A stretch of DNA of 64,000 bases from Alphaproteobacteria bacterium (GTDB lineage Bacteria > Pseudomonadota > Alphaproteobacteria > JBFXJJ01). The notes below the pieces were generated by a model. The model did not search any database and was not told the DNA's origin. It saw only the letters and a program-made list of their open reading frames with translations. The position numbers were made by a program, and so were the translations under genes. Positions 1-64,000 of this stretch are shown here, piece by piece. The stretch is taken from the NCBI GenBank assembly GCA_050175015.1, contig JBFXJJ010000003.1, positions 64,001 to 128,000 of the forward strand, written 5' to 3'. How positions within the stretch are numbered: position 1 is the first letter of the stretch; each line of letters begins with the position of its first letter.

Positions 1-1722
1 AGCCGTCCGATTATTGCGGTCGCCAATTCTTTTACCGAGTTTGTTCCAGGGCATACTCATTTGCAGGAAGTTGGAGAATTAGTTTGTCAGGCAATTTATG
101 AGGCTGGCGGTCTTCCTAAGTTATTTAATACTATTGCTATCGATGATGGGATTGCTATGGGACACGGAGGAATGCTTTACAGTCTTCCTTCTAGGGAAGT
201 AATCGCTGATTCAGTTGAATTTATGGCTAATGCTCACGTTGCCGATGCTCTTATATGCATTTCTAATTGTGATAAAATTACCCCAGGAATGTTGATGGCG
301 GCAATGCGCCTTAATATTCCAACGGTGATTGTCTCTGGCGGACCAATGGAAGCAGGAAGGGCGGTTATTCAAAATAAGGCAAAAAGCCTTGATTTAATTG
401 ACGTTATGGTAGCGGCTGGCGATGCTTCAATTTCTGATAACGATGTTAAGATTTATGAAGAAAATTCCTGTCCAACCTGTGGTTCCTGTTCAGGTATGTT
501 TACTGCCAATTCGATGAACAGTTTAGCCGAAGCTTTAGGACTTGCTCTTCCTGGTAATGGGTCGCTTGTAGCAACTCACGAAAAAAGGAAAGAATTGTTT
601 GAAGAAGCTTCTAGAGTTCTGATGAATATTACAAAGCGCTTTTATGAAGAAAAAGATCAAAGCGTTTTGCCTCGTTCGATTGCAACTAAAGAGGCTTTCG
701 AAAATGCAATGCGGTTAGATATTGCGATGGGCGGTTCAACTAATACGGTTTTGCATCTTTTAGCAATCGCACACGAAGCCGAAGTTTCTTTTACAATGAA
801 AGATATTGATAGATTGTCTAGAGTAACTCCTAATCTTTGTAAGGTTGCTCCGTCTTCTTCATATCATATGGAAGATGTTCACCGAGCAGGCGGCATTATG
901 GCAATTTTAGGAGAGCTGGCTCAAAATGGGCTTCTTAATACTAAGGCAAAGACGGTTTACAGCGATAACTTAGAAGAAGCTTTGAAAATCTATGATGTTG
1001 CTCGTTCAAGTGAGAAACACAGCTTTTATAAAGCGGCAGCATCAGGAGTTAAGACAATTAAACCCTACAGCCAGTCAAAATATTATGACAGTCTTGATCT
1101 TGATCGAAAAAGCGGCTGTATTCGCTCGATAGAAAACGCTTATTCTAAAGACGGAGGGCTTGCGGTTCTTTATGGCAATTTAGCTGAAGAAGGCTGTATT
1201 GTAAAAACGGCAGGCGTTGATGAAAGCATACTTACCTTTGAGGGAACAGCAGTTGTCTGCGAAAGTCAGGAAGAAGCGGTTAAAAAGATACTGGGCAAAG
1301 AGATTAAAGCAGGTGATGTCGTGGTTATTCGGTATGAAGGACCTAAGGGCGGTCCTGGAATGCAGGAAATGCTTTATCCAACAAGTTATCTAAAATCCGT
1401 AGGTCTTGGAAAGAAATGTGCTTTAATTACTGATGGACGTTTTTCTGGTGGAACATCGGGGCTTTCGATTGGACACGTTTCGCCAGAAGCAGCAGAGGGC
1501 GGGCTTATCGCTCTTATCAACGATGGCGATAAAATCCAAATTGATATTCCTAAACGTACAATTAATGTTTGTATTAATGAAGATGAGTTAGAAAAAAGAA
1601 AGAGGGAACTTTTAGAATTTAAACCCAAGGATAGAAACAGAAAGATTAGTAAAGCTCTTCGTATTTATGCATCATTAGCTGAAAACGCAGCAAAAGGTGC
1701 AGTAAGGAAAGACGTGTTGTAA
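1..1722 (+). CDS. ilvD: Dihydroxy-acid dehydratase (5'-truncated by window edge)
   Basis: Frame open from base 1 ([21 protein letters not shown]...); motifs [61 protein letters not shown]. Confidence 0.98.
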
Positions 1723-1819
1723 TACTTAACAACTTAAGTGCTAATTAACATAGTTTAAACTAGATAGAATAAGCCGTATTACCTGAAGTATTATTATATC
1801 TTTTTCTGCAAAATTATTT

Positions 1820-1853
1820 TAAACCGCCTGATTTTTTTAGGCGGTTTATTTTT
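1820..1853 (+). terminator. Intrinsic terminator downstream of ilvD
   Basis: TAAACCGCCT...AGGCGGTTTA inverted repeat followed by T tract. Confidence 0.7.
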
Positions 1854-1953
1854 GGCTGTCAAAAATAATTCACATACGCAGAGAGCTTTTTGTATTACCA
1901 TTAATTGTAAAAGTTTTTAATGACTAAATTATAGATGCAAGATAAAGGAGTTT

Positions 1954-3390
1954 ATGATTATGGATAGTAAGGCTAAAAAATGTTTAAAAAATAAATTGAA
2001 GTATAAATCTAATAAATTAAAGGTTAAAGGCATAGATGAAAATTTTGAAGACCAGCAAGCCGCAGCTGAAAATTATGAAGATCAAAAAGAAGCTCTTTAT
2101 ATGCTTAGAGATTTAAGAGATGGAGCTTTATATATCGGTAAACGCCCAAGTCAGCCGATTAAACCAACTAAGCCAGTAAAACCATTTATTTTTGATGAAA
2201 ATGATCCAAAATCTCAAAAAAAGCTTGAAGAATATGAAAAAAAACTCGCAGATTATAATGAGCACAAAGAAGAATATGAAAAAAAATATAAAGAAGACAT
2301 GGCAACGTATAAAAAAGATCATAACGAATATATATGTAAGACTAAAGATTTAGAATCAATAGAATCAAAGACCGTAAAAATACGTAGTCTTTTGTGGAAC
2401 AAGGGCGTCAGGGAAGCAATTAAAAAAATTCAAGAAACGCTTAATAAACAGGCTGAGGCAGAATATAAAGAGAAGAGTCAAGATGTAAAGAGTGCCAAAG
2501 ATGGCAAAAGTAGTAAAAATACAGAAGGTCCAAAATATTTTAGAATAGCTTTTGATGATACCTTGGTATATCGAAAACATCCCAAAGAACCCTATGAAAC
2601 AGATATTTTAGAAGGACATTATAGCAGAGAAGATAGAACGATTTATCTTCCTCGTTTTACTAAGAAATATACTGGAGGAAGCGAATACATAGAATATTTT
2701 AAAGACTGTGAGCTAGACGAAAAGAATTATCCTGAAGATTTTGATTTTTATGCTAAGATGCTTCCTGTTCTTTTTACTCATGAATTAAGGCATGCTGTTC
2801 AGCATGCAAATGGGATTTCTTATAAGGATGATGAAAATTTAAAGGCGTGGTTTATAAAAGATAGAGTTATGGAAGCAGATGCTGATGCCTTTGCTGCTTA
2901 TGTGGCTTATGATTTAGAATCAAAATACGAAGATATTGAATATTTTACTAATGCCAAAAAAACAGACAAAAAAGACATTTTTGAAACGTTTGAGAATGCT
3001 AGGCGTGGAACAGATAATGGCGTAGCATCTAAAGCGGCGTTTAAAGCTTGGTTTAATAGTGATGAAAGAAAAGACAGCTATGAATCAAAAATGATCAAAA
3101 AACTTTCAAAGGTAAGTAGAGACCATATTTTATTCCTTTATAAAGAATTAGATGTTGAAAAATTATTGAAGGATAGTGCCCTTTATTTAGAAGGCGGTGA
3201 TATGGCAAAATTTGTATTAAGAGACGAAAACTGTGGGATAAGAAAAAAAACAGCAGATGAGATTGTTCAAATTTTTCCTTTTATAGATGATGTAAAAAAA
3301 CAAGCTTATGATTTAGCAACTAGAGATAAGCCCCAAAATAATACTAAAAATATAGCTTTTATGAATGCAAAAATTAAACATTCAAGATAA
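1954..3390 (+). CDS. HExxH zinc-metallopeptidase-like protein without signal peptide (recalls DUF6782-like family); candidate secreted effector
   Basis: SD AAGGAG; THELRHAVQ plus downstream EADADAF third ligand; charged helical N-terminus; C-terminus FMNAKIKHSR. Confidence 0.7.
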   Translation: MIMDSKAKKCLKNKLKYKSNKLKVKGIDENFEDQQAAAENYEDQKEALYMLRDLRDGALYIGKRPSQPIKPTKPVKPFIFDENDPKSQKKLEEYEKKLADYNEHKEEYEKKYKEDMATYKKDHNEYICKTKDLESIESKTVKIRSLLWNKGVREAIKKIQETLNKQAEAEYKEKSQDVKSAKDGKSSKNTEGPKYFRIAFDDTLVYRKHPKEPYETDILEGHYSREDRTIYLPRFTKKYTGGSEYIEYFKDCELDEKNYPEDFDFYAKMLPVLFTHELRHAVQHANGISYKDDENLKAWFIKDRVMEADADAFAAYVAYDLESKYEDIEYFTNAKKTDKKDIFETFENARRGTDNGVASKAAFKAWFNSDERKDSYESKMIKKLSKVSRDHILFLYKELDVEKLLKDSALYLEGGDMAKFVLRDENCGIRKKTADEIVQIFPFIDDVKKQAYDLATRDKPQNNTKNIAFMNAKIKHSR

Positions 3391-3406
3391 AGGATACTTA
3401 ATTTTG

Positions 3407-5320
3407 ATGAAAGCACTTAAGACATTATTGTTATTTATGGTTTTTGCGGTTTCTGGTTGCGATAATGAAACGGTAGAAGATAATGCAGTCCAAAAAGAAG
3501 GAGGTGTTTTTGAAAAGCTGGGATATAACCCAAAGTGGGAAGAAATTCCAAGTGTCAATGAGTTTAAAGATGTTTTTCTAAAAACAACAGGGCAGAGCTT
3601 TGATGATAAAGTAAACGACTGTGCTTATGAGTTAATTAATCCTAAAAGTGATTGTGAAGAAAATTCTGGGTGCGATATAGAAAGAGAGTTAAGAAAAATA
3701 GAGAAAACGATGCTGAAAAGAGCAAACCAACGTTTCGATGACATTATAAATCCTTCTTATTTAGTTAAACAATATGATCCTCAAAGTAAAATTAGTTATT
3801 TTGAAGATATTTGTTATAAATCTCTTTTTTTGGAATTAAATTATCTTGAAAAAGGTCATAAGCTAGCTTGCAAACGTAGTGATTTCTTTAGAAATTTGAT
3901 TGAAGATGGTTCATCTTGGCTTCTAAGCAACAATTACTCAAAAGAAGTTATAGATGATTGGTTTGGTTCGCAATACCTCGTTCCCAAAAAGATCAAATTA
4001 GATAGAATAGAAAATACTATTTATGATCCATATGTTGTAAGAAAAAAAATACTAAAAGTAAGTGAAGATTTACTACTTTATAAAGATTCAAAATATGCTT
4101 CTTTTTGCAAAGCTGTAGCTGAGGGATATGGCTATTTGTTTTATGATAAAGTAGATGTTGATGACAAAGTAAAAAAGATAGAAAAAAATACAGATATAGC
4201 TCAAAGCAACGTTAAACTAAAAGATAAGGGTGAACCTGATTATATCATAGAATTTGATTATGATAATGATGGCAAAAAAGAATTAATTCATAGAACATAT
4301 TTATATGGAGAGCCAGAAAAAGGCAAACCTGAAAACAGCCCAGATTACGGAGATGGAGTGTTTTTGGGAGCAACTCATTGCCAGAGAGAACTACAGAATT
4401 ACTATGATTCTAGCATTAACAGAGATATCTTAACTGTCTATAAAGACAATATAGGAAAGGTAGAAAAGTATCTAAAAAAGATTAAAACTATAGAAGGTTG
4501 GGATCATCTTAAGAGTATAAGAGAAAAGTTTGGTGGTAAAGATCTTGATTATGAATGTTTATACAATATCAAAAAACTTAAAAATGCCGATTTTTTTACG
4601 TTTAAGCATAATCCTTATATAATGTATTCTGATGATTATGAGAACAAAGTAATATCTATAAAAGCCAAAGAGTATAATGTTGAGTGTTATTCTCTCCATC
4701 TACATTCTAAATTATTTGAAGAAACTGATAGTAGAAAACAAATTAATATTGATTATAAAGCTTTGGTAGCGGGATCCTTTCCTATTTACTATGTAAACGA
4801 TGACGTTTATTTTTATGATGAGACCCTTTTAGATGAAATTAAGAAAATATCTTATAATGTTTCTTGGTATGATTCCGATACTAGGAATAAAGTTGAAGAA
4901 TATCTAAAAGATAAGGCAAAAACGATATGCAATGTTGATTTGGATAAAGTTCAATATAAGCCAGAAAACAAGGCAAAGATTTTAAAATTAAGAAAAGATA
5001 ATAGCGAAGAAGCCGTTTTAGATGAAGCTAAAATTGTTTTTAACGATGATATTCCTAAAGAGCAGAAAGAATGTGGACTAAATTTTGAACAAGATAATTG
5101 CACATTATATATTTTAAATAATAGTAATGAAGGTATTAAAGCTAGATATTTTTTACCAATGGCAGCAAAAGAGACAAAAAATACCCAAAGAGAGCTTATG
5201 TATATTAATGATGGCTATAACGACACCGTCATAGAACCTGGTCAGTTTGCTCAAATTGACATTCCTGTCCCTCTTTTCTTAAGTGTACATAAAAAAACAT
5301 GGATAAATAAGTTTTTTTAA
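3407..5320 (+). CDS. Lipoprotein of unknown function, tandem paralog A
   Basis: Start moved to ATG 3407 (SD AAGGA); signal MKALKTLLLFMVFAVSG-C lipobox; DYDNDGKKE Ca-binding-like motif; paralogous to the next two genes. Confidence 0.85.
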   Translation: MKALKTLLLFMVFAVSGCDNETVEDNAVQKEGGVFEKLGYNPKWEEIPSVNEFKDVFLKTTGQSFDDKVNDCAYELINPKSDCEENSGCDIERELRKIEKTMLKRANQRFDDIINPSYLVKQYDPQSKISYFEDICYKSLFLELNYLEKGHKLACKRSDFFRNLIEDGSSWLLSNNYSKEVIDDWFGSQYLVPKKIKLDRIENTIYDPYVVRKKILKVSEDLLLYKDSKYASFCKAVAEGYGYLFYDKVDVDDKVKKIEKNTDIAQSNVKLKDKGEPDYIIEFDYDNDGKKELIHRTYLYGEPEKGKPENSPDYGDGVFLGATHCQRELQNYYDSSINRDILTVYKDNIGKVEKYLKKIKTIEGWDHLKSIREKFGGKDLDYECLYNIKKLKNADFFTFKHNPYIMYSDDYENKVISIKAKEYNVECYSLHLHSKLFEETDSRKQINIDYKALVAGSFPIYYVNDDVYFYDETLLDEIKKISYNVSWYDSDTRNKVEEYLKDKAKTICNVDLDKVQYKPENKAKILKLRKDNSEEAVLDEAKIVFNDDIPKEQKECGLNFEQDNCTLYILNNSNEGIKARYFLPMAAKETKNTQRELMYINDGYNDTVIEPGQFAQIDIPVPLFLSVHKKTWINKFF

Positions 5321-8300
5321 ATAAAAGATTTAAAAGGATACTTAATTTTGATGAAAGCACTTAAGACATTATTGGTATTTATGTTTTTTGTCGTTTCTGG
5401 TTGCGATAAGGCGATAGCAGAAGATAATGCAGTCCAAAAAGAAGGAAGTGTTTTTGAAAAGCTGGGATATAACCCAAAGTGGGAAGAAATCCCAAGTGTT
5501 AATGAGTTTAAAGATGTTTTCCTAAAAACAACAGGGCAGAGCTTTGATGATAGGGTTAACGATTGTGCTTATAAAGCTGTTAGCTCAATAAAAAATGGAG
5601 TAGAAAGGCTTAATTCAGATACAGTAGGTGGTTCTTTAGAAATTTTGGATAACAAGCCTTTTCGTGCTCGTAAGTATGTGCCATATAATTATCATAAATA
5701 TTGCGATGGCGTTTTAGATTCAAACTTAAATTATCCTAAAAAAGGTCATAAACTAGCGTGCAAACGTAGCGATTTTTTTAGAAATTTGGTTGAAGATGGT
5801 TCTTCTTGGTTTTTAAGCAATAAAGATTCTAAAGAATTTGTTAAAAATTGGTTCTGGGGTAAATATGCTCTTCCTAAAGACACTAAAATAGATAACATAG
5901 AAAATACTCTTTATGATCCTTCTTTTGTAAAAGAAAACGTATTTAAAGATACTTTTGAGGCAATTTATTATAACAAAACTAAGGACATCTTTATTTGCAA
6001 AGCTATAGCTGAAGGTTATGGTTTTTATTCCTATGATAAAGTTAGGACAAAAGATGGAATAAAAAAAATAGAAAAAGATACCAATATAGCTCAAAGCCAA
6101 ATTACCTTAGATCATAAACTCGAACCAGATTATATTATGGAGCTTGATTATAACAATGACGGCAAAAGGGAGCTGATTCATAAAATATCTTTGCATTCAA
6201 GCGCAGAGCTTGGATGCCCTAATCCAGATGGCAGTATAAATTTTGATCAATGTGATTGTTGGTGTGATATTTCTGGTATGAAAGAAGATGAAATAAAACC
6301 ATGCGACTGCGACTGTGGATTTGATCGTCCTTTTGTTGCTATTTATGAAAATAATATTGAAGAGGTAAAGCAATATTTAAAAACACCCGATCTTATTATT
6401 AAAGATTGGTATCATTATAATATGATTAAAGAAAAATTTGGTGGGGAAGATCTAAAATATGAATGTTCTTGCTATGTAAGAGATTTTGTTCAGAATACCG
6501 ATTTTTTAACGTTTAGAAATGAAACTTATATCATAGATTTTATTGATAAAAGAAATTATCCTGATAATTATATCGGAGAAGTTTTACATCCCAAGGGAAA
6601 GACAAGTAGATATTCTACGGGAAGATGGTGTGATTCTGTTTGTTATTTAAAGGAAGTGTATTCTTGGGATTTAATAGATGATGACTCTGATTATATAAAG
6701 GCGTCAGTAGTAGATGCTTTTCCTATCTATTATGTAAATGATGACAGCTATCTTTATGATGAAAGCCTTTTAGATGAAATTAAGAAAATATCTTATAATG
6801 TTGCTGATTATGGTTCCGATAGAAGAAACGAGGTTGAAGAATATCTAAAAGATAAGGCAAAAACGTTATGCAATGTTGATTTGGATAAAGTTCAATATAA
6901 GCCAGAAAACAAGGCAAAGATTTTAAAATTAAGAAAAGATAATGGCGAAGAAGCAGTTTTAGATGAAACTAAAATTGTAAAAAATATTACAATTCCAGAA
7001 AAACAAAAGATATGCGGATTAAATCAGAAAAGTGAAAGATGCACATTATACATCTTAAATAATAGTGGCAAAGAAGTTACAGCTAGGCACTTTTATATTT
7101 TAGCATCAAAAGAAACAGGACTTTATCAAGAAGATATAATGTATATTAATGATGGCTATAACGATGCCGTCATAAAACCTGATCAGTTTGCTCAAATTAA
7201 TATCCCTGTCCCCTTCTATTTATATTACATAGAAGATGGAACTGAACAACTGTATGTAAAAGATTAACGATAAGCTTGAGGTTGAGTTTCTAAAAAGCTC
7301 TCAATATAAGGACATTTACTTTTGATGAAGTCACTTAAAGTATTATTGTTATTTATGGTTTTTGTCGTTTCTGGTTGCGATAATGAAGCGGGAAAAGATG
7401 ATGCAGTCCAAAAAGATGGAAGTGTTTTTGAAAAGCTGGGATATAATCCAAAGTGGGAAGAAGTTCCAAGCATCAATGAGTTTAAAGATGTTTTTCTAAA
7501 AACAACAGGGCAGAGCTTTGATGATAGGGTTAACGACTGTGCTTATAAAGCTATTAGCTCAATAAAAAAAGGAGTAGAAAGGCTTAATTCAGATACAGTA
7601 GGTGGTTCTTTAGAAATTTTAGATAACAAGCCTTTTATCACTAATGAAAGTCTACCATATAGTTGTAAAAAAGAATGCTATGAAATCCTATATTCAAACT
7701 TAAATTATCTTAAAAAAGGTCATAAACTAGCTTGCAAACGTAGCGATTTCTTTAGAAATTTGGTTGAAGATGGTTCTTCTTGGCTTTTAAGCAGTAATGT
7801 TTCTCAAGACGATTTAGATGATTGGTTTTGGGATAGATATATAGTTCCTAAAGATGAGATACTTAGCGACATAAATAAGACCATTATAAAGAGTACAACT
7901 TCCACTATTTATGATTTGTTTATTGTAAAAGAAAGAATACTAAGAAAAGGCAATATAATTAAAAAAGGCAGACCTATAATGTCCTTCAAACATCCTGAAT
8001 ATGAGGACGTTTGTAAGACTGTTGCAAACGAGCAAGGATATAGGCTTTTCAATGTTGATATGAAAAATGGGACGGAGAAAACAGGGAAGATAAAGGAAAT
8101 AAAAAAATATACTAATATAGCTCAAAGCAACGTTAAACTAAAAGATAAAGGTGAACCTGATTATATCATAGAATTTGATTATGATAATGATGGCAAAAAA
8201 GAATTAATTCATAGAACATATTTATATGGAGAGCCAGAAAAAGGTAAACCTGAAAATAGCCCAGATTCTGGAGATGGAGTGTTTTTTGGACCAACTCATT

Positions 8301-8526
8301 GTCAGAGAGAACCTCAGAATTATTATGATCCTAGCATTAACAGAGATCTCTTAACTGTCTATAAGGACAATATAGGAAAGGTAAAAAAGTATCTAAGAAA
8401 GACTAAAACTATAGAAGGTTGGGATCATCTTAAGAGTATAAGAGAAAAGTTTGGTGGTAAAGATCTTGATTATGAATGTTTGTATAATATCAAAAAACTT
8501 GAAAATGCCGATTTTTTTACGTTTAA
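4194..8526 (+). repeat. Near-identical ~410-bp block shared by paralog A (4194-4605) and paralog C (8115-8526)
   Basis: Both encode IAQSNVKLKDKGEPDYIIEFDYDNDGKKELIHRTYLYGEPEKGKPENSPD...NADFFTF with few substitutions. Confidence 0.9.
5351..7267 (+). CDS. Lipoprotein of unknown function, tandem paralog B (Cys-rich central module)
   Basis: Lipobox VVSG-C; DYNNDGKRE; CDCWC and CDCDC motifs. Confidence 0.85.
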   Translation: MKALKTLLVFMFFVVSGCDKAIAEDNAVQKEGSVFEKLGYNPKWEEIPSVNEFKDVFLKTTGQSFDDRVNDCAYKAVSSIKNGVERLNSDTVGGSLEILDNKPFRARKYVPYNYHKYCDGVLDSNLNYPKKGHKLACKRSDFFRNLVEDGSSWFLSNKDSKEFVKNWFWGKYALPKDTKIDNIENTLYDPSFVKENVFKDTFEAIYYNKTKDIFICKAIAEGYGFYSYDKVRTKDGIKKIEKDTNIAQSQITLDHKLEPDYIMELDYNNDGKRELIHKISLHSSAELGCPNPDGSINFDQCDCWCDISGMKEDEIKPCDCDCGFDRPFVAIYENNIEEVKQYLKTPDLIIKDWYHYNMIKEKFGGEDLKYECSCYVRDFVQNTDFLTFRNETYIIDFIDKRNYPDNYIGEVLHPKGKTSRYSTGRWCDSVCYLKEVYSWDLIDDDSDYIKASVVDAFPIYYVNDDSYLYDESLLDEIKKISYNVADYGSDRRNEVEEYLKDKAKTLCNVDLDKVQYKPENKAKILKLRKDNGEEAVLDETKIVKNITIPEKQKICGLNQKSERCTLYILNNSGKEVTARHFYILASKETGLYQEDIMYINDGYNDAVIKPDQFAQINIPVPFYLYYIEDGTEQLYVKD

Positions 8527-9253
8527 TGGTAAAAATTACATAATATCTTTTCATAGTTCTATGGCAGAAGTTATACTTATAGATGGAGAAAAGTATAAGA
8601 AGGTTTGCACGGCTAAACTTTTTTTCCCAAGGGAAATAGAAAATATTATAGGTACTACTGATTATATAAAGGCGTCAGTAGCAGGGGCTTTTCCTATCTA
8701 CTATGTAAATGATGACAGCTATCTTTATGATGAAAGCCTTTTAGATGAAATTAAGAAAATATCTTATGAGGTTGCATTTTCTAAACCATCGTTTAGAGAT
8801 AAGGTCGAAGAATATCTAAAAGATAAGGCAAAAACGATATGCAATGTTGATTTGGATAAAGTTCAATATAAGCCAGAAAACAAGGCAAAGATTTTAAAAT
8901 TAAGAAAAGATAATGGCGAAGAAGCAGTTTTAGATGAAACTAAAATTGTAAAAAATATTACAATTCCAGAAAAACAAAAGATATGCGGATTAAATCAGAA
9001 AAGTGAAAGATGCACATTATACATCTTAAATAATAGTGGCAAAGAAGTTACAGCTAGGCACTTTTATATTTTAGCATCAAAAGAAACAGGACTTTATCAA
9101 GAAGATATAATGTATATTAATTATGGCTATAACGATGCCGTCATAAAACCTTCTCAGTTTGCTCAAATCAATATTCCTGTCCCCTTTTATCTATATTACA
9201 TAGAAGATGGAACTGAACAACTGTATGTAAAAGATTAACGATAAGCTTGAGGT
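6687..9253 (+). repeat. Near-identical ~595-bp block shared by paralog B (6687-7282) and paralog C (8658-9253), extending past the stop codon
   Basis: Constant 1971-bp offset; identical 3' flank TAACGATAAGCTTGAGGT. Confidence 0.9.
7325..9238 (+). CDS. Lipoprotein of unknown function, tandem paralog C (mosaic of A and B)
   Basis: Lipobox VVSG-C; central block near-identical to A; N- and C-terminal blocks near-identical to B. Confidence 0.85.
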   Translation: MKSLKVLLLFMVFVVSGCDNEAGKDDAVQKDGSVFEKLGYNPKWEEVPSINEFKDVFLKTTGQSFDDRVNDCAYKAISSIKKGVERLNSDTVGGSLEILDNKPFITNESLPYSCKKECYEILYSNLNYLKKGHKLACKRSDFFRNLVEDGSSWLLSSNVSQDDLDDWFWDRYIVPKDEILSDINKTIIKSTTSTIYDLFIVKERILRKGNIIKKGRPIMSFKHPEYEDVCKTVANEQGYRLFNVDMKNGTEKTGKIKEIKKYTNIAQSNVKLKDKGEPDYIIEFDYDNDGKKELIHRTYLYGEPEKGKPENSPDSGDGVFFGPTHCQREPQNYYDPSINRDLLTVYKDNIGKVKKYLRKTKTIEGWDHLKSIREKFGGKDLDYECLYNIKKLENADFFTFNGKNYIISFHSSMAEVILIDGEKYKKVCTAKLFFPREIENIIGTTDYIKASVAGAFPIYYVNDDSYLYDESLLDEIKKISYEVAFSKPSFRDKVEEYLKDKAKTICNVDLDKVQYKPENKAKILKLRKDNGEEAVLDETKIVKNITIPEKQKICGLNQKSERCTLYILNNSGKEVTARHFYILASKETGLYQEDIMYINYGYNDAVIKPSQFAQINIPVPFYLYYIEDGTEQLYVKD

Positions 9254-9418
9254 CAATTTTTCAAGAGGCTTTAAAGATAAAGGATTTTCTATTTTAACGA
9301 ATTTTAGAGTGCAGAGTTATCCTGCTAAAATAAAAAAAATGTAAATAAACCTTTTTTGTTTGGCATAAAATCCGTATCTTATTTTCTAAAGAGACAATAT
9401 TAAGGTTTAGTTGAGAAT

Positions 9419-11167
9419 ATGGAAAAGACACCATTCAAATTTTTGTGGCATTATGCCAAAAAGTTGAAAGCTTATGTTTTTTGGACAATAGGAATTTTAG
9501 CTTTTTCAGATTTGTTTTTAAGAATAGGATTTTTTTACGGTTCTAGGATAGTCGATGTTGTTCTAAAGACAGAAAATAAAGAAGCGGCTTTTTATCAAGC
9601 GCTTAAGCTAACCTTTCTGCTTGGTGTTTTTATGTTGGCATCGGGCATTATTCGAAATTTTTTAACTAATGTCCAAGCAAAGTATCAGCCATATTATATT
9701 CTGCTGGTTAGCAAAGATTTATTTTCATATGTTCATAAACATTCTCCAGCATTTTTTATTGAGGAAATGTCGGGCAGAATAGGCAGTAAAATTAATAATA
9801 TTATAAATGCCTGTTATCGGTCTTATTTTGATATTACCTTTGGGGTCGTTAACACTTCTTTGTGTTTATTAATAACCATAGCCTTTCTAGTAAAAATTAA
9901 TTTTTATATGGCACTGATTTTAACCGTCTATATGGCTCTATTTGTTCTTGTAATTGTAAAAATCAGTAAGGAAATAAGCTATTATTCAGAAAAATATGCG
10001 AACGCTAATTCTAAGGCAAACGGTATTTTAATTGACAGTTTTACTAATGTTTTAGAGGTTAAAAATTTTGGGACATATAACTTCGAAAAAAGGAATTATT
10101 TCAAAGCGCTGAAAAAAGTCAGAGAGGCAGATAAGCAGGAGATTTTGAAATACGCCAAGCTGTTTTATATTCAGGCTTTTATGCAAAAATTTTCCTTGGT
10201 TATGTTTTGGTTTCTTCCTTTGATATATTGGTATAAAGGAATGATAACAACCGCAGATTTTGTTTTTGTCGGCGTTTTAGTTAACGAACTTCAAGGTATG
10301 CTTAATATTGTTGGTTTTCAAACCGTTAATTTATTTAAACTTCGAGGTGAGATCGGAGATGCGCTTAAACTTTTGGCTCGTTCTCACGATATAAAAGATG
10401 CGATTGATGCTAAAAAGCTAAAAGTAGAAAAAGGAAATATCGAATTTTCTAAGGTTACGTTTAATTATAAGAAAACCGAACCGTTATTTGATAATCTGAA
10501 CGTCAAAATAGAGGCGGGTGAAAAGGTAGGCTTGGTTGGCAGATCAGGTTCTGGAAAATCGAGCTTTATTAAGCTCCTTTCAAGATATTATGATATTCAA
10601 AAAGGGCAAATATTAATTGATGGTGTTGATATAAAAGAAGTTACTCAAGAAAGTCTGCATAAAAATATCGCAATTATTCCGCAGGATATAACGTTGTTTA
10701 ATCGTCCTTTGATAGAAAATATTCGTTATGGCAATATTAAAGCCAGTGATGAAGAGGTTTTTAAAGCATCAAAGAAAGCTTATGTTGATGATTTTATTAA
10801 TAAACTGCCTGATAAATATGAAACCTTTGTCGGAGAACGAGGCGTTATGCTGTCAGGAGGACAACGGCAAAGAATAGCAATAGCTAGAGCAATATTGAAA
10901 AATGCTCCCATTTTAATTTTAGATGAAGCGACAAGTTCTTTAGATAGTGAATCAGAACAATATATTCAAAAATCAATTAAGTCTTTAATGAGAAACAAGA
11001 CCGTATTAGCAATAGCTCACAGACTTTCAACGCTAAGAGAAATGAACCGTATTTTAGTTTATGATGACGGCAGAATAGTTGAAGAGGGAACGCATCGGGA
11101 CTTGATTAAAAAGAATGGAATCTACAGCACCTTATGGGATATGCAGTCTGGAGAATTTGTTAGTTAA
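9419..11167 (+). CDS. ABC transporter, fused permease/ATPase (MsbA/MdlB-like exporter)
   Basis: N-terminal TM helices; Walker A GRSGSGKS, signature LSGGQRQR, Walker B ILILDEATS. Confidence 0.93.
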   Translation: MEKTPFKFLWHYAKKLKAYVFWTIGILAFSDLFLRIGFFYGSRIVDVVLKTENKEAAFYQALKLTFLLGVFMLASGIIRNFLTNVQAKYQPYYILLVSKDLFSYVHKHSPAFFIEEMSGRIGSKINNIINACYRSYFDITFGVVNTSLCLLITIAFLVKINFYMALILTVYMALFVLVIVKISKEISYYSEKYANANSKANGILIDSFTNVLEVKNFGTYNFEKRNYFKALKKVREADKQEILKYAKLFYIQAFMQKFSLVMFWFLPLIYWYKGMITTADFVFVGVLVNELQGMLNIVGFQTVNLFKLRGEIGDALKLLARSHDIKDAIDAKKLKVEKGNIEFSKVTFNYKKTEPLFDNLNVKIEAGEKVGLVGRSGSGKSSFIKLLSRYYDIQKGQILIDGVDIKEVTQESLHKNIAIIPQDITLFNRPLIENIRYGNIKASDEEVFKASKKAYVDDFINKLPDKYETFVGERGVMLSGGQRQRIAIARAILKNAPILILDEATSSLDSESEQYIQKSIKSLMRNKTVLAIAHRLSTLREMNRILVYDDGRIVEEGTHRDLIKKNGIYSTLWDMQSGEFVS

Positions 11168-11286
11168 GTTTAGGGCGTTTTACTTGTTTGTGACGATATA
11201 AAAAGGCCTATTGATACTTAGCCAAAAAGCAAAGTAAAAGCTAATAACGTGATAAAGAAAATTTTTAAGCTAAATACAGCTTGTGA

Positions 11287-12330
11287 TTAAAGATTTTTGT
11301 TAGCAATAATTTTAGCGAAAAAAGGGCTTAAAATAAGCACAAACATAAAGCGCAAAATTTGCATTGTCATAACAAAATCCGCATCAACCTTGCTGGAAGA
11401 TGCGATAATAGCAACGGTATCAGCACCTCCTGGACTTGTTGCAAGATAAGCGGTAAGCGGTTCAATATTCCAGAAGAAAACTAAACAAGCAGCGAGCAAG
11501 CCGCATAATCCTATTAGGGTGATAGTACAAAATAAAATGCGGGGTAAGGCTTTTACGGCGTGTTTTAACAGTTCAGGGGTAAAATTAAGTCCTATACGCC
11601 AGCCAATAAAAGCATAAGCAATGGCAAGTAGCGGTTTAGGGAGTTCAATAGTTATCAATCCGCAACGAGATAGGACAATTCCTGCTAGTAAGGATAAAAG
11701 AAGCCCCCCAGCTCTAAACTTTATGAAATGAGCGGTTAAACAGCAAAGAATAACTACTGCGGTCGTTTGTAATAATGGCAGCCACAATATTGTTTGCACC
11801 CAGACATTACTGGCAACGTGGTTGTAATTATTGTCACCCCATATTCTAGATGCTGTTGATGCGATTGTTGCTACGAGCAGAACTCTTAAATATTGCATAA
11901 AGGCAACAACCTGAGTGTCAGCACCATAGCTGTCCGCCATAATAGTCATTGCAGTTGCTGCTCCAGGACTAAGTCCCCAAGCTATGGTTGTCCCTGGAAG
12001 TATTTGGGTGCGCATCATAACGAGTCCTAAGATTGTGCTTAAGGCAACAACGGTTAGGGCGCCAACAATGAAAAACCACCAGTTAGTTTCAGAGCCGTTT
12101 TCAATTTGCATAGACGATACGGTTTGAGCAATCATACAGCCTGTAAAACCTTGTGCTAGATTATAAGCTGCGGCGTTAATGGAAATCTTATGTCCGTAAT
12201 TGGCAATTATAATACCCGAAACTAAAGGCCCCAAAAGAAAAGCGGCAGGAATTCCAAGCCAAGTCATTATCGAACTTAAAACTATTGATAAAAAAACAAG
12301 AGCTGCCACTTTTAGAATTTTATGAGGCAT
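11287..12330 (-). CDS. AbrB-family membrane protein (putative ammonia monooxygenase family)
   Basis: Duplicated hydrophobic halves with SPGAATAM and TSPGGADTV motifs, QYLR/QILRF; start set at MPHKILK. Confidence 0.85.
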   Translation of the reverse strand: MPHKILKVAALVFLSIVLSSIMTWLGIPAAFLLGPLVSGIIIANYGHKISINAAAYNLAQGFTGCMIAQTVSSMQIENGSETNWWFFIVGALTVVALSTILGLVMMRTQILPGTTIAWGLSPGAATAMTIMADSYGADTQVVAFMQYLRVLLVATIASTASRIWGDNNYNHVASNVWVQTILWLPLLQTTAVVILCCLTAHFIKFRAGGLLLSLLAGIVLSRCGLITIELPKPLLAIAYAFIGWRIGLNFTPELLKHAVKALPRILFCTITLIGLCGLLAACLVFFWNIEPLTAYLATSPGGADTVAIIASSSKVDADFVMTMQILRFMFVLILSPFFAKIIANKNL

Positions 12331-12487
12331 AAGGAAAAATCCTAGTTTAAATTTTTTATTTATTCTTGAGAAGGTTATGAACCATTTTAAAATGATAAGC
12401 AAATATTAAAATAAAAAAACATTGACAAGATGCGCTAGCCTATATATTAACCAGCCATGTTCAAATAAAGACAAAAGAGAGCCGCCA

Positions 12488-14068
12488 ATGACTAATAAAT
12501 GCTCTTTTAGTAGAACCGGCTATGATAATATTTTAATTATAGACTTTGGTTCTCAAGTAACTCAGCTTATAGCCAGAAGAGTGCGTGAGAGTGGAGTTTA
12601 CTGCGAGATTTGTCCTTTCAGTAGTGTTAATGAAGCTAAAATAACAGAGCTAAATCCCAAAGGAATCATCTTATCTGGAGGGCCGGCTTCCGTTACTTCT
12701 GATGGCAGTCCCAGAGTTCCTGATTTTGTTTTTAATCTAGGGCTTCCTATTTTAGGAATATGTTACGGGCAGCAGACAATGTGTTTGCAGCTTGGTGGAG
12801 CCGTCGAACGCTCTGACCACAAAGAATTTGGGCGTTCATATATTAATATTACGGACGATTGTGATTTATTTAAGGGTGTCTGGAGCAAGGGAGGCCGAGA
12901 ACTTGTTTGGATGTCTCACGGAGATCGTGTTGAGGCATTACCAAAAGGATTCAAAGTAGTAGCTAAATCTGTTGGCGCTCCTTGTGCTGTTGTGGCTGAT
13001 GATGTTAAAAAGTTTTATGGTGTTCAATTCCACCCCGAAGTTGTTCATACGCCTAAAGGCTCAAAGCTTCTTTACTCTTTTACGCATAAAATCTGTAAGT
13101 GCCAGAGTAATTGGAGTATGAATGCCTTTTTGGCTGATAAAATCGTTAAAATAAGAGAACAAGTCGGCAGTAAAAAAGTTATTTGCGGACTGTCGGGCGG
13201 CGTTGATTCTTCTGTAACTGCGGTTTTGCTTCATAGGGCGATAGGTGATCAACTTACGTGTATTTATGTCGATACAGGACTTATGCGTGAAGGTGAAACT
13301 ACTCAAGTAGTAGAAATGTTTCGTAACCAATATAATATTCCTTTAATTCACGAAGATGCTTCGGAAAGGTTTTTAACGGCATTAGATGGAGTAGAAGATC
13401 CTGAGACTAAGCGCAAAATTATCGGTTCAATGTTTATCGACGTTTTTGATGATTGTGCCAAAAGGATAGGGGGTGCTGATTTTCTTGCTCAAGGAACGCT
13501 TTATCCCGATGTTATTGAAAGTGTTTCATTTACAGGCGGTTCTCCTGTAACGATTAAATCCCATCATAATGTCGGCGGACTTCCTGAGCGTATGAAACTT
13601 AAATTGGTGGAGCCATTAAGAGAATTGTTTAAAGATGAGGTAAGAGATTTAGGAAGAGAATTAGGGCTTCCTGAATCTTTTATTAAAAGACACCCTTTTC
13701 CAGGTCCTGGTTTAGCTATTAGGATTCCAGGGGCAGTTAGTTCCGAAAAGCTCAAAATCTTACGTAAAGCCGATACCATTTATCTCGAAGAGATTAAAGC
13801 TGCCAATCTTTATGATACCATTTGGCAGGCTTTTGCTGTTCTGCTTCCGGTTCGTACTGTCGGAGTAATGGGCGATGAACGCAGTTATGATTATGTCTGC
13901 GCTCTTAGAGCTGTTACCTCAACCGATGGAATGACTGCTGATTATTTTCCTTTTGATTACGCTTTGTTAAGCAGAATTTCTAATCGCATCATAAACGAGG
14001 TTCGGGGAATTAATCGAGTTGTTTATGATGTTACCTCAAAACCACCTGGCACGATAGAATGGGAATAG
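12488..14068 (+). CDS. guaA: GMP synthase (glutamine-hydrolysing)
   Basis: [42 protein letters not shown]-terminal [10 protein letters not shown]. Confidence 0.98.
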
Positions 14069-14072
14069 CAAT

Positions 14073-14552
14073 ATGACAGACAACTACACTTCAGATCTTT
14101 ATATTTCTTGGGACGAGCTGCAAAGTTACGCTCAAGCACTTGCTAGGCAAGTCTATCAGAAAGTTCCTTATATCAATAAAGTTTTAGCGGTTACAAGAGG
14201 CGGGCTTTTTCCTGCTGGTATTATTGCGAGAGAACTTAACATTAGGCAGGTCGATGCTATAAGTGTTGAATCTTATTATGAGCAGTCTCGGAATGAACCT
14301 AAAATTATTAAGGACTGCCAAGAAGAGTTTAGGGATACCGTGTTGGTTGTTGATGATTTAGTTGATACGGGAAGTACCTTTGGACTTTTAAGAAAACACA
14401 TTGAGAATGCCCATTTTGCTACCATATTTGCAAAACCTAACGGGATTAAAAGTGTAGATAGTTATTTTAGAGATGTTCCGCAGTCAACTTGGGTTAGGTT
14501 TCCTTGGGATACAACTAGACAATATTCTGCGCCTCTTATTAAAGATCGGTAG
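14073..14552 (+). CDS. gpt: Xanthine-guanine phosphoribosyltransferase
   Basis: ISWDEL, VTRGGLFP, PRPP motif VLVVDDLVDTGST, WVRFPWD; 4 bp after guaA. Confidence 0.92.
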   Translation: MTDNYTSDLYISWDELQSYAQALARQVYQKVPYINKVLAVTRGGLFPAGIIARELNIRQVDAISVESYYEQSRNEPKIIKDCQEEFRDTVLVVDDLVDTGSTFGLLRKHIENAHFATIFAKPNGIKSVDSYFRDVPQSTWVRFPWDTTRQYSAPLIKDR

Positions 14553-14739
14553 ATTATATAAGATTATTACTCTTATGACTAATAAAATAAAAACGAAGCG
14601 ATTATATCGTTATTAGTTGCTTAACTAAATAAATTAAGTTGAATTCTTTTAAACGATTGCTGAAAGAAGATATATTTGATTAGTTCTTCTTGTTATCATC
14701 TCAAAAGCTGTAATTAAATTTTGATAGGTTTGGCTGTAA

Positions 14740-15324
14740 ATGTTAGAAATAGGAACAGATGGCAAAAGACGCTGTTTTGGAAACAAAATAGGGCAAGAGT
14801 TTTATGCATATTACCACGATAATGAGTGGGGGGTGCCAGTTTATGATGACAGAATTTTATTTGAGATGTTGATTTTGGAAGGGGCTCAAGCAGGCTTAAG
14901 CTGGGAAACAGTCTTAAAAAAAAGAGAAGGCTATCGTAAAGCTTTTCATAATTTTGATGTTACTAAAGTTGCAGAGATGTCAGATGAGGAATTAAACGGT
15001 TTGTGCTGTAATCCTGAAATTATACGGAACCGCCTTAAAATATATTCTTCACGAAAAAACGCTAAAGTTTTTATAAACATTCAGCAAGAATTCGGAAGTT
15101 TTTCAAAATTCTTGTGGTCATTTGTAGATAACCAGCCGATAGTTAATCACTATAAAGCGTGGAAAGAGGTTTCAGCCAAAACAAAGCTTAGCGATACTAT
15201 TTCTAAAGAATTAAAGAAAAGAGGTATGAGTTTTGTTGGTTCCACAATAATTTATGCCTATATGCAAGCGGTCGGTATGGTTAATGACCATCTTGAAGAT
15301 TGCTGGTGCCGTCAAGAAAAATGA
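14740..15324 (+). CDS. tag: DNA-3-methyladenine glycosylase I
   Basis: YHDNEWG, LEGAQAGLSW, IIRNRLKI, GMVNDHLEDC. Confidence 0.96.
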   Translation: MLEIGTDGKRRCFGNKIGQEFYAYYHDNEWGVPVYDDRILFEMLILEGAQAGLSWETVLKKREGYRKAFHNFDVTKVAEMSDEELNGLCCNPEIIRNRLKIYSSRKNAKVFINIQQEFGSFSKFLWSFVDNQPIVNHYKAWKEVSAKTKLSDTISKELKKRGMSFVGSTIIYAYMQAVGMVNDHLEDCWCRQEK

Positions 15325-15420
15325 AAGAACGGCATCAAAGTTATAGCGAAATACATAAATAATTCCCAATAATACGCTTTAAATGGCTTTTTAGTAAAAA
15401 ATTGATGTTTATAAAGAATT

Positions 15421-15453
15421 AAAAAGCCCTCTTAATAAATAGAGGGCTTTTTT
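15421..15453. terminator. Bidirectional intrinsic terminator between tag and yjhX
   Basis: AAAAAGCCCTCT-N8-AGAGGGCTTTTTT between convergent genes. Confidence 0.85.
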
Positions 15454-15711
15454 TTATCTGTTGTCAAGTTGAGCTCTAACTGTTCGTATGCCTAATGACG
15501 TTATGCGATAAGGAAGGCTGTTTTTTGAAGCCACAAGACCTTTTTTACGCAATTTATTAAAAATAATCATAGTGCAATGTGTTAGTACCCAACCATCGCG
15601 ATTGAAACATAAAATTTTTATAATTTTATTTTTTTCATTTTTTTCGACTTTAATTAAGCCGCCTTGAGCCAACGCGTGTAGAACACGTTGCTCATCTTTT
15701 GAAATATTCAT
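15454..15711 (-). CDS. yjhX: YjhX/TopAI-family protein (UPF0386)
   Basis: MNISKDEQRVLHALAQGG...CFNRDGW...PYRITSLG...VRAQLDNR matches the family signature. Confidence 0.92.
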   Translation of the reverse strand: MNISKDEQRVLHALAQGGLIKVEKNEKNKIIKILCFNRDGWVLTHCTMIIFNKLRKKGLVASKNSLPYRITSLGIRTVRAQLDNR

Positions 15712-15805
15712 TTGGAAAGAAATCCCTGTTTTTTGCCATAATTAAAAAGCTGCAAAAACAAAAAGAAACGTTTTGCAGTAAATTCATAAGGCTAACTTTT
15801 TAGCC

Positions 15806-15832
15806 TTAGCAAAAAACAAGCTCTATAGACAT
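15806..15832 (-). CDS. 8-codon leader peptide MSIELVFC upstream of yjhX (toiL-like uORF)
   Basis: GGAG SD 5 nt before ATG; TATAAT upstream; 3' half of the uORF is complementary to the yjhX RBS region. Confidence 0.7.
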   Translation of the reverse strand: MSIELVFC

Positions 15833-15900
15833 AAAATCTCCGAAATTAAAAGAGACGTTAATTATAACCCAGAAAAGCAGCAAAATCAAACTAAAACCAT

Positions 15901-15953
15901 AAAAAATAACTAAAAGCTGATTGGGGAAGATTAAAATTCAGCTTTTAGTTATT
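15901..15953 (-). terminator. Terminator-like hairpin downstream of the alcohol dehydrogenase gene
   Basis: AATAACTAAAAGCTGA...TCAGCTTTTAGTTATT 16-bp inverted repeat. Confidence 0.65.
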
Positions 15954-15976
15954 AGGTAACGGAGGTTTGTTAGAAC

Positions 15977-17134
15977 CTATCCGTTGACTGCGGTTTGCAA
16001 AATGATACGGCTTTGTTTTAAATCAATATCGCCATGTTCTCCTAGAGAAGTGCGACCGTGAGCTTCTAATGTTTTCATAATAGGCTCAATGGCGTTTTCA
16101 TCTAAATCAACATCTTTGAGGGAAGTCGGGACTTGCATGGTTTTAAAGAATTTTATGGTTTCAGCAATAGCAGCTTCGATACGTTCGTCCTTGCTGCCTT
16201 GATTGATTCCAAGCACACGTTCTCCATATTGCAGAAGTTTTTGTTCTTTTTCTTTACGTTTTACCTTCATAACCGCAGGTAAAATTATGCTCAATGTGCG
16301 AGCATGATCAATCCCGAAATTGCCAGTAATTTCGTGACCAATCATATGAGTTGCCCAATCTTGAGGAACACCAACAGCAATCAGCCCGTTTAAAGCTAAC
16401 GTTGCTGACCACATAATATTAGATCTTGCTGCGAGGTCTTTAGGATTGAGTAATGCTTTAGGGCCTTCCTCCATGAGAGTCAAAAGAAGCCCTTCAGAGA
16501 AACGATCTTGAACTTTTCCTTCGGCAGGATAGGTTATGTATTGTTCCATAATGTGCACAAAAGCGTCAACTACACCGTTAGATGTTTGTCTTTGCGATAA
16601 AGAAAATGTTGTTTCTGGATCTAGAACAGCAAAATTGGGAATAACCAGAGGTGATGAAAAAAATAGTTTATCAATACCTCTTGATATAACGGCGCCAAAA
16701 TTGGATTCAGAACCAGTCGCAGGAAGGGTTAAAACACAGGCTAAAGGTACAGCATTATTAACTTGAGCAAACTTAGTGCAAAGTTCCCAAGGATCGCCAC
16801 CATCATAAAAGCAAGCAGCAGAAATAAATTTGCTGCCGTCTATTACCGACCCGCCGCCAACAGCTAAAATAAAATTGAAGCCTTCATCTTTAATTTTTTT
16901 TACAGCTTTCATAAGAGTATCATATTGAGGATTAGGTTCGATTCCTCCAAACTCTTCCCATTCATAGCCTGAAAGTGCTTTCTTTACTTGGTCATAGACC
17001 CCATTTTTTTTAATTGAGCCTCCGCCATAGGTTACAAGAATCTTTTTGCCTTTAGGAATAGCTCCTGCTATTTGTGCAATTTGACCTTTGCCAAAGATGA
17101 TTTTAGTTGGATTATAAAATGTAAAATTTTCCAT
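15977..17134 (-). CDS. yqhD: Iron-containing NADPH-dependent alcohol/aldehyde reductase (YqhD/BdhA-like)
   Basis: NPTKIIFGKG, GGGSIKKNG, AVGGGSVIDGSK, TLPATGSE, QDWATHMIGHE, HARTL; divergent from an AraC regulator as in yqhC-yqhD. Confidence 0.88.
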   Translation of the reverse strand: MENFTFYNPTKIIFGKGQIAQIAGAIPKGKKILVTYGGGSIKKNGVYDQVKKALSGYEWEEFGGIEPNPQYDTLMKAVKKIKDEGFNFILAVGGGSVIDGSKFISAACFYDGGDPWELCTKFAQVNNAVPLACVLTLPATGSESNFGAVISRGIDKLFFSSPLVIPNFAVLDPETTFSLSQRQTSNGVVDAFVHIMEQYITYPAEGKVQDRFSEGLLLTLMEEGPKALLNPKDLAARSNIMWSATLALNGLIAVGVPQDWATHMIGHEITGNFGIDHARTLSIILPAVMKVKRKEKEQKLLQYGERVLGINQGSKDERIEAAIAETIKFFKTMQVPTSLKDVDLDENAIEPIMKTLEAHGRTSLGEHGDIDLKQSRIILQTAVNG

Positions 17135-17210
17135 AAGGCTGCTTTCCCCCAATTATAATTTGTCAGAGGCATTATTATGGCATCAATAACAAAAAATAAA
17201 ATATTTATTT

Positions 17211-17240
17211 CTATCAAAAGCTTGCCTAAAGCTATCAAAA
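17211..17240. promoter_or_regulatory. Putative AraC-type tandem binding site between yqhD and yqhC
   Basis: Direct repeat CTATCAAAA at 17211 and 17232 (21-bp period, typical of AraC half-sites). Confidence 0.45.
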
Positions 17241-17273
17241 AAAGTTTATTTTGCTGGCGTATTTTATAAAATA

Positions 17274-18197
17274 ATGCATAATGGTATCGTTATGTTAAAT
17301 GAAATGAGTGCGCTTGCAGAAACAATAGTTGGTGAAAATATCGGCATCTTTGATACGAATATTAGAGGTGTGCGTATTTTCCGTCTCACAGAGACTACAA
17401 TAAAAAGACCTTTTCCCTATAACGCTAGTATCGTTATCGTTTTGCGTGGGAAAAAAATAGGCTACATTCAAGATAGAGAAATTCATTATAATGATAATAA
17501 TTATTTAGTTTTAGCAGCACCAATACCATTAGAATGCAGGGCTTTTGCTACGCCTGAAAAACCGCTTGTTGGCATTAGTATTGATATTAACCTTGGAATC
17601 TTACAAGAAATTTGGCGTAATTTAGATCCCAATTATCTTGCTCAGAAAATCAAAACTGCGAATTTTGTTGAGGTTGCGCAATCGTCGCCTCTTACAGATG
17701 AAATGAAATATGTTATTAAACGCCTTTTAAATATTCTTAGTGATAGTGAAAAATCAAAAGTTTTAGGTGATAGTATTGTTAAAGAACTATATTATCAGGT
17801 TTTGAAAGAAGAACAGGGAGAAGCTCTTTACGCACTTGCTAATGATAATAATGATTTTACTAAATTAGTTCAGGTTTTAATCAAAATTAATAACAACATT
17901 GCAGGGCAAATTACCGTTGGCAAAATGGCAGAAGACGCTAATATGAGTATTCCGAGCTTTCATAGAAAGTTTAAGAAGTTTACCGGAGATACCCCCGTAC
18001 AATTTTTTAAAAAAGCACGTTTAAGCAGAGCAAAGAGCCTTATTGACCAGCGTGGAATGAAAATCAATGAAGCCGCCCAAGCTGTTGGGTACGAAAGCTA
18101 TTCTCAATTTAGTAGAGAGTTTAAAAGAGTTTTTGGATATCAGCCAAGGATATTAAAGCATCGAGACACTCTGAATGATGACTATCTTAGAGAATAG
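17274..18197 (+). CDS. yqhC: AraC-family regulator (YqhC-like)
   Basis: N-terminal AraC_N-like domain; C-terminal MSIPSFHRKFK...VGYESYSQFSREFKRVFG. Confidence 0.85.
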   Translation: MHNGIVMLNEMSALAETIVGENIGIFDTNIRGVRIFRLTETTIKRPFPYNASIVIVLRGKKIGYIQDREIHYNDNNYLVLAAPIPLECRAFATPEKPLVGISIDINLGILQEIWRNLDPNYLAQKIKTANFVEVAQSSPLTDEMKYVIKRLLNILSDSEKSKVLGDSIVKELYYQVLKEEQGEALYALANDNNDFTKLVQVLIKINNNIAGQITVGKMAEDANMSIPSFHRKFKKFTGDTPVQFFKKARLSRAKSLIDQRGMKINEAAQAVGYESYSQFSREFKRVFGYQPRILKHRDTLNDDYLRE

Positions 18198-18333
18198 CGG
18201 TTTAAAGCGAATATAACTTATGGCGCATAGCAATTAAATAAAACGGTTCTTGTTTTTTGACTTAGGCATAGCAATAACAGCATATATGAATTGTTTTGAC
18301 TGTTATAATCTGTTTTTTAGGTTGTAAACTAAT

Positions 18334-19713
18334 TTAGCAAGAGATAACGTTTACCGCAAGACCGCCTTTAGATGTCTCCTTGTATTTTTCCTGCATATCA
18401 AGTCCTGTCTGACGCATAGTTTCTATTGCTTTGTCAAGCGATACCATATGCGTGCCATCACCTTTTAGTGATAAGCGAGCAGCATTTATAGCCTTGATTG
18501 CTCCCATAGCATTGCGTTCAATGCACGGAACTTGCACAAGTCCTGCTACAGGATCGCATGTAAGCCCTAAATTATGCTCGATGCCGATTTCGGCTGCATT
18601 TTCAATTTGTTCATTCGTCCCCCCAATCGCTGCAACCAGTCCTGCTGCTGCCATAGAGCAGGCTACGCCAACTTCGCCTTGACATCCGACTTCAGCTCCA
18701 GAAATAGAAGCGTTGTTTTTATAAAGATTAGCAATCGCGGTTGCTGCCATAAAAAAGTCGATAATGCCCTTTTCATTAGATGTTGGGCAGTATCGTTCGT
18801 AATATCTTAAAACAGCGGGGATAATTCCTGCGGCTCCGTTAGTTGGAGCTGTTACAACCTGTCCACCAGATGCATTTTCTTCATTAACTGCGATTGCCCA
18901 TAGATTAACCCAATCCATAATATCAAGAGGATCATATTGATTTTTTTCAAAACGCTTTTGCAGGTTAGTGTAGAGTTCTTTAGCACGTCTTTTAACGTTT
19001 AAGCCTCCAGGCAAAACCCCCTCTTTGCTGCAGCCTCTATCAATACAGTTATTCATAACATCTCTGATATAGAGTATTTTTTCTTTTACCTCTTCCTTGG
19101 GCATTTCGGTTATTTCGTTTTGCATCATCATATCAGCAATAGATAATTTGCTTTTATGCCCTAAAGTGAGTAACTCAGCTGATGAGGCAAAATTATAAGG
19201 CCCAGGGGTTGCAGGCACAATATTTTTGCCTTTATTGTAATCTCTCTCGGTTGTTACAAATCCTCCGCCAATAGAATAATAAACATCACTGAAAATAAGG
19301 TTGTTGTTTTCATCGAAAGCACTAAATTTCAATCCATTGGAATGCAAAGGAAGGGTTTCATTTTTATGGAGGCAGATATCGTCTTGATGATTATATGATA
19401 TTTTCTTTTTATCATTTAAGAGAATATGATGCTCTCTTTTTACGTCATCAATTAAAAGCGGCACCAAGTCACAATTGACGGTTTCAGGCATTTGTCCCAT
19501 TAAGCCTAAGATAACAGCATCTAAAGTTCCGTGTCCTTGACCAGTTAGAGCTAAAGAGCCATAAAGATCAGTTTGAACTCTTTCGGTTTTTTCAAAAATT
19601 TTTTTGTTTTCAAGATTAGTTAGAAAAGAGTAAGCAGCCCTCATTGGACCTATAGTATGAGAACTTGAAGGGCCAATTCCTATTTTGAAAATATCAAAGA
19701 TACTAACGAGCAT
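18334..19713 (-). CDS. sdaA: L-serine ammonia-lyase, Fe-S dependent
   Basis: [53 protein letters not shown]. Confidence 0.97.
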
Positions 19714-19820
19714 TTTTTTGCCTCTTATTTTTTAAAGTTAAACTTGCTTATATCTTTCGTAAGCTAGAGCTCAAGAAAATTCAAGTGGCTATTTTAATAA
19801 TAAAAAAGATAGTATTAAAA

Positions 19821-20960
19821 CTAATTATCGGCACGGTGAAGCATAATCTCAACAATTTCACCTCTTTCCCAAAGACGCATACGAGGTCCCCAAGTGCCTG
19901 TTCCTCTTGAGACAATCAGAGCCATATCGTTGATATCATATTTTCCTTTGTATAGATTATAGCGCGTTTTAACTAAGTATCCAAAAGGCCATATTTGACC
20001 TGCGTGGGTATGCCCTGATATCATAATATCAACTCCTTTTTGAGCCGCTTCAACGTATTTTACGGGGGCATGAGATAAAAAAATGGTTGTTCCTTCTTTT
20101 AAGTTTTGAAATGTCTTATCAATAGGGTTTAGGCTTCTTTGGCCAAAACTTAAATCTTCTATTCCCGCAATATTTAACTTAGGTGCGATTTCTTTGTTTT
20201 CATTATACAGGAAGTTAACATTGGTTTGTTCAATAGGAAAAATACCTTTAGCAATATAATTATCATCATGATTGCCGACTACTGCCCAAACTCCCATGGG
20301 AGCTTTTAGTTTGTTAATTAAATCGAGATGGCTTTCTAATAAAGGTTCTCTTCCTTCAATAATATCTCCAACGAGCACAATTATGTCCGGCTTTTTAAAA
20401 TTGACCGTTTCTACAACCTTAGAAAACCAGCTGGGCTTTATTAGCTTGCCCAAGTGAATGTCTGACAATGCTATAATTTTAATGCCGTCAAGTTCAGGAC
20501 TTAGGTTTGATATTTTTAAATTATACGTTGTAAGTACAGGTTGTCTGATTGCCTGAATGTTGGCAAAAACAGCCATTGCAAGTCCTGCAATTAAAGCAAC
20601 CCCCCGTAATGCTGGGACATATTGTTTGAAAAAAAAGCCAAACCCAGTTATGACATCAACTAAAAGCATTGCCGAAAACATAATGAAAATCAATCCAATA
20701 GCGTTCATACCTACAGATTCAGCAATGGCGGCGGCATTGCCCGTATTCTTATGACCAAACTTCCAGCCAACAACAACCAGTGTCCAAAGACAAAAGCCAA
20801 GTATTAGCCAAGAGGGGAGAGATAAATATTTAACAATCAAAGGAATTGCTGCTGCGCGCAAAAAGATGTAGAGCAGCATTAACGATACTAAACCGATAAA
20901 AATTAAACCAAACACAATATAAACCATAAAAATCACTATAATGTTAAAGAGTTGAAACAT
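19821..20960 (-). CDS. Membrane-anchored calcineurin-like metallophosphoesterase (YkuE-like)
   Basis: N-terminal TM helices; DIH, GD, GNHD, SH, GHTH motifs. Confidence 0.9.
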   Translation of the reverse strand: MFQLFNIIVIFMVYIVFGLIFIGLVSLMLLYIFLRAAAIPLIVKYLSLPSWLILGFCLWTLVVVGWKFGHKNTGNAAAIAESVGMNAIGLIFIMFSAMLLVDVITGFGFFFKQYVPALRGVALIAGLAMAVFANIQAIRQPVLTTYNLKISNLSPELDGIKIIALSDIHLGKLIKPSWFSKVVETVNFKKPDIIVLVGDIIEGREPLLESHLDLINKLKAPMGVWAVVGNHDDNYIAKGIFPIEQTNVNFLYNENKEIAPKLNIAGIEDLSFGQRSLNPIDKTFQNLKEGTTIFLSHAPVKYVEAAQKGVDIMISGHTHAGQIWPFGYLVKTRYNLYKGKYDINDMALIVSRGTGTWGPRMRLWERGEIVEIMLHRADN

Positions 20961-21000
20961 TATAGATAGTTTTTTTGAAATTGGTAAAGCTTAAATTGTT

Positions 21001-21474
21001 TTAAGCAATATAAGCGTTTGCAGCTTCTTTCATATCTTCTTCTATTTTCTTGGTAATTTTTTCTTCAATTTTTAATCTTTCTTCGGGAGATAAGGCATCA
21101 AATTCTTCTTGAGTTAGTCCTTCATCTTTGAGATACATTTCCCATAGGCGTTCTTCGGGGCTTTTTTGAGCAAAATCTAAAAAGTCTTGTTCGGTTTGGG
21201 AGTAAGATCCATCTGTGGAGCTTGATTCTTGTACAACCCCTCCGATTAATTGGGCATAAAAATTGGTTTTTGCTGAGGCACTATCGCTTTCTGAAACGCT
21301 TGATATGCTATCATTGTTTTGGCTGCTGCCTGAATACTTTTCAATGTTTTGAGTAACTTGAGCTAAAAAGCTTAAGCCTGATAATTGCTCGCCCAAAGCA
21401 TTTTGAGTGTCATCTTTTATCTTACTAAAATTAACTCCAGAAAAAAGAGAAGCATTGTTTTCAACTATACTCAT
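21001..21474 (-). CDS. Hypothetical protein (Ser-rich linker, helical C-terminal domain)
   Basis: 157-aa ORF with strong SD AGGAGG; sigma54-type promoter upstream. Confidence 0.75.
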   Translation of the reverse strand: MSIVENNASLFSGVNFSKIKDDTQNALGEQLSGLSFLAQVTQNIEKYSGSSQNNDSISSVSESDSASAKTNFYAQLIGGVVQESSSTDGSYSQTEQDFLDFAQKSPEERLWEMYLKDEGLTQEEFDALSPEERLKIEEKITKKIEEDMKEAANAYIA

Positions 21475-21523
21475 ACCAACCTCCTAAAAAGATATATCTA
21501 AAAGCACATCATTAATAATCTCA

Positions 21524-21568
21524 TGCAAAAAATGTGCCTATAGCGGTGTTTGAGTTAACGCGTTGATT
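21524..21568 (-). promoter_or_regulatory. Sigma-54 (-24/-12) promoter with adjacent IHF site
   Basis: Minus strand TAGGCACATTTTTTGCA (GG-N10-GC, 21524-21540); AATCAACGCGTTA matches WATCAANNNNTTR (21556-21568). Confidence 0.7.
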
Positions 21569-21682
21569 TTATATGATTTTGTTGTTTTTATTGTGTTTGC
21601 AGCGCTTATTAAGGTGCAATTTTTTCTTAAGTTTTAGGCAAAAAAGTTCTGGGAAGTGTTTTTTATGATGCTTGTTTTTTTG

Positions 21683-22090
21683 TTATTCATTATCGGAGTG
21701 GTATTGAACAGTTATGGTTTTGCCGCCAACAATAAAGTCTTTGATTTTATTTTTTATCCAAGTTTTTAGTTTTGAGCGAACATAAGGAATTAAACCAAAA
21801 AAGGCTGCAACATCAGTTAATATTCCAGGCGTCAGGAAAAGAAAGCCGCAGATTAAAACGATAACACCGTCAATAACTTCATCGGTGGGCATAACGCCAA
21901 CCATAAGATCTTTTTTTATGTTATATAATATTTTAAGACCTTGATATTTGGAGATAAAAGCCCCAGCTGCTGCCGTTATAACGATTAACAATAATGTATA
22001 AGCAATGCCTATGAGCTGTCCAATTTTAATCAAAATTACAAGCTCTAAAAAAGGAATAGCAGCAAAGAATAAAAAAAGTTTTAAAAACAT
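21683..22090 (-). CDS. fxsA: FxsA-family membrane protein
   Basis: PFLELVILIKIG...GFLFLTPGILTD signature. Confidence 0.9.
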   Translation of the reverse strand: MFLKLFLFFAAIPFLELVILIKIGQLIGIAYTLLLIVITAAAGAFISKYQGLKILYNIKKDLMVGVMPTDEVIDGVIVLICGFLFLTPGILTDVAAFFGLIPYVRSKLKTWIKNKIKDFIVGGKTITVQYHSDNE

Positions 22091-22219
22091 AATGACGTTA
22101 GCTTAACTTCAAATATCGGCTTATAGCAAGAAGTTTTGCAAAAGGAGATAAAAAACCAAAACTTTAGTTCTGGTTTTGAGTATTTTTTTAGAATAATTTT
22201 AATTTCTAATAAAAAAAGA

Positions 22220-22265
22220 TTGACGTTGCTATTATTTTTAATCTACACTAAATCAATCGGAATTA
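22220..22265 (+). promoter_or_regulatory. Sigma70 promoter overlapped by a putative Rrf2/CymR-type operator
   Basis: TTGACG-N18-TACACT; TAATCTACACTAAATCAATCGGAATTA ends in ATMGGAATTW; operon ends with an Rrf2 gene. Confidence 0.55.
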
Positions 22266-22290
22266 AGGTGTAGCTAGGAGATTGGTGATT

Positions 22291-22833
22291 ATGACAAACA
22301 AGCAAAAAAAGAAAGCTGATAAAATTACAGAGATATCAAGGGCTCTTCCAAATGTTGCCTTTGCGGCACTTTTAGGTGTGGCATCAGCGATTGCAGCATC
22401 AGATGTAGTTTTAGCGCAAAGTTGCCATTCTTCTGGGGAAAATTTGGTTGATATTGCTAATAGGGCTGCCGCTTTGGCTAAAAGTTCTTTAGCGGTACAA
22501 GTTTTAAAACTTAATGAAAAAAACATTTTAACTGAAAATAGATATCTCGTTGCGAAGTTTGTAGACAAGCCCAAAATGGGAATTTCGGTGTTAAAGCTTA
22601 ATATCTTTGATGAAAATGGCAATAAGCTTTCGAATTATAAAGTTACGGGCTATTCAGATATGCCTTCAATGCGGGGGCATCACGATTCAGGCGAAAACTC
22701 TTTTGGTTTGAATAACAATCAAGACTATTTGCTTCCTGTAAACCTTGTTATGCCAGGAGATTGGGAAGTAATGGTTAAGGTGTTTGACGGCGAAGAGGAA
22801 ATGTATCTTGGTCAGATACTTTTTGATATTTAG
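22291..22833 (+). CDS. YtkA/FixH-like exported protein
   Basis: SD AGGAGA; hydrophobic N-terminal segment; DMPSMRGHH and LVMPGDWEV motifs. Confidence 0.7.
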   Translation: MTNKQKKKADKITEISRALPNVAFAALLGVASAIAASDVVLAQSCHSSGENLVDIANRAAALAKSSLAVQVLKLNEKNILTENRYLVAKFVDKPKMGISVLKLNIFDENGNKLSNYKVTGYSDMPSMRGHHDSGENSFGLNNNQDYLLPVNLVMPGDWEVMVKVFDGEEEMYLGQILFDI

Positions 22834-23824
22834 TTTCTTAAGCGTTTTTTTTACTTCTTTTGAAGCCCAATCCTCCAATCGTATGATCTTCCTAGAAGCT
22901 CAGACGGTTGGGGGATATTCCTCTAAAGAAAGTGAACCAGTTTACTATTCAAATAATAGAAATGATGCTATGCAAAAACCGTCACTAGGTTTTGATTATA
23001 TTGAAAAGTTATCGAATGATTATCAAGATTTAGCAACAATAGCGATACAGGGACGTCTTGCCTATGATAAATCCTACAATAAATGGGAACCTCAACTTTA
23101 TAACGCTTATGTTGAGGCTAAAACCTCAGTTGGCGGAGATCTGTGGCTTGGAAGCAACCGCCCAGCTTTTCTTCTGGGATCTTACTGGGATACTCACGCA
23201 GAGCTTTTACAGCCATTATCAATGGAGGGATTTGGGTTTGGACGAGATTGGGGCGTCGGGTATACGAAATATTTAGATGATGGAGATTTTAAAGCAAGTA
23301 TGACCTCTGGTTCGGGGCAAAGCTTTAGGACAGAAGGAAATTATTTGGCGGCACTTAGATATGGTAAAGGTGTGATTAACTTTGATAATTATAATGTTGG
23401 CTTGTCTTTGGCAAATGGCAGAACACTTAAAACTATGGGGTACCATGTTGAAGACCATAAACCTAAAGATTTTCGTATGATTGGTTTCGATGGTTCTTAT
23501 AATTTTAACAATGTTGAGCAGAAAGCGGAATTTGCATTTGGAGAGAAGCAGGATAAGGCCTCATTAGGGGTGTTGTATCGTTTGACATTAAAATTTTTAG
23601 AAGATGATAAATTGAAGTTAGACTTTCAGCCATCTTATACTAAGAACCATAAAGATTATGATAAAACGTTAAGTTTTGGAACAACATATAAAGTTTCATC
23701 AGAAACGGCTGTAAGGTTTATGTATTCGTACTCTGAAGCTAAAGAAACAATGTTAGGAATGACAGATAAAAGTTCTGATAATGTGATACTTGGTCAAATT
23801 TATTATTATTTTAGATGGAAATAA
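22784..23824 (+). CDS. Putative outer-membrane beta-barrel protein (start uncertain)
   Basis: Signal-like N-terminus; amphipathic beta pattern; YNAYVEAK; aromatic C-terminus QIYYYFRWK. Confidence 0.7.
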   Translation: MTAKRKCILVRYFLIFSFLSVFFTSFEAQSSNRMIFLEAQTVGGYSSKESEPVYYSNNRNDAMQKPSLGFDYIEKLSNDYQDLATIAIQGRLAYDKSYNKWEPQLYNAYVEAKTSVGGDLWLGSNRPAFLLGSYWDTHAELLQPLSMEGFGFGRDWGVGYTKYLDDGDFKASMTSGSGQSFRTEGNYLAALRYGKGVINFDNYNVGLSLANGRTLKTMGYHVEDHKPKDFRMIGFDGSYNFNNVEQKAEFAFGEKQDKASLGVLYRLTLKFLEDDKLKLDFQPSYTKNHKDYDKTLSFGTTYKVSSETAVRFMYSYSEAKETMLGMTDKSSDNVILGQIYYYFRWK

Positions 23825-24436
23825 ATGAATAAAAAAATAATTATAATTGCATTAATGATATTTAGTTTTATGGCTAAAAATGTTTTTGCTGCCGTCGGTT
23901 GTGATTTAAGTAACCCTGATCGCGATGTTAAAAAATTTTTTCCGCAGTCGAGTGGGTATAAAACTTCGTATGAATCTGTTGAACAGAATGGAGGAGAAGA
24001 GCTTTTTGCAGAAGTTCAGAAAAGATTTGGAGATAACTTCACGGGTCTTTTTGAGACTATAGATGTTCCTTATTCCGTTTATACCATTTTTCAAGGAAAT
24101 GAAGTTATAGGATATATCCATGGTGTTAATCAAAGAGCAACATATGGTGGTATGCAGGTATTTTTAGCTTTTGATAAGGAAGGTATTATTAAAGATTTCT
24201 ATTTCCAGCGCTTAACTTCTCAAGCGTCTAAAGAACTTAGGTCTAAAGATTTTGCTAATCAGTTCATAGGACTGAGTTTGAAAGATTTCGCGGACTATGA
24301 TGTTAAATCTGGAGTGTTTAAAGGGATATATAATCCAGTTTTAGATGCTCAAGATGATTTTATTGCCGCTCTTAGAGGGGTTAAGAAAAATCTTATTCTT
24401 ATGGATATTTTTGTTTTTAGCAGAGGTAAAAAATAA
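23825..24436 (+). CDS. Exported protein, possibly FMN-binding-domain-like
   Basis: Sec signal ending VFA; GYIHG...YGGMQVFLAFDKEGIIKD...FANQFIG pattern. Confidence 0.65.
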   Translation: MNKKIIIIALMIFSFMAKNVFAAVGCDLSNPDRDVKKFFPQSSGYKTSYESVEQNGGEELFAEVQKRFGDNFTGLFETIDVPYSVYTIFQGNEVIGYIHGVNQRATYGGMQVFLAFDKEGIIKDFYFQRLTSQASKELRSKDFANQFIGLSLKDFADYDVKSGVFKGIYNPVLDAQDDFIAALRGVKKNLILMDIFVFSRGKK

Positions 24437-24441
24437 TAAAA

Positions 24442-25632
24442 ATGATAAGTATTTACAAAATATCGTTTAAAAATCTTTTGAGGAAAAAGACGAGAACAGC
24501 TCTTACTGTTATTGGCATAGCTATGTCTTCTTGGGTTTTGGTCAGCCTTATGGGCTTTAATAGCGGTTATGAAAAATCTCTTAGCAAAGATATTAAAAAT
24601 ATGGGCTTTCAATTTATATTGACGGCGAAGGGTTGTCCTTATGAAGCGGCAACAATGATGTTAACTGGAGGGACAGGGCTTAAGTATCTTGCCGAGAGTA
24701 TTATGGAAGATATTTCCAATCAGCCTGAAATAGAGGCAACAACGCCAATGCTAATGCATGCAGAGTTTAATCCTTATCAGGGAGATGCCGGCGGAATAAC
24801 GGGATTTTTAGGTGTTGATCCTAAAAGCTTTCCTAGAATGAAGCCTTATCTTGAGTTTTTGCAGGGCGAATGGTTTCAGTCGAATGAAGCTAAAGAAGTT
24901 GTTTTAGGTTATGAAGTTGCGGAATTAGAACAGAGACAGGTTGGAGATAAAATACTAATTCCGACAAGAAATGAAACGCTGGAAGTAGTGGGCATATTAA
25001 AAAGATCTGGGACACAAGATGATGGAACAATTTTTGTTCCGCTTAAAACTGTTCAAAGTATATTTGATAAAAACGATAAACTTACGGGAATAGGAATAAG
25101 ACTTCTGCCCAATGCGAATACAGCGGAATTTGAAGATAAATTATATAAACTGCCTGATGTTCAGGTTGTATCAATGGCACAGGTGCGCAGTACAATCTTA
25201 AGGCTGGTTTCAAGTGCCAAAACAATAGTTTTATCAGTTGCATTAATCGCAGTGATTATTGCTATGTTTGGTGTTGTTAACACTATTTTAATGTCGGTGT
25301 TTGAGCGCTATCAAGAAATAGGCATTCTGAAAAGTATGGGAGCTATGCCGCTTGATATTTTTAAAATGATTTGGGTAGAGACAACAATTCTTTGTGCTAC
25401 AGGGGGGCTGACAGGTGTGATGCTTGCTGCTGGATTAGGAAAGCTTACAGAGATAGCTGTGCGCCATTTCTTACCTTTTGCGCCTCATGGAAGCCTCGTT
25501 GATATTGATTATAAAGTAGCAGGTATAGCGTTTCTTATTATAACGGTTTCAGGAATTGTAAGTGGCTTTTATCCTGCTTGGAGAGCAGCTAGGGTAAGAC
25601 CTCTTGATGCTATAAGGAGTGAAATGCTATGA
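24442..25632 (+). CDS. MacB/FtsX-type ABC transporter permease
   Basis: KNLLRKKTRTALT, large periplasmic domain, SVFERYQEIGILKSMGA, YPAWRAARVRPLDAIR. Confidence 0.93.
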   Translation: MISIYKISFKNLLRKKTRTALTVIGIAMSSWVLVSLMGFNSGYEKSLSKDIKNMGFQFILTAKGCPYEAATMMLTGGTGLKYLAESIMEDISNQPEIEATTPMLMHAEFNPYQGDAGGITGFLGVDPKSFPRMKPYLEFLQGEWFQSNEAKEVVLGYEVAELEQRQVGDKILIPTRNETLEVVGILKRSGTQDDGTIFVPLKTVQSIFDKNDKLTGIGIRLLPNANTAEFEDKLYKLPDVQVVSMAQVRSTILRLVSSAKTIVLSVALIAVIIAMFGVVNTILMSVFERYQEIGILKSMGAMPLDIFKMIWVETTILCATGGLTGVMLAAGLGKLTEIAVRHFLPFAPHGSLVDIDYKVAGIAFLIITVSGIVSGFYPAWRAARVRPLDAIRSEML

Positions 25633-26315
25633 GTAATTATGTTCTTGAAGCTAAAAATCTCACTAAAATTTATCAAAGAGGTTCTGAGGAGGTGAATGCT
25701 TTAAATGGGGCAAGTTTTAATCTAAAAAAAGGGGAAATTTGTTCTATAGTGGGGCCATCTGGTTCAGGAAAGACGACCTTAGTTAATATTTTGGGGTGTC
25801 TCGATAATCCAACTAGTGGTGAACTTATTTTAGACGGTAATAAAATTTTTGAAAAAGGAAGAAATTTTTCAGAAAAAGATTTAACTAAGGTTAGAAGAAT
25901 TTTTTTTGGTTATGTTTTTCAAAAGTTTTTTCTAATTCCAACGCTAACGGTTTTAGAAAACGTTGCTGTGCCATTGACATTTTCTCAAAAAGATGTTTCT
26001 CAAAATGAGATAATAGATATTTTAAAAATGCTTGGGCTAGAAAAAAGAATGAATCATCTTCCATCTCAATTATCTGGTGGCGAGATGCAAAGAGTTGCAA
26101 TTGCCAGAGCTCTTATTTCAAAACCTTTAATTCTTTTAGCCGATGAGCCAACAGGCAATCTTGATAGCAAAAGAAGCGGGGAACTTAAACAACTGTTTTT
26201 GGAACTAAATAGCAAATATGGTTTGACAATAGTGGTTGTAACTCATGATATTAATTTTGCAGATATTGGTAACAGAGTGATTGAACTTTGTGATGGTAAA
26301 ATTATAAAACAATAA
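25629..26315 (+). CDS. LolD/MacB-type ABC ATP-binding protein
   Basis: GPSGSGKTT, LSGGEMQRVAIARAL, LADEPTGNLD. Confidence 0.95.
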   Translation: MSNYVLEAKNLTKIYQRGSEEVNALNGASFNLKKGEICSIVGPSGSGKTTLVNILGCLDNPTSGELILDGNKIFEKGRNFSEKDLTKVRRIFFGYVFQKFFLIPTLTVLENVAVPLTFSQKDVSQNEIIDILKMLGLEKRMNHLPSQLSGGEMQRVAIARALISKPLILLADEPTGNLDSKRSGELKQLFLELNSKYGLTIVVVTHDINFADIGNRVIELCDGKIIKQ

Positions 26316-26332
26316 ATTAGGAAGTACTTTCG

Positions 26333-26764
26333 ATGCAAATATCTCAAAAATGTCAATATGCAGTAAGAGCTGTTTTTTATCTGGCCTTAAAAGAATCTAA
26401 TAATCCTATTGCGATTTCTGATATTGCATCACAACAAGATATTCCACAGAGATTTTTAGAAAATATTATGGCCAGTTTAAAAAATATGGGAATAGTTAAA
26501 TCTCTGCGTGGGAAAAGCGGCGGGTATGTTCTTGCGAAAGATACTAAGGAGATAACCGTTGGTGAAATTATTAGTTTTTTTGAAGGCAACTTTGCTCCAG
26601 TTCTTTGTAAAAAAGCAAATAAAGTAGAAGACTGTCCTTTAATAGGCAATTGCCCATTGCCTCAGCTTTGGGGGGAGGCTCAACAAGCTTTAGATAATAT
26701 ATATGGCAAAAAAACTTTTTTTGATTTGGTTGCAGATGCCAGAAAAAAATCAACTAAATTCTAA
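26333..26764 (+). CDS. Rrf2-family transcriptional regulator with three Cys (possible Fe-S ligands)
   Basis: QYAVRAV, IPQRFLENI, SLRGKSGGYVLA, C-x8-C-x5-C. Confidence 0.93.
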   Translation: MQISQKCQYAVRAVFYLALKESNNPIAISDIASQQDIPQRFLENIMASLKNMGIVKSLRGKSGGYVLAKDTKEITVGEIISFFEGNFAPVLCKKANKVEDCPLIGNCPLPQLWGEAQQALDNIYGKKTFFDLVADARKKSTKF

Positions 26765-26847
26765 GGGAAAGGTTTGCCAAAGCCAAAATATCTCTGACGA
26801 ATTGCTGTCACTTTAATCGGTCTTAGAGACACAAAATAAACATTATC

Positions 26848-27366
26848 CTAAATAAAGAATTCTTCAGGATATAAAACAGTACCCGATACGCCTTTGAGAC
26901 CATTGTGAACAAGTTCAATAGCCATAAAACAGTCATCAGGAACATCAAAAGGCGGTTTTATATTCCAGTTGCTTGCGGGCTGGTAGCCAAATTTGGGGTA
27001 ATATCTAGGGTGTCCTAACACGACAACCGAAGAAAAACCTAAATTTTTTGCGATGTTATGCCCTTCTAAGATTAGGCCAGAACCAACGCCCTTATCTTGA
27101 TATTGCGGAATAACGGCAACAGGAGCGAGAGCTAACGATGTTTTTTTATTTATAGTAACTTTTGTAAAAAGAATGTGTCCGATAATCTCATTTTTATTTT
27201 CGGCAACTAAAGATAACTGCGGAATAAAGTTTTTGCTTTCTCTAAGCCGATTAACAAGATTATGTTCATCGCCATCAGAATGTTCAGCTGCTTTGAAGGC
27301 AGATTTGACTACATTATAAACAATGTTAAAATCATTTTTAGTTTCTTGTCTAATAATAAGCTTCAT
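26848..27366 (-). CDS. GNAT N-acetyltransferase (YhbS/YjhQ-like)
   Basis: GHILFT, LAPVAVIPQYQDKGVGSGLI, VLGHPRYYPKFGY. Confidence 0.92.
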   Translation of the reverse strand: MKLIIRQETKNDFNIVYNVVKSAFKAAEHSDGDEHNLVNRLRESKNFIPQLSLVAENKNEIIGHILFTKVTINKKTSLALAPVAVIPQYQDKGVGSGLILEGHNIAKNLGFSSVVVLGHPRYYPKFGYQPASNWNIKPPFDVPDDCFMAIELVHNGLKGVSGTVLYPEEFFI

Positions 27367-27369
27367 AAA

Positions 27370-28482
27370 TTATTCCAGTCTTTTAGTAAAAAACCAACCA
27401 GTTATAATCAGAGTTGTTATACCTATTATAAGCAAAGGATAGGTGTTTGTCCAAACCTCAATAAACGGCATATCTTTTAGAAATAGTCCTTTTATGGTAA
27501 TCAAAAGATGTTTTAAGGGATTAATATAAGTTAATTTTTGCAGCCATAAAGGCATATTTTCAACAGGAGATGCAAAACCTGACAATGTCGTTGCAGGAAC
27601 CATAAAAATAAAAGTTCCAAGAACGCTTTGCTGCTGGGTTTTAGAAATAGAAGATATAAAAAGACCCACACCTACTATAGATAAAATAAAAATTAGTATA
27701 GCAAAAAACAATAAAAACAGGGAGCCTAAAAACGGAATTTTAAAGATGAATACGGAAATGAGCCAAATTAAAAAAGCTTCAACCATACTAACAATTATGG
27801 CTGGTATAGTTTTTCCTATGAGAATTTCATAAGGCATCAAGGGTGAGACAAGAAGCTGTTCAAAGGTGCCGAGTTCTCGTTCTCTTGCAACGGAAAGCGA
27901 GGTAATCATTAAGGCAACCAGCATTGATAATGTTCCCATAAGAGAGGGAACCGTAAACCATATATAAAGCAAATTTTCGTTAAACCAATTTCTTTCAATA
28001 ATGTTTATAGGCTTTATTTGATTTTTAGATATGGGAGAAAGTTCAAGACTGTATTGTTTTATGATCTGCGATAGGTAGCCGTTTACTATTTGAGCGGCAT
28101 TTGATTTGCGACCATCTAAAACAATCTGAATTTTAATTGGTTTTTTATTGCTTATACTGCTGGAAAGATTCTGCGGAATATTAATTGAGGCAATGGCTTT
28201 TTGCTCATCAATTGCTTTTGATGTTTCGCCGAAGTTCGATGCAAAATAAATGTTAGAAAAATTTTTTGAGGCTCTGATTCTGTTGATTATTTCTAGAGAG
28301 TGTTTTCCTATGTCTTGGTTAAAAATAACAATAGAAGTGTTTTTTACTTCCAATGTTGCCGCAAAAGAGAAAATGAACAATTGAATTAAAGGCGGAATAA
28401 CTAGAACTACTCTGGCTTTGGGGTCTCGAAACAGAGTAAGAAGTTCTTTTGTTATCAGAGCTGTTATTCTTTTTGCAATCAT
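27370..28482 (-). CDS. ybhR: ABC-2 permease
   Basis: VARERELGTFEQLLVSP; last permease of the cecR-ybhGFSR-type operon. Confidence 0.88.
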   Translation of the reverse strand: MIAKRITALITKELLTLFRDPKARVVLVIPPLIQLFIFSFAATLEVKNTSIVIFNQDIGKHSLEIINRIRASKNFSNIYFASNFGETSKAIDEQKAIASINIPQNLSSSISNKKPIKIQIVLDGRKSNAAQIVNGYLSQIIKQYSLELSPISKNQIKPINIIERNWFNENLLYIWFTVPSLMGTLSMLVALMITSLSVARERELGTFEQLLVSPLMPYEILIGKTIPAIIVSMVEAFLIWLISVFIFKIPFLGSLFLLFFAILIFILSIVGVGLFISSISKTQQQSVLGTFIFMVPATTLSGFASPVENMPLWLQKLTYINPLKHLLITIKGLFLKDMPFIEVWTNTYPLLIIGITTLIITGWFFTKRLE

Positions 28483-28484
28483 TG

Positions 28485-29615
28485 TTAATCAAGCCTTTTT
28501 ACGGTTTTTTTGATAGTTAGAAGTATAAAAATCAGTCCAATTAGCGCCATTATAGCGATCAATTGGATAAGCAACGGCGGAACATTTCCAACTAGGAAAA
28601 GAGTCTGTAAGCTGGTTACCAAATAACGAGCGGCGAAAATATGGGTAAAAATTCTAATAGGAAAGGGCATAGAGGCAATTTCAAAAATAAAGCCCGAAAG
28701 CATAAACGCGGGCAAAAATGCCGAAACTAAGGCTAGTTGAGAGGCGACTTGCTGGTTTTTAGCCAACGATGAAATAAGAAGTCCTTGCCCCAGAGCTGAG
28801 ATTAGGAAAACGCTGGTAACAAGCAGTAAAAGCCATAATGAACCTCTAAAAGGCACGTCGTACCAGAAAACCGCAATTCCCCAGCAAATTAAAGCAGAAA
28901 CAGTGCCTAATATAAAATATGGAATTATTTTGCCAAGAACAATAGTTCTAATAGTTACGGGTGTAGCCATTAATGCTTCCATAGTTCCTCGTTCCCATTC
29001 TCGCGCAATTACCAGTGAGGTTAAAAGGGTTCCGATAAGAGTCATAATAATAGCGATTGAACCTGGAATTAGAAAATTTTTGCTTTTTAATTCGGTGTTA
29101 TACCAAAAACGAGAATCTACCGAAATGATTGATGATGATATTGCTTGCCCTCGGTTCTCTAGTTGATGGGTGCGCCAAATTTGAACAATTCCTTGAGTAT
29201 AGTTGTTAACAAAAGAAGCAATATTGGGTTCAGAGCCGTCAGTGATAGTTTGAATTTTTAGCTGTGAGTGATCATCTAGGCTGCGAGCTTTAAAGTCTTG
29301 AGGAATAATAACTATTCCTCTAATCTTTCCTGCAATTAATTTTTTTTCAAAATCTATGCGATTACGACCGATTGTTATATCTAAAAATTTAGAGTTAGAA
29401 AATGCTGAAATTAAGGACATTGTATCAGAATTAGTGTCCTCTAAAACAATGCCTATTTTAATGCGGTTGCTGTCAAGATTTACACCATATCCAAAAATAA
29501 AAAGCAAAATTAATGGCAAAACAAAAGCAATCAGCATAGTGCTTGGATCTCTAATAATCTGAAGCGTTTCTTTTTTTATTAAAGCTTTTAAATGGTTCAT
29601 AAGTTTTTTTCCCAA
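28485..29615 (-). CDS. ybhS: ABC-2 permease
   Basis: KETLQIIRDPS, IAREWERGTMEALMATP. Confidence 0.9.
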   Translation of the reverse strand: MGKKLMNHLKALIKKETLQIIRDPSTMLIAFVLPLILLFIFGYGVNLDSNRIKIGIVLEDTNSDTMSLISAFSNSKFLDITIGRNRIDFEKKLIAGKIRGIVIIPQDFKARSLDDHSQLKIQTITDGSEPNIASFVNNYTQGIVQIWRTHQLENRGQAISSSIISVDSRFWYNTELKSKNFLIPGSIAIIMTLIGTLLTSLVIAREWERGTMEALMATPVTIRTIVLGKIIPYFILGTVSALICWGIAVFWYDVPFRGSLWLLLLVTSVFLISALGQGLLISSLAKNQQVASQLALVSAFLPAFMLSGFIFEIASMPFPIRIFTHIFAARYLVTSLQTLFLVGNVPPLLIQLIAIMALIGLIFILLTIKKTVKRLD

Positions 29616-31318
29616 TCTTTTGGATTGTTTTGATTAACTAGTCTAATAAAAGCATCTTCTAAGGTTAAGTCGTCATCGTTTTTAAACTTTGCCATATTTT
29701 TAAGTTCATCAGGAGAACCTGTGGCAATATTTTTACCTTGATAAATTAAGCCAATCCGATCGCAGTATTCCGCTTCGTCCATAAAATGCGTTGTAACCAT
29801 AACGGTAACGCCCTTTTCAACCATAGCATTGATATGAAGCCAGAATTCTCTTCTGGTTAAGGGGTCTACTCCAGATGTAGGCTCATCAAGAAACAAGACA
29901 TCAGGTTGGTGCATAACAGCACAAGCAAGAGCTAAACGTTGTTTAAAACCTAAAGGCAGGTCATTAGCGCTGGAGGTTAGATGTTTTTCAAGAGCGAAAA
30001 GGCTTATCATTAAATCTATTTGGTGTTTTTGCCTTGATTTTGACAACCCGTAAAGGCCTGAAAAAAATTGAAGATTTTGCCTAACATTAAGATGACCGTA
30101 AAGAGAAAATTTTTGAGCCATATAACCTATTTTAGAGCGGGCTTTTGACGTTGATGTTTTGAGATCTAAACCCGCAACCAAAGCTTTGCCGCTTGTAGGC
30201 TGCAATAAACCGCACAGCATTTTAAAGGTTGTTGATTTCCCTGCTCCGTTTGGCCCAAGAAGACCAAATATTTCCCCACGTTTTATCTCGAAGCTATTGT
30301 TTTTAACTGCGGTAAAATCACCAAACTTTTTAGTTAGTTGATTGGCATTTATTGCAATAAGATTATCTTTCGGTTTTGAGGGCATTTCTTCAGCTAAATA
30401 AGATTTTTTAATTAGACAGCCGCCTAAAATATCAATGAAAGCGTCTTCAAATTTTGGTTTTGCAGTTCTCCAATTATTATTTTTAAATTGCGATTTTGTT
30501 TGAACCTCTTTTGTTACAACTCTTAATGACTTTCCCTGAATTATGCCGTCAATTACTTCATCGTCTTTAAGAATATCCAGTAAATAAGGTCTTTTTTTCG
30601 AATTTTCGACATCGGTAATTTGCCATACTCGGTTATCAACGCGATTTAAAAGATTTTCAGGACTACCGTCATAGAGTTTTTTGCCATCGTTTAGCAGCAA
30701 AACGCTGTCACATTTTTCGGCTTCATCAAGATAAGCTGTAGACCAAATTACAGCCATTCCATCTGATACCAGCTCTTTGACCATTTTCCATAACTCTCGG
30801 CGTGAAATTGGGTCAACACCAACACTTGGCTCATCAAGGAGCAAAAGCTCTGGTTCACCGATTAAGGCGCAGGCAAGTCCCAGTTTTTGTTTCATTCCTC
30901 CAGACAATTTGCCCGCTAATCGCTTTTGAAACGAAGTCAGTTCGGTAAATTTTAGTAGTTTAGAAAATTTTGCCTCTCTCAAATTTAAAGGAAGATTTCT
31001 TAAATCTGCATATAAATTTAAGTTTTCAATAACCGTTAAGTCTTCATAGAGCCCAAATTTTTGGGGCATATAGCCACTGATATTATGGATTTTACTTGTG
31101 TCTGATACTGCATTAAGGCCTTTTACTAATATCTCGCCATTATCTGAGGTCAATAATCCTATAATTAAGCGAATTAGAGTTGTTTTTCCCGCCCCATCTG
31201 GCCCCACAAGCCCAGTTATTCTTCCAGAAAAAATTTCAGCAGAAATGTTATCGATAGCCGATGTTTGACTTGCGTTAAATTTTTTTGTTATGCTGTCAAT
31301 AATAACAAAAGGTTCCAT
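29597..31318 (-). CDS. ybhF: ABC transporter with two ATPase domains
   Basis: Two Walker A motifs (GPDGAGKTT, GPNGAGKST); LSGGMKQKL; LPLGFKQRL. Confidence 0.92.
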   Translation of the reverse strand: MEPFVIIDSITKKFNASQTSAIDNISAEIFSGRITGLVGPDGAGKTTLIRLIIGLLTSDNGEILVKGLNAVSDTSKIHNISGYMPQKFGLYEDLTVIENLNLYADLRNLPLNLREAKFSKLLKFTELTSFQKRLAGKLSGGMKQKLGLACALIGEPELLLLDEPSVGVDPISRRELWKMVKELVSDGMAVIWSTAYLDEAEKCDSVLLLNDGKKLYDGSPENLLNRVDNRVWQITDVENSKKRPYLLDILKDDEVIDGIIQGKSLRVVTKEVQTKSQFKNNNWRTAKPKFEDAFIDILGGCLIKKSYLAEEMPSKPKDNLIAINANQLTKKFGDFTAVKNNSFEIKRGEIFGLLGPNGAGKSTTFKMLCGLLQPTSGKALVAGLDLKTSTSKARSKIGYMAQKFSLYGHLNVRQNLQFFSGLYGLSKSRQKHQIDLMISLFALEKHLTSSANDLPLGFKQRLALACAVMHQPDVLFLDEPTSGVDPLTRREFWLHINAMVEKGVTVMVTTHFMDEAEYCDRIGLIYQGKNIATGSPDELKNMAKFKNDDDLTLEDAFIRLVNQNNPKDWEKNL

Positions 31319-31321
31319 TTT

Positions 31322-32146
31322 CTAATCATTTTCTAAATAAATTGTAACAGGCATACCTTGTCTTAGTCCTTTATCAGGAGCATCTACAATTATTCTTAGT
31401 CGATAAACTAAATTTGTTCTAAGCTGGGTTGTTTCAACATTTTTAGGTGTAAATTCTGCTTGAGGAGAGATAAAACCAATTTGTCCTTGATAGTTGTTTC
31501 CAGAATCTGTTTTTATTACGGCCTTCATTCCAGAATAAATTTTTCCTAAATAAGGTTCTTCAATATATGTTCTAATCCATACAGGATTATCTAAAGCCAA
31601 AACCAAAACGGTATCACCCGCACTAACAATCGCTCCTTTCTCTTTAGCTCTTGTCAAAATAATTCCTGAAGAGGGCGAAAGCAATTTGCTGTCTTGATAT
31701 TTGGTTTTTGTTTGTTTTAATGAAGCTTTTACCGTATCCAGCCTAGCTTTAGTCTCATCTCTAAGCGCAAGGGCGTCATCATAATCACCTTGAGAAACCG
31801 CTCCCGTCTTTACTAGTTTTGACCTTCTTTCATAAAGTTTTATAGCATTGTTATAAGACGCTTCAGCTTCAGCGACTTCGGCATTTCTAAGAGACAATTC
31901 ATCTTCAAATGGTTCTTGGTCTAAAACCGCTAAAAGAGAGCCTTCTGAAACAAGATCTCCTTCTTCAACATTGATAGCATCAATTTTACCAGAAACTCTA
32001 AAACCAAGGGCAACGTCTCGGATATCAACGTTGCCAAACAAAGTTAAGGCTTCACTTTTTTCTCTTGTTAATGTTTTCTGATAGCTAAACACGAGCAGAA
32101 CAGAAACAAAAATAATGGATCCAATCAAAAATAGTTTTTTCTTCAT
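31322..32146 (-). CDS. ybhG: HlyD-family membrane fusion protein
   Basis: GNVDIR, FISPQAEFTPKNVET, LRQGMPVT. Confidence 0.9.
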   Translation of the reverse strand: MKKKLFLIGSIIFVSVLLVFSYQKTLTREKSEALTLFGNVDIRDVALGFRVSGKIDAINVEEGDLVSEGSLLAVLDQEPFEDELSLRNAEVAEAEASYNNAIKLYERRSKLVKTGAVSQGDYDDALALRDETKARLDTVKASLKQTKTKYQDSKLLSPSSGIILTRAKEKGAIVSAGDTVLVLALDNPVWIRTYIEEPYLGKIYSGMKAVIKTDSGNNYQGQIGFISPQAEFTPKNVETTQLRTNLVYRLRIIVDAPDKGLRQGMPVTIYLEND

Positions 32147-32158
32147 TATGATTAATCC

Positions 32159-32881
32159 TTAAATTAATTGTTTGATATTTAAACAAGCTTCAGTATGAGC
32201 AAGAATTACTTTGTGTATGATTTCTATCTGAGATTCATTTAGTTTCTTTGTTCCCATTTGGCGCATAAAGCTTGAGCGAGCAACAAAAAAACCTAGAATT
32301 TGTCCTATAAATGCTTGGCATCTTACTTTTGCTTCATCACTTTCAGGATTTATTTGTGTGCATAGACCAATCATTGTTGTGATTAATTCTTGCATAGGCT
32401 TTATTTGTCTGGAGTAAACTATTTCAAAAGCCGGAGAAGGGTTTGATTGTTCTCTAAGCATTATTTGCAGCCACGATTTTGTATCATCAGTTTCAACAAA
32501 CATAGCGACAATTTTTTCTATGATACTTTTAAAAAGTTGCTTGGCTTTCAATAAATCAGGTTGAGGCTGGTTTAAAATATATTTTAATTCATCACGAACA
32601 CTTCCTGTATTATCGACTATACGATCAACGATATATTCAATAACTGCTTTATAAAGTTGTTCTTTGCTGCCGAAATAATAGGGAATAGAAGCAAGGTTAA
32701 CTTTTGCATAATTGGTCAACATACGAGTTGATGTGCCTTTATATCCATATTCTCCAAATAGATTAATTCCAGCAATAATAAGCTTATATTTGGTATCTTT
32801 TTGTCCTTTGCCAAAGGACACTAGTGCTTTGGAGGATTTCTTTGAAGCTGTTTTTTGTGAAGTTTCTCTGTTTTTTTCCAT
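32159..32881 (-). CDS. cecR: TetR-family regulator with DUF1956 C-terminus (CecR/YbiH-like)
   Basis: HTH ...VNLASIPYYFGSKEQLY; REQSNPSPAF; heads the ybhGFSR operon. Confidence 0.85.
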   Translation of the reverse strand: MEKNRETSQKTASKKSSKALVSFGKGQKDTKYKLIIAGINLFGEYGYKGTSTRMLTNYAKVNLASIPYYFGSKEQLYKAVIEYIVDRIVDNTGSVRDELKYILNQPQPDLLKAKQLFKSIIEKIVAMFVETDDTKSWLQIMLREQSNPSPAFEIVYSRQIKPMQELITTMIGLCTQINPESDEAKVRCQAFIGQILGFFVARSSFMRQMGTKKLNESQIEIIHKVILAHTEACLNIKQLI

Positions 32882-32973
32882 TTTTTAATACTCTCTAGAT
32901 TAAGAGATGGTTTTTTGTTATCCAAAGTTTCCCATTGACTTTGTTACCATTGTTTCCCTTATATTCTATTATC

Positions 32974-33026
32974 ATTTTAAGTCATTCGAATGACTTGGTC
33001 AAATGTATAATTCATACGAATGACTT
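32974..33026 (-). promoter_or_regulatory. cecR promoter with two TetR-type operators
   Basis: Perfect palindrome AAGTCATTCGAATGACTT (32979-32996) fills the spacer of TTGACC-N17-TAAAAT; 16/18 copy at 33009-33026. Confidence 0.8.
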
Positions 33027-33096
33027 AGTTTGAGAAATGTTAATAAATGTTTTTTAACGCTATGTTTTAAACTGGTGGTAAGAAATTACATAAAAG

Positions 33097-34146
33097 CTAA
33101 AACACTTTTTGATTAAAAACATTTTGCATAATGTACATTGACACAAAACATACTGAGCAAGAGATTATGGGGGACGTTATCCAAGCGAGTCCAATATGGC
33201 TTAACGATTTCCATCTTAAGCCGCTGCCTTTTTGCAGTAATGCTATGCCGATAATAGCTCCAATTACTGCTTCTGAGCTGGAAACAGGAACGAGCGGGAT
33301 AGGCGGCAGGTTGTGTTCTATAAGAAAGTTTTTTAATTCCTTAGATGAAAAAATGAAAAGAACCAAAGAATGAGCCATTACTACAACCCAAGCGGCAATC
33401 GGCGATAGGTCTAGCAAGCCACTACCTACAGTTTGAATCACTTTTTTAGAATATGTTATTACGCCAACGGCTATAGCTAGTCCTCCAAGCAAGAAAAGCA
33501 CTTGTTCGGGAGCAAGAGTTAGAAAATCAAATAGAGTTAATTGGGGCAGGGGTGATGATTTAACAAAGACACCCATTACATTAGCGATGTTATTTGCTCC
33601 TAAGGAATAGGCTCCAAAAGCTCCCGCAATGATAAGAGCAATTCTCGTGTATAAATCCATATAAAGCATAGGTATGGGAAATTTTTTAAATATTAATTTT
33701 ATTGAAAGCATTAAGATTACGGAAAAAGTTGCGGCAAGGATAGGACTGGCTATCCAAGCTGAGAAAACTTTTAAAACGGAGTCCATATCTGCGCTTTTAC
33801 CTGTAAATAAGCTCCAGCCGAGAATGCTGCCAAAGATAGCTTGCGTTGTTGAAACGGGAATACCTATTTTAGTCATAACAAAAACAGATAAACCCGCAGC
33901 AAAAGCCGCAACAAAAGCCCCAGCAAGTGTTTCGATAACAGCCAGCTTTCCAATCGTATGAGCGGCATCGCTTCCTCCTATAACAGCGCCTAAAACTACA
34001 AATATGCTGCAAATAACCGCCGCCGTTGGAAATTTAATCATACGAGAGCCGACAGCTGTTCCAAAAACGTTGCCCATTAAATTGGCACCTAAAGCCCAGC
34101 CGAGGAAAAGACCGCTGGTTAGGTAGAAAAGTGTTGAAAAATGCAA
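33097..34146 (-). CDS. PiT-family inorganic phosphate transporter
   Basis: GANLMGNVFGTAVG and GANNIAN repeats, PVSTTQ / PVSSSE; TTG start with SD GAGGG. Confidence 0.9.
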   Translation of the reverse strand: MHFSTLFYLTSGLFLGWALGANLMGNVFGTAVGSRMIKFPTAAVICSIFVVLGAVIGGSDAAHTIGKLAVIETLAGAFVAAFAAGLSVFVMTKIGIPVSTTQAIFGSILGWSLFTGKSADMDSVLKVFSAWIASPILAATFSVILMLSIKLIFKKFPIPMLYMDLYTRIALIIAGAFGAYSLGANNIANVMGVFVKSSPLPQLTLFDFLTLAPEQVLFLLGGLAIAVGVITYSKKVIQTVGSGLLDLSPIAAWVVVMAHSLVLFIFSSKELKNFLIEHNLPPIPLVPVSSSEAVIGAIIGIALLQKGSGLRWKSLSHIGLAWITSPIISCSVCFVSMYIMQNVFNQKVF

Positions 34147-34159
34147 TTTATATCCCTCT

Positions 34160-34822
34160 TTAAGCTATTCTTTTTATTGTAAAAATTGTTAATTTATCTG
34201 TTATGTTAGCAGCTAGATGGGTGATTTCATTAATTGAGTTACCAAGAGATCTTATTTGAGATTTATGGATTAATTCTAACTCATTGTTTTCAAATAGAGC
34301 TTTTTGAAAAATAGAGCAGGTTTTAGCGCTTTCTTCTTTTAGAAAAACGACATTATAGATATGTGATTTTACTTCGGTTATATTTTTGAAAAAAGCCTTG
34401 CTGGATTTGACTAAACTTTCTGTGCAGTTGGTAACCGCTTCGGTTATATCATTGAAATACTCTGCATAAGATTCTGGAATCACAGGTTTTTCGATTGATA
34501 TTTGTAGCAATATGCTTTCATACTTGTTTAATATCTTATCTAAGCTTTCAATTAAGGTAAGAACGTCGCCTCTTGAATCAGGAATTAGAGTATAAGAAAA
34601 AAGGTTAGTTTCAATTTCACGGCGCAAGTCATCATTGGTTGCTTCATATTTTTGAACCATAGCAAAAGCCGTATTAAAATTGGTTGAAATGCCTTCTTCA
34701 AGGTAATAGTTTACTGCATCTTTAAAAGCAGATCCTGCTTCGCAAAGATTATTGTTAAACTGTGCAATTTTAAAATCTAAACTTCTGGTTATCTTAAACC
34801 AGCTAAAAAGCGGCATAAACAT
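34160..34822 (-). CDS. DUF47 / PhoU-like phosphate transport regulator
   Basis: DDLRREIE...LIPDSRGDVLTLIESLD; adjacent to the PiT gene. Confidence 0.85.
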   Translation of the reverse strand: MFMPLFSWFKITRSLDFKIAQFNNNLCEAGSAFKDAVNYYLEEGISTNFNTAFAMVQKYEATNDDLRREIETNLFSYTLIPDSRGDVLTLIESLDKILNKYESILLQISIEKPVIPESYAEYFNDITEAVTNCTESLVKSSKAFFKNITEVKSHIYNVVFLKEESAKTCSIFQKALFENNELELIHKSQIRSLGNSINEITHLAANITDKLTIFTIKRIA

Positions 34823-34986
34823 TGCTGGAATCCTGATTTTTTGGAAAGAAATATCATAACAGGAAAAGACAATGTAAAGCTAAGGTGCAGAGGTATAGTT
34901 CTTTGGTTCTTAAGGCGTATTTATACTACTTAAGAGGTATCAGATATCTTTTTGGGTATAGAATTAATCAGGACAACCGTTTCATA

Positions 34987-35604
34987 TTATAAGTTATCTT
35001 CATTAAATTTTTTTATAGCTTGGACACGATTAGAAACGCCCAGTTTACGATAGATATTTCGCAAGTGGACTTTAACCGTTACTTCTCTTATGCCCAATGA
35101 TTTAGCAATTTCTTTGTTAGAAAAACCTTGGGACAAAAGATTAACAACGCCTGTTTCTCGTTCGGAAATATTGCTTGTTTTATGCGATGAATTATCAAGT
35201 ATGATTTGTGATGGAATATAGGTCTCTCCAGACAAAATAAGCTGGAGTGCAAAAACCATAGCTTCACCTTTCATATTTTTAGGAATGAATCCTCTAACAC
35301 CAAGTTTAACGGCCTCGTTAATATCAATATCATTAACAAAACCGCTCATTATCACAACAGGAGCAGGGGCAAATTTTTCAATAATTTGTTTTATAGAAAA
35401 AAGCCCATTCATTCCAGGCATACGGAGGTCAGCTAGGACTAAGTCAAATTGACTATTTGGGAAAGCAATAAGCTGGAAAAAATCGCAAGCTTCTTCAATT
35501 ATCGTCTGCCCTTTTGAAAGCATATTTATAAAAGGTGCAAGTCCATCTCTGATAAGGTCGTGATCGTCAGCTATTAGAACTTTTATATTGTTTTTCCCAA
35601 ACAT
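34987..35604 (-). CDS. NarL/LuxR-family response regulator
   Basis: IADDH, DLRMPGMNG, C-terminal GFSNKEIAKSLGIREVTVKVH. Confidence 0.95.
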   Translation of the reverse strand: MFGKNNIKVLIADDHDLIRDGLAPFINMLSKGQTIIEEACDFFQLIAFPNSQFDLVLADLRMPGMNGLFSIKQIIEKFAPAPVVIMSGFVNDIDINEAVKLGVRGFIPKNMKGEAMVFALQLILSGETYIPSQIILDNSSHKTSNISERETGVVNLLSQGFSNKEIAKSLGIREVTVKVHLRNIYRKLGVSNRVQAIKKFNEDNL

Positions 35605-37582
35605 TTTTTACCTTTGTTATTAATTCTTGTCGTGATATTGGTTTAATCATTACGACGGCGTCATTAGCATAGAGTTCTTTGCAGGTTTTATCAATTTCGT
35701 GAAAATCTAAGTGTCCAGAAACCAATATTATCGGCAGGTCATCATTATACAGTTTGAGTTCTTGTACTAAGTCAAAACCGTTTTCTAAGCCAATTTTAAT
35801 ATCAGTTATTAAAATATCGCAAGGATCATTTTCAAAACAAGATATGGCGGAAGATAAATTTTCAGCAGTTGAAACTCTAAAGCCTTCGTTTTCTAAACAT
35901 TCGCTCATTGCGGAGAGAGCGTCAATTTCATCATCAACAACAAGGATATGAGGCGTTTCAGGTTCTATCGGCTCATCTCTAGGGATATTTTCAAACTTGG
36001 AATTATTCATATAATGAGGAAGTTTTATAATAAAAGATGTGCCTTCTGATAATTTGGCAGCGGCAATGGAACCGTTCATTGATTTAATAATGTCATAACA
36101 TAAGGCAAGCCCAAGTCCTAAACCATTTCCGCTTTTTTTGGTTGTAAAAAAGCGTTTAAATAAGCGTTTCAAATGGCGTCTATCAATATTCGCCCCATTA
36201 TTTGTTATTTCAAGAATAATGGTTGTTTGGTTTTCAGCCAGTGATAAATTTAATGTGATTTGCCCTTTCTCTGTATTTTCAGGAAATTTTTCATTAATAG
36301 CGTCTCTTGCATTGAGTAAGATGTTGATTATAACTTGTTCAAGCTTAATTTGTTGTCCTTTAGTGTAGTAATCATTACCAGAAACGGAGCTTATAACCCT
36401 GATTTCCCGACGAACCTGATTAAACATATTAAGAGCATTCAAGATGGCATCTCTGGCAGAAAAGACCACATCATCTCCGCCATCTTTTCGAGCAAAAACT
36501 CTTACGTGGTCTATGATTTTGCTCATTCGCATAGCTTGTTCTGCGATAATTTTTAGATTTTTTTCTAATGTAGTATCTTCAATAAAATGATTTTTTTGCT
36601 TTTCTAAAATCAAATTTTCGGCTTTTAAATTTATAATATTCAATGGTTGGTTTAGTTCATGGGCAAGCCCCGCAGAAGTTTCACCAAGGCTTGCGAGGCG
36701 AGCGTTTTGAAGCCGCTGAATTTGAAGAATGTGGAGATACTTTATTAAAAGAAAATAGACTAAAGCAGCACTTAAAGCCGAAAATAAGGAAATAATAAAC
36801 TCTATCGGCGAGACTAAGCTCGAGACAGGTTTAAATTCAAACTGCCAGTTTCTAGAGCCGATTTCTAATTTGGCAGTAAAAGTATTCTGACTAAAATTAG
36901 GTAAGATGCGGCTGCTGTTTTTAATACGTGATTTATGAAATCCTAGAATTATAGGAGCCTTATCAGTTGCAATGTCTTTAATTGTTATATCAAGCCCAGC
37001 AGGAGTATCGTGCCTGTTTAAAACGGCTCTTAAAAGACCGTCAATGTCAAAGACGCCGACAATAAAGCGGTCTTTTTTGCTTGTTTCCGAAAAGGGATAA
37101 ACAAAGAGCATCATATTTCCCGAAAAATCGTGCTTAGAAAAAGGTTCAGACATTACAGCTTGATTGTTTTTCATCGCTTTAAAAGAGGTTGTTTCTAACA
37201 AAAATGAATAATTTTCGGGAACATAAGAAAAAAAGTCTTTGGTTTTCCATATAATAGATGTTTGGGCTTTGCTGTTGGTTACAGCTGAAGCTACAGCTTT
37301 CAAGGTTTCATTATCTTCAGTTATAATTTCACCAAAGATTTCATAGTTTCTTTGATTCTCGGAAGGGGGTATTTTTCGACTGAATATTTCTATTATTTTT
37401 ATTGTATGAACGTTTTTGCCTAAGACTTGACCAACTGTTTGCATATAATCAAGGACAATCTTTTCGTGTCTTTTTACCGCAATCCCATTGAAAGACATAA
37501 AAACCACAAAGAAGATAGCAAAGCTTAAAATGATGCCTAGAAGTAAAAGAGCATATTTTTTGGGTTTTATTGCAAGGTTCAT
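35567..37582 (-). CDS. Hybrid sensor histidine kinase (periplasmic sensor, HisKA-HATPase, receiver)
   Basis: Two TM segments; AHELNQPL H-box; NARDA; GLGLGL; C-terminal VVDDE...TD receiver. Confidence 0.93.
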   Translation of the reverse strand: MNLAIKPKKYALLLLGIILSFAIFFVVFMSFNGIAVKRHEKIVLDYMQTVGQVLGKNVHTIKIIEIFSRKIPPSENQRNYEIFGEIITEDNETLKAVASAVTNSKAQTSIIWKTKDFFSYVPENYSFLLETTSFKAMKNNQAVMSEPFSKHDFSGNMMLFVYPFSETSKKDRFIVGVFDIDGLLRAVLNRHDTPAGLDITIKDIATDKAPIILGFHKSRIKNSSRILPNFSQNTFTAKLEIGSRNWQFEFKPVSSLVSPIEFIISLFSALSAALVYFLLIKYLHILQIQRLQNARLASLGETSAGLAHELNQPLNIINLKAENLILEKQKNHFIEDTTLEKNLKIIAEQAMRMSKIIDHVRVFARKDGGDDVVFSARDAILNALNMFNQVRREIRVISSVSGNDYYTKGQQIKLEQVIINILLNARDAINEKFPENTEKGQITLNLSLAENQTTIILEITNNGANIDRRHLKRLFKRFFTTKKSGNGLGLGLALCYDIIKSMNGSIAAAKLSEGTSFIIKLPHYMNNSKFENIPRDEPIEPETPHILVVDDEIDALSAMSECLENEGFRVSTAENLSSAISCFENDPCDILITDIKIGLENGFDLVQELKLYNDDLPIILVSGHLDFHEIDKTCKELYANDAVVMIKPISRQELITKVKNVWEKQYKSSNS

Positions 37583-37666
37583 TTAGTTTTCTCTTTAATA
37601 TTTCTTAATATATTGAAAAGATTATAAGCTTGTTTTCCATTTTAAAAAAGTTTATATTAAATAGCA

Positions 37667-37817
37667 ATGGTCAGCAGTTCACCAAGGCTTCGCCGTCGTT
37701 GAAAACGATATGCTAAACCTGCTTTGCTTTATTTTTAACCGACATCTTTTCTTGTGCCGTGTTAGAAAGGCGAACCCTAACAATCATTAATTTTTACGGC
37801 ACATAATAAGAGAGGAT
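37667..37817 (+). promoter_or_regulatory. Structured 5' leader with uORF MVSSSPRLRRR (37667-37702) and SD-sequestering stem, upstream of the DUF2087 gene
   Basis: Promoter TTGTTT-N17-TATATT just upstream; stem 37744-37760 pairs with 37796-37817 (contains SD GAGG); loop GGCGAA complementary to TTCGCC in the uORF. Confidence 0.65.
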
Positions 37818-37822
37818 TTGTT

Positions 37823-38395
37823 ATGGTTAAAACAACTATACCTTTTTATTGTGAAGATATTTCACAACTGGCAAAGTCAATTACAGCACAGCTTAAGACA
37901 TTTGAAAAAAGCCCAAGTCATTTGGAAGTTTTAAATATTTTAGCCAAAGCCAAAGGTTTTCGCAATTTTCAGCATTTTAAAGCTAGCGATATTTCAGATT
38001 TAGAAAAACCTGAAGATAACACTGCTAATGAAATATCATTAGAAAATCATAATGCTGATTCAGAAATTGATGAAGCTAAGATTAAAAAAATTATGAGATA
38101 TTTTGATAATGATATGCGTCTTATCAGATGGCCATCAAAAGAAAGTCATAGGTTGTTATGTATCTGGGTTTTATGGTCAAATATTAATTCTAAGCAGAGT
38201 TTCAGCGAAAAAGAGATTAGTTCAAAGTTAGATGAAATGCATCTTTTTGGTGATTATGCCTTACTTCGCCGCTGGCTTTGTGATTATGGGCTAATGACCA
38301 GAAACAGTGATGGCAGCAATTATCAAAGGGTTGAATTGGTTCCATCTGTAGAAGTCAAAGCTTTAATTAAAGCCTTGAAAATGCGTAAAGGTTAA
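37823..38395 (+). CDS. DUF2087-domain protein
   Basis: SHLEVLNILAKAKGFRNFQHF N-terminal motif; RWPSK...SEKEI...FGDYALLRRWLCDYGLMTRNSDGSNYQR. Confidence 0.85.
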   Translation: MVKTTIPFYCEDISQLAKSITAQLKTFEKSPSHLEVLNILAKAKGFRNFQHFKASDISDLEKPEDNTANEISLENHNADSEIDEAKIKKIMRYFDNDMRLIRWPSKESHRLLCIWVLWSNINSKQSFSEKEISSKLDEMHLFGDYALLRRWLCDYGLMTRNSDGSNYQRVELVPSVEVKALIKALKMRKG

Positions 38396-38404
38396 TCAAA
38401 ACAG

Positions 38405-38447
38405 AAAAATACCCTGCTTATGATCTTAATTAGGCAGGGTATTTTTT
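38405..38447. terminator. Bidirectional intrinsic terminator
   Basis: AAAAATACCCTGCTTA...TAGGCAGGGTATTTTTT. Confidence 0.8.
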
Positions 38448-38546
38448 ATGTAGTTTAAAACCGCGATTTAGAAAAAATAAAGGCCGCTTTAATTAATTAT
38501 GGTTATGAGTGCAACTAGGCGTAAAGTTTCTCACGCTTACTTTTGT

Positions 38547-39119
38547 TTAGGCATTAAATTTGCTTGTTATTTCGGCAACCCGTTGTCCAAATAGTTTGGC
38601 TGTTTCAATATCGCCTTTGGTTGGAGCTTCTTCAGGAGAGGAATCTGACGGCGATTGAGCGTAAGCACCAGAAAAACTTCCTAACCAGTTAATATCATCT
38701 CTTGCAGCAGATTTTTTGTTAGATGGCATTAAACCCGTTCCAACCCAAACCATACTATGCTGCATTGCAAAAGTTTGAAGATATGACATCGTGGAAAACT
38801 TATCACCATTTAAAGAGGCTGAATTGGTGAAGCCGCCTGCAACTTTGTTTTTCCATTTTTGTTCAAACCATCTTTTAGAGCTGTCATCGGCAAATTTTTT
38901 AAACTGCCATGATACCGAACCCATATAAGTTGGACTTCCAAAAATTATGGCTTGGCATGCATCGAGTTCTTGCCATTCTTGCTCTGTAAGATTTCCATCT
39001 TTGCTTATTTCATAAAGTTTAACATCAGGGTTAAGCGCTTTTGCCCCAGAAGCTACGGCTTCTGCCTGATTTTTTGTATGTCCATATCCACTAAAAAAGA
39101 CAACAGCTATTTTAATCAT
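38547..39119 (-). CDS. WrbA-like flavodoxin family protein
   Basis: FSGYGHT, IFGSPTYMG, GGFTNSASLNGDK. Confidence 0.92.
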   Translation of the reverse strand: MIKIAVVFFSGYGHTKNQAEAVASGAKALNPDVKLYEISKDGNLTEQEWQELDACQAIIFGSPTYMGSVSWQFKKFADDSSKRWFEQKWKNKVAGGFTNSASLNGDKFSTMSYLQTFAMQHSMVWVGTGLMPSNKKSAARDDINWLGSFSGAYAQSPSDSSPEEAPTKGDIETAKLFGQRVAEITSKFNA

Positions 39120-39211
39120 AAAATTTCCCCCTTATATAAAATTATTTAATCAAAAAAAGTTTATTTAAGTTATATAGTATCAAAAATTGAAAAAGGTAGG
39201 GCTAAGAAGAA

Positions 39212-39255
39212 ATAAAAAAACAGCTTTAGGAATAATATCTAAAGCTGTTTTTATT
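39212..39255 (-). terminator. Terminator closing the virD4-proximal minus-strand cluster
   Basis: AAAAACAGCTTTAG...CTAAAGCTGTTTTT. Confidence 0.75.
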
Positions 39256-39265
39256 TTTGTTTAAA

Positions 39266-40204
39266 CTAACAACGAACTCTTTCTTGTTCCCGTTCCCGTT
39301 GTTTAATTAAATGGCGGCATAATCCTCGACTCCTAGTCGTTGCCTGAACCATAGTTGCTCTCCCCTTTTGCAGCAGGGCATCAATGTTTAGCTCACTTCC
39401 TCTTGAAGACGATTGAGATGTCATATTTTCACTGATGTTTAGTATAGCATTAATAGTGTCTAACTTTTCATTAGCAAATCTAGCATCGTTTAACCCAACG
39501 TTGTCAAATGCAATGCCATTATCAGCATTATTTATATTTATCATTTTGCTGAGGCACGAACGTAAATCTCTAGCATTTCGTCTCATTTGACGAATGGTTG
39601 TATCTCTAATATCCAATAATTTTGTGTATTTAGTGACCGATTTACCTAAATCATTGCTTCCAATGGAATCAAGATTGCGGCTGTCTGTAACCTGTACATT
39701 AGTTTTTTGGTTATTAAGCATCATCTGCTTGATTATAGCACTTTTATCGTGTTTAGCTTCGGGGGCGTGTCTTTCAAAAGCACTGATTTTTAGGTTAGGA
39801 AATTTTTTAGAAGATTCTTCAATGTTTCTAACTAAATTTTCAGCCGCTCTTTTGAAGTCTCTATCTTGGGCATCTTGAATGAATTTATTGGTGATACTTC
39901 GAGCTTTAGAATCGCCTAGTTCTTGAGCAAGACTTGCTTCCATTTGCTTTTTTATAAGAATAGTTCTTTCTTGAGCGCTGGTTGTTCTGCGATCGTGATC
40001 TGATGATGCCGAATTTTTTACCACACTGAAAACGGCATCTTTAATTTCTAATTCAGCCATTTCAATGCTTTTGCGTGAATTTCTCAATTTTAACTCAAGC
40101 ATTTCATTCTTTTTGATGAGAGAATCGGTGGTTTCTCCCGATACTTTATTATCAAAAACAAAATCTTTATTTGTTGTTGTAATTTGTACTCTTCTGTTTT
40201 GCAT
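39266..40204 (-). CDS. Hypothetical helical protein with Arg-rich C-terminus
   Basis: 312 aa, SD AGGGGA, no signal peptide; ends TTRSRGLCRHLIKQREREQERVRC. Confidence 0.75.
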   Translation of the reverse strand: MQNRRVQITTTNKDFVFDNKVSGETTDSLIKKNEMLELKLRNSRKSIEMAELEIKDAVFSVVKNSASSDHDRRTTSAQERTILIKKQMEASLAQELGDSKARSITNKFIQDAQDRDFKRAAENLVRNIEESSKKFPNLKISAFERHAPEAKHDKSAIIKQMMLNNQKTNVQVTDSRNLDSIGSNDLGKSVTKYTKLLDIRDTTIRQMRRNARDLRSCLSKMININNADNGIAFDNVGLNDARFANEKLDTINAILNISENMTSQSSSRGSELNIDALLQKGRATMVQATTRSRGLCRHLIKQREREQERVRC

Positions 40205-40283
40205 TTTTATTCCCCTTTATGGACAAAAATACGGTTTTATTTAAAATTAATATACAACAAAAATGTAGAAAATACCAGAAAAA

Positions 40284-40718
40284 TCAAAACAAATCGTCGA
40301 CAAAAAGATATAAAGCTTCAGAAAAAGTAGGAAATGAAGCCCCTATGGCAAAATCAATGCGGTCTATGATAAGATATTTGCGTTCTCTGGCGTCATACAC
40401 AAAGAGTTCTTCTGCAACTTTTCCTAAAAGAATTTTGCCTGCAAAGAAGTCATATCCTAGAAAATCAAGATTAACTTCAATTATTCCAGGGAGGATATAA
40501 CCTTGCTTTTCTCTCTCGTGAGATCTTGTTCCAAATAATTCTACTCCATTCCAGATTAGACCGTCAGAAAATTTTAACAAGGAGATATAATTAGGAGGAA
40601 TCGGCGAAAAGTAATGGCTGGTTAACATAGAACTTGAAAATCTAATAGCTTTGTCATCAGCAGGGATAAACATCACAGCATTATCTTTTTTTAATGTCTC
40701 TAAAATTCTGTTAAGCAT
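40284..40718 (-). CDS. SUKH-superfamily (SMI1/KNR4, YrhA-like) immunity-type protein
   Basis: IPPNYISLLKFSDGLIWNGVELFG...ILLG...LFVYD...FPTFSEAL pattern; directly after an HNH-domain gene. Confidence 0.8.
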   Translation of the reverse strand: MLNRILETLKKDNAVMFIPADDKAIRFSSSMLTSHYFSPIPPNYISLLKFSDGLIWNGVELFGTRSHEREKQGYILPGIIEVNLDFLGYDFFAGKILLGKVAEELFVYDARERKYLIIDRIDFAIGASFPTFSEALYLFVDDLF

Positions 40719-40749
40719 ATTTTTTACAGTCTAAACATTATTTTGGTTG

Positions 40750-41760
40750 TTATATATCAGCAGATCTTCCCATAGAACTTTTCATCTTAATGATTTCAAA
40801 AGTACTTTCTAAGAATCCTGCATAAACGCTTCTATCATGTTTGTCTTTGCCTCCAGGAGAGAATGTACCATTGTTAGGAACATAGACTTTCCCTACGGGG
40901 ACTGGAAGCAAAATTCTCTTAGGTTTTGCGCCATTAAATTGTTTTGTAATTTGTAAATCTAAAAACTTATGAAGGTCAATATGAAAGGGGTGTGTTTTTA
41001 TTAAACACAGATTAGAAAAATCATTAGTTCCGAGATAGTCCAGAGGAATTTTCATATGAACATTAAAATTTTCTGGGGCCCTTCCCTTTTTTAATAATTT
41101 TAATCCTTCTTCATCAACACCAGCTTCAAGACACTCATCTTGATGGTGATAACCAACAAATTTTAGAAAGTCTCGTCTAGCACGTTTAAAAGCTTTTCTC
41201 ATATCGTTTTTCCACGCTGTTGATTGAACAACCATCGTAACCTCTTGTAATTCCATACCTGGAAGATTGAAATTTTCAAATTCCCATTCCCAAGTGTTAA
41301 GATCCTCGTTGGTTGTATTCATCGGCGCCATAACTTGCGGCATCATTGGTTGATGCTGCTGCATATACGTTTGCGGCGGTGGAGACATCAACCGTTGTTG
41401 CTGTTGCTGTACGCTTTGAGGAGGCATAGGCTGCCTTGTTTGCGGCATATGATAACCACCATTGTTAGGCGGCATTTGCTGCGGAGCTTGATTTCTATAA
41501 GCTTGTTGTGGTGGCATTTGTTGAGGCGGCATCATTGGAGCTTGCTGATAATTTTCCATATCATTCCATTGATTGCCACTATAATCAGGAACGCCATATC
41601 CAGGATATGGTGACTGATAGCCGTTATTAGGCTGAGAGTAACCGTTATTGGAATTATTATTGTAGCCAGAATATCTCGGGGGATAGGCAGGAGGAACTGC
41701 TGAAGGCGTTTTCTTGACCACCTTCTTGTATCCGCCTTTATTTCCAGTCCAATCCCACAT
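40750..41760 (-). CDS. Protein with P/Q/N/Y/G-rich low-complexity N-terminus and C-terminal polymorphic-toxin-type HNH domain
   Basis: G-x-x-P-x-x-FNVHMKIPLDYLGTNDFSNLCLIKTHPFHIDLH aligns with toxin HNH VHHKLPLDDGGTNDFSNLVLI. Confidence 0.75.
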   Translation of the reverse strand: MWDWTGNKGGYKKVVKKTPSAVPPAYPPRYSGYNNNSNNGYSQPNNGYQSPYPGYGVPDYSGNQWNDMENYQQAPMMPPQQMPPQQAYRNQAPQQMPPNNGGYHMPQTRQPMPPQSVQQQQQRLMSPPPQTYMQQHQPMMPQVMAPMNTTNEDLNTWEWEFENFNLPGMELQEVTMVVQSTAWKNDMRKAFKRARRDFLKFVGYHHQDECLEAGVDEEGLKLLKKGRAPENFNVHMKIPLDYLGTNDFSNLCLIKTHPFHIDLHKFLDLQITKQFNGAKPKRILLPVPVGKVYVPNNGTFSPGGKDKHDRSVYAGFLESTFEIIKMKSSMGRSADI

Positions 41761-41909
41761 CTTTTTTAACCCGTAAAATTACAAACCTTGTTTCTTACTA
41801 TAGCAAAAAAACATACATAAGTTAATTATCAAAAAACCTGATACGCCAATTTATATTATGAATGAAAAATATTTAATGTGATATTAACAAAATATTACAA
41901 ATCTAAAAA

Positions 41910-44156
41910 TTAGCCAGCAACAGCGTTATCTTCTTCAAATTCTTCATATTCTTCCCAACTATCATCTCCAGCTTCTTCATCTTGGATATATTCTTCTAAT
42001 TCTTCGTCATCGTCAGCTACTAAATTGGCTAGGATATCATTGTTGTTGTCTTCTCTTTGAGCCACAATCCAATCAGGAACGAAGGGGGCAGGAGGCAAAT
42101 TTGACATTGCCAGCATTTTTTTATCAAGATAATAACGAGGAGCATCGGCCATAACAGGACGATTAATAAAACCTTGCATAATAATAACTTGTTTCAATGC
42201 TGGTAAGCTGAGCAAGGTAGAGGCACCCACAACAGATGTTCCCTGAAGTGAGCGGTTAACGTTTTTGGAGAAAGGATTACTTTGTTGCGAGAGACCTTCT
42301 TGTCGACTCCAAGATTCGATTTCTACGGTTTTGGTTCCGATCATTTTTTCGAAACGCTGGGCGGTTTGTTCATTGTTTTGAGGGAGAATAATTTTAGCTG
42401 CGGTGGTGGAAATAATAGTTTCAAGGTCATCTTTACCATATTGACCCGAGATTTGTCCCAAATCTTGTCCAATAAGAAGATATGAAACTTTTTGACCACG
42501 ACCAACCGCTGGTCCGTCTTTAACCGCACCTAATTTAGGCATTTGAGGAAACTCGTCGAGTACGAATAATGTTGGGCAAGGTCCCATTCTACCTTCGGTT
42601 TTATTAACGAAGTTAGGCGGGTTAGCAATTAAGTAGCCTGACATCAATTCAACGAATGTCCCAGTAATAATGTTAAGAGCTCTGGCATCAACTTGGTTAA
42701 CTGACATATAAACTGAAATAGGTTTCCATTCCCCAGTTATAGGGTCTCTCATACCTCTAAGGTCTCTAAAAGTAAAATCTGAGAATTTTGTCCTCGATCT
42801 AACAGCAGAGTTTTTGAAAATACCAATACCAGTAAGAGCAGTTGATAAAATAGAACCACGTTCTTTATCTGGAGTACCTGATAATTGGTTAAGTTCAACC
42901 ACAGCACGGTGGGCATAGCCATATTTACGGCACTCATTAACGGCATCATCAAGCAAATCACGCATAGGATCAGCCAAAGCTGCCATTTGATCGCCTTCTT
43001 CAGTTCTTTTTTTTATGTCTGCTGCTTGAGCCATCTGAGCTTCAGTTAACCAATCCAAAATCATAGCAATACTTGGTTCTGCACCGACCCATTCTTCAGG
43101 AAGAAGTTCCCAAGTTCCGATTGGAACATAGCTTTCAAGAGTTAAACTATCTTGTCTTAAAAGGTTAAGAGCATTTGCAGCGTCAAGATCTTGCATATCC
43201 ATATAATAACCTTCAAGCACAGCTTTATCTTCGTGATCAAAGGATTTTTCATAAAATCGAGCGATGAAATAGTCGTTAGCTCTAGCACGCTCGCATTTGT
43301 TAGTAATGTAATGGATAAATCCTGTTAAGGCGTTACGACCTGTTTTTGCCCAGTGAGGGTCAGCTCCGCCTTTTGGCTCTTCAACCAAAACGCTAACCAT
43401 CATATCGACATACATATCACGGGCTGGTCCCATTGATGGCATAGCTGATGGTGAAAGAGCGTTCCAACTTGGATAGTATACACCGTTATCCGGGTCATCT
43501 TCGGCACCCCAGTTAACAATGAATACAGGACCTTCTTTAATGCGTTGACCGCTTGTTTTAAAACAAAGTTCAGGTTTAGGGTCATTAATGATTAGACTTA
43601 TGCCTTTAGAGTTAAAAATTGTTGGAACAACAACTCCAACAGTTTTACCTGTTCCTGGAGGCGCGCAGACTAGAACAGACAAAGTTTCTGGAAGCATTAA
43701 CATACGACCACGCCATTTGCCAAGAACGACAATAAAGCCGTCAAAAAGCCCCATCTTTTTAATATCGTTAAATTCGGCTAAACGACCGTCGCCGTGAATG
43801 GTTGACATAAAGCCATAAGGATTCATAATCAAACCGCCCATAACCAGCATAAAGAATGAGAAAAAAGGCATACTAGGCAGAAGACTTACTGTTGTTAAAA
43901 CCTGCTTTGTTGTAAAAACAAACTTAATCCATTCAAAGTATTTTGACATTAGATATGATGGTTTGAAGGTCACAATTTTAATAAACTTAAGACCAGCACT
44001 AACAGTATCTTTAGAAAAACCATTTTCTATCATATAGGTGACAGGAAAGATAATCATCATAAAGATAAAAGTTGCAACCATAGAAAGTAAAATGGTCATA
44101 AACACCCATTTTATCGCATTATCTCTTTCTTTCCATTCACCGCCTCTGCGAGCCAT
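41910..44156 (-). CDS. virD4: Type IV secretion coupling protein (VirD4/TraG family)
   Basis: N-terminal TM helices; HGDGRLA; Walker A APPGTGKT; INDPKPE; Walker B FVLDEFPQM; QDLGQI...YG; acidic C-terminal tail. Confidence 0.92.
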   Translation of the reverse strand: MARRGGEWKERDNAIKWVFMTILLSMVATFIFMMIIFPVTYMIENGFSKDTVSAGLKFIKIVTFKPSYLMSKYFEWIKFVFTTKQVLTTVSLLPSMPFFSFFMLVMGGLIMNPYGFMSTIHGDGRLAEFNDIKKMGLFDGFIVVLGKWRGRMLMLPETLSVLVCAPPGTGKTVGVVVPTIFNSKGISLIINDPKPELCFKTSGQRIKEGPVFIVNWGAEDDPDNGVYYPSWNALSPSAMPSMGPARDMYVDMMVSVLVEEPKGGADPHWAKTGRNALTGFIHYITNKCERARANDYFIARFYEKSFDHEDKAVLEGYYMDMQDLDAANALNLLRQDSLTLESYVPIGTWELLPEEWVGAEPSIAMILDWLTEAQMAQAADIKKRTEEGDQMAALADPMRDLLDDAVNECRKYGYAHRAVVELNQLSGTPDKERGSILSTALTGIGIFKNSAVRSRTKFSDFTFRDLRGMRDPITGEWKPISVYMSVNQVDARALNIITGTFVELMSGYLIANPPNFVNKTEGRMGPCPTLFVLDEFPQMPKLGAVKDGPAVGRGQKVSYLLIGQDLGQISGQYGKDDLETIISTTAAKIILPQNNEQTAQRFEKMIGTKTVEIESWSRQEGLSQQSNPFSKNVNRSLQGTSVVGASTLLSLPALKQVIIMQGFINRPVMADAPRYYLDKKMLAMSNLPPAPFVPDWIVAQREDNNNDILANLVADDDEELEEYIQDEEAGDDSWEEYEEFEEDNAVAG

Positions 44157-44307
44157 AGTGATTTCCTCTGTTTTGCTTTTAAAAGGAAGTATTAACTTAT
44201 AATAAAATCAATAAATTTTCTAGCTTTTTTAAAATGTTTAAGCGTTTTTTGTTTATTTTGGAATCATAAATTTTTTTAAAGGTTATTAATGAAGATGTAA
44301 GCAGGGG

Positions 44308-45390
44308 TTAAGAATCAATGATTTTCTTAATTTTTGCAATGGTTTCACTGCTTGCTTTTTCGCCATTGTTGCGCGGGAGAACATCTTCTAAAATCTTAAT
44401 TTCATCAGGGCCGCCACTGCCTACTCGGCCGACGCCAACACTTAGTTCAGCCCAAATTTCGAACATATCTTCGGCATTTATGATAGTTCCATTGCTTAAA
44501 ATTACAATGGTTGCAACTTCAAAGGACTCGCCTTGGGCAGAAATTTTTTCAATTAAGCTTTCTTTCGCATCAATAACTTTTCTAACAGGCGATACTCTGT
44601 GGCTGTTTTCAGAGAACCACAAAGGATCTTCATCATTAAATCGTTCTTCATCAGCGAGCCAATCGCCATCTTCAGCGTCAACATAGCACAATACAATCTG
44701 TTCTTCTGCCATAGCAAGGTAAGCAATGTCATTGTTGCCGATTTTAACATCGCTAATAATTTCGTAGTTAGCGGTTTTAATAATATCTTCAATCGCATCA
44801 GCAGAAGATGCTTTTTTGGAAGCCACAGGTTTAGAGACAGGAGCTGCCTGCACTGGAGCTGGAGTGCTTCTAGGTGTCTCTTTGGGTTCCGCAGCAATAG
44901 ATGGCTTAGCAGATATTATTTCTGGTATTGGCTGGGTTTGTTGAGGTTTGTTTTCCGCGGCTACAGGCTCTGGAGCTTCAGGTTTCTTGACTTTAGTTCT
45001 GACTGCGGGGGGTCTTGTTTTTTTATAAGAGAGTTTTTTCTTAAGAGCAGGCTTTTTTTCTGACGGCTTATTAATAGAATTTTTGGCATAAAGCAAAGGA
45101 ACAACAAAAATCGAGAAGAAAACGTTTCTCCAAGGAATTAAGCAAGATGCTGTCCAGCCTGTAAGCCATATAGGGACAATGGCAAATATGGTAATGAAAA
45201 ACATCATTTCGCTGGTTTCATCGACAACCCAGCCTTTGAGCCATAGGCTATAAATATAAGACCAGTGGTCTGGACGCAAAGGATTGAAATTCCAATAAAA
45301 AACCATAACTTCGCGCAATCCGTTAAAGAAAACGAAGCTCCAAAGAAATCCGATAATGATTGTTCGGGTTGTGGTTATTAGTGAACTCAA
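44308..45390 (-). CDS. Membrane-anchored protein with Pro/Lys-rich linker and degenerate NERD-like domain (paralog 1)
   Basis: TTG start with SD GGAG; WNFNPL...W..GW TM module; WLADEERFNDEDPLWFSE...SPV. Confidence 0.7.
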   Translation of the reverse strand: MSSLITTTRTIIIGFLWSFVFFNGLREVMVFYWNFNPLRPDHWSYIYSLWLKGWVVDETSEMMFFITIFAIVPIWLTGWTASCLIPWRNVFFSIFVVPLLYAKNSINKPSEKKPALKKKLSYKKTRPPAVRTKVKKPEAPEPVAAENKPQQTQPIPEIISAKPSIAAEPKETPRSTPAPVQAAPVSKPVASKKASSADAIEDIIKTANYEIISDVKIGNNDIAYLAMAEEQIVLCYVDAEDGDWLADEERFNDEDPLWFSENSHRVSPVRKVIDAKESLIEKISAQGESFEVATIVILSNGTIINAEDMFEIWAELSVGVGRVGSGGPDEIKILEDVLPRNNGEKASSETIAKIKKIIDS

Positions 45391-45499
45391 AGCTGTACTC
45401 CAGCGGTCTTTTATCTTCTAGGATATAACAAACTTTTAAAATATAACTCAAAAAAGGTAAAAAAAAAATAAATTTTAAGAAGTTAAACTAATCTAGATA

Positions 45500-46612
45500 T
45501 TATTCATCTGGAGCGGCAGAAACAATGGCTAGAGAAATTAAATCTAAAATACCTTCGGCGATTTTGGGAGATGATGAAATATCAGTAATAATATTATCAA
45601 TATTATTAATTCCTCCGGAAAAACCTGTTGCGAAACTTCCAACATTAACCCCTAATTTTTGCCATATTTCTATCATATTTTCGCTGTTTAATATTGAGCC
45701 GTAACCTAAAGCCACAACAGCTTCAATATTGATGGGGTAATCTTCAGGTATAAGATTTGCTAAAATAGGGGTTAAAGACTCTTTTGCCTGCAATACGCCA
45801 AATGATGGTGACGGGCTAAAATTTTCTTCAGAAAACCAAATAGGCGGTTCATTATTAAAGCTATCTTCATCTGCAATCCATTCTTTTCCTTTTGGAGTTA
45901 AGCAGATTAAATAGATGCTTTGTGGTGATATTAAAACCAAATCAACAATATGATTTCCTATAGGCATTGATGAAAAAGCGATGTATCCACAACTGACAGC
46001 ATAATCGTGAAGGATTGCTGCTAAATCGTCCCAATCTGGTTCAGGAATAGCTTCTTCCTCAAGGTTAAATTCTTCATCAATATTCATTTCTGGAACAAGC
46101 GGTTCAACATGAGAAGAAGGAAGCAAAGAACTTTCCTCTTCAATCATTACAGCTGAATCCATAGGCTGCTGCGGTGCTGATGATACCGATGGTTTTCTTA
46201 GATTACTCACTGCAGCAGGAAGTGGTTCAGCGGAGGCTTTATTCTTTTTAGAAATAAGCGCAGGAGGTCTTTTAGGTCCATTGGTTTTTATTGGAGCAAT
46301 ATAAACATCAGTTTTTTCTTTTTTAACAAACAGACTGCTTTTTTTTATGCGTTTGTTAATCATATAACAAAAGACAACACCCAAAAGCCACAAAGGTATA
46401 ATTAGAAATAGTGATACAGCGAATAAAATATCGTTAGTTTCTTTTATTATCCAGCCAGACTGCCATTTTTGCGATAATTCTGCCCAGTCACTTGAGTTTA
46501 GGGGATTAAAATCCCATAAATTTATAGCGATAACTTTATAACCTTGAAGATAGAGAAAACTCCAAATCCCGATAAGCAAAATAAATAATAAAAGGCCTAA
46601 AATCTTTTTCAT
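45500..46612 (-). CDS. Membrane-anchored protein with Pro-rich linker and degenerate NERD-like domain (paralog 2)
   Basis: WDFNPL...WQSGW TM module; VDLVLISPQSIYLI...WIADEDSFNNEPPIWFSE...SP. Confidence 0.72.
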   Translation of the reverse strand: MKKILGLLLFILLIGIWSFLYLQGYKVIAINLWDFNPLNSSDWAELSQKWQSGWIIKETNDILFAVSLFLIIPLWLLGVVFCYMINKRIKKSSLFVKKEKTDVYIAPIKTNGPKRPPALISKKNKASAEPLPAAVSNLRKPSVSSAPQQPMDSAVMIEEESSLLPSSHVEPLVPEMNIDEEFNLEEEAIPEPDWDDLAAILHDYAVSCGYIAFSSMPIGNHIVDLVLISPQSIYLICLTPKGKEWIADEDSFNNEPPIWFSEENFSPSPSFGVLQAKESLTPILANLIPEDYPINIEAVVALGYGSILNSENMIEIWQKLGVNVGSFATGFSGGINNIDNIITDISSSPKIAEGILDLISLAIVSAAPDE

Positions 46613-46704
46613 CTGTTACTTCCAAAAACGGTAGATGACCACATTAATATATTAACAAATAAAACATTTTATCATTCTAGTAAACTATTGTGAAATAATA
46701 TCTT

Positions 46705-47748
46705 TTAAAAACAACGTTTGTTTTTGCCTTTGTTGCAGGGATACTTATCACAACGGTAACATATTTCATTTGGTAGTTCTTCATTTTCAAAGAAAAATTT
46801 AATATTATCAAGTGTTGTTTTTGCAATTTCATAAATAGCTTCTTTGGTGAAAAAAGCCTGATGAGCAGTAACTATAGCATTTCCAAAGCTTAGAAGACGT
46901 GCGAGTTTATCATCATCTAAGACGTCATTAGAGAAATCAGAAAAGAAATAGTCACTTTCTTCTTCGTAAACATCAAGTCCTGCGGCACCAATTTTTCTTG
47001 ATTTTAACCCTTCGATTAAGGCATTAGTATCAATCAATTTGCCTCGTCCAGTGTTTATAATCATAACCCCATTTTTCATTTTTGATATGGTGTCACTATT
47101 AATAAGATGGGTTGTTTCTTTGGTTAAGGGGCAGTTTAGTGAGATAATATCTGATTTAGCGTAGATTTCATCTAAAGAAACATATTCATAACCCATTTTT
47201 TGTGCTGATTCTGTATCTGGAAAGGCATCACTGGCTAGAACATTCATACCAAAACCTTTTAGGATTCCAATTAAAGTTTTGCCGATTTTACCCGTTCCAA
47301 TTACTCCAGCCGTTTTTTGATGCATATCAAATCCCATCAAGCCAAATAATGTAAAGTTGCTTTCTCTGGTTTTGTTAAAAGCTTTATGAATTTTGCGGTT
47401 TAGAGCGAGCATTAAAGCAACGGCGTGTTCTGCCACGGCATAAGGAGAATAGGCAGGAACACGAACGACATGAATTTTATTGTAAGCCGCTTTGAAATCA
47501 ACATTGTTATATCCTGCACAACGCAAGGCAACAATTTTTACCCCACGATTGGCTAAGCCATCAATAACCTCAGAAGACAAAGTATCGTTTACAAAGGCAC
47601 AGACAACATCAGCACCATCTACTAATGATATGGTTTCTGGTCTTAGTTTGTTTTCAAAAAAAGCAAATTCAAAATTGTAATCTTTGTTAAGTTCAAGAAA
47701 ACTTTCTTTATCATAAGGCTTAGTATCGAAGAAGGCAATTTTAGTCAT
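46705..47748 (-). CDS. ldhA: D-lactate dehydrogenase / D-2-hydroxyacid dehydrogenase
   Basis: LRCAGYNNVD, VPAYSPYAVAEH, GTGKIG, INTGRG, LDVYEEE, TAHQAFFT. Confidence 0.93.
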   Translation of the reverse strand: MTKIAFFDTKPYDKESFLELNKDYNFEFAFFENKLRPETISLVDGADVVCAFVNDTLSSEVIDGLANRGVKIVALRCAGYNNVDFKAAYNKIHVVRVPAYSPYAVAEHAVALMLALNRKIHKAFNKTRESNFTLFGLMGFDMHQKTAGVIGTGKIGKTLIGILKGFGMNVLASDAFPDTESAQKMGYEYVSLDEIYAKSDIISLNCPLTKETTHLINSDTISKMKNGVMIINTGRGKLIDTNALIEGLKSRKIGAAGLDVYEEESDYFFSDFSNDVLDDDKLARLLSFGNAIVTAHQAFFTKEAIYEIAKTTLDNIKFFFENEELPNEICYRCDKYPCNKGKNKRCF

Positions 47749-48045
47749 TTTTCTTATCCCTTTTAAAAATCGACGGTGATACCTAAGTACATAATTATAA
47801 ATAATTATACTTTATAGATGTTGCGGCATTGACCAAAATCAAGAGGTTAAAACAAAAAACTTTTATTTTTTATAAGATAAAGCAAATTTAAAATGATTTT
47901 TTTTACTATAACAAAAAAATCATTGTATTCTTAATATGTTGAAAAGTTTATCCCTGATAAGATTTAATATCTATTTGAACTATATTGATAGTTTTGTATT
48001 ATATTAAGATAATCTTTAAATTAGGCTTTTATTGAAAGTTTGAAT

Positions 48046-50154
48046 ATGCGTATTTTTTTAAAAATTTCTTTGTTGTTTTTTGTTTGTTTTGCAGTCGTAA
48101 GATTAGCAGAAGCGAGTGAGTTTGTTTCAAAAAATGAGGAAAAATGCGCATCTTTACACCCAAGAATTAAAATTGAAAACCAGTTTTGGTATAATGATGA
48201 AGCTGTTTTGGCAGGGCGGGCGGCTTGTTATGATTTGGGACTTGCCTATTATAGCGGTACTGATGGTGTTGTGGCAAATAAAGAAAAAGCAGCTGCGTTT
48301 TTTATGAGAGCCTCAGAATACGAAAATTATGATGCTCAATATATGTTTGGACTTATGCTTTTTGATGGTGATGGCGGCTTGGCTAAAGATATTCCTAAAG
48401 CGATTGAGATTATCCGTAATGCTGGAGAAAAAGGAAGTGTTCTTGCTCAAAGTAAACTGGCACAGCTTTTTTCTGATGATAAATTTTATCTTAAAAATGA
48501 TAAAGACGCCCTTTATTGGTACTTAAAAGCGGCTCAAAGCGGTAATCTTCTGGCTCAATATGAGGTTGGGAATAGATATGAGCTTGGTATTGGTGTGGAT
48601 AAAGATTTAAAAACAGCGGTTAAGTGGTTTGGTGAAGCTGCTCAAAAAGGTTCTCCTGAAGCTCAATATCGTTTAGGTATGATGTTTTTTATGGGAGATC
48701 CCTTGCCTCAGGATCTAAAAATGGCATTTAATTTGATTAAGGCGTCTGCTGATAAAGGGTATGTATATGCTCAATACTTTTTGGGATATATGTATGAAAA
48801 AGGTTCAGGAGTAATTGAAGACAAAGACAAAGCCTTGGAATGGTATAAAAAAGCGGCGGCAGGAGATTTTGACAGAGCATATATCCGTCTTGCCGAATTG
48901 GAGCTCACAGAATATCAAATGATGCTTTCAAAAGCTTATCTATTAGGTGAAAAAGGTTTTAAAAAAGATGCTGCCAAATCAGCATATTGGTTAGAAAAAG
49001 CGGCTAAAAATGGTGATGCAGATGCTCAGTTTCAACTGGGGCACTTCTACTTGGAGGGTTTCGGTGTAGAAAAATCGGAAGAAAACGCAGCAATTTGGTT
49101 TAAAGCTGCTTCTTTAAACGGTTATGAAGGTGCGGAAGATATACTTAATGATATCCTTGTAAAGAAAGACGACGCAAATTTTTATAATGAAAATGAACAG
49201 CTTTTCGAGATGGCAGGAAGAGGCGGAGACGAAGCGCAGTTTCAGCTGGCGGTTAAATATGAAGAAAAATTTGATGCCAAAACAGAAAAGAGTCTAGATG
49301 ATAGAGATATTAAAGAGGCTTTGAGGTGGTATAAAAAATCAGCCGAGCAAAATAATCTTGATGCGATTTTTCGTTTAGGCAAGGCCTATTTCTCAGGTGA
49401 CATTATTGAAAAAGATGAGAAAAAGGGTTTGGATATGCTTAAAAAAGCTGGAGAAAAGGGAAATTATGAAGCCCAAAAAATGCTGGCTAAAGTTTTTGAA
49501 AAGCGTATAGGTTCAGGTTCAGAAAAATCGTATAGTTATTATGTTTTAAAAGACCCATCTTACTGGGATGCTCTTTATTGGTATGAAAAAACCGCAGAGT
49601 CAAAAAAGCCAGAAGATTTTTATCGTTTAGGTATATTTTATTTTAATCATCTTCCGGAAAAGAAAGGTTATGAAGAAAATCTTTATAATGCTTGGTATTG
49701 GTTAGAAAAAGCAAAGCAGGAAGGCGTGGAAAATGCTAGAGATCCAATTAAAAACATCAGCCGCAGAATAGGTAGAAACTATAGAATTAAAGAAAATAAG
49801 ATGATTGAAACCTTTATTGATAAGTTGATTAAGGATTCTGACCCAGATTTAGAAACGGCAGAAAAACTCGGCTTAAGACGTTATTCTCGTGAAGAAATGG
49901 CGCTTAGTGATTTGTTCTATGCTTACGGTGTTAATTTAAAGTGCGGTTATGATAAATCGGTAACAATCGGTAGAGGTTTTGCTTTGTATAAAAATGAAGT
50001 TGATGCGATGATTTCAAAATTAGTAATAAAAACAGGCAAAACTAAGATTGAGCATATTAAAAATGAGGCGGAAGAATTTGCTAGCGGTGTTATCTGCGAT
50101 ACCAAGGAAGCATACAAAGCAAAAAGCGTGCTCTTGAAGTTTAGCGATTTATAA
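48046..50154 (+). CDS. Exported Sel1-like repeat protein
   Basis: Signal peptide ending AEA; about 12 SLR units (AQY.LG..Y..G...A..W...AA.G). Confidence 0.92.
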   Translation: MRIFLKISLLFFVCFAVVRLAEASEFVSKNEEKCASLHPRIKIENQFWYNDEAVLAGRAACYDLGLAYYSGTDGVVANKEKAAAFFMRASEYENYDAQYMFGLMLFDGDGGLAKDIPKAIEIIRNAGEKGSVLAQSKLAQLFSDDKFYLKNDKDALYWYLKAAQSGNLLAQYEVGNRYELGIGVDKDLKTAVKWFGEAAQKGSPEAQYRLGMMFFMGDPLPQDLKMAFNLIKASADKGYVYAQYFLGYMYEKGSGVIEDKDKALEWYKKAAAGDFDRAYIRLAELELTEYQMMLSKAYLLGEKGFKKDAAKSAYWLEKAAKNGDADAQFQLGHFYLEGFGVEKSEENAAIWFKAASLNGYEGAEDILNDILVKKDDANFYNENEQLFEMAGRGGDEAQFQLAVKYEEKFDAKTEKSLDDRDIKEALRWYKKSAEQNNLDAIFRLGKAYFSGDIIEKDEKKGLDMLKKAGEKGNYEAQKMLAKVFEKRIGSGSEKSYSYYVLKDPSYWDALYWYEKTAESKKPEDFYRLGIFYFNHLPEKKGYEENLYNAWYWLEKAKQEGVENARDPIKNISRRIGRNYRIKENKMIETFIDKLIKDSDPDLETAEKLGLRRYSREEMALSDLFYAYGVNLKCGYDKSVTIGRGFALYKNEVDAMISKLVIKTGKTKIEHIKNEAEEFASGVICDTKEAYKAKSVLLKFSDL

Positions 50155-50260
50155 TAAAGCAGCTGCGATTAAATCTTTACAGAAAATTTATTCTTAAAGG
50201 ATTGCGGTGTTTTATTTTTTCGCAAATTAATTTTTATATGAAGCTTAAGTTAAGCTGTTT

Positions 50261-50878
50261 TCAGGGGACAATTGCATTTATTTCTGGTGAAACAACCTCA
50301 GGAACGATGGCCTTATCGTTATCAGTATTAACATTGGCTTCTGGTGATATAGCTTCTGTAACAACTGGGGCGCCTTCATTAATATTAGTGTCGATTTTTG
50401 CTGGTACAGCTTCTGTAACAATGGGGGCGCCTTCATTGATATCTATTTCTGGCGGAACCGCGCCATTAACAATGGTTCCTCCTTCACTGACAATCGAAGA
50501 GTTCTTTCTTTTTTCCGCTTTTTTCCTTCTTTCTTCAGCTTTTGCTTGTTGTTCTTTTGCTTTTTCTTCTTCTAGGCGTTTGTTTTTCTCTAACTGTTTA
50601 ATATAAGCGGGTTTGTTTTTTTCTAACTTTATTTTCTCTTTTTCAGGATTTATTTCTGAGGTTTTCTCATTGTTATTATAAGTATTTGTATTCGAGAAAT
50701 TTCTTATTTCTGTTGGCTGATACTTAGGATATACATTAGGAACAAATGGAACAAAATTATAAGGAATAAGTTCATCGTTTGTGCAGGTTGGACAGGAGAA
50801 TTCCTGACAGCCATTTAATGCTAAACTAGCAGTTACAATCATTGTTGATAATAAAAATTTTGATGACAGCTTTTTCAT
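50261..50878 (-). CDS. Lipoprotein with CxxC, charged coiled segment and short C-terminal repeats
   Basis: Lipobox LNG-C; CPTC; INEGAP(I/V)VTEA repeated. Confidence 0.75.
   Translation of the reverse strand: MKKLSSKFLLSTMIVTASLALNGCQEFSCPTCTNDELIPYNFVPFVPNVYPKYQPTEIRNFSNTNTYNNNEKTSEINPEKEKIKLEKNKPAYIKQLEKNKRLEEEKAKEQQAKAEERRKKAEKRKNSSIVSEGGTIVNGAVPPEIDINEGAPIVTEAVPAKIDTNINEGAPVVTEAISPEANVNTDNDKAIVPEVVSPEINAIVP
50351..50442. repeat. Intragenic direct repeat, ~35-bp core at 57-bp period
   Basis: AGCTTCTGTAACAA..GGGGCGCCTTCATT.ATAT at 50351 and 50408; degenerate third unit near 50460. Confidence 0.8.
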
Positions 50879-50950
50879 TATAATAAGTCCTAAGTAGTTA
50901 CTAATAAGGTAGTATTATCTTATAAATAATTTAATAAAAGTTTTACAAAA

Positions 50951-50986
50951 TAAAAAGGGCAAGTTTTTTTAACTACGCCCTTTTTA
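50951..50986 (-). terminator. Terminator after the encapsulin gene
   Basis: TAAAAAGGGC...GCCCTTTTTA. Confidence 0.7.
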
Positions 50987-51006
50987 TGAAGAATAATCAA
51001 AAAAGT

Positions 51007-51789
51007 TTATTTAAAGATAACGACAGCATCAGGTGTTGTAACTTTAAATGTTAGGCTTTCCTCTAGGTATAAGTTCACATATTTATCATCGTGAGAAGTA
51101 TAACCGATAGAGATATCCTGACCTGAAACAAATTCAAAATCACCCCCTCTTTTGCTTAAGAGAAAAGCGCCATCTAAAAAAGGAGCCTTAATGATATTGT
51201 CCACTAATTTAGAAATATGCTCTACGATAGGTCTTCCGTTTTTATGAGTTGCAGTCATAAGGTGATTAAATTCTTTTGAACCTAGAACTAAAGCAAAAGG
51301 ACCAGAGATGGCTTTTTCATTTAGTTTTGATATGGCACCTGCCACGGTTTCTGGATATTTTTCATCGGATTCTAACTTTACGGAAAGCGAGGCATCACTT
51401 AAAATACCTTTTATTTTAGCGCTGGTTAAACCGCTATAAACAATATTTTCTTCAGCTTTTGCGATTTTGTGTGCGGCATCAATAACGGTATCTAAAGCAG
51501 GAACACCCCCTCTTTCAATAAGTTCTAAGTCTTTTCTTGATACTTTAAAAGGAACCGATAGTTCAATTAAAGGTAAAACTTGGCGTTGTTTAACGGAAAC
51601 TTCTGCTTCTTTTGCCAAATCTTTAACTTCTCCAGTTTCTACAGAAGATTTTTCCCAACCTAAAGGTCCTGTGAAATCAGCAACTTTTCTGCCTGACAGT
51701 TTTAGAGACAAGGCATTTTTGGCTTCATTAGAAATAGCTTCCCACGCTTTACTTGTAATAGGAGCAAGCTCTTTATTAAATTTATTCAT
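51007..51789 (-). CDS. Family 1 encapsulin shell protein (linocin M18-like)
   Basis: ELAPITSKAWEAI, RKVADFTGPLGW, PLIELSVPF, RGGDFEFVSGQDISIGY; start at MNKFNK with SD GAGG. Confidence 0.94.
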   Translation of the reverse strand: MNKFNKELAPITSKAWEAISNEAKNALSLKLSGRKVADFTGPLGWEKSSVETGEVKDLAKEAEVSVKQRQVLPLIELSVPFKVSRKDLELIERGGVPALDTVIDAAHKIAKAEENIVYSGLTSAKIKGILSDASLSVKLESDEKYPETVAGAISKLNEKAISGPFALVLGSKEFNHLMTATHKNGRPIVEHISKLVDNIIKAPFLDGAFLLSKRGGDFEFVSGQDISIGYTSHDDKYVNLYLEESLTFKVTTPDAVVIFK

Positions 51790-51811
51790 TAAATTAACCT
51801 CGTAAAAATTG

Positions 51812-52162
51812 TTAAAGTTTTCCAAGACCTAAGCTGCTGTTTTCATCAGATACTTGTTCTTCGCTAGTTGCAACAGCTTCGTGATGAATAATAGAACCAG
51901 TCTTAAATAGATAAGATTTAAGTTCATTCCCAAAGCCCTCATCGTTACGTCTTAGCCATTCAACTAACATAGCGGCGTGTTCTTTTTCTTCATCACGGTT
52001 ATGTTCTAACAGTGCTTTAAGTTCAGGGTCAGATGCGACATCTGCTCTTTGGTTATACCAATCAACAGCTTCCAATTCTTCCATAAGAGAATTGATGGCT
52101 CTATGAACGTCTAAGGTCTTAGTGCTAAGCTTAGAGCGTTCTTCATGAATTTCTCCCGACAT
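51812..52162 (-). CDS. Encapsulated ferritin-like protein (EncFtn/Flp) with cargo-loading peptide
   Basis: HRAINSLMEELEAVDWYNQR, HNRDEEKEHAAM; C-terminal SSLGLGKL. Confidence 0.93.
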   Translation of the reverse strand: MSGEIHEERSKLSTKTLDVHRAINSLMEELEAVDWYNQRADVASDPELKALLEHNRDEEKEHAAMLVEWLRRNDEGFGNELKSYLFKTGSIIHHEAVATSEEQVSDENSSLGLGKL

Positions 52163-52183
52163 TTTATCTCCTTTGAGTTTTTA

Positions 52184-52609
52184 TCATGGATATATGAATT
52201 CTATACTAACTTTAATATCAGAATGCAGGCTGTGTTTAACAGGGCAAACATTTGCAATAGCTTCTAGTTTTGCTTTTTCTGCTTCAGCATATTTGTTGTG
52301 AGGCATATACACTTTGACTGCAAATGATTTTATTCGGTTGCCAGCATTCTCCATTTCTTTATGAATTTCAGTTCTAGCACCTTTGAAATCAATGTCACTG
52401 CGAGAAGCAGCTATGCCCATAACTGTAAGAATACAAGAACCAAGAGCTGCACCGACTAAGGTTGTTGGGTCAGTGTTTTCTCCTTTACCTCCAATACTTG
52501 GGGGGGCATCAGTATTAAATTCAGTTTTGACACCTTCGAATTCGGCTTTGCATCTTAAATCACCTTCATATGTTACGATAGTGGTTGAAGCCATTCTTGT
52601 AATCTCCAT
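52184..52609 (-). CDS. OsmC-family protein
   Basis: TDAPPSIGGKGE, P..LVGAALGSC, CPVKHSL. Confidence 0.9.
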   Translation of the reverse strand: MEITRMASTTIVTYEGDLRCKAEFEGVKTEFNTDAPPSIGGKGENTDPTTLVGAALGSCILTVMGIAASRSDIDFKGARTEIHKEMENAGNRIKSFAVKVYMPHNKYAEAEKAKLEAIANVCPVKHSLHSDIKVSIEFIYP

Positions 52610-52810
52610 TATAATTGTTAAAAATTAAATATAGTTATGATTTTAAGATATTTCAAGCGTTCAGCATAAGCAAATATAAAAATATAAAACGAATACTTAT
52701 ATACCAAAGTATTATAGAAAATAGACCAACTGCTTAATGGTAATTTTTATAAAAATTAATTTATAATTAAAAATATAAAATTTTAACTTTTAATTTGTTG
52801 TAAGCAAAAA

Positions 52811-53878
52811 ATGAAAACATTAAATATTGACGATTATGAAAAGTATAAAATTCTATCTGAAGCAATAGGTAAAGGTGTACTGTTTACTGATGCTGAAAGT
52901 CTTATCTATGATCACAACTCCTATTTTTTAAATTTTTTTAATATGGGCGAGGAGGATTCTTTAAAAGGTAAGAACTTTTTCGAATTTTTGGATTCGAAGG
53001 ACAGAACAGAAATTATAAAAAAGCTTTCTAAAATAGAGTTTAATTCGCCATATAGTTTTTTTATTACACGTTTAAACAACAAGAATATAAATCTTCTTGA
53101 AATTGAAGTCATAAAATTGTTTTTTGAGAATACGGCTCATATGATTTTTTTAGTTTCTGAGTGTATTGATACCAAAAAACTCAATCCATATAAGGTCAAA
53201 AGTCTATCAGAATTCGAAAAGTCAAATGTTCTTTATGCTATGGAAATAGCCTCTAGTTATCTTGCTAATATTTATAAAAGAATCTCGTCTCCTATAGATA
53301 AGATAAGGAATTATTGTAATCTTTTAGAAAAAGAGATGAATATTTATGGCTTGTCAAAATTTTCTAAAGATTTAAAGAGTATTAACAATTTTACCAAAGA
53401 GTTAAACATTATTTTAAATGATTTAACAATATCGCCGCTTGCTATTTTATCTCAGGAAGAGGGATATTTGGAAAATGTTGATTTAGGATTATTAATTGAG
53501 GAAACGGCGACAGTTGTCAATATCATTGCCAAAAGAAAGAATGTGACTCTGGTGGTTTTGTATCAACCAGATATTGGTAATATATATACAAACAAGCTTT
53601 GTCTTTTTTATTGCTTGATCAACATATTAGATAATATTTTTTATTATAACGAAAATAGTTATATTTCTTTATCGGTCTTAAGAAAAAATGTTAAAAACAT
53701 CGAGAATATTTCTTTTGAAATTAATATATCATCATCTAAGAGCGACAAAGTTTTGCTTGATAGCAAAAATATACTTTTTGCTAAAGAGTGTATGCAAAAA
53801 CTTAAAGGTACAATTACGGAAAAAAATACATCTGATAGTGAAAAGGTAATAGTTCTACAAATCCCTGTTTTTAATTAG
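52811..53878 (+). CDS. Degenerate PAS-histidine-kinase-like protein (probable pseudokinase)
   Basis: PAS-like N-terminus; ANIYKRISSP where the H-box ANMSHELRTP is expected; INILDN N-box; no G boxes. Confidence 0.6.
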   Translation: MKTLNIDDYEKYKILSEAIGKGVLFTDAESLIYDHNSYFLNFFNMGEEDSLKGKNFFEFLDSKDRTEIIKKLSKIEFNSPYSFFITRLNNKNINLLEIEVIKLFFENTAHMIFLVSECIDTKKLNPYKVKSLSEFEKSNVLYAMEIASSYLANIYKRISSPIDKIRNYCNLLEKEMNIYGLSKFSKDLKSINNFTKELNIILNDLTISPLAILSQEEGYLENVDLGLLIEETATVVNIIAKRKNVTLVVLYQPDIGNIYTNKLCLFYCLINILDNIFYYNENSYISLSVLRKNVKNIENISFEINISSSKSDKVLLDSKNILFAKECMQKLKGTITEKNTSDSEKVIVLQIPVFN

Positions 53879-53895
53879 CAATAAATTATAATAGT

Positions 53896-54345
53896 TTATC
53901 GTTCTTTTTCTCGCCATCTTCCATTTGCTTCTTGTTGCCAATAATGCAAATCACAGTCATTTTTTTTGGCATCAGACCAAGCTGTTCGAGCTTTGTTGAG
54001 GCTGTTTTCATCTTTACCGTTGAAGAGATAGAGACCGCGTTTAAAGTCAGAGAAATTAGGTAAACTCATGCCGTCAAGAATCATAATTATTGATGAAGCA
54101 TTGGGGTTTTCATACTCGTCAGTTATCCATATAGGCTGGCGTTGGGCATCTCCTGTTTTATAGCAGCCATGAGGCAGCCAAGCATCAGGATTAAACGTCC
54201 AGAGCAAACTATCAAAAAAGTTAGTTTGCTCTTTTGATGACGTTAAAATTACCATATTCTCATTGCTTTCTATCACTTTTGAAGCCAGTTCTGGCAAAGC
54301 ATCAGAAATGTCTTTGGCGGTTAGATGATAAAAATCAATCCTCAT
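53896..54345 (-). CDS. holC: DNA polymerase III subunit chi
   Basis: IDFYHL, LLWTFNPDAWLPHG, QPIWIT, ARTAW, YWQQ. Confidence 0.93.
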   Translation of the reverse strand: MRIDFYHLTAKDISDALPELASKVIESNENMVILTSSKEQTNFFDSLLWTFNPDAWLPHGCYKTGDAQRQPIWITDEYENPNASSIIMILDGMSLPNFSDFKRGLYLFNGKDENSLNKARTAWSDAKKNDCDLHYWQQEANGRWREKER

Positions 54346-54375
54346 TTGGATACCAAAATCCTTAATTAAATAATA

Positions 54376-55830
54376 TTATTGCAGTTTTACCGCAACGAAA
54401 CGCATACCATCTTTGCTGTCGATTAAGAGTAAAACAGAGGTACGGTTAGCTTTTTTTACGGTTTCAAGCTCTTTAGCAATATCTTCAGCAGAATTTACCT
54501 TGTTTTGATTAACCTCAACAATAACATCACCTCTCATCAAGCCTTTCATCATAGCATCACTGTCATCATCAATGGACGAGATAACAACGCCTTGAGCGGC
54601 TTCGGGCAGGTCATATTTATTTATCGTTTCTGGAGTTACGGTTTCAACCGTCATACTCAATTCAGGGAGCTTTTTGCCGTTATCGGTGTTTATATCATCA
54701 GAGCTGATTTGATTTTCATCAATTTGATTTTCAGACTCATCTTCAGGCATTTCTCCAACTTCAATTTTAAGGCTTATTTCTTTACCCGCGCGCATAACTT
54801 TGATGTCAGCCTGAGTTCCAACTGCTGTTTCAGCAACAATACGAGGAAGAACTCTCATTTCATCAATAGTCTTGCCGTTGAACTCAGTAATAATATCCCC
54901 AACTTTAAGTCCCGTTTTTTGTGCTGGTCCATCAGTATTAACTGCGGCAACTAATGCTCCCATAGCTTTGCTCATACCAATGCTTTCAGCAATATCATCG
55001 GATACGGTTTGGATTGTAACTCCTATCCAGCCCCTAGTTATATGTCCATTGGTTTTCAGATTATTGACAACCCATTTTACGATGTTTGAAGGAATAGCAA
55101 AACCTATGCCGACACTGCCGCCTGATGGCGAAAAAATAGCGGTATTAATTCCAACGACTTCTCCGTTTATATTAAACATTGGACCACCAGAATTGCCCCG
55201 ATTTATGGAAGCATCTGTTTGGAGATAATCATCATAGGGACCAGTTTGAATATCTCTGCCTCGGGCTGAGATTATGCCTGCGGTTACAGTGTTACCAAGA
55301 CCAAAGGGATTGCCAATAGCCAGAATCCAGTCGCCGATTCTCATCGCATCGGAATCGCCAAAAACCACAGGGTGCAGTTTCTTATCGGTTTTAATTTTTA
55401 AAAGGGCAATATCTGTTTTTTTATCACGAGCAAGAAGTTCGGCATCAACAGAGGTTTTGTCATCAAAAATAACAGAGATTTTTTCAGCTTTTTCAACAAC
55501 GTGATAATTAGTTAAAATCAATCCCGATTCATCTATTACAAAACCTGACCCTAAAGAAGTTACTTTGCCGCCTTTAGGCATACCTGGCGCGCCTTTTTCA
55601 AAAAAATCTTTAAAAAATTCTTCTAAAGGTGAATTAGGGAATAAGCTTTGAAGATCAAGTTGTTGTTGAGCTGGTGCCGTTACTTTTTGAGACGTTGATA
55701 TATTTACAACCGAAGGAATTAGTTTTTCAGCTAAATCCGCAAAGCTGTCAGGAGTTGCCGCCTGAGTTCTGAAAGAAAAACACAAGCTGGAAACTACTAA
55801 TATTACAAAAGTAAAAACGTTTTTTTTCAT
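54376..55830 (-). CDS. degP: DegP/DegQ periplasmic serine endoprotease
   Basis: Signal peptide; SLGSGF, TNYHV, TDIAL, INRGNSGGP; two PDZ domains. Confidence 0.95.
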   Translation of the reverse strand: MKKNVFTFVILVVSSLCFSFRTQAATPDSFADLAEKLIPSVVNISTSQKVTAPAQQQLDLQSLFPNSPLEEFFKDFFEKGAPGMPKGGKVTSLGSGFVIDESGLILTNYHVVEKAEKISVIFDDKTSVDAELLARDKKTDIALLKIKTDKKLHPVVFGDSDAMRIGDWILAIGNPFGLGNTVTAGIISARGRDIQTGPYDDYLQTDASINRGNSGGPMFNINGEVVGINTAIFSPSGGSVGIGFAIPSNIVKWVVNNLKTNGHITRGWIGVTIQTVSDDIAESIGMSKAMGALVAAVNTDGPAQKTGLKVGDIITEFNGKTIDEMRVLPRIVAETAVGTQADIKVMRAGKEISLKIEVGEMPEDESENQIDENQISSDDINTDNGKKLPELSMTVETVTPETINKYDLPEAAQGVVISSIDDDSDAMMKGLMRGDVIVEVNQNKVNSAEDIAKELETVKKANRTSVLLLIDSKDGMRFVAVKLQ

Positions 55831-55844
55831 TTTTGAGTATTCCT

Positions 55845-56027
55845 TTATTTAACCGCCCATAATAATGCTATACCTATAGATGTAATAATAAAACCTACGG
55901 TTTTCAAGTGTTTATCAGGCAAGTCAATCATTTGGCGCATCATATCTTTCGCCAGCTTTGGAAAAGCTGCATAAGGCAGCCCTTCTATAATCAAAACCAA
56001 AGCCAGAGCCTTTAACAAATCAGACAT
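55845..56027 (-). CDS. DUF2065-family small membrane protein
   Basis: LALVLIIEGLPYAAFP; canonical position after hflC. Confidence 0.9.
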   Translation of the reverse strand: MSDLLKALALVLIIEGLPYAAFPKLAKDMMRQMIDLPDKHLKTVGFIITSIGIALLWAVK

Positions 56028-56028
56028 T

Positions 56029-56901
56029 TTACTTCATCTTTGGTAAGCTTTTGAAGTATTCAAAGAATTCCGAATCAGGAGAAAGAACCATAGACGTTCC
56101 GTCTTTTTTTAAAGCGTTTCTATAGGCTTCTAAAGAACGGTAAAAATCATAAAAACTTTCATCTTGTTTGGCAGCTTTTGCCCAAATATCAATCGCTTTT
56201 TGATCGCCCTCGCCTCGGGTTAGCTGTGCTTGCTCTTGAGCTTTTGAAAGAATCATAACCTTTTCTTTTTCAGCTTTAGCAACAATTTCTTGAGCTAGTT
56301 CCTGTCCTTTTGCTCTAAACTCTTTAGCTTCTCTCTCTCTTTCAGAATTCATACGTTTGTAAATAGCTTGAGAGATTTGTTCAGGAAAGTCAGCACGTTT
56401 AATTCTTACTTTTGCCACTTCAACTCCGAAAGAGGCAGCATAATTTGCCACTATTTTACTGATGTCGTCCATAATTTTAGCACGGTCTTCAGAAAGCAGG
56501 TTGCTTAAAAGCACATTGCCTAAAACCTCTCTTATTGAAGAATTAATAATATCTCCAAGTCTTGATATGGCTGAACGTTCGGTGGCAACAGATTGATAAA
56601 AGAGTAGAGGATCTACAATTTTAAAGCGGGTAAAACTGTCAACTTTTAATCTTTTTTGATCGGCAAGGATAACTTCCTCGACGGGAGGGTCTAGTTCTAA
56701 AAGACGATTATCATAGATTACAATATCTTGAATAAAAGGTAATTTGAACGTAAGCCCTGGTTCTTTGATGATTCTTTTGGGTTCACCAAATTGCAAAATA
56801 AGGGCTTGTTCGGTTTGGTTTAAAATAAAAGCCGAATTATAAACCAGAAGACCACCAACAAAAGCAAAGACAGCAGCTAGAAAACCAAGTTGTTTTTTCA
56901 T
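56029..56901 (-). CDS. hflC: FtsH modulator HflC
   Basis: SPFH domain; RMNSERER, FYDFYRSLEAY, VLSPDSEFF. Confidence 0.96.
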   Translation of the reverse strand: MKKQLGFLAAVFAFVGGLLVYNSAFILNQTEQALILQFGEPKRIIKEPGLTFKLPFIQDIVIYDNRLLELDPPVEEVILADQKRLKVDSFTRFKIVDPLLFYQSVATERSAISRLGDIINSSIREVLGNVLLSNLLSEDRAKIMDDISKIVANYAASFGVEVAKVRIKRADFPEQISQAIYKRMNSEREREAKEFRAKGQELAQEIVAKAEKEKVMILSKAQEQAQLTRGEGDQKAIDIWAKAAKQDESFYDFYRSLEAYRNALKKDGTSMVLSPDSEFFEYFKSLPKMK

Positions 56902-58052
56902 TAGTTTTTCCCCTCTTTTTGTGTTTTTAGAACGTCTAGTGGCAAATAGGGAATAACGCCATTGCCATTTTTAGGCGTATCAATGATAACTTTATTAGAA
57001 TTTTGCAGAATTTGTTCCATAGTTTCTAAAAACATTCTTTTTGCCGTAACATTTTTAGCTTTAACATAGCCATCATAAACAAGTTTAAAACGACCAGCAT
57101 CACCAGAAGCACGGTTAACGACTTCGGCAGCATAGGCTTCAGCATCTTGGATTTTTTTAATAGCTTCACCTCTAGCCCTTGGGATAATATCGTTGCGATA
57201 GCCTTCTGCTTCATTGCGTGAGCGCTCTTGGTCAGCTTTTGCTCGCTGAACTTCGTTAAAAGCATCGACAACGAGTTGAGGAGGATCCGTTTTCAACAAA
57301 TTGATTCTTTTAATTAAAATGCCTGAGCCAAATTCATCAAGCACAGCTTGCAGTGTTTTTAAGGTTTTTTCCTCAATATCACGACGACCTTCGGTTAAGA
57401 CTTTTTGGATTGGCATTTGACCAATAACCTCACGCATAGCGCTTTCAGCTGCGATGGTAACTGTTCCAACAGGGTCTCTAACGTTAAATAAATAATCTGG
57501 AGCATTATTAACAACCCAAATAACAGTGTAGTTGATGTCTACAATATTCTCATCACCTGTAACCATTAAACTTTCTTGAGAAACTTCTTCTGAACTATCA
57601 CTTTTGGTGTTTCTTCTAATAAAAGAAGGTGAAGATGAACGAAACCCAATCTCTATGCGGTTTTCTCTCATAACATTAGGTGTAAAAGCTCTTTCAACAG
57701 GGTAGGGCAAATGATAATGAAGCCCTGGAGTTGTGGAATAGGCATATTTACCAAATCTTAGAACAACGCCTTGCTCTTCTGGCTGGACTTGATAAAAACC
57801 AGAAATACCCCATAATAATAAGGCGATAGCAAGAAAAATTAATAAAAAACCATTGTTATTATATTTAGTTTTTCTTTTTCTTTTTTTATTTCTTGGAAAC
57901 AGCTGTTTTATTTTTGTTTGCCCGCCTTTAAGAATATCTTCTAAATCAGGGGGAATACTGCTGTTGCCGCCACCTTGATTGCCGTTGTTGCTGGATCCCC
58001 AAGGACTATTGTTTTTTCCCCAAGGATTTTTTCCATCGTTATCGGAAGACAT
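56901..58052 (-). CDS. hflK: FtsH modulator HflK
   Basis: N-terminal PWG...PPDLED; VVLRFGK; MVTGDENIVD; PYLPLD. Confidence 0.96.
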   Translation of the reverse strand: MSSDNDGKNPWGKNNSPWGSSNNGNQGGGNSSIPPDLEDILKGGQTKIKQLFPRNKKRKRKTKYNNNGFLLIFLAIALLLWGISGFYQVQPEEQGVVLRFGKYAYSTTPGLHYHLPYPVERAFTPNVMRENRIEIGFRSSSPSFIRRNTKSDSSEEVSQESLMVTGDENIVDINYTVIWVVNNAPDYLFNVRDPVGTVTIAAESAMREVIGQMPIQKVLTEGRRDIEEKTLKTLQAVLDEFGSGILIKRINLLKTDPPQLVVDAFNEVQRAKADQERSRNEAEGYRNDIIPRARGEAIKKIQDAEAYAAEVVNRASGDAGRFKLVYDGYVKAKNVTAKRMFLETMEQILQNSNKVIIDTPKNGNGVIPYLPLDVLKTQKEGKN

Positions 58053-58080
58053 ATCGGCTTCTCCTTACACTTATTAAAGA

Positions 58081-59019
58081 TTATAAATCAATTTTTAAAA
58101 TTTGAGCGAGTTCGCTCCATTCACCTTTAGACATACCAAAATCTTCTCTTGAGACCTTTTCGCCTTTAAGCAAAGTTCTAACCACGGTTAATCCTTTTTT
58201 GGAAAGGTGAACCCCTCCCATACGGTATTGAAGGAAAGCATCATATGTTATTGGAGTCCAACGGCGCATAATGTTGAGCATTTTGCCAGCATATTTTCTA
58301 ATTTCTGTCTGAGCGTGTTTGTCAGCTCGAAGTGATAAGAAATGCATATAATTGTGGAGATCTGTTTTCCAATACCACTGGGTATAAGAACTCAAAGGAA
58401 GATTAATACGGGCAAGTTCTCTTGATAGACCATCTCTTTCAGGGTCAATTTTGTTGCCGCACTCATCAAGGTTAAGCAGTTCCTCATAGCTATCAAAGCT
58501 TCTAGCTGCATCTGTTTTTAAGATTTCTAATACTTTTGCAGCCTCTTCTTGGGATAGATTCTCGCCTTTGCCCTGTTTGTTAGTTGTTGATTGAATGGCT
58601 AAATCTTCCATATTGGGAATGTAAAATTCTTTATCTAAGATAGAATATCTTGCGGAATATTCATTAACGCTTGCCGTTCTGTGTCTTATCCATTGCCTTG
58701 CAACGAATATCGGGAGTTTTACGTGAAGCTTAATTTCACACATTTCGAAAGGAGTCGTGTGGCGATGTCTCATCAAATAGTTAATTAAAGACTTATCTTC
58801 AAGGACTTTTTTCGTTCCTCGGCCATATGATACTCTAGCGGATTGGACAATGGCAGAATCATCACCCATATAGTCAATGACTCTTACAAAACCGTGGTCT
58901 AAAACAGGAATCGGTTGATATATAATTTCCTCTAAAGCTGTAACAGTAGACCTTTTTGTGGTGTGAGTAACAGAGATTAAACGTTCAAGCTCTGCCTTTT
59001 GTTCAGGGGTAAGACGCAT
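58081..59019 (-). CDS. thyX: FAD-dependent thymidylate synthase
   Basis: [29 protein letters not shown] ThyX motif. Confidence 0.97.
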
Positions 59020-59181
59020 AAAAAACTCCCAAAAATTAAATTAAAATCTCTAATGTTTTGCCATATTGGGCTGCTATAGGCAACAAGTTATTAGGCATAA
59101 AAAACAAATAAAGTTAAAAAAAAGTGTAAAATAATTTATCAACTATTGGCTTTTTTTTCAAATAGAACATATAATATCACT

Positions 59182-59480
59182 GCCGTTTTTGCGGCTATGA
59201 CGCTAAACCTCTTACGGAATAAGCGTAGTGGACTCGGGGGCGGTACCCGACGCCTCCACCATAATCTATCTTATGGGGGCGAAATAGGATCGACACGCGT
59301 AGTAAAGGTCTGAGTTGTGTTCGGCATTGTACCACCGTTATCGGGCTAATTTTGATGAGTGCCAATGATAATTGCGCTCCAGTTGCAGTTGCTGCTTAAT
59401 AGTAGCATAGCGACAATTTAAATTCCTATGTGGTGAGACATATAGGTGGGGTTTGGGACACCTAGCAACAGAAGTCCCAC
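59182..59480 (+). ncRNA. ssrA: Two-piece (circularly permuted) tmRNA; tag ANDNCAPVAVAA; outer ends approximate
   Basis: Acceptor piece ends CGCCTCCACCA (59261); 13-nt spacer; coding piece starts GGGGGCGAAATAGGATCGAC (59275), giving G3-U70; tag ORF 59361-59399; TATAAT at 59170. Confidence 0.95.
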
Positions 59481-59518
59481 TTTTGATAAACTTAAATTTA
59501 AAGAAAGAATACGTCGGA

Positions 59519-60007
59519 ATGACCCAGCAAGCTTTTGATATGATTGATTATGATAATTTAGTCGAAAATTCTTTGAGATATGTTATAAAACAAGCTTTAG
59601 GCATTGTTGAAAACAATGGCCTTCCTGGAGATCACCATTTTTATATTACCTTTCTGACTAGATTCGAAGGGGTTGAGATTCCAGAAACGCTTTTGAAAAT
59701 ATATCCTAAGGAAATGACAATTGTCATTCAGCATCAATTTTATGACCTTAAAGTTAATAACGATTCTTTTTCTGTTACATTAAGTTTTAATAACCTGCCT
59801 CATAATTTGACTATTCCTTATGATGCTGTGACATATTTTGCTGATCCTCATGCAAAATTTGGTTTGAGATTTAATACAGAATATGAAGATGAAGAAAAAA
59901 ACGATTCTGACGACTTAAAAGACAGCGATATTTCTGCTCCTGAAGCGGAAACTGAAGAAGATGATTCTGCCAAAGTTGTTGCTTTGGACGCTTTTCGTAA
60001 AAAATGA
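59519..60007 (+). CDS. sspB: ClpXP adaptor SspB-alpha
   Basis: GLPGDHHFYITF, YPKEMTIVIQHQF, C-terminal KVVALDAFRKK; start moved to ATG 59519 because the longer ORF overlaps ssrA. Confidence 0.93.
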   Translation: MTQQAFDMIDYDNLVENSLRYVIKQALGIVENNGLPGDHHFYITFLTRFEGVEIPETLLKIYPKEMTIVIQHQFYDLKVNNDSFSVTLSFNNLPHNLTIPYDAVTYFADPHAKFGLRFNTEYEDEEKNDSDDLKDSDISAPEAETEEDDSAKVVALDAFRKK

Positions 60008-60219
60008 TAAAAAAACATTCAATAGTGATAGCAGGACATCAAACTAGTATTTCCATAGAAGATGAGTTTTGGGAGTTGTTTTGTCAAATAGTAAAAGACA
60101 AAGGAATTCCAATGGCTATGCAGCTGGAAGCTATTGATGATGTTAGAGAGACAAATCTTTCTAGCGCAATTAGATTGTTCGTTTTGCAGGATTTAAAAAA
60201 TAAATTAAATATCTTTTAG
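60004..60219 (+). CDS. Ribbon-helix-helix domain protein
   Basis: KHSIVIAGHQTSISIEDEFW...NLSSAIRLFVL. Confidence 0.9.
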   Translation: MIKKHSIVIAGHQTSISIEDEFWELFCQIVKDKGIPMAMQLEAIDDVRETNLSSAIRLFVLQDLKNKLNIF

Positions 60220-60227
60220 ATAAAAAA

Positions 60228-60257
60228 TTGACAAAAATATTTTCAAAGTGATATAAC
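60228..60257 (+). promoter_or_regulatory. Sigma70 promoter for the HExxH-array operon
   Basis: TTGACA-N18-TATAAC with extended -10 TG. Confidence 0.55.
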
Positions 60258-60287
60258 TTAAAATAAGAGTAAAAAAGGATTTTATTG

Positions 60288-60599
60288 ATGAATAAGCCAA
60301 AAACAATTGATTTGAATTTGCTATTTTCTAACCAAAATAAAACACAGCAAGTTGGAAAAATCAGAATTATAGACAACAGCAAAGTTGAAGTGGTTGATGC
60401 CGCAGAAGATTGGCAAGAGCGTATTGATCAAATGGCTAATACTATTAATCAGGCTGAAGAGATTCCTGTTATCGGTGGGACAAAGATGAATCGTTTAGGA
60501 ACGTTCACGATGATGCATACCGTAAAAAAAGGAGAAGATGATTTTCCTGATGCGATAATAGGCTATCTTAAAATAAATGGTTTTGAGGCTAAGCGCTAA
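60288..60599 (+). CDS. Small hypothetical protein heading the HExxH array
   Basis: SD AAGGA; 103-aa ORF; 30 bp before the next gene. Confidence 0.65.
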   Translation: MNKPKTIDLNLLFSNQNKTQQVGKIRIIDNSKVEVVDAAEDWQERIDQMANTINQAEEIPVIGGTKMNRLGTFTMMHTVKKGEDDFPDAIIGYLKINGFEAKR

Positions 60600-60629
60600 A
60601 AAATAAAACTAAAGCATAGGGCGAAAACA

Positions 60630-61892
60630 ATGGCAGATAATTATCAAGATAAAGAATTAGAAAAAAAGATTTTAGAATCTCCAGAAAATACTAAGAAATT
60701 TGTTGCCAAAGGGTTTGAAGTTCTTGATGAACTTGGTGCCTTTGAGATGGCTGGCAATGAAAATGATAAGCCGTTGTCAGAAAAAGATATCCAAGCTTTA
60801 ACTATGTTAACATCGCAGTTAGAACAAGTTACTAAATCTATGGATGAAATGTATGGAGAGGCAAATGGCAAATCTATGGAAGCTTGCATAGATAATGCTG
60901 ATACAATCATTCCGGAACCATCTAATCAAGACTTTTGCAGTGTTATGCCTGATGATCGTTTTAATAAAATGATTTTTGATATATCTAAAGAATTAACTCC
61001 AGATTATCGCCGTAAATTTAATAAGTTAAGTCGTGAACAAAAAGTTAATGTAATTGCGGCATCATCTGAAAACATAGCTTTTTTTATTGATAATAAAGAA
61101 TACGGAAGACATCAAGATAACCTGATAAAAATCTATGGAAAACTTTCTAAGGACTTTCCTCAGGTTATTAATCGTAGTCAGGATAAAGAAGCACAGGATT
61201 TGCTCGCAGCTGTAATGCTAGATGGTGCAAGAGAAAAACTGGATAAGGCGTGGCGTGGTAATAATAATGAAGAACGCCTTGAAGCCGTTAAGACGACCTG
61301 CCAAGCTCTTTTTAAAAAAGATGAAAGGGACTATCCTTTTAGAATGTGTTCTGGCGGAAACGGCATAGCTGGTGCTTATGACGAACAGACTGATTTTGGT
61401 GTAGTCGCTGACAGCTTGCTGAAATTTCCTGATTGGTCAATGGCTATGTTTGTAATGATACACGAAAATCAGCATCGTTTACAGCATTTACAAGTTGAAA
61501 AATTAAAAGAGGGCAAAATCACAGAAAACACCGCAGAATATTTCCAAGCCAAGATTTTTAAATCAAATTTTGAAGGCGGTTATTTATCTCCTTTGGGTAA
61601 ACAAGGCAGTCTTCTAGAAAAAATGGTTGTTACTGGTGAGTACGTTAAACAGCCCGTTGAAACTAACGCTAATGAAGCTGGTTATAACTTTAGTAAATAC
61701 TTTTCTGGAGCTGGCGTGGGTTCGATGAAATTTGCAGATAGTTTGGCGAGAGTCACAAGTGATGTCGCTAAAATATTTTTGAAAGCCCGCAAAGCAATTT
61801 TTGCTAATGATGGTTATAGAAAATATGATGCTCAAGATTTGTTCGAGGCAGGTTTGCACTCGATCATAAATGTTAAAAATAATTCAAGATAA
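60630..61892 (+). CDS. HExxH metallopeptidase-like protein, tandem copy 1
   Basis: GIAGAYD, IHENQHRLQ, QPVETNAN; no signal peptide; ends INVKNNSR. Confidence 0.75.
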   Translation: MADNYQDKELEKKILESPENTKKFVAKGFEVLDELGAFEMAGNENDKPLSEKDIQALTMLTSQLEQVTKSMDEMYGEANGKSMEACIDNADTIIPEPSNQDFCSVMPDDRFNKMIFDISKELTPDYRRKFNKLSREQKVNVIAASSENIAFFIDNKEYGRHQDNLIKIYGKLSKDFPQVINRSQDKEAQDLLAAVMLDGAREKLDKAWRGNNNEERLEAVKTTCQALFKKDERDYPFRMCSGGNGIAGAYDEQTDFGVVADSLLKFPDWSMAMFVMIHENQHRLQHLQVEKLKEGKITENTAEYFQAKIFKSNFEGGYLSPLGKQGSLLEKMVVTGEYVKQPVETNANEAGYNFSKYFSGAGVGSMKFADSLARVTSDVAKIFLKARKAIFANDGYRKYDAQDLFEAGLHSIINVKNNSR

Positions 61893-61913
61893 ATATTTTT
61901 AAGGAAAAATTTA

Positions 61914-63110
61914 ATGGCTGAATTAACAAATGGTTTTGAAGCTTTAGAAGAATTAGGAGCTTTTGAACTAGCTGGTAATAAAAATGATAAGCCTTTGAGC
62001 GAGAAAGACATTAATATACTTAAAATTGTTGTTGGTCAGATTGAGCAGACTACCAAAGCAATGAGTGTTATGGCAAATGTGGCAGAAATGCAATCAATAG
62101 AAGCTTGTATTGAGAACGTTCATACAATTAAAACAGATCCTTCAATGCAGGACTTTTGCCAAGTTATGCCCCAAAGCAGTTTTAAGAAAATGATTGATGC
62201 TGCGACTAAAGATATGCCTGAAAATGTTGCTGAAAAGTTTGGGAAACTGAACAAAGAACAAAAAATTAATGTTTTAGCTGCAGCTCCTGAAAATATGTCG
62301 TTTTTCCTAGATAGGAAGCCATATAATGAATTAGAGGAAAAACTTGTTGGGCTTTATGCCAAAGTTTTTAAGGAATATCCTGATATCATTAGTAGAGGAC
62401 AGGATAAAGATGCTCAGGAAGTTTTGACCGAAGTGTTGTCTTCAGGCGCCCGTGAAATGCTCGATAATGCTTGGAAATCGGAAAAACTCCAAGATAGAGT
62501 AGATGCTGTTAGAACTACTTGTCAGGCTCTTTTTAAAAAAGATGAAAGAGATTATCCTTTTAAAATCTGTTCAGGTGGAAATGGTATCGCTGGTGCTTAT
62601 GATGAAAAAGCTGATTTTGGTGTAGTTTCGGATCGTTTGCTTAGTTTCCCAGATTGGTCAATGGCAATGTTCACGACAATTCATGAAAACCAGCATCGTC
62701 TGCAGCATTTGCAGATTAAAAAGTTAAAAGCAGGTGATATCCAAGAAGATACAGCTGAGTATTTTCAGGCTCGCATTTTTAAGGCTAATTTCGAAGGCGG
62801 CTATCTTGTTGACTATACTAAAAGGACAGATCTTGAAAAACAAGCTAATTATGAAGATTACATAATGCAACCTGTAGAACTTAATGCTAATAACGCTGGT
62901 TTTAATTTTGCTGAAAGTTTTTCTGTTGCAATCATTGAACAAAAGTTAGCTTCTTATAAGAATGGAATTCTTTCAAGTCGACGAGCTAAAGAACAGTTAA
63001 AAAGAGATAGAGAAAGAGACCCAGAGAGTCTTACAAGAAAACCTACAAATGATGAATATCGCAAGGCGGGCTTGTTTTCTTTGATGAATGGGAAAAACAA
63101 TTCAAGATAA
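61914..63110 (+). CDS. HExxH metallopeptidase-like protein, tandem copy 2
   Basis: IHENQHRLQ, QPVELNAN; ends MNGKNNSR. Confidence 0.75.
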   Translation: MAELTNGFEALEELGAFELAGNKNDKPLSEKDINILKIVVGQIEQTTKAMSVMANVAEMQSIEACIENVHTIKTDPSMQDFCQVMPQSSFKKMIDAATKDMPENVAEKFGKLNKEQKINVLAAAPENMSFFLDRKPYNELEEKLVGLYAKVFKEYPDIISRGQDKDAQEVLTEVLSSGAREMLDNAWKSEKLQDRVDAVRTTCQALFKKDERDYPFKICSGGNGIAGAYDEKADFGVVSDRLLSFPDWSMAMFTTIHENQHRLQHLQIKKLKAGDIQEDTAEYFQARIFKANFEGGYLVDYTKRTDLEKQANYEDYIMQPVELNANNAGFNFAESFSVAIIEQKLASYKNGILSSRRAKEQLKRDRERDPESLTRKPTNDEYRKAGLFSLMNGKNNSR

Positions 63111-63133
63111 ATATTTTTTTAAGGATTTTTTTA

Positions 63134-64000
63134 ATGGCTGAATTAACAAATGGTTTTGAAGCTTTAGAAGAATTGGGAGCCTTTGAACTAGCGGGTAGTC
63201 AAGGTGATAAATCTCTGAGTGAAAAAGACGTTAAAACTCTAAAAGTTTTAGTCGGTCAGGTTGAGCATATTACCAGCGAAATGAAAAAAATGTATGATGC
63301 TGCGCACACGGAATCAATAGATGCTTGTATTGATAATGTTGGTGAAATTAAAGCTGTTCCTGCGATGGAAGATTTTTACACTCTTATGCCAGAGAAAAAC
63401 TATCAGAAACAAGTTGAGCATATTGTTGGTGGGCTTTCTAAGGACGTGGCTGATAAGTTTTTGGTTCTTGATAAAAAGCAGCAGATCGCTGTTATGGCAG
63501 CTGCTCCAGAGAATGTTTCGTTCTTTTGGAATAAAGGTGAATATGAGGGGTTAGAAGAAAAGCTTGTTAGTGTTTATGGCAAAATTACTCAAGATTTTCC
63601 AGAGATGGTTTATCGGACACAAGACAGCAGCTCTCACGAGATGTTGGCAGAGTATTTAACTAAAGGAAATCGCAAAATTTTAGATGATGCTTGGCAGACT
63701 GATGATTTAGATAAAAGGTTAGAAGCTGTCAAAACCATTTCGCAAAAAATGTTTTCTAAAGAAAACAGAGATTATCCATTTAAAAGGTGTTCCGAAACCA
63801 CAGGTATAGCTGGCTATTATGACCGTATAACAGATTTTGGCGTGGTTGCTGAAGATTTACTGAAATTTCCTGATTGGTCAGTTGCAATGCTGGTTACGGT
63901 TCACGAAAACCAACATCGGCAGCAAGAACTCCAGATAAAAAAAATAAAATTAGACAGTATTGAAAAAGATACTCCTGAATATTTTCAGGCTCGTCTCTTT
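63134..64000 (+). CDS. HExxH metallopeptidase-like protein, tandem copy 3 (3'-truncated; missing from the ORF track)
   Basis: ATG 63134 MAELTNGFEALEELGAFELAG...; GIAGYYD, VHENQHRQQ; in frame to the window end (...YFQARLF). Confidence 0.8.
   Translation, partial: MAELTNGFEALEELGAFELAGSQGDKSLSEKDVKTLKVLVGQVEHITSEMKKMYDAAHTESIDACIDNVGEIKAVPAMEDFYTLMPEKNYQKQVEHIVGGLSKDVADKFLVLDKKQQIAVMAAAPENVSFFWNKGEYEGLEEKLVSVYGKITQDFPEMVYRTQDSSSHEMLAEYLTKGNRKILDDAWQTDDLDKRLEAVKTISQKMFSKENRDYPFKRCSETTGIAGYYDRITDFGVVAEDLLKFPDWSVAMLVTVHENQHRQQELQIKKIKLDSIEKDTPEYFQARLF

What the first reader, a model, noticed from the sequence alone, without database searches (positions are those of the whole stretch)
3340..63111. 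Shared C-terminal tail (hydrophobic-N-x-K-x(2-3)-S-R-stop) on signal-less HExxH proteins ~58 kb apart: candidate VirD4 translocation signal
Seen: 1954-3390 ends FMNAKIKHSR*, 60630-61892 ends IINVKNNSR* and 61914-63110 ends LMNGKNNSR*. All three end in the same DNA, ATTCAAGATAAA (3380, 61882, 63100). The first protein shows little other similarity to the latter two beyond HExxH. None has a Sec/Tat signal. Known: many VirB/D4 substrates carry basic C-terminal signals. Inference: a genome-specific secretion tag, possibly spread by 3'-end recombination, marks effectors of the VirD4 in this window. The two 60-63 kb copies are paralogs, so the evidence is effectively two independent instances.
Basis: partly seen in the sequence, partly recalled or inferred. 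Interest (0 to 1): 0.75.

Follow-up and report, generated by a model that had tools for sequence, protein, structure and literature searches.

The report
Protein tail tag for type-IV secretion
About fifty unrelated, signal-less proteins of this uncultured alphaproteobacterium, and most members of one peptidase-like family in its relatives, end in the same short basic tail finishing in arginine, which is most likely the address label for export through the cell's type IV secretion machine.

Summary
The three tails and the shared 12-mer are where stated, and a fourth paralog starts at 63134.

They belong to a genome-wide C-terminal motif. It has an A/L/I/V-rich patch at about -7 to -13, Lys/Arg at -3 to -6, no Asp/Glu in the last 7-8 residues, Gly/Ser (less often Thr/Gln/Ala/Glu) at -2, and Arg as the last residue.

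- K..[GSTQ]R occurs at 22 of 2036 C-termini against 1.2 expected.
- A scoring matrix trained only on tails from other genomes finds 36 termini here against 1.2 expected. Most are in unrelated families: PepN, PepF, Xaa-Pro aminopeptidase, HAD, GlgX, MalQ, adenosine deaminase, ankyrin.
- The tails are extensions that orthologues in other alphaproteobacteria lack, and diverged relatives keep them.
- 106 of 151 DUF6782 cluster representatives end in Arg.
- Carriers lack signal peptides.

The genome has a scattered VirB/VirD4 system like the Rickettsiales one, and its VirD4 has an acidic C-terminus. DUF6782 tails were found almost only in genomes with this VirD4's orthologue.

My verdict: a clade-wide type IV secretion signal, probability about 0.6. 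It is not genome-specific and was not spread by recombination. Translocation and VirD4 binding are untested.

The parts
1954..3390 (+). Tail-bearing DUF6782 putative metallopeptidase (478 aa, HELRH at 276-280), with no signal peptide
   Evidence: Pfam PF20573 E=3.5e-28, above the cut-off. The tail scores 10.2 bits with the matrix trained on other genomes.
3346..3387 (+). C-terminal tag of the DUF6782 protein (last 14 residues, ending ..FMNAKIKHSR)
3410..9238 (+). Three tandem paralogous lipoproteins (about 636-639 aa, lipobox ..VSGC) directly downstream of the DUF6782 gene. They are a possible partner or immunity-like set; membership in the system is inferred only.
   Evidence: The same family or a related signal-peptide protein follows two other DUF6782 genes (C8:87382, C10:12510).
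40284..40718 (-). YrhA-family small protein, the last gene of the conserved VirD4 operon
   Evidence: NCBIfam NF038335 E=5.5e-19. Cluster 4 is present in 50 of 80 related loci.
40750..41760 (-). Conserved VirD4-downstream protein (MWDW.G.. family, 336 aa). In 35 of 51 relatives it ends ..GR; here it ends ..SSMGRSADI.
41910..44156 (-). VirD4-type coupling protein (748 aa, two N-terminal TM helices), the proposed receptor of the tag
   Evidence: Pfam PF02534 5e-53, PF12696, PF10412. NCBIfam VirD4/TraG models hit, all below their cut-offs. There are 361 relatives at about 60-75% identity.
41913..42047 (-). Strongly acidic C-terminal extension of VirD4 (last about 45 residues, Asp/Glu-rich)
   Evidence: A review states that VirD4-type coupling proteins carry Asp/Glu-rich C-terminal domains (PMC7434980, passages).
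44308..46612 (-). Two paralogous membrane proteins upstream of virD4 (360 and 370 aa), conserved with VirD4 in 76 of 80 related loci
   Evidence: cluster 0
60630..61892 (+). Tail-bearing orphan HExxH protein, paralog 1 (420 aa)
   Evidence: Matrix score 5.8 bits.
61914..63110 (+). Tail-bearing orphan HExxH protein, paralog 2 (398 aa)
   Evidence: Matrix score 5.3 bits.
63134..64000 (+). Tail-bearing orphan HExxH protein, paralog 3. It is cut by the window end; the full protein is 396 aa and ends ..LMNGKSR.
   Evidence: Matrix score 9.5 bits.

Best explanation
The tails are instances of a modular C-terminal translocation signal. Proteins carrying it are recruited to the chromosomal, scattered VirB/VirD4 (type IVA) secretion system of this uncultured alphaproteobacterium and its relatives.

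The signal is an unstructured extension of about 13-75 residues. Its last 14 residues form an A/L/I/V-rich patch, then Lys/Arg at -3 to -6, no acidic residue, a small residue (Gly/Ser) at -2 and a terminal Arg.

Shown:
- the motif and its enrichment;
- its position at the very end of the protein;
- its modular addition to unrelated enzymes;
- its conservation across diverged genomes;
- the absence of Sec signals in carriers;
- the presence of a complete-looking T4SS;
- co-occurrence with the VirD4 orthologue.

Inferred:
- the coupling protein VirD4 (window 41910-44156), perhaps through its acidic C-terminal extension and/or its all-alpha domain, binds the tag and feeds the protein to the channel;
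- the cargo acts in a target cell. The cargo comprises DUF6782 and other HExxH peptidase-like proteins, PepN/PepF/M24 peptidases, HAD phosphatases, glycogen- and nucleoside-degrading enzymes, and repeat proteins.
For: (1) Enrichment at the terminus in G000. K..[GSTQ]R is terminal 22 times against 1.16 expected, and [GSTQ]R 55 times against 16.3 expected. No Asp/Glu occurs in the last 8 residues in 47 of 55 such tails, against 678 of 1902 non-R termini (p=8e-14). A leave-one-out matrix of positions -16 to -3 separates these tails from the rest (p=9e-14).

(2) Independent cross-validation. A matrix built from 144 DUF6782 representatives from other genomes finds 36 G000 termini at 8 bits or more against 1.2 expected, and 66 at 4 bits or more against 12.2 expected. 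Most are not DUF6782.

(3) Modularity. The 58 hand-picked carriers fall into 19 Pfam groups plus 22 proteins with no family.

(4) Extension and conservation.
- M24 aminopeptidase: the tail is present in G000 and G002 and absent from 28 other orthologues.
- PepF: present in G000 (2 copies) and G018, absent from 26 complete orthologues.
- Adenosine deaminase: present in G000, G018 and G002, absent from 7 others.
- G018 has 52% GC against 35% in G000.

(5) 106 of 151 DUF6782 cluster representatives end in Arg (SR 34, GR 31).

(6) Selection acts on the protein, not the DNA: five Arg codons and all three stop codons are used.

(7) Carriers look cytosolic. A signal-peptide-like N-terminus occurs in 4 of 58 against 516 of 1978 (p=3.6e-4), and a TM-like segment in 2 of 58 against 579 of 1978 (p=1e-6). 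The net charge of the last 20 residues is +3.7 against +0.3.

(8) T4SS genes are present: VirB4, VirB8 x2, VirB9, VirB10, VirB11, VirB6-like x3-4 and VirD4 x3. No T6SS TssC was found.

(9) Co-occurrence. DUF6782 ORFs end in Arg/Lys in 13 of 15 cases in genomes holding a VirD4 orthologue of at least 55% identity, against 1 of 10 in genomes without one (Fisher p=2.4e-4). A control genome without VirD4 shows no enrichment (4 of 324 against 3.7 expected).

(10) Fit with known type IVA signals. Agrobacterium substrates carry an Arg consensus (PMC10025392, passages). The last six residues of Xanthomonas X-Tfe tails carry Arg, lack acidic residues and are rich in small or hydrophobic residues (PMC8740702, passages).
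Against: - No experiment of any kind exists. Binding and translocation are inferred.
- G023 has a 65%-identical VirD4 but shows no enrichment in a 255-kb sample ([GSTQ]R 2 of 213 against 2.1 expected). The tag is therefore not used, or not in this form, by every genome with this VirD4.
- The conserved VirD4-neighbour protein ends in GR in 35 of 51 relatives, but in G000 and in L238 (which appears to be G023's locus, judged only by equal contig length) the GR is followed by four more residues.
- Single-copy housekeeping-type enzymes (M24 aminopeptidase, adenosine deaminase) carry the tag, which is odd for exported proteins.
- TolC-like outer-membrane proteins and ABC/HlyD genes exist, so a type I route is not excluded.
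- The co-occurrence test is confounded by relatedness.
- The 58-protein set was picked by eye.
- Genes were called by a longest-ORF heuristic, and signal peptides by hydropathy only.
Confidence: 0.6

Rival explanations
1. The tag is a real export or sorting signal but is read by another machine, for example a type I (ABC/HlyD/TolC) exporter or an undescribed pathway, and not by VirD4.
For: - Type I signals are also C-terminal and uncleaved.
- TolC-like proteins are present: 9 matched stretches in about 5 open frames. ABC/HlyD genes lie in the window.
- G023 keeps the VirD4 orthologue without tag enrichment.
Against: - No RTX or other type I substrate features appear in the 58 carriers.
- The tails are basic, whereas classical type I substrates are acidic (recalled, not from a call).
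- Tails on DUF6782 track the VirD4 orthologue.
- The last-six-residue properties match those reported for VirB/VirD4 substrates (PMC8740702).
Confidence: 0.12
2. The tail is not a secretion signal. It would be a shared functional appendage inside the cell, such as a basic amphipathic membrane- or nucleic-acid-binding helix, a localisation tag, or a C-terminal degron read by a protease or adaptor.
For: - The hydrophobic patch plus basic residues resembles membrane-targeting helices.
- Single-copy housekeeping enzymes carry it.
- An SspB adaptor gene lies at 59453-60007, just upstream of the paralog array.
Against: - A nearly invariant last residue (Arg in 69% of 144 independent DUF6782 tails) points to recognition of the free C-terminus, not to a helix.
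- Known alphaproteobacterial degrons end in hydrophobic or Ala residues (recalled, not from a call).
- The carrier set is rich in effector-like families (ankyrin, TPR, pentapeptide, orphan peptidases) and in paralog expansions.
- The phyletic link to VirD4 has no explanation under this reading.
Confidence: 0.15
3. The resemblance is chance, AT-rich composition or plain paralogy (the null reading of the three tails).
For:
- Lys/Asn-rich termini are common in AT-rich genomes: K is the last residue in 361 of 2146 ORFs.
- The hand-picked set could be biased.
Against: - Enrichment over internal rates is 19- to 30-fold.
- The motif is found at 52% GC in G018 and across loci of 31-56% GC.
- It is absent from a control genome.
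- It is present on unrelated families.
- Five Arg codons are used.
Confidence: 0.02
4. The tail is an encapsulin cargo-loading peptide for the encapsulin encoded in the window (51007-51825).
For: Encapsulin (PF04454) and EncFtn genes are in the window. Cargo peptides are also short and C-terminal, with alternating hydrophobic residues and a basic end.
Against: - The EncFtn cargo of this very operon ends ..SSLGLGKL, the classical type, which is unlike the [GS]R tails.
- About 50 cargo proteins of up to 965 aa are implausible for a small shell.
Confidence: 0.01

Closest known systems
C-terminal Arg-rich transport signal of Agrobacterium VirB/VirD4 substrates (VirF, VirE2, VirE3, VirD5; Vergunst et al. 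2005, known to me only through the review PMC10025392, passages; the original PMC545537 is not held)
   Same: - It lies at the extreme C-terminus.
- It is positively charged, with Arg important.
- It sits on proteins without Sec signals.
- It is read by a type IVA system with a VirD4 coupling protein.
   Different: - Here the last residue itself is Arg in about 70% of tails, preceded by Gly/Ser, with a defined hydrophobic patch upstream. That is a much sharper, position-fixed consensus.
- It was found in uncultured alphaproteobacteria whose relatives carry gut and rumen record titles.
- Function is untested.
Extreme C-terminus of Xanthomonas X-Tfe effectors (XVIPCD tails; PMC8740702, abstract and passages)
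   Same: - Positions -6 to -1 carry Arg, lack acidic residues and are rich in small or hydrophobic residues.
- Effectors are modular, with varied catalytic domains.
- Effector genes are paired with lipoprotein partners. Here three DUF6782 genes are followed by signal-peptide or lipoprotein genes.
   Different: - There is no ~120-residue XVIPCD. The extension beyond the enzyme core can be as short as 13-15 residues, and no such family was hit in 58 carriers.
- The partner genes lie downstream, not upstream, and their role is unknown.
Rickettsiales vir homolog (rvh) type IV secretion system (Gillespie et al. 2009, PMC2653234, abstract)
   Same: - It is a chromosomal VirB/VirD4 system split into several islets.
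- VirB8 is duplicated.
- Several large VirB6-like paralogs are present.
- It is presumably an effector translocator rather than a conjugation system.
   Different: - Only one VirB4 hit and one VirB9 hit were found.
- VirB10 is fused to beta-flower repeats (1760 aa), and a 1563-aa beta-flower/RHS protein sits between virB9 and virB10.
- VirD4 lies in its own conserved operon with two membrane paralogs.
- The host organism is not a member of the genomes searched as close kin: all relatives are 'same class' only.
Pfam DUF6782 (PF20573), putative metallopeptidase family
   Same: The protein at window 1954-3390 and at least six more tail carriers in this genome are members above the cut-off.
   Different: - The family has no literature in the library searched.
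- That most of its members end in the [GS]R tag (106 of 151) appears not to have been noted.
- The three orphan HExxH paralogs at 60.6-64 kb are not demonstrable members (hhalign E=0.13; ESM Atlas leads only).

Membership tests
Type IVA (VirB/VirD4) C-terminal charged translocation signal | The signal lies in the last ~20-50 residues, at the free C-terminus | tested here: met
   The motif is anchored to the stop codon. It is terminal 22 times against 1.16 expected from internal rates, and 36 times against 1.2 expected with the independent matrix.
Type IVA (VirB/VirD4) C-terminal charged translocation signal | Net positive charge, Arg important, acidic residues avoided near the end | tested here: met
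   Net charge of the last 20 residues is +3.7 against +0.3. No Asp/Glu in the last 8 residues in 47 of 55 tails. Arg is the last residue in 102 of 144 training tails.
Type IVA (VirB/VirD4) C-terminal charged translocation signal | Substrates lack Sec/Tat signal peptides | tested here: met
   4 of 58 against 516 of 1978 have a hydrophobic N-terminal peak, and 2 of the 4 are start-codon artefacts. This is a hydropathy heuristic only; no dedicated predictor was available.
Type IVA (VirB/VirD4) C-terminal charged translocation signal | A cognate VirB channel and VirD4 coupling protein are encoded in the same genome | tested here: met
   VirB4, B8 (x2), B9, B10, B11, B6-like and three VirD4-like genes
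Type IVA (VirB/VirD4) C-terminal charged translocation signal | The tail is necessary and sufficient for T4SS-dependent translocation, and binds VirD4 directly | not testable with these tools
   This needs reporter-fusion transfer assays and binding assays.
XVIPCD-type signal (Xanthomonas X-Tfe) | A ~120-residue folded XVIPCD domain upstream of the tail | tested here: not met
   Extensions beyond the conserved enzyme core are 13-75 residues. No Pfam family covers the tail region in any of the 58 carriers. That Pfam holds an XVIPCD model is recalled, not checked.
Dot/Icm (type IVB) signal | A type IVB apparatus, and Glu-rich (E-block) C-terminal signals | tested here: not met
   The ATPase next to the type IVb pilus genes is a VirB4 (TIGR00929 1e-105). 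VirB8/9/10/11 are present. The tails avoid Glu/Asp. The E-block definition is recalled.
rvh-type (Rickettsiales vir homolog) T4SS | vir genes scattered in islets, with duplicated virB8 and multiple virB6 paralogs | tested here: met
   Islets lie on C9 (virB4), C4 (virB8 x2, B9, B10, B11), C3:194.8-202.4 kb (four large ORFs, three with weak TrbL hits) and C3 (virD4). The definition is from the PMC2653234 abstract.
rvh-type (Rickettsiales vir homolog) T4SS | Duplicated virB4 and virB9; lack of virB5 | tested here: inconclusive
   PF03135 and PF03524 each gave a single hit. virB5 was not searched.
Pfam DUF6782 (PF20573) | Score above the curated cut-off, and HExxH present | tested here: met
   Window 1954-3390 scores 98.9 bits against a cut-off of 27, with HELRH present. 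For the paralogs at 60630-64000 there is no Pfam hit and hhalign gives E=0.13, so the feature is not met for them.
Encapsulin cargo-loading peptide | A C-terminal peptide of the GSLGIGSLK type matching the resident encapsulin's cargo | tested here: not met
   The resident EncFtn ends ..SSLGLGKL, and the tails differ from it. The consensus is recalled.

The most novel reading that the evidence does not exclude
A widespread, uncultured lineage of alphaproteobacteria uses an rvh-like VirB/VirD4 system to inject dozens of ordinary catabolic enzymes into a target cell. The relatives found here carry gut, rumen and faecal record titles.

The injected enzymes would be aminopeptidases, oligopeptidases, HAD phosphatases, glycogen-debranching and disproportionating enzymes, nucleoside hydrolase, adenosine deaminase, RNase J-like nucleases and DUF6782 peptidases. 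Each was converted into an effector simply by adding a 13-75-residue tail ending in [Gly/Ser]-Arg.

This would be a contact-dependent 'digest-your-neighbour' (parasitic or predatory) lifestyle. The effector/lipoprotein gene pairs hint that the targets may be other bacteria. The sharp tag would allow the whole effector set of every genome of the clade to be read from sequence.
Probability: 0.2. Interest if true: 0.9.

Novelty: new variant of a known kind. Interest (0 to 1): 0.75.

Why it matters
Type IV secretion signals are notoriously degenerate, so effector repertoires usually have to be found by experiment. This signal appears sharp enough to predict cargo from sequence: a terminal Arg, a small residue at -2, no acidic residues, and a hydrophobic patch upstream.

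It occurs in a lineage that has no cultured member among the genomes seen here. That lineage's VirD4 has 361 relatives in public genomes, many with gut or rumen titles.

The signal also gives DUF6782 its first functional handle: the family has 1406 cluster representatives at E up to 0.001 and no literature in the library searched.

It further suggests that housekeeping enzymes can be turned into exported effectors by adding a short tail. This is directly testable with reporter fusions and peptide-binding assays.

Tried and rejected
**Steps that gave no usable result**
- Complex prediction of VirD4 (residues 115-748, 60-row alignment) with the last 50 residues of the protein at window 1954-3390 (9-row alignment). 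The result was no verdict (score 0.02, mark 0.32). It counts neither for nor against binding.
- AlphaFold2 model of the orphan paralog from a 3-row alignment. Mean pLDDT was 51.6, too poor to use, so no fold search was run.
- Anchored two-component EM on the last 16 residues. It over-fitted, pulling in toxin-antitoxin/IS paralogs ending ..KIEEL. It was used only for a first look and then replaced by regex counts, a leave-one-out matrix and the externally trained matrix.
- PDB sequence search with VirD4: 0 hits at E up to 0.001.
- A 127-kb sample of G002 (111 ORFs) was too small for statistics; it held 1-2 plausible tails.

**Readings considered and dropped**
- Dot/Icm (type IVB). I raised this because VirB4 lies beside type IVb pilus genes. 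NCBIfam and Pfam rejected it.
- Encapsulin cargo peptide: rejected.
- 3'-end recombination or a DNA-level motif: rejected.
- Homology between the orphan paralogs and DUF6782 could not be shown. ESM Atlas gives leads to DUF6782/DUF3920/SprT-like clusters only.

**Literature**
- 'DUF6782': 0 papers.
- RF32 + Alphaproteobacteria + type IV secretion: 0 papers.
- RF32 + genome + secretion system: 1 irrelevant preprint.
- Effector/C-terminal motif/aminopeptidase/endosymbiont terms: nothing relevant in the listing.
- 'RF32' is a label I recalled for gut alphaproteobacteria. No tool assigned it to this genome.
- The original Vergunst 2005 paper is not held.

Full report
**1. The observation**

The three ORFs, their endings and the 12-mer are exactly as described.
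- ORF 1954-3390 is a DUF6782 putative metallopeptidase (Pfam E=3.5e-28).
- The ORFs at 60630-61892 and 61914-63110 are 54% identical paralogs. A third copy starts at 63134, runs off the window and ends ..LMNGKSR.
- This paralog family has no homologue outside its own contig among 5.8 billion cluster representatives.
- Profile comparison with DUF6782 aligns only the HExxH region (E=0.13). ESM Atlas neighbours (DUF6782, DUF3920, SprT-like) are leads only.

**2. The tails are a small sample of a genome-wide motif**

The window is C3:64001-128000 of a 2.53-Mb, 49-contig, 35.5% GC genome.

I listed ORFs with a script, as no gene caller was available. The set was the longest ORFs of at least 80 aa, thinned to 2146 non-overlapping ones.
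- SR is the third most over-represented C-terminal dipeptide: 23 observed against 9.1 expected from position-specific composition and 5.3 from internal dipeptides. GR is also over-represented, 17 against 6.9.
- Reading all 142 Arg-ending tails showed a common pattern.

Among the 2036 ORFs of at least 100 aa:

| Pattern or feature | Observed | Comparison |
|---|---|---|
| K..[GSTQ]R at the terminus | 22 | 1.16 expected from its internal rate (p=8e-21) |
| [GSTQ]R at the terminus | 55 | 16.3 expected |
| No Asp/Glu in the last 8 residues | 47 of 55 [GSTQ]R tails | 678 of 1902 non-R termini |
| Lys at -5 | 22 of 55 | 228 of 1902 |
| At least 3 hydrophobic residues at -10 to -6 | 34 of 55 | 566 of 1902 |

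A leave-one-out matrix of positions -16 to -3, which omits the two residues used for selection, separates these tails from all others (Mann-Whitney p=9e-14).

**3. Selection acts on the protein, not the DNA**

In 58 hand-picked tails the terminal Arg uses AGA 28, CGT 15, AGG 6, CGC 4 and CGA 3, as in the genome at large. The stops are TAA 46, TAG 7 and TGA 5.

Similarity between the window's first protein and the paralogs stops at the 12-mer. Longest shared strings of 12-13 nt occur in 18 of the 1653 tail pairs, which include pairs with the window paralogs; only paralog-paralog pairs share more. Recombination is not needed to explain the shared DNA.

**4. Who carries the tail**

Pfam on the 58 carriers gave:
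- DUF6782 x7;
- PepN (M1) x3, PepF (M3) x2 and Xaa-Pro aminopeptidase (M24) x1;
- HAD hydrolases x5;
- pentapeptide-repeat x4;
- RNase J-like metallo-beta-lactamase x2;
- one each of GlgX-type isoamylase, MalQ, adenosine deaminase, inosine-uridine nucleoside hydrolase, aldose epimerase, ankyrin, TPR, carboxylesterase, NADAR, BPL_N, AAA_30 helicase and a Tad-like protein (the last is probably a false pick);
- no family for 22.

In the enzymes the last Pfam domain ends 15-75 residues (up to about 170 in MalQ) before the stop.

The carriers look cytosolic. A signal-peptide-like N-terminus occurs in 4 of 58 against 516 of 1978 (two of the four are start-codon artefacts). A TM-like segment occurs in 2 of 58 against 579 of 1978. 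The net charge of the last 20 residues is +3.7 against +0.3.

**5. The tail is an add-on, kept by selection in diverged relatives**

All 40 'relatives' offered are only 'same class'.

| Enzyme | Genomes with the tail | Orthologues without it |
|---|---|---|
| M24 aminopeptidase | G000 (..VKAALTNSQSR), G002 at 55% identity (..SLAKAKVATGR) | 28; they stop at the conserved ..WL..AT.P[LIV] |
| PepF | G000 (..VAAKALNNKQR, plus a second copy), G018 at 59% identity (..VVKAAVQNKQR) | 26 complete; they stop at ..IDELE.. |
| Adenosine deaminase | G000, G018, G002; all three tails end in Arg (GR, TR, SR) | 7 |

One of the tail-less rows in each of the first two sets comes from the unpublished genome G040.

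G018 has 52% GC, so base composition cannot explain the motif.

**6. Independent confirmation from the DUF6782 family**

A profile of nine DUF6782 proteins found 1406 cluster representatives (at most 50% identical to each other) at E up to 0.001.

Of the best 151, 106 end in Arg: SR 34, GR 31, ER 10, TR 7, AR 6, QR 5, VR 4. Another 7 end in RG.

I built a 14-residue matrix from the 144 that are not G000's own. Arg at -1 has frequency 0.69; Gly is 0.24 and Ser 0.23 at -2; Lys/Arg dominate -3 to -6; Ala/Leu/Ile/Val dominate -7 to -13.

Applied to G000:

| Score threshold | G000 termini | Expected from internal windows |
|---|---|---|
| 8 bits or more | 36 | 1.2 |
| 6 bits or more | 41 | 4.0 |
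| 4 bits or more | 66 | 12.2 |

- Only 5 or 6 of the top 36 are DUF6782. The rest are PepF, PepN, HAD, M24, ankyrin, adenosine deaminase, MalQ, GlgX and orphans.
- The window's four carriers score 10.2, 9.5, 5.8 and 5.3 bits.
- My estimate is about 40-55 tagged proteins in this genome. A few more may end in [GS]K (35 against 20.7 expected).

**7. The secretion machinery**

- The window VirD4 (41910-44156, minus strand) hits PF02534, PF12696 and PF10412. It has two N-terminal TM helices and an Asp/Glu-rich C-terminus.
- The genome holds two more VirD4-like genes: C16 (1013 aa, preceded by a pentapeptide-repeat gene, with three tagged HAD paralogs a few kb downstream beyond a glycogen phosphorylase gene) and the small contig C33.
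- One VirB4 is present (TIGR00929 1e-105).
- An islet on C4 carries virB8, virB8, virB9, a 1563-aa beta-flower/RHS protein, virB10 fused to beta-flower repeats (1760 aa) and virB11.
- Four large ORFs lie at C3:194.8-202.4 kb; the genome search placed weak TrbL/VirB6 hits in three frames there, and hmmscan confirmed one.
- This scattered layout, with duplicated virB8 and multiple virB6, resembles the Rickettsiales rvh system (PMC2653234, abstract).
- No T6SS sheath gene was found in this 99.4%-complete genome. TolC-like genes exist.

**8. Link between tag and VirD4**

The window VirD4 has 361 relatives in one-genome-per-species contigs. The best 80 are 61-75% identical. Nearly all come from records titled as uncultured Alphaproteobacteria or Rhodospirillales MAGs (two carry Lactobacillaceae/Lactobacillales titles), many with gut, rumen or faecal isolate names.

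In these loci virD4 sits in a conserved operon:
- two membrane paralogs upstream (window 44308-46612);
- the MWDW.G.. protein downstream (window 40750-41760);
- then a YrhA-like protein (window 40284-40718).

The downstream protein ends ..GR in 35 of 51 loci. An upstream ~380-500-aa family ends GR or SR in 15 of 44. Overall, GR is the last dipeptide of 52 of 893 ORFs in these loci.

In a 401-genome sample of the class, DUF6782 passes its cut-off in 26 genomes and the VirD4 matches at E up to 1e-60 in 37.

DUF6782 ORFs in the fetched loci end in Arg/Lys in 13 of 15 cases in genomes holding a VirD4 orthologue of at least 55% identity, against 1 of 10 in genomes without one (p=2.4e-4). G032, with a split 50% match, was left out. 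Relatedness inflates this test.

A VirD4-negative control genome (G014, 41% GC, 400 kb) shows no enrichment: 4 of 324 against 3.7 expected.

**9. Results against my reading**

- G023 has a 65%-identical VirD4 but shows no enrichment in 255 kb (2 of 213 against 2.1 expected).
- In G000 and in L238, which appears to be G023's locus (inferred only from equal contig length), the VirD4-neighbour protein has four more residues after the GR.
- G018's 358-kb sample gave only a weak signal: K..[GSTQ]R 2 against 0.21 expected, and 4-6 plausible tails by eye, three of them in adjacent genes.
- Binding and translocation are untested.

**10. Comparison with what is known**

- Reviews state that type IV signals have no general consensus, and that Agrobacterium substrates share an Arg motif (PMC10025392, passages).
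- In Xanthomonas X-Tfe tails, positions -6 to -1 carry Arg, lack acidic residues and are rich in small or hydrophobic residues. Those effectors are paired with lipoprotein immunity genes (PMC8740702, abstract and passages).
- VirD4-type coupling proteins have Asp/Glu-rich C-terminal domains thought to widen the effector range (PMC7434980, passages).

The present tag fits this kind. It differs in being far sharper, in being fixed to the last residue, and in lacking any XVIPCD- or BID-sized domain.

My four searches found no paper on DUF6782 or on secretion signals in this lineage. That is no proof the motif is unpublished.

**11. Effector-partner pairs**

- The three DUF6782 genes closest to the window copy are each followed by a lipoprotein or signal-peptide gene of a related family: window 3410-9238 in three copies, C8:87382 and C10:12510.
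- Two other DUF6782 genes are followed by a conserved 203-aa cytosolic protein.
- This resembles effector-immunity pairs and leaves open whether the targets are bacteria or eukaryotic cells.

**12. Verdict**

- The feature is real and strongly non-random.
- The best explanation is a clade-wide VirB/VirD4 translocation tag (probability 0.6).
- I rate it a new variant of a known kind.

Noticed in passing
window 51007-52162 (-): An encapsulin (Linocin_M18, PF04454) and EncFtn-like operon. The EncFtn ends in a classical cargo-loading peptide (..SSLGLGKL), which is distinct from the [GS]R tails.
   Followed up: partly
window 3365-9238 (+): Three tandem ~640-aa lipoprotein paralogs (52-61% identical) follow the DUF6782 gene, and an ABC exporter follows at 9419-11167. 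The ATG at 3365 overlapping the DUF6782 stop is probably not the start; the lipoprotein signal begins at 3410. A fourth copy lies at C5:63855-65774.
   Followed up: partly
window 40284-46612 (-) and loci L170-L249: The VirD4 operon is conserved across about 50-76 of 80 related genomes: two membrane paralogs, VirD4, a MWDW.G.. protein and a YrhA-family protein. None of the accessory proteins has a Pfam family.
   Followed up: partly
genome C4:43417-53394 (locus L250:5417-15394): VirB10 is fused to about 1400 residues of beta-flower repeats (1760 aa). It is preceded by a 1563-aa beta-flower/RHS/DUF3659 protein inserted between virB9 and virB10. This is an unusual elaboration of a T4SS core component.
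   Followed up: no
genome C16:22010-32946 (locus L009:7010-17946): A second VirD4-like gene (1013 aa, with a long C-terminal extension) overlaps an upstream pentapeptide-repeat gene. A glycogen phosphorylase gene lies next on the opposite strand, followed by three tagged HAD paralogs. Four further tagged proteins are pentapeptide-repeat proteins.
   Followed up: no
locus L154:12388-16646 (G018:C11): Three adjacent genes in relative G018 all end in tag-like tails (..FMKRHNQGR..ALSARRSR..AQLAGKAGR). DUF6782 hits lie in the same stretch.
   Followed up: no
locus L008:2606-10651 (genome C9:22606-30651): A type IVb pilus gene set (TcpQ, secretin, PilO, PilP-like, T2SSE ATPase, T2SSF) lies about 4 kb from virB4. 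It first suggested an IncI/Dot-Icm-like system, but the ATPase is a VirB4.
   Followed up: partly
window 48040-50154 (+): A 704-aa Sel1-repeat protein (8 repeats, E=1.5e-67) with an N-terminal signal peptide lies about 4 kb upstream of the VirD4 operon (beyond a dehydrogenase gene) and carries no tag.
   Followed up: no

Follow-up and report, generated by a model that had tools for sequence, protein, structure and literature searches.

A conserved virD4 operon of uncultured Alphaproteobacteria that may couple an HNH-type DNase effector to a scattered type IV secretion system

Introduction

A coupling ATPase gene surrounded by nuclease folds, with no secretion gene recognised next to it, raises the question of what this protein couples and to which machine. 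In bacteria-killing type IV secretion systems (T4SSs), VirD4 recruits effector/immunity pairs, and the part of a review consulted here states that its authors expect further systems of this kind with other recognition signals (PMC6536674). A nuclease, TfdA, is an effector of the Stenotrophomonas T4SS, according to the available part of its description (PMC11253643). We analyzed a virD4 locus of Alphaproteobacteria bacterium (JBFXJJ01; assembly GCA_050175015.1, contig JBFXJJ010000003.1, positions 64,001-128,000 of the forward strand); this whole stretch of 64,000 nt is referred to as the window. We found no description of this coupling operon in print, and the module suggests that a bacterial weapon is loaded here by a route not yet described.

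Results

Gene content of the locus

Six open reading frames (ORFs) on the (-) strand span positions 39266-46612 of the window, as read from the ORF list with translations. These and the neighbouring features are as follows.

45500-46612, (-) strand: TM-NERD paralog 1, 370 aa, membrane helices at the N-terminus, then a disordered linker, C-terminal domain acidic and PD-(D/E)xK/NERD-like
44308-45390, (-) strand: TM-NERD paralog 2, 360 aa, TTG start, the conserved one of the two, immediately upstream of virD4
41910-44156, (-) strand: VirD4/TraG-type type IV coupling protein (T4CP), 748 aa, acidic C-terminal tail (PF02534, 5e-53)
40750-41760, (-) strand: HNH protein, 336 aa, with a colicin-DNase-like HNH domain
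40284-40718, (-) strand: SUKH (YrhA-family) protein, 144 aa, predicted to confer immunity to the HNH domain (NF038335)
39266-40204, (-) strand: orphan ORF, 312 aa, Arg-rich C-terminus, no Pfam or NCBIfam family
39216-39252, no strand: terminator-like hairpin, palindromic with a 15-bp stem, preceded by an A-run and followed by a T-run
46705-47748: flanking D-2-hydroxyacid dehydrogenase gene (PF02826, 1.8e-54)
38547-39119: flanking flavodoxin-like gene (PF03358, 1e-09)

A preliminary description had reported six co-oriented genes with exactly these limits, and its domain calls (two TM/NERD-like proteins, an intact VirD4, a disordered linker followed by HNH, a SUKH protein and an orphan) were upheld. 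The ldhA and flavodoxin flanks that it named correspond to the PF02826 and PF03358 genes at the two ends, and its statement that the window holds no relaxase or virB gene is borne out by whole-genome searches, in which the window had no match to three relaxase families, VirB4, VirB10 or VirB6. The proposed 3' terminator stands in part: the hairpin is present 14 nt past the sixth gene, before the flavodoxin-like gene, but terminator-like sites in total (7) were not above those of shuffled sequences (6.7 +/- 2.5).

Besides PF02534, VirD4 matched PF12696 (1.7e-19) and PF10412 (2.7e-16), and it stayed below the cut-off of every NCBIfam T4CP subfamily (best 143.7 bits versus 250). As described before, the translation shows Walker A (PPGTGKT), Walker B (a hydrophobic run followed by DE) and an acidic C-terminus. 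Orthologues in five other GTDB families are 50-69% identical to VirD4, and the nearest plasmid T4CPs 33%. The module-linked T4CPs, including VirD4, form one clade (support 100/99); the nearest outgroups belong to VirB4-B11-D4 clusters on sphingomonad megaplasmids, beside topoisomerase III and primase genes.

Five of the six genes are a conserved module

Synteny had been named beforehand as a check on the locus, and the neighbourhood proved strongly conserved. The HNH domain served to retrieve 80 loci, from one genome per species; 78 of them carried TM-NERD (one or two copies), VirD4, HNH and SUKH genes in this order, all on one strand, and all 78 in uncultured Alphaproteobacteria. The SUKH gene lay downstream of the HNH gene in every one of these 78 loci (in the window it starts 31 nt past the HNH gene), VirD4-HNH gaps were mostly 0-49 nt, and TM-NERD lay upstream of VirD4 in 73, the remaining five contigs ending inside virD4. 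In a sample of 301 genomes of the class, the HNH protein was found in 16 of the 17 TM-NERD-bearing genomes, and in 15 of these 16 the two genes shared a contig, at a distance of 2.2-2.9 kb. On the L130 contig, TM-NERD, a degenerate HNH protein and SUKH occur together beside VirB6-like genes, with no virD4 within 10 kb.

The orphan, although adjacent and co-oriented, lies outside this conserved set. It was not beside the module in 79 of the 80 loci (sole match in L072, 23%), it was not found in five relatives either, and a search of 5.8 billion proteins returned one homologue, at 46% identity. Overall, five of the six genes are a conserved module, in place of the six initially claimed.

The T4SS genes are scattered in the genome

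VirD4 had been described as stand-alone, with a search for virB genes elsewhere in the genome as the corresponding check. Such genes are present. The source genome encodes, outside the window, VirB8 (two copies), VirB9, a giant VirB10 bearing beta-flower repeats and VirB11, in this order, and elsewhere a VirB4-like ATPase, three VirB6-like ORFs just under the Pfam cut-off and a second T4CP besides the module VirD4; the components covered were VirB4, VirB6 and VirB8 to VirB11. VirB4 was found in all five module-bearing genomes searched and VirB10 in four of them. In one relative (G031), virB8 and then virB9 follow directly behind the SUKH gene of the module, and VirD4 is better described as part of a scattered VirB-type T4SS.

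No relaxase is adjacent to the module, and three of the five module genomes (G023, G031 and G038; 87%, 63% and 94% complete) had no match to the three relaxase families, but the source genome itself has nine PF03432 matches and one PF03389 match, for only three T4CPs.

The HNH protein carries an intact motif and a family-specific tail

Drawn from alignments A1 and A3, the HNH protein consists of a conserved N-terminal MWDW(S/T)G motif, a disordered linker rich in P, Q and N, the HNH domain and a tail ending in GR. It has no Pfam match, and neither its translation nor the Pfam search revealed a signal peptide or a known trafficking domain. The AF2 model (pLDDT 81) gave colicin E7/E9 and pyocin DNases as the best Foldseek matches (E 0.031, probability 0.97), a weak likeness with 0 matches at E <= 0.001. 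The H-x14-N-x9-H-x3-H motif is complete in the window protein, and the H-N-H-H residues are kept in 78 of 81 alignment rows. They are missing in G031, L126 and L130, where SUKH and TM-NERD are still present, which suggests a role beyond toxicity.

In a Butyrivibrio genome, a homologous domain (35% identity, E 2e-17) forms the tip, at the C-terminus, of a polymorphic toxin with PT-HINT, and an SMI1_KNR4 gene comes next; among the distant family representatives listed the domain is often at the far C-terminus of long proteins. The tail is kept in both subclades and confined to VirD4-linked members; it is reached by 23 of the best 150 family representatives. Since neither the MWDWSG motif nor the tail occurs in any other ORF of the genome, neither is a general secretion signal. 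We also observed that, where the HNH protein has its long form, TM-NERD is duplicated and the tail of VirD4 strongly acidic (its last 40 residues carry -15 to -29), whereas the short form goes with a single TM-NERD and a weakly acidic tail, a co-occurrence that may come from a single shared ancestry event.

SUKH is predicted to cover the HNH active site

The SUKH protein scored 68.5 bits against NF038335 (YrhA family; cut-off 55, 5.5e-19) and aligned with an SMI1_KNR4-positive immunity protein at an hhalign probability of 96.3%; together with the colicin-like fold of its neighbour, this agrees with the HNH/SUKH pair called initially. The HNH-SUKH complex model reached 0.86 (runs 0.86, 0.85 and 0.86) compared to 0.01 for the best control. 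Of 80 complexes with solved structures, 58 attained the mark that this model reached, as did 2 of 110 mismatched pairs. Custom alignments were used as input, and the score may owe something to similarity with DNase-immunity complexes of solved structure. The runs share at least 92% of their contacts, with a partner pLDDT of at least 91. The modelled interface takes in residues 81-87, on the strand of the catalytic His86, and residues 115-116, with His115; SUKH is predicted to cover the catalytic strand, as an inhibitor would.

Further HNH/SUKH sets lie away from T4SS genes in the same genome (C3:129762-131666 and C1:169663-172042), and the paralogous HNH proteins elsewhere in it are devoid of the VirD4-linked tail and N-terminal motif. 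Relatives carry tandem HNH arrays, and HNH/SUKH sets also occur in 11 sampled genomes without TM-NERD.

The TM-NERD proteins have an acidic nuclease fold

The two TM-NERD paralogs are 28-29% identical, paralog 1 being the more divergent, and two copies are restricted to the subclade with the long HNH protein. Neither window copy has a Pfam match, and PF08378 was matched by 12 of the 27 members of their alignment family A4 (best 2e-06). The AF2 model of paralog 2 (pLDDT 80) shows helices at 2-33, 40-51, 59-84 and 87-107; residues 130-194 are disordered, and residues 196-360 form an alpha/beta domain. Its Foldseek matches are PD-(D/E)xK folds (3fov best, E 0.0052; NucS/EndoMS, SfsA, R.BspD6I), weak and none at E <= 0.001; a protein atlas offered NERD clusters as leads, and a homologue search returned 851 proteins at E <= 0.001.

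In TM-NERD, another residue stands in place of the (D/E)xK Lys: the downstream copy reads D-x-E, and in the upstream copy (paralog 1) the first acidic residue, the D of D-x-E, is also gone. The nucleases of the locus had been called catalytically degenerate, which is partly shown for TM-NERD and does not apply to the HNH motif. The net charge of the NERD-fold domain is -17 in paralog 1 and -20 in the other window copy (median -9, n=27). Such an acidic domain fits a repurposed fold without DNA binding and agrees with the repurposing of nuclease folds proposed before, for the TM-NERD part.

Discussion

With moderate confidence, we read this locus as the coupling-protein operon of a domesticated T4SS, which would also encode a DNase as effector, an immunity protein against it, and NERD-fold accessories that are acidic and tethered to the membrane. 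The T4SS would be of VirB type (P-type), chromosomally scattered and lineage-wide in uncultured Alphaproteobacteria, and VirD4 would be both its ATPase and substrate receptor. The HNH protein, without signal peptide and with a putatively active colicin-type DNase, would be a dedicated cytoplasmic cargo, which SUKH may keep inactive in the producer cell by covering the catalytic strand, as modelled. The effector could dock on the coupling complex via the family-specific tail at its C-terminus or the MWDWSG motif at its N-terminus; VirD4 would then strip off the immunity protein and hand the DNase over to the VirB channel, through which it would enter neighbouring cells upon contact. The TM-NERD proteins, one or two per locus, may be inner-membrane accessory subunits of VirD4, whose acidic, Lys-less nuclease-fold domain, linker-tethered in the cytoplasm, would serve as a protein-binding platform and not as a nuclease, comparable to DotM beside DotL. 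The contact of VirD4 with TM-NERD or the HNH protein is one that we infer.

The preliminary interpretation is partly supported: the module and the T4SS genes speak for it, and the orphan, the stand-alone VirD4 and the role of HNH against it. HNH had been taken as a degenerate recognition piece, which we reject given the intact colicin-type motif and the SUKH protein modelled over the active site. Together with the homology to a toxin-tip/immunity pair, these observations fit a cargo and its immunity protein better than a receptor subunit. What counts against an effector is that HNH/SUKH beside virD4 are strictly single-copy and orthologous in 11 or more GTDB families, where polymorphic toxins have variable cassettes. 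It is possible, if unlikely, that the HNH-SUKH heterodimer and TM-NERD are instead permanent adaptor or regulatory subunits of VirD4 that recruit other substrates, a type IVA counterpart of DotL-DotM-DotN-IcmSW made from nuclease folds. The strict 1:1 synteny of the four gene families throughout the clade would agree with such a complex, as would the joint variation of long HNH, double TM-NERD and acidic VirD4 tail, the acidic NERD-fold domain, and a tail and N-terminal motif unique to one protein of the genome. The pair and TM-NERD also persist where HNH residues are lost (G031, L126, L130), and the L130 trio stays together beside VirB6-like genes although virD4 is not within 10 kb. However, the active site is conserved in 78 of 81 rows, of which a pure scaffold would have no need, the complex model places SUKH on the catalytic strand in the manner of an inhibitor, and domain and partner are homologous to a bona fide toxin-tip/immunity pair.

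The T4CP family itself, of the conjugative VirD4/TraG/TrwB type, with its nearest outgroups in megaplasmid VirB4-B11-D4 clusters, recalls DNA transfer. VirD4 could couple DNA, for example by mobilising relaxase-bearing islands in trans or by exporting DNA, with the HNH and NERD-fold proteins processing or anchoring it and SUKH as a regulator; the two nuclease folds flanking the T4CP and the nine PF03432 matches and one PF03389 match set against only three T4CPs would suit this. We nevertheless hold it to be quite improbable. Module and T4SS persist in the three genomes without a match to the three relaxase families, the strongly acidic NERD-fold domain is an unlikely DNA binder, and both the SUKH partner and the toxin homologue of Butyrivibrio speak for toxin and immunity; colicin-type HNH DNases, moreover, are non-specific and not known to form a covalent pilot adduct. 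Very doubtful, finally, is that HNH-SUKH works on its own, as a bacteriocin-like or toxin-antitoxin-like cassette independent of the T4SS, with TM-NERD an unrelated membrane protein. HNH/SUKH sets do exist away from T4SS genes (both sets given above) and in the 11 genomes without TM-NERD, and the part of the literature consulted gives SUKH-linked nuclease toxins many export routes (PMC3113570). Against this, order and strand are fixed in 78/78 alphaproteobacterial loci from at least 11 families, unlike a chance neighbour, with VirD4-HNH gaps of mostly 0-49 nt; the VirD4-linked HNH members own a tail and motif that the paralogs are without, and the protein bears no signal peptide or known trafficking domain.

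In the preferred reading, with an effector loaded by VirD4, a close known system is the bacteria-killing Xanthomonadales-like T4SS (X-T4SS), with its X-Tfe/X-Tfi pairs of effector and immunity protein. In the part of the review used here, it is a chromosomal class A (VirB/VirD4) machine whose toxic effectors are encoded with cognate immunity proteins, one pair inside the vir locus, and whose VirD4 is the effector receptor, as we would assume for the module (PMC6536674); a nuclease effector has its precedent in TfdA (PMC11253643, as available). By contrast, the lineage of the module is alphaproteobacterial and not gamma- or betaproteobacterial, its HNH protein has no match to an XVIPCD-like domain and instead its own tail of ~35 residues and MWDWSG motif, and one strictly conserved effector stands beside virD4 in place of a dispersed, variable set sharing a signal. 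TM-NERD accessory genes are added, the vir genes lie at scattered loci, VirB10 is giant and bears repeats, and there is a second T4CP.

In Legionella, dotM lies directly upstream of dotL. The Dot/Icm coupling complex (DotL-DotM-DotN-IcmSW-LvgA; PMC5802825, PMC7280309, both in part) likewise gives the T4CP a membrane-anchored accessory protein of ~370 aa, thought to offer a charged cytoplasmic domain for substrate capture, and small cytoplasmic partners. DotM and TM-NERD are nevertheless unrelated in sequence and fold: DotM, as described there, is all-alpha and binds acidic peptides through positive patches, whereas TM-NERD is alpha/beta, PD-(D/E)xK and strongly negative; the T4CP here is of VirD4 and not DotL type.

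The SUKH-linked polymorphic nuclease toxin systems of Zhang, Iyer and Aravind (2011; PMC3113570, in the part consulted) share the colicin E7/E8/E9-type HNH domain at the C-terminal end, the SUKH immunity gene immediately downstream and the chromosomal location. Extra HNH/SUKH copies in the genome and the direct PT-HINT pretoxin homologue in Butyrivibrio add to this likeness. The two-partner, ESX/WXG and Sec trafficking domains of those toxins are absent here, "type IV secretion" occurs 0 times in that text, and the pair here is orthologous and fixed beside virD4 where theirs is a variable, strain-specific cassette.

The Rickettsiales vir homologue (rvh) T4SS is scattered, with duplicated components. 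Like rvh, the present system is a chromosomal P-type T4SS divided among several loci, has duplicated components (here two VirB8 and three VirB6-like) and is apparently inherited vertically within its lineage. Unlike in rvh, virD4 stands apart from virB8-11 with its own partner genes, and two T4CPs and a giant VirB10 with beta-flower repeats are present. The module bacteria have genomes of 1-2.5 Mb and appear free-living or gut-associated.

Gene organization of the virD4 locus

Six genes run on the minus strand, with a D-2-hydroxyacid dehydrogenase gene on one side and a flavodoxin-like gene on the other:

45500-46612, minus strand, TM-NERD paralog 1 (upstream copy), ORF of 370 aa
44308-45390, minus strand, TM-NERD paralog 2 (downstream copy, next to virD4), ORF of 360 aa
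41910-44156, minus strand, VirD4, ORF of 748 aa
40750-41760, minus strand, HNH protein, ORF of 336 aa
40284-40718, minus strand, SUKH protein, ORF of 144 aa
39266-40204, minus strand, orphan (sixth gene), ORF of 312 aa
39216-39252, palindromic hairpin with a 15-bp stem, directly 3' of the orphan

These ORF limits match exactly the six co-oriented genes of the preliminary description, and the hairpin past the sixth gene would correspond to its terminator. Its domain calls (VirD4, SUKH, HNH and two TM/NERD-like proteins) hold overall. Promoter-like sites were not in excess (39 versus 32 ± 6.3 in shuffled sequences) and no promoter is claimed. The location is chromosomal, on a 213-kb contig with housekeeping genes on both sides, in a source genome (G000) of 2.53 Mb in 49 contigs, 99.4% complete, with about 35% G+C. 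The window spans C3:64001-128000 of this genome. The one public sequencing run found to contain it is a landfill metagenome, probably its source; no RNA run was among those listed.

The module is conserved across uncultured Alphaproteobacteria

The HNH-domain alignment was searched against one genome per species, giving 80 loci. In 78 of them VirD4 was directly upstream and SUKH directly downstream of HNH on the same strand, so that the neighbourhood, for which synteny in related genomes had been proposed as a check, is conserved. According to their record titles, all 78 come from uncultured Alphaproteobacteria, the majority sampled from faeces, gut or rumen. TM-NERD was present upstream of VirD4 in 73 of these 78, the other five contigs ending inside virD4. 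At two loci (L052 and L060) tblastn missed the HNH gene, which is yet present according to the HNH-alignment search and the aligned rows. Across 301 genomes sampled evenly from the class, TM-NERD was observed in 17 and the HNH profile in 27. Both occurred together in 16 of the 17 TM-NERD genomes, on one contig and 2.2-2.9 kb apart in 15 of these 16, and HNH paralogs occurred alone in 11 genomes. At least 11 GTDB families share the HNH-SUKH pair beside virD4, fixed and in single copy. The module is real and strongly conserved. By record title, most module-bearing genomes are from human or animal gut and rumen; G000 is from a landfill. The orphan, previously counted as a sixth member, was rejected as such: it is not conserved in the relatives or loci and has a single homologue among 5.8 billion proteins.

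VirD4 belongs to a module-linked clade of coupling proteins

In the Pfam scan, VirD4 matched PF02534 at 181 bits (cut-off 20.1, E 5e-53), with additional matches to PF12696 and PF10412; it reached the cut-off of no NCBIfam subfamily of type IV coupling proteins (T4CPs), and phmmer gave no match at E ≤ 0.001 among PDB sequences. Both Walker motifs, reported as intact beforehand, are readable in the translation (PPGTGKT for Walker A, a hydrophobic run followed by DE for Walker B), as are two N-terminal hydrophobic stretches that predict a membrane anchor. More distant T4CPs (44% identical in G021 and G032, 35% in G016 and 33% on sphingomonad megaplasmids) belong to canonical VirB10-B11-D4 clusters, where the three partner genes are absent. 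A tree of 21 T4CPs included 13 module-linked sequences; twelve of them grouped in one clade (support 100/99), with that of the relative G031 just outside. Since the tree is midpoint-rooted, no direction of change is claimed. Its topology suggests that the module is vertically conserved.

A second chromosomal T4CP of G000 (1013 aa, contig C16:22010-26280; also recorded for loci L037 and L038) is 44% identical to the VirD4 of the window. Its start overlaps the 3' end of a gene for a 409-aa pentapeptide-repeat protein, and this pair is conserved in the relatives G018 and G038. Two T4CPs are therefore present in the clade, and each has a partner gene of its own. A third T4CP of G000 is carried by a 5-kb Rep3 contig. 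About 8 kb from the second T4CP, we noted a 1169-aa ORF (C16:11072-14581, outside the window) flanked by ORFs of 120 aa and 306 aa and with a putatively Cas9-like N-terminus.

The HNH protein carries an intact motif and a conserved tail

The HNH protein matched no Pfam family at E ≤ 0.1 and no NCBIfam family. Its last 187 residues were modelled with a pLDDT of 81, and Foldseek placed the model closest, though weakly, to the DNase domains of ColE7/E9 and pyocins among PDB entries (best E 0.031, probability up to 0.97, TM 0.42 by target over 87 columns, none at E ≤ 0.001). The window protein has an intact H-x14-N-x9-H-x3-H motif, with the spacing of colicins, and 78 of 81 rows of the alignment retain it. 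The term degenerate used in the preliminary description does not apply to this protein. The catalytic residues are lost in G031 and at loci L126 and L130, where the partner genes are retained.

Ahead of the HNH domain are an MWDW(S/T)G motif, conserved at the N-terminus, and a linker rich in P, Q and N; after it comes a conserved C-terminal tail of about 35 residues with GR at its end. An exhaustive profile search gave 677 HNH-family representatives at E ≤ 0.001; among the best 150 listed, the domain stands at the extreme C-terminus of many long proteins, and only 23 extend as far as the tail seen in the VirD4-linked members. This tail is specific to the VirD4-linked members. A scan of all 5055 ORFs of G000 (at least 60 aa) for the N-terminal motif or the tail matched the HNH protein alone, and a genome-wide shared secretion signal was consequently rejected. 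The HNH protein has no signal peptide and no known trafficking domain. VirD4-linked HNH proteins are orthologous and of a single toxin type throughout, without the hallmark of polymorphic toxins, namely variable C-terminal tips on a conserved N-terminal trafficking domain.

Paralogous HNH and SUKH genes were observed elsewhere in G000: two tandem short HNH proteins with a SUKH gene 1.8-3.7 kb past the window end (C3:129762-131666), and a SUKH gene with a 647-aa protein containing a central HNH domain (C1:169663-172042). These HNH paralogs have neither the MWDWSG motif nor the tail of the VirD4-linked protein. The contig of L130 carries the label uncultured Bacteroidales. At 8852-10963 it has three adjoining genes, for TM-NERD, for a short HNH protein that has lost its catalytic residues and for a SUKH-like protein, beside genes for VirB6-like membrane proteins and with no virD4 within 10 kb.

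The SUKH protein is predicted to bind the HNH domain

The SUKH protein reached 68.5 bits against NF038335 in NCBIfam (cut-off 55). A direct Pfam scan gave no match; with hhalign, it aligned over 117 columns (probability 96.3%, E 1.5e-09) to an SMI1_KNR4-positive protein that itself matches PF09346 at 3.6e-09. Among PDB sequences, the SUKH profile found 2icg_A only, at E 0.29. The complex model of the HNH domain and the SUKH protein scored 0.86 (0.86, 0.85 and 0.86 in the individual runs) versus 0.01 for the best control. Of 80 solved complexes, 58 attained the mark for such models, as did 2 of 110 mismatched pairs. The runs had at least 92% of contacts in common and a partner pLDDT of at least 91. 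The modelled interface comprises residues 81-87 and 115-116, including the catalytic His86 and His115, and lies over the catalytic strand. The model supports binding of SUKH to the HNH domain, and likeness to solved DNase-immunity complexes may contribute to the score.

One of the two loci outside the clade lies on a Butyrivibrio chromosome. There, the HNH domain (35% identical, E 2e-17; PF01844 at 0.0056, under the cut-off) forms the C-terminal tip of a PT-HINT protein of 687 aa, and an SMI1_KNR4 gene follows. This arrangement corresponds to the classical polymorphic toxins with SUKH immunity outlined in PMC3113570.

TM-NERD proteins are predicted to combine a membrane part with an acidic nuclease-fold domain

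The two TM-NERD paralogs are 28-29% identical. In the model of paralog 2 (pLDDT 80), four helices at the N-terminus are joined by a disordered linker rich in Lys and Pro to an alpha/beta domain with weak matches to PD-(D/E)xK folds. The window copies did not match PF08378 (NERD), which was matched by 12 of 27 family members at E ≤ 1 (best 2e-06); among 120 listed homologues, at least two carry PF08378 and at least one is named NERD by NCBI. The catalytic D...(D/E)xK triad is incomplete: the first Asp is preserved, D-x-E stands in place of the second motif in most of the 27 members, with the catalytic Lys replaced, and in the upstream window copy the Asp of this motif is missing as well. Some active enzymes of the PD-(D/E)xK fold do not possess the Lys, and TM-NERD may therefore still act as a nuclease. 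The degeneracy ascribed beforehand to the NERD fold is only partly shown. The NERD-fold domain is strongly acidic, its net charge being -20 and -17 in the window copies, with a median of -9 over the family.

The two proteins (TM1 and TM2) were rejected as DotM homologues: they have no such match in Pfam or NCBIfam, and DotM is all-alpha according to the published abstract whereas the TM-NERD domain is predicted to be of the alpha/beta PD-(D/E)xK type; the charge differs too. Their likeness to DotM/IcmP would be one of position and presumed role only.

Secretion machinery and relaxases in the source genome

As noted in the preliminary description, no match to VirB4, VirB10, VirB6 or any of three relaxase families was found in the window. 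On this ground, and with a module that appears vertically conserved, the idea of an ICE remnant was rejected. The virB genes expected elsewhere in the genome are present. Contig C4 carries two VirB8 genes, VirB9, VirB10, VirB11 and an M23 peptidase (C4:42429-63281, outside the window); its VirB10 is a 1760-aa protein with beta-flower repeats, and a 1563-aa beta-flower/RHS-repeat protein is encoded there too. Three VirB6-like ORFs slightly under the Pfam cut-off lie at C3:195-200 kb. VirB4 is represented by a single VirB4-like ATPase of 831 aa (weak PF03135 match) within the region C9:16403-30651, also outside the window. Its neighbours there encode a set of type IVb pilus proteins (TcpQ-like protein, secretin, PilO, T2SSE ATPase and T2SSF). 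The vir subunits looked for in G000, namely B4, B6, B8, B9, B10, B11 and D4, were found, B6 in the form of the VirB6-like ORFs. VirB4 was present in five of five module-bearing genomes and VirB10 in four of five, the VirB10-domain genes being giant ORFs of 1761-2838 aa (2227-2838 aa in the relatives). In G031, the SUKH gene is directly followed by virB8, virB9 and a giant ORF.

G000 has nine PF03432 relaxase matches (C10, C3 at 14.7 kb, C2, C4 at 201 kb, C8, C21, C34, C35 and C33) and one PF03389 match but only three T4CP genes; many mobilisable elements would need a helper T4SS. G018 has one relaxase match, and none of the three relaxase families searched was found in G023, G031 and G038 (87%, 63% and 94% complete).

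Possible roles of the module

We favour, at about even chances, a T4CP operon that carries a dedicated DNase effector and its immunity protein: the HNH DNase would be T4SS cargo recruited via VirD4, and TM-NERD an acidic, membrane-tethered VirD4 accessory. Mere hitch-hiking of the HNH-SUKH pair beside virD4 is very unlikely given the synteny of the module. A role of the VirD4 module in DNA transfer would fit a T4CP of conjugative ancestry and the abundance of relaxase islands in G000, but the relaxase-free relatives and the acidic NERD-fold domain argue against it, and we hold it to be unlikely.

A simple toxin reading is harder to reconcile with a pair that stays fixed and single-copy across at least 11 families, with dead HNH domains whose partners are kept (G031, L126 and L130), with a motif and tail in no other ORF of G000, and with the joint occurrence of the long HNH N-terminal extension, the TM-NERD duplication and a very acidic VirD4 tail. 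The same observations keep alive the structural coupling complex of the preliminary description, which we nevertheless consider rather doubtful. In a stronger form, a type IVA system would have evolved a multi-subunit coupling complex from nuclease folds, with a NERD-fold receptor and an HNH-SUKH heterodimer integral to the VirD4 gate, the DNase being a toxin and at the same time structurally required for firing. Catalytically dead HNH-SUKH pairs would then be kept in three lineages because of their structural role, and the DNase would be a specialised effector comparable to the toxin-bearing spike proteins of type VI systems. To us this is a tentative proposal, and rather improbable.

Comparison with known systems

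[quoted passage not shown] No XVIPCD was found in the HNH protein by the Pfam scan at E ≤ 0.1, the Pfam library being one that we assume to include an XVIPCD model. If its pair is recruited by VirD4, the module would be closest in working to the X-T4SS, in which VirD4 recruits an effector/immunity pair; both are chromosomal. In excerpts of the X-T4SS review, these systems are recognized by a chromosomal location, the full subunit set, a VirB7 with a C-terminal N0 domain and by effectors with a C-terminal XVIPCD of about 120 residues, compared with about 35 for the tail of the HNH protein (PMC6536674). As far as these features were compared, the module appears to differ from the X-T4SS, with no XVIPCD-like match. 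According to the same excerpts, the authors expected other such systems with a different recognition signal and had not described them (PMC6536674).

The gene combination, put forward beforehand as unrecognised, has no published description that we could find: a literature search, with supplementary files outside its scope, returned none of VirD4 paired with SUKH/HNH in this sense, and no relevant work on a NERD domain paired with VirD4 or on type IV secretion in RF32 Alphaproteobacteria. In a whole clade of uncultured Alphaproteobacteria, VirD4 remains part of a fixed module of four genes, together with a putative DNase, its predicted inhibitor and an acidic nuclease-fold protein tethered to the membrane. 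Should the DNase be T4SS cargo, the system would represent a T4SS that kills bacteria, lies outside the Xanthomonadales-like group and relies on a different recognition signal. The tail, the N-terminal motif, the acidic VirD4 tail and the NERD-fold domain are candidate contacts, which could be used to approach substrate loading and immunity stripping at the T4CP.

Other features of the window

A 704-aa ORF (48040-50154, plus strand) has a signal-peptide-like start and, by eye, repeated Sel1-like motifs; the GC skew across this region (48-50 kb), about +0.3, is the strongest of the profiled stretch. A COG3860 RNA motif (RF02940, 61.8 bits; 37668-37724, plus strand) lies directly 5' of a DUF2087 gene (37823-38395), and a two-piece alphaproteobacterial tmRNA (RF01849, 258.5 bits) is encoded at 59143-59483 on the plus strand.
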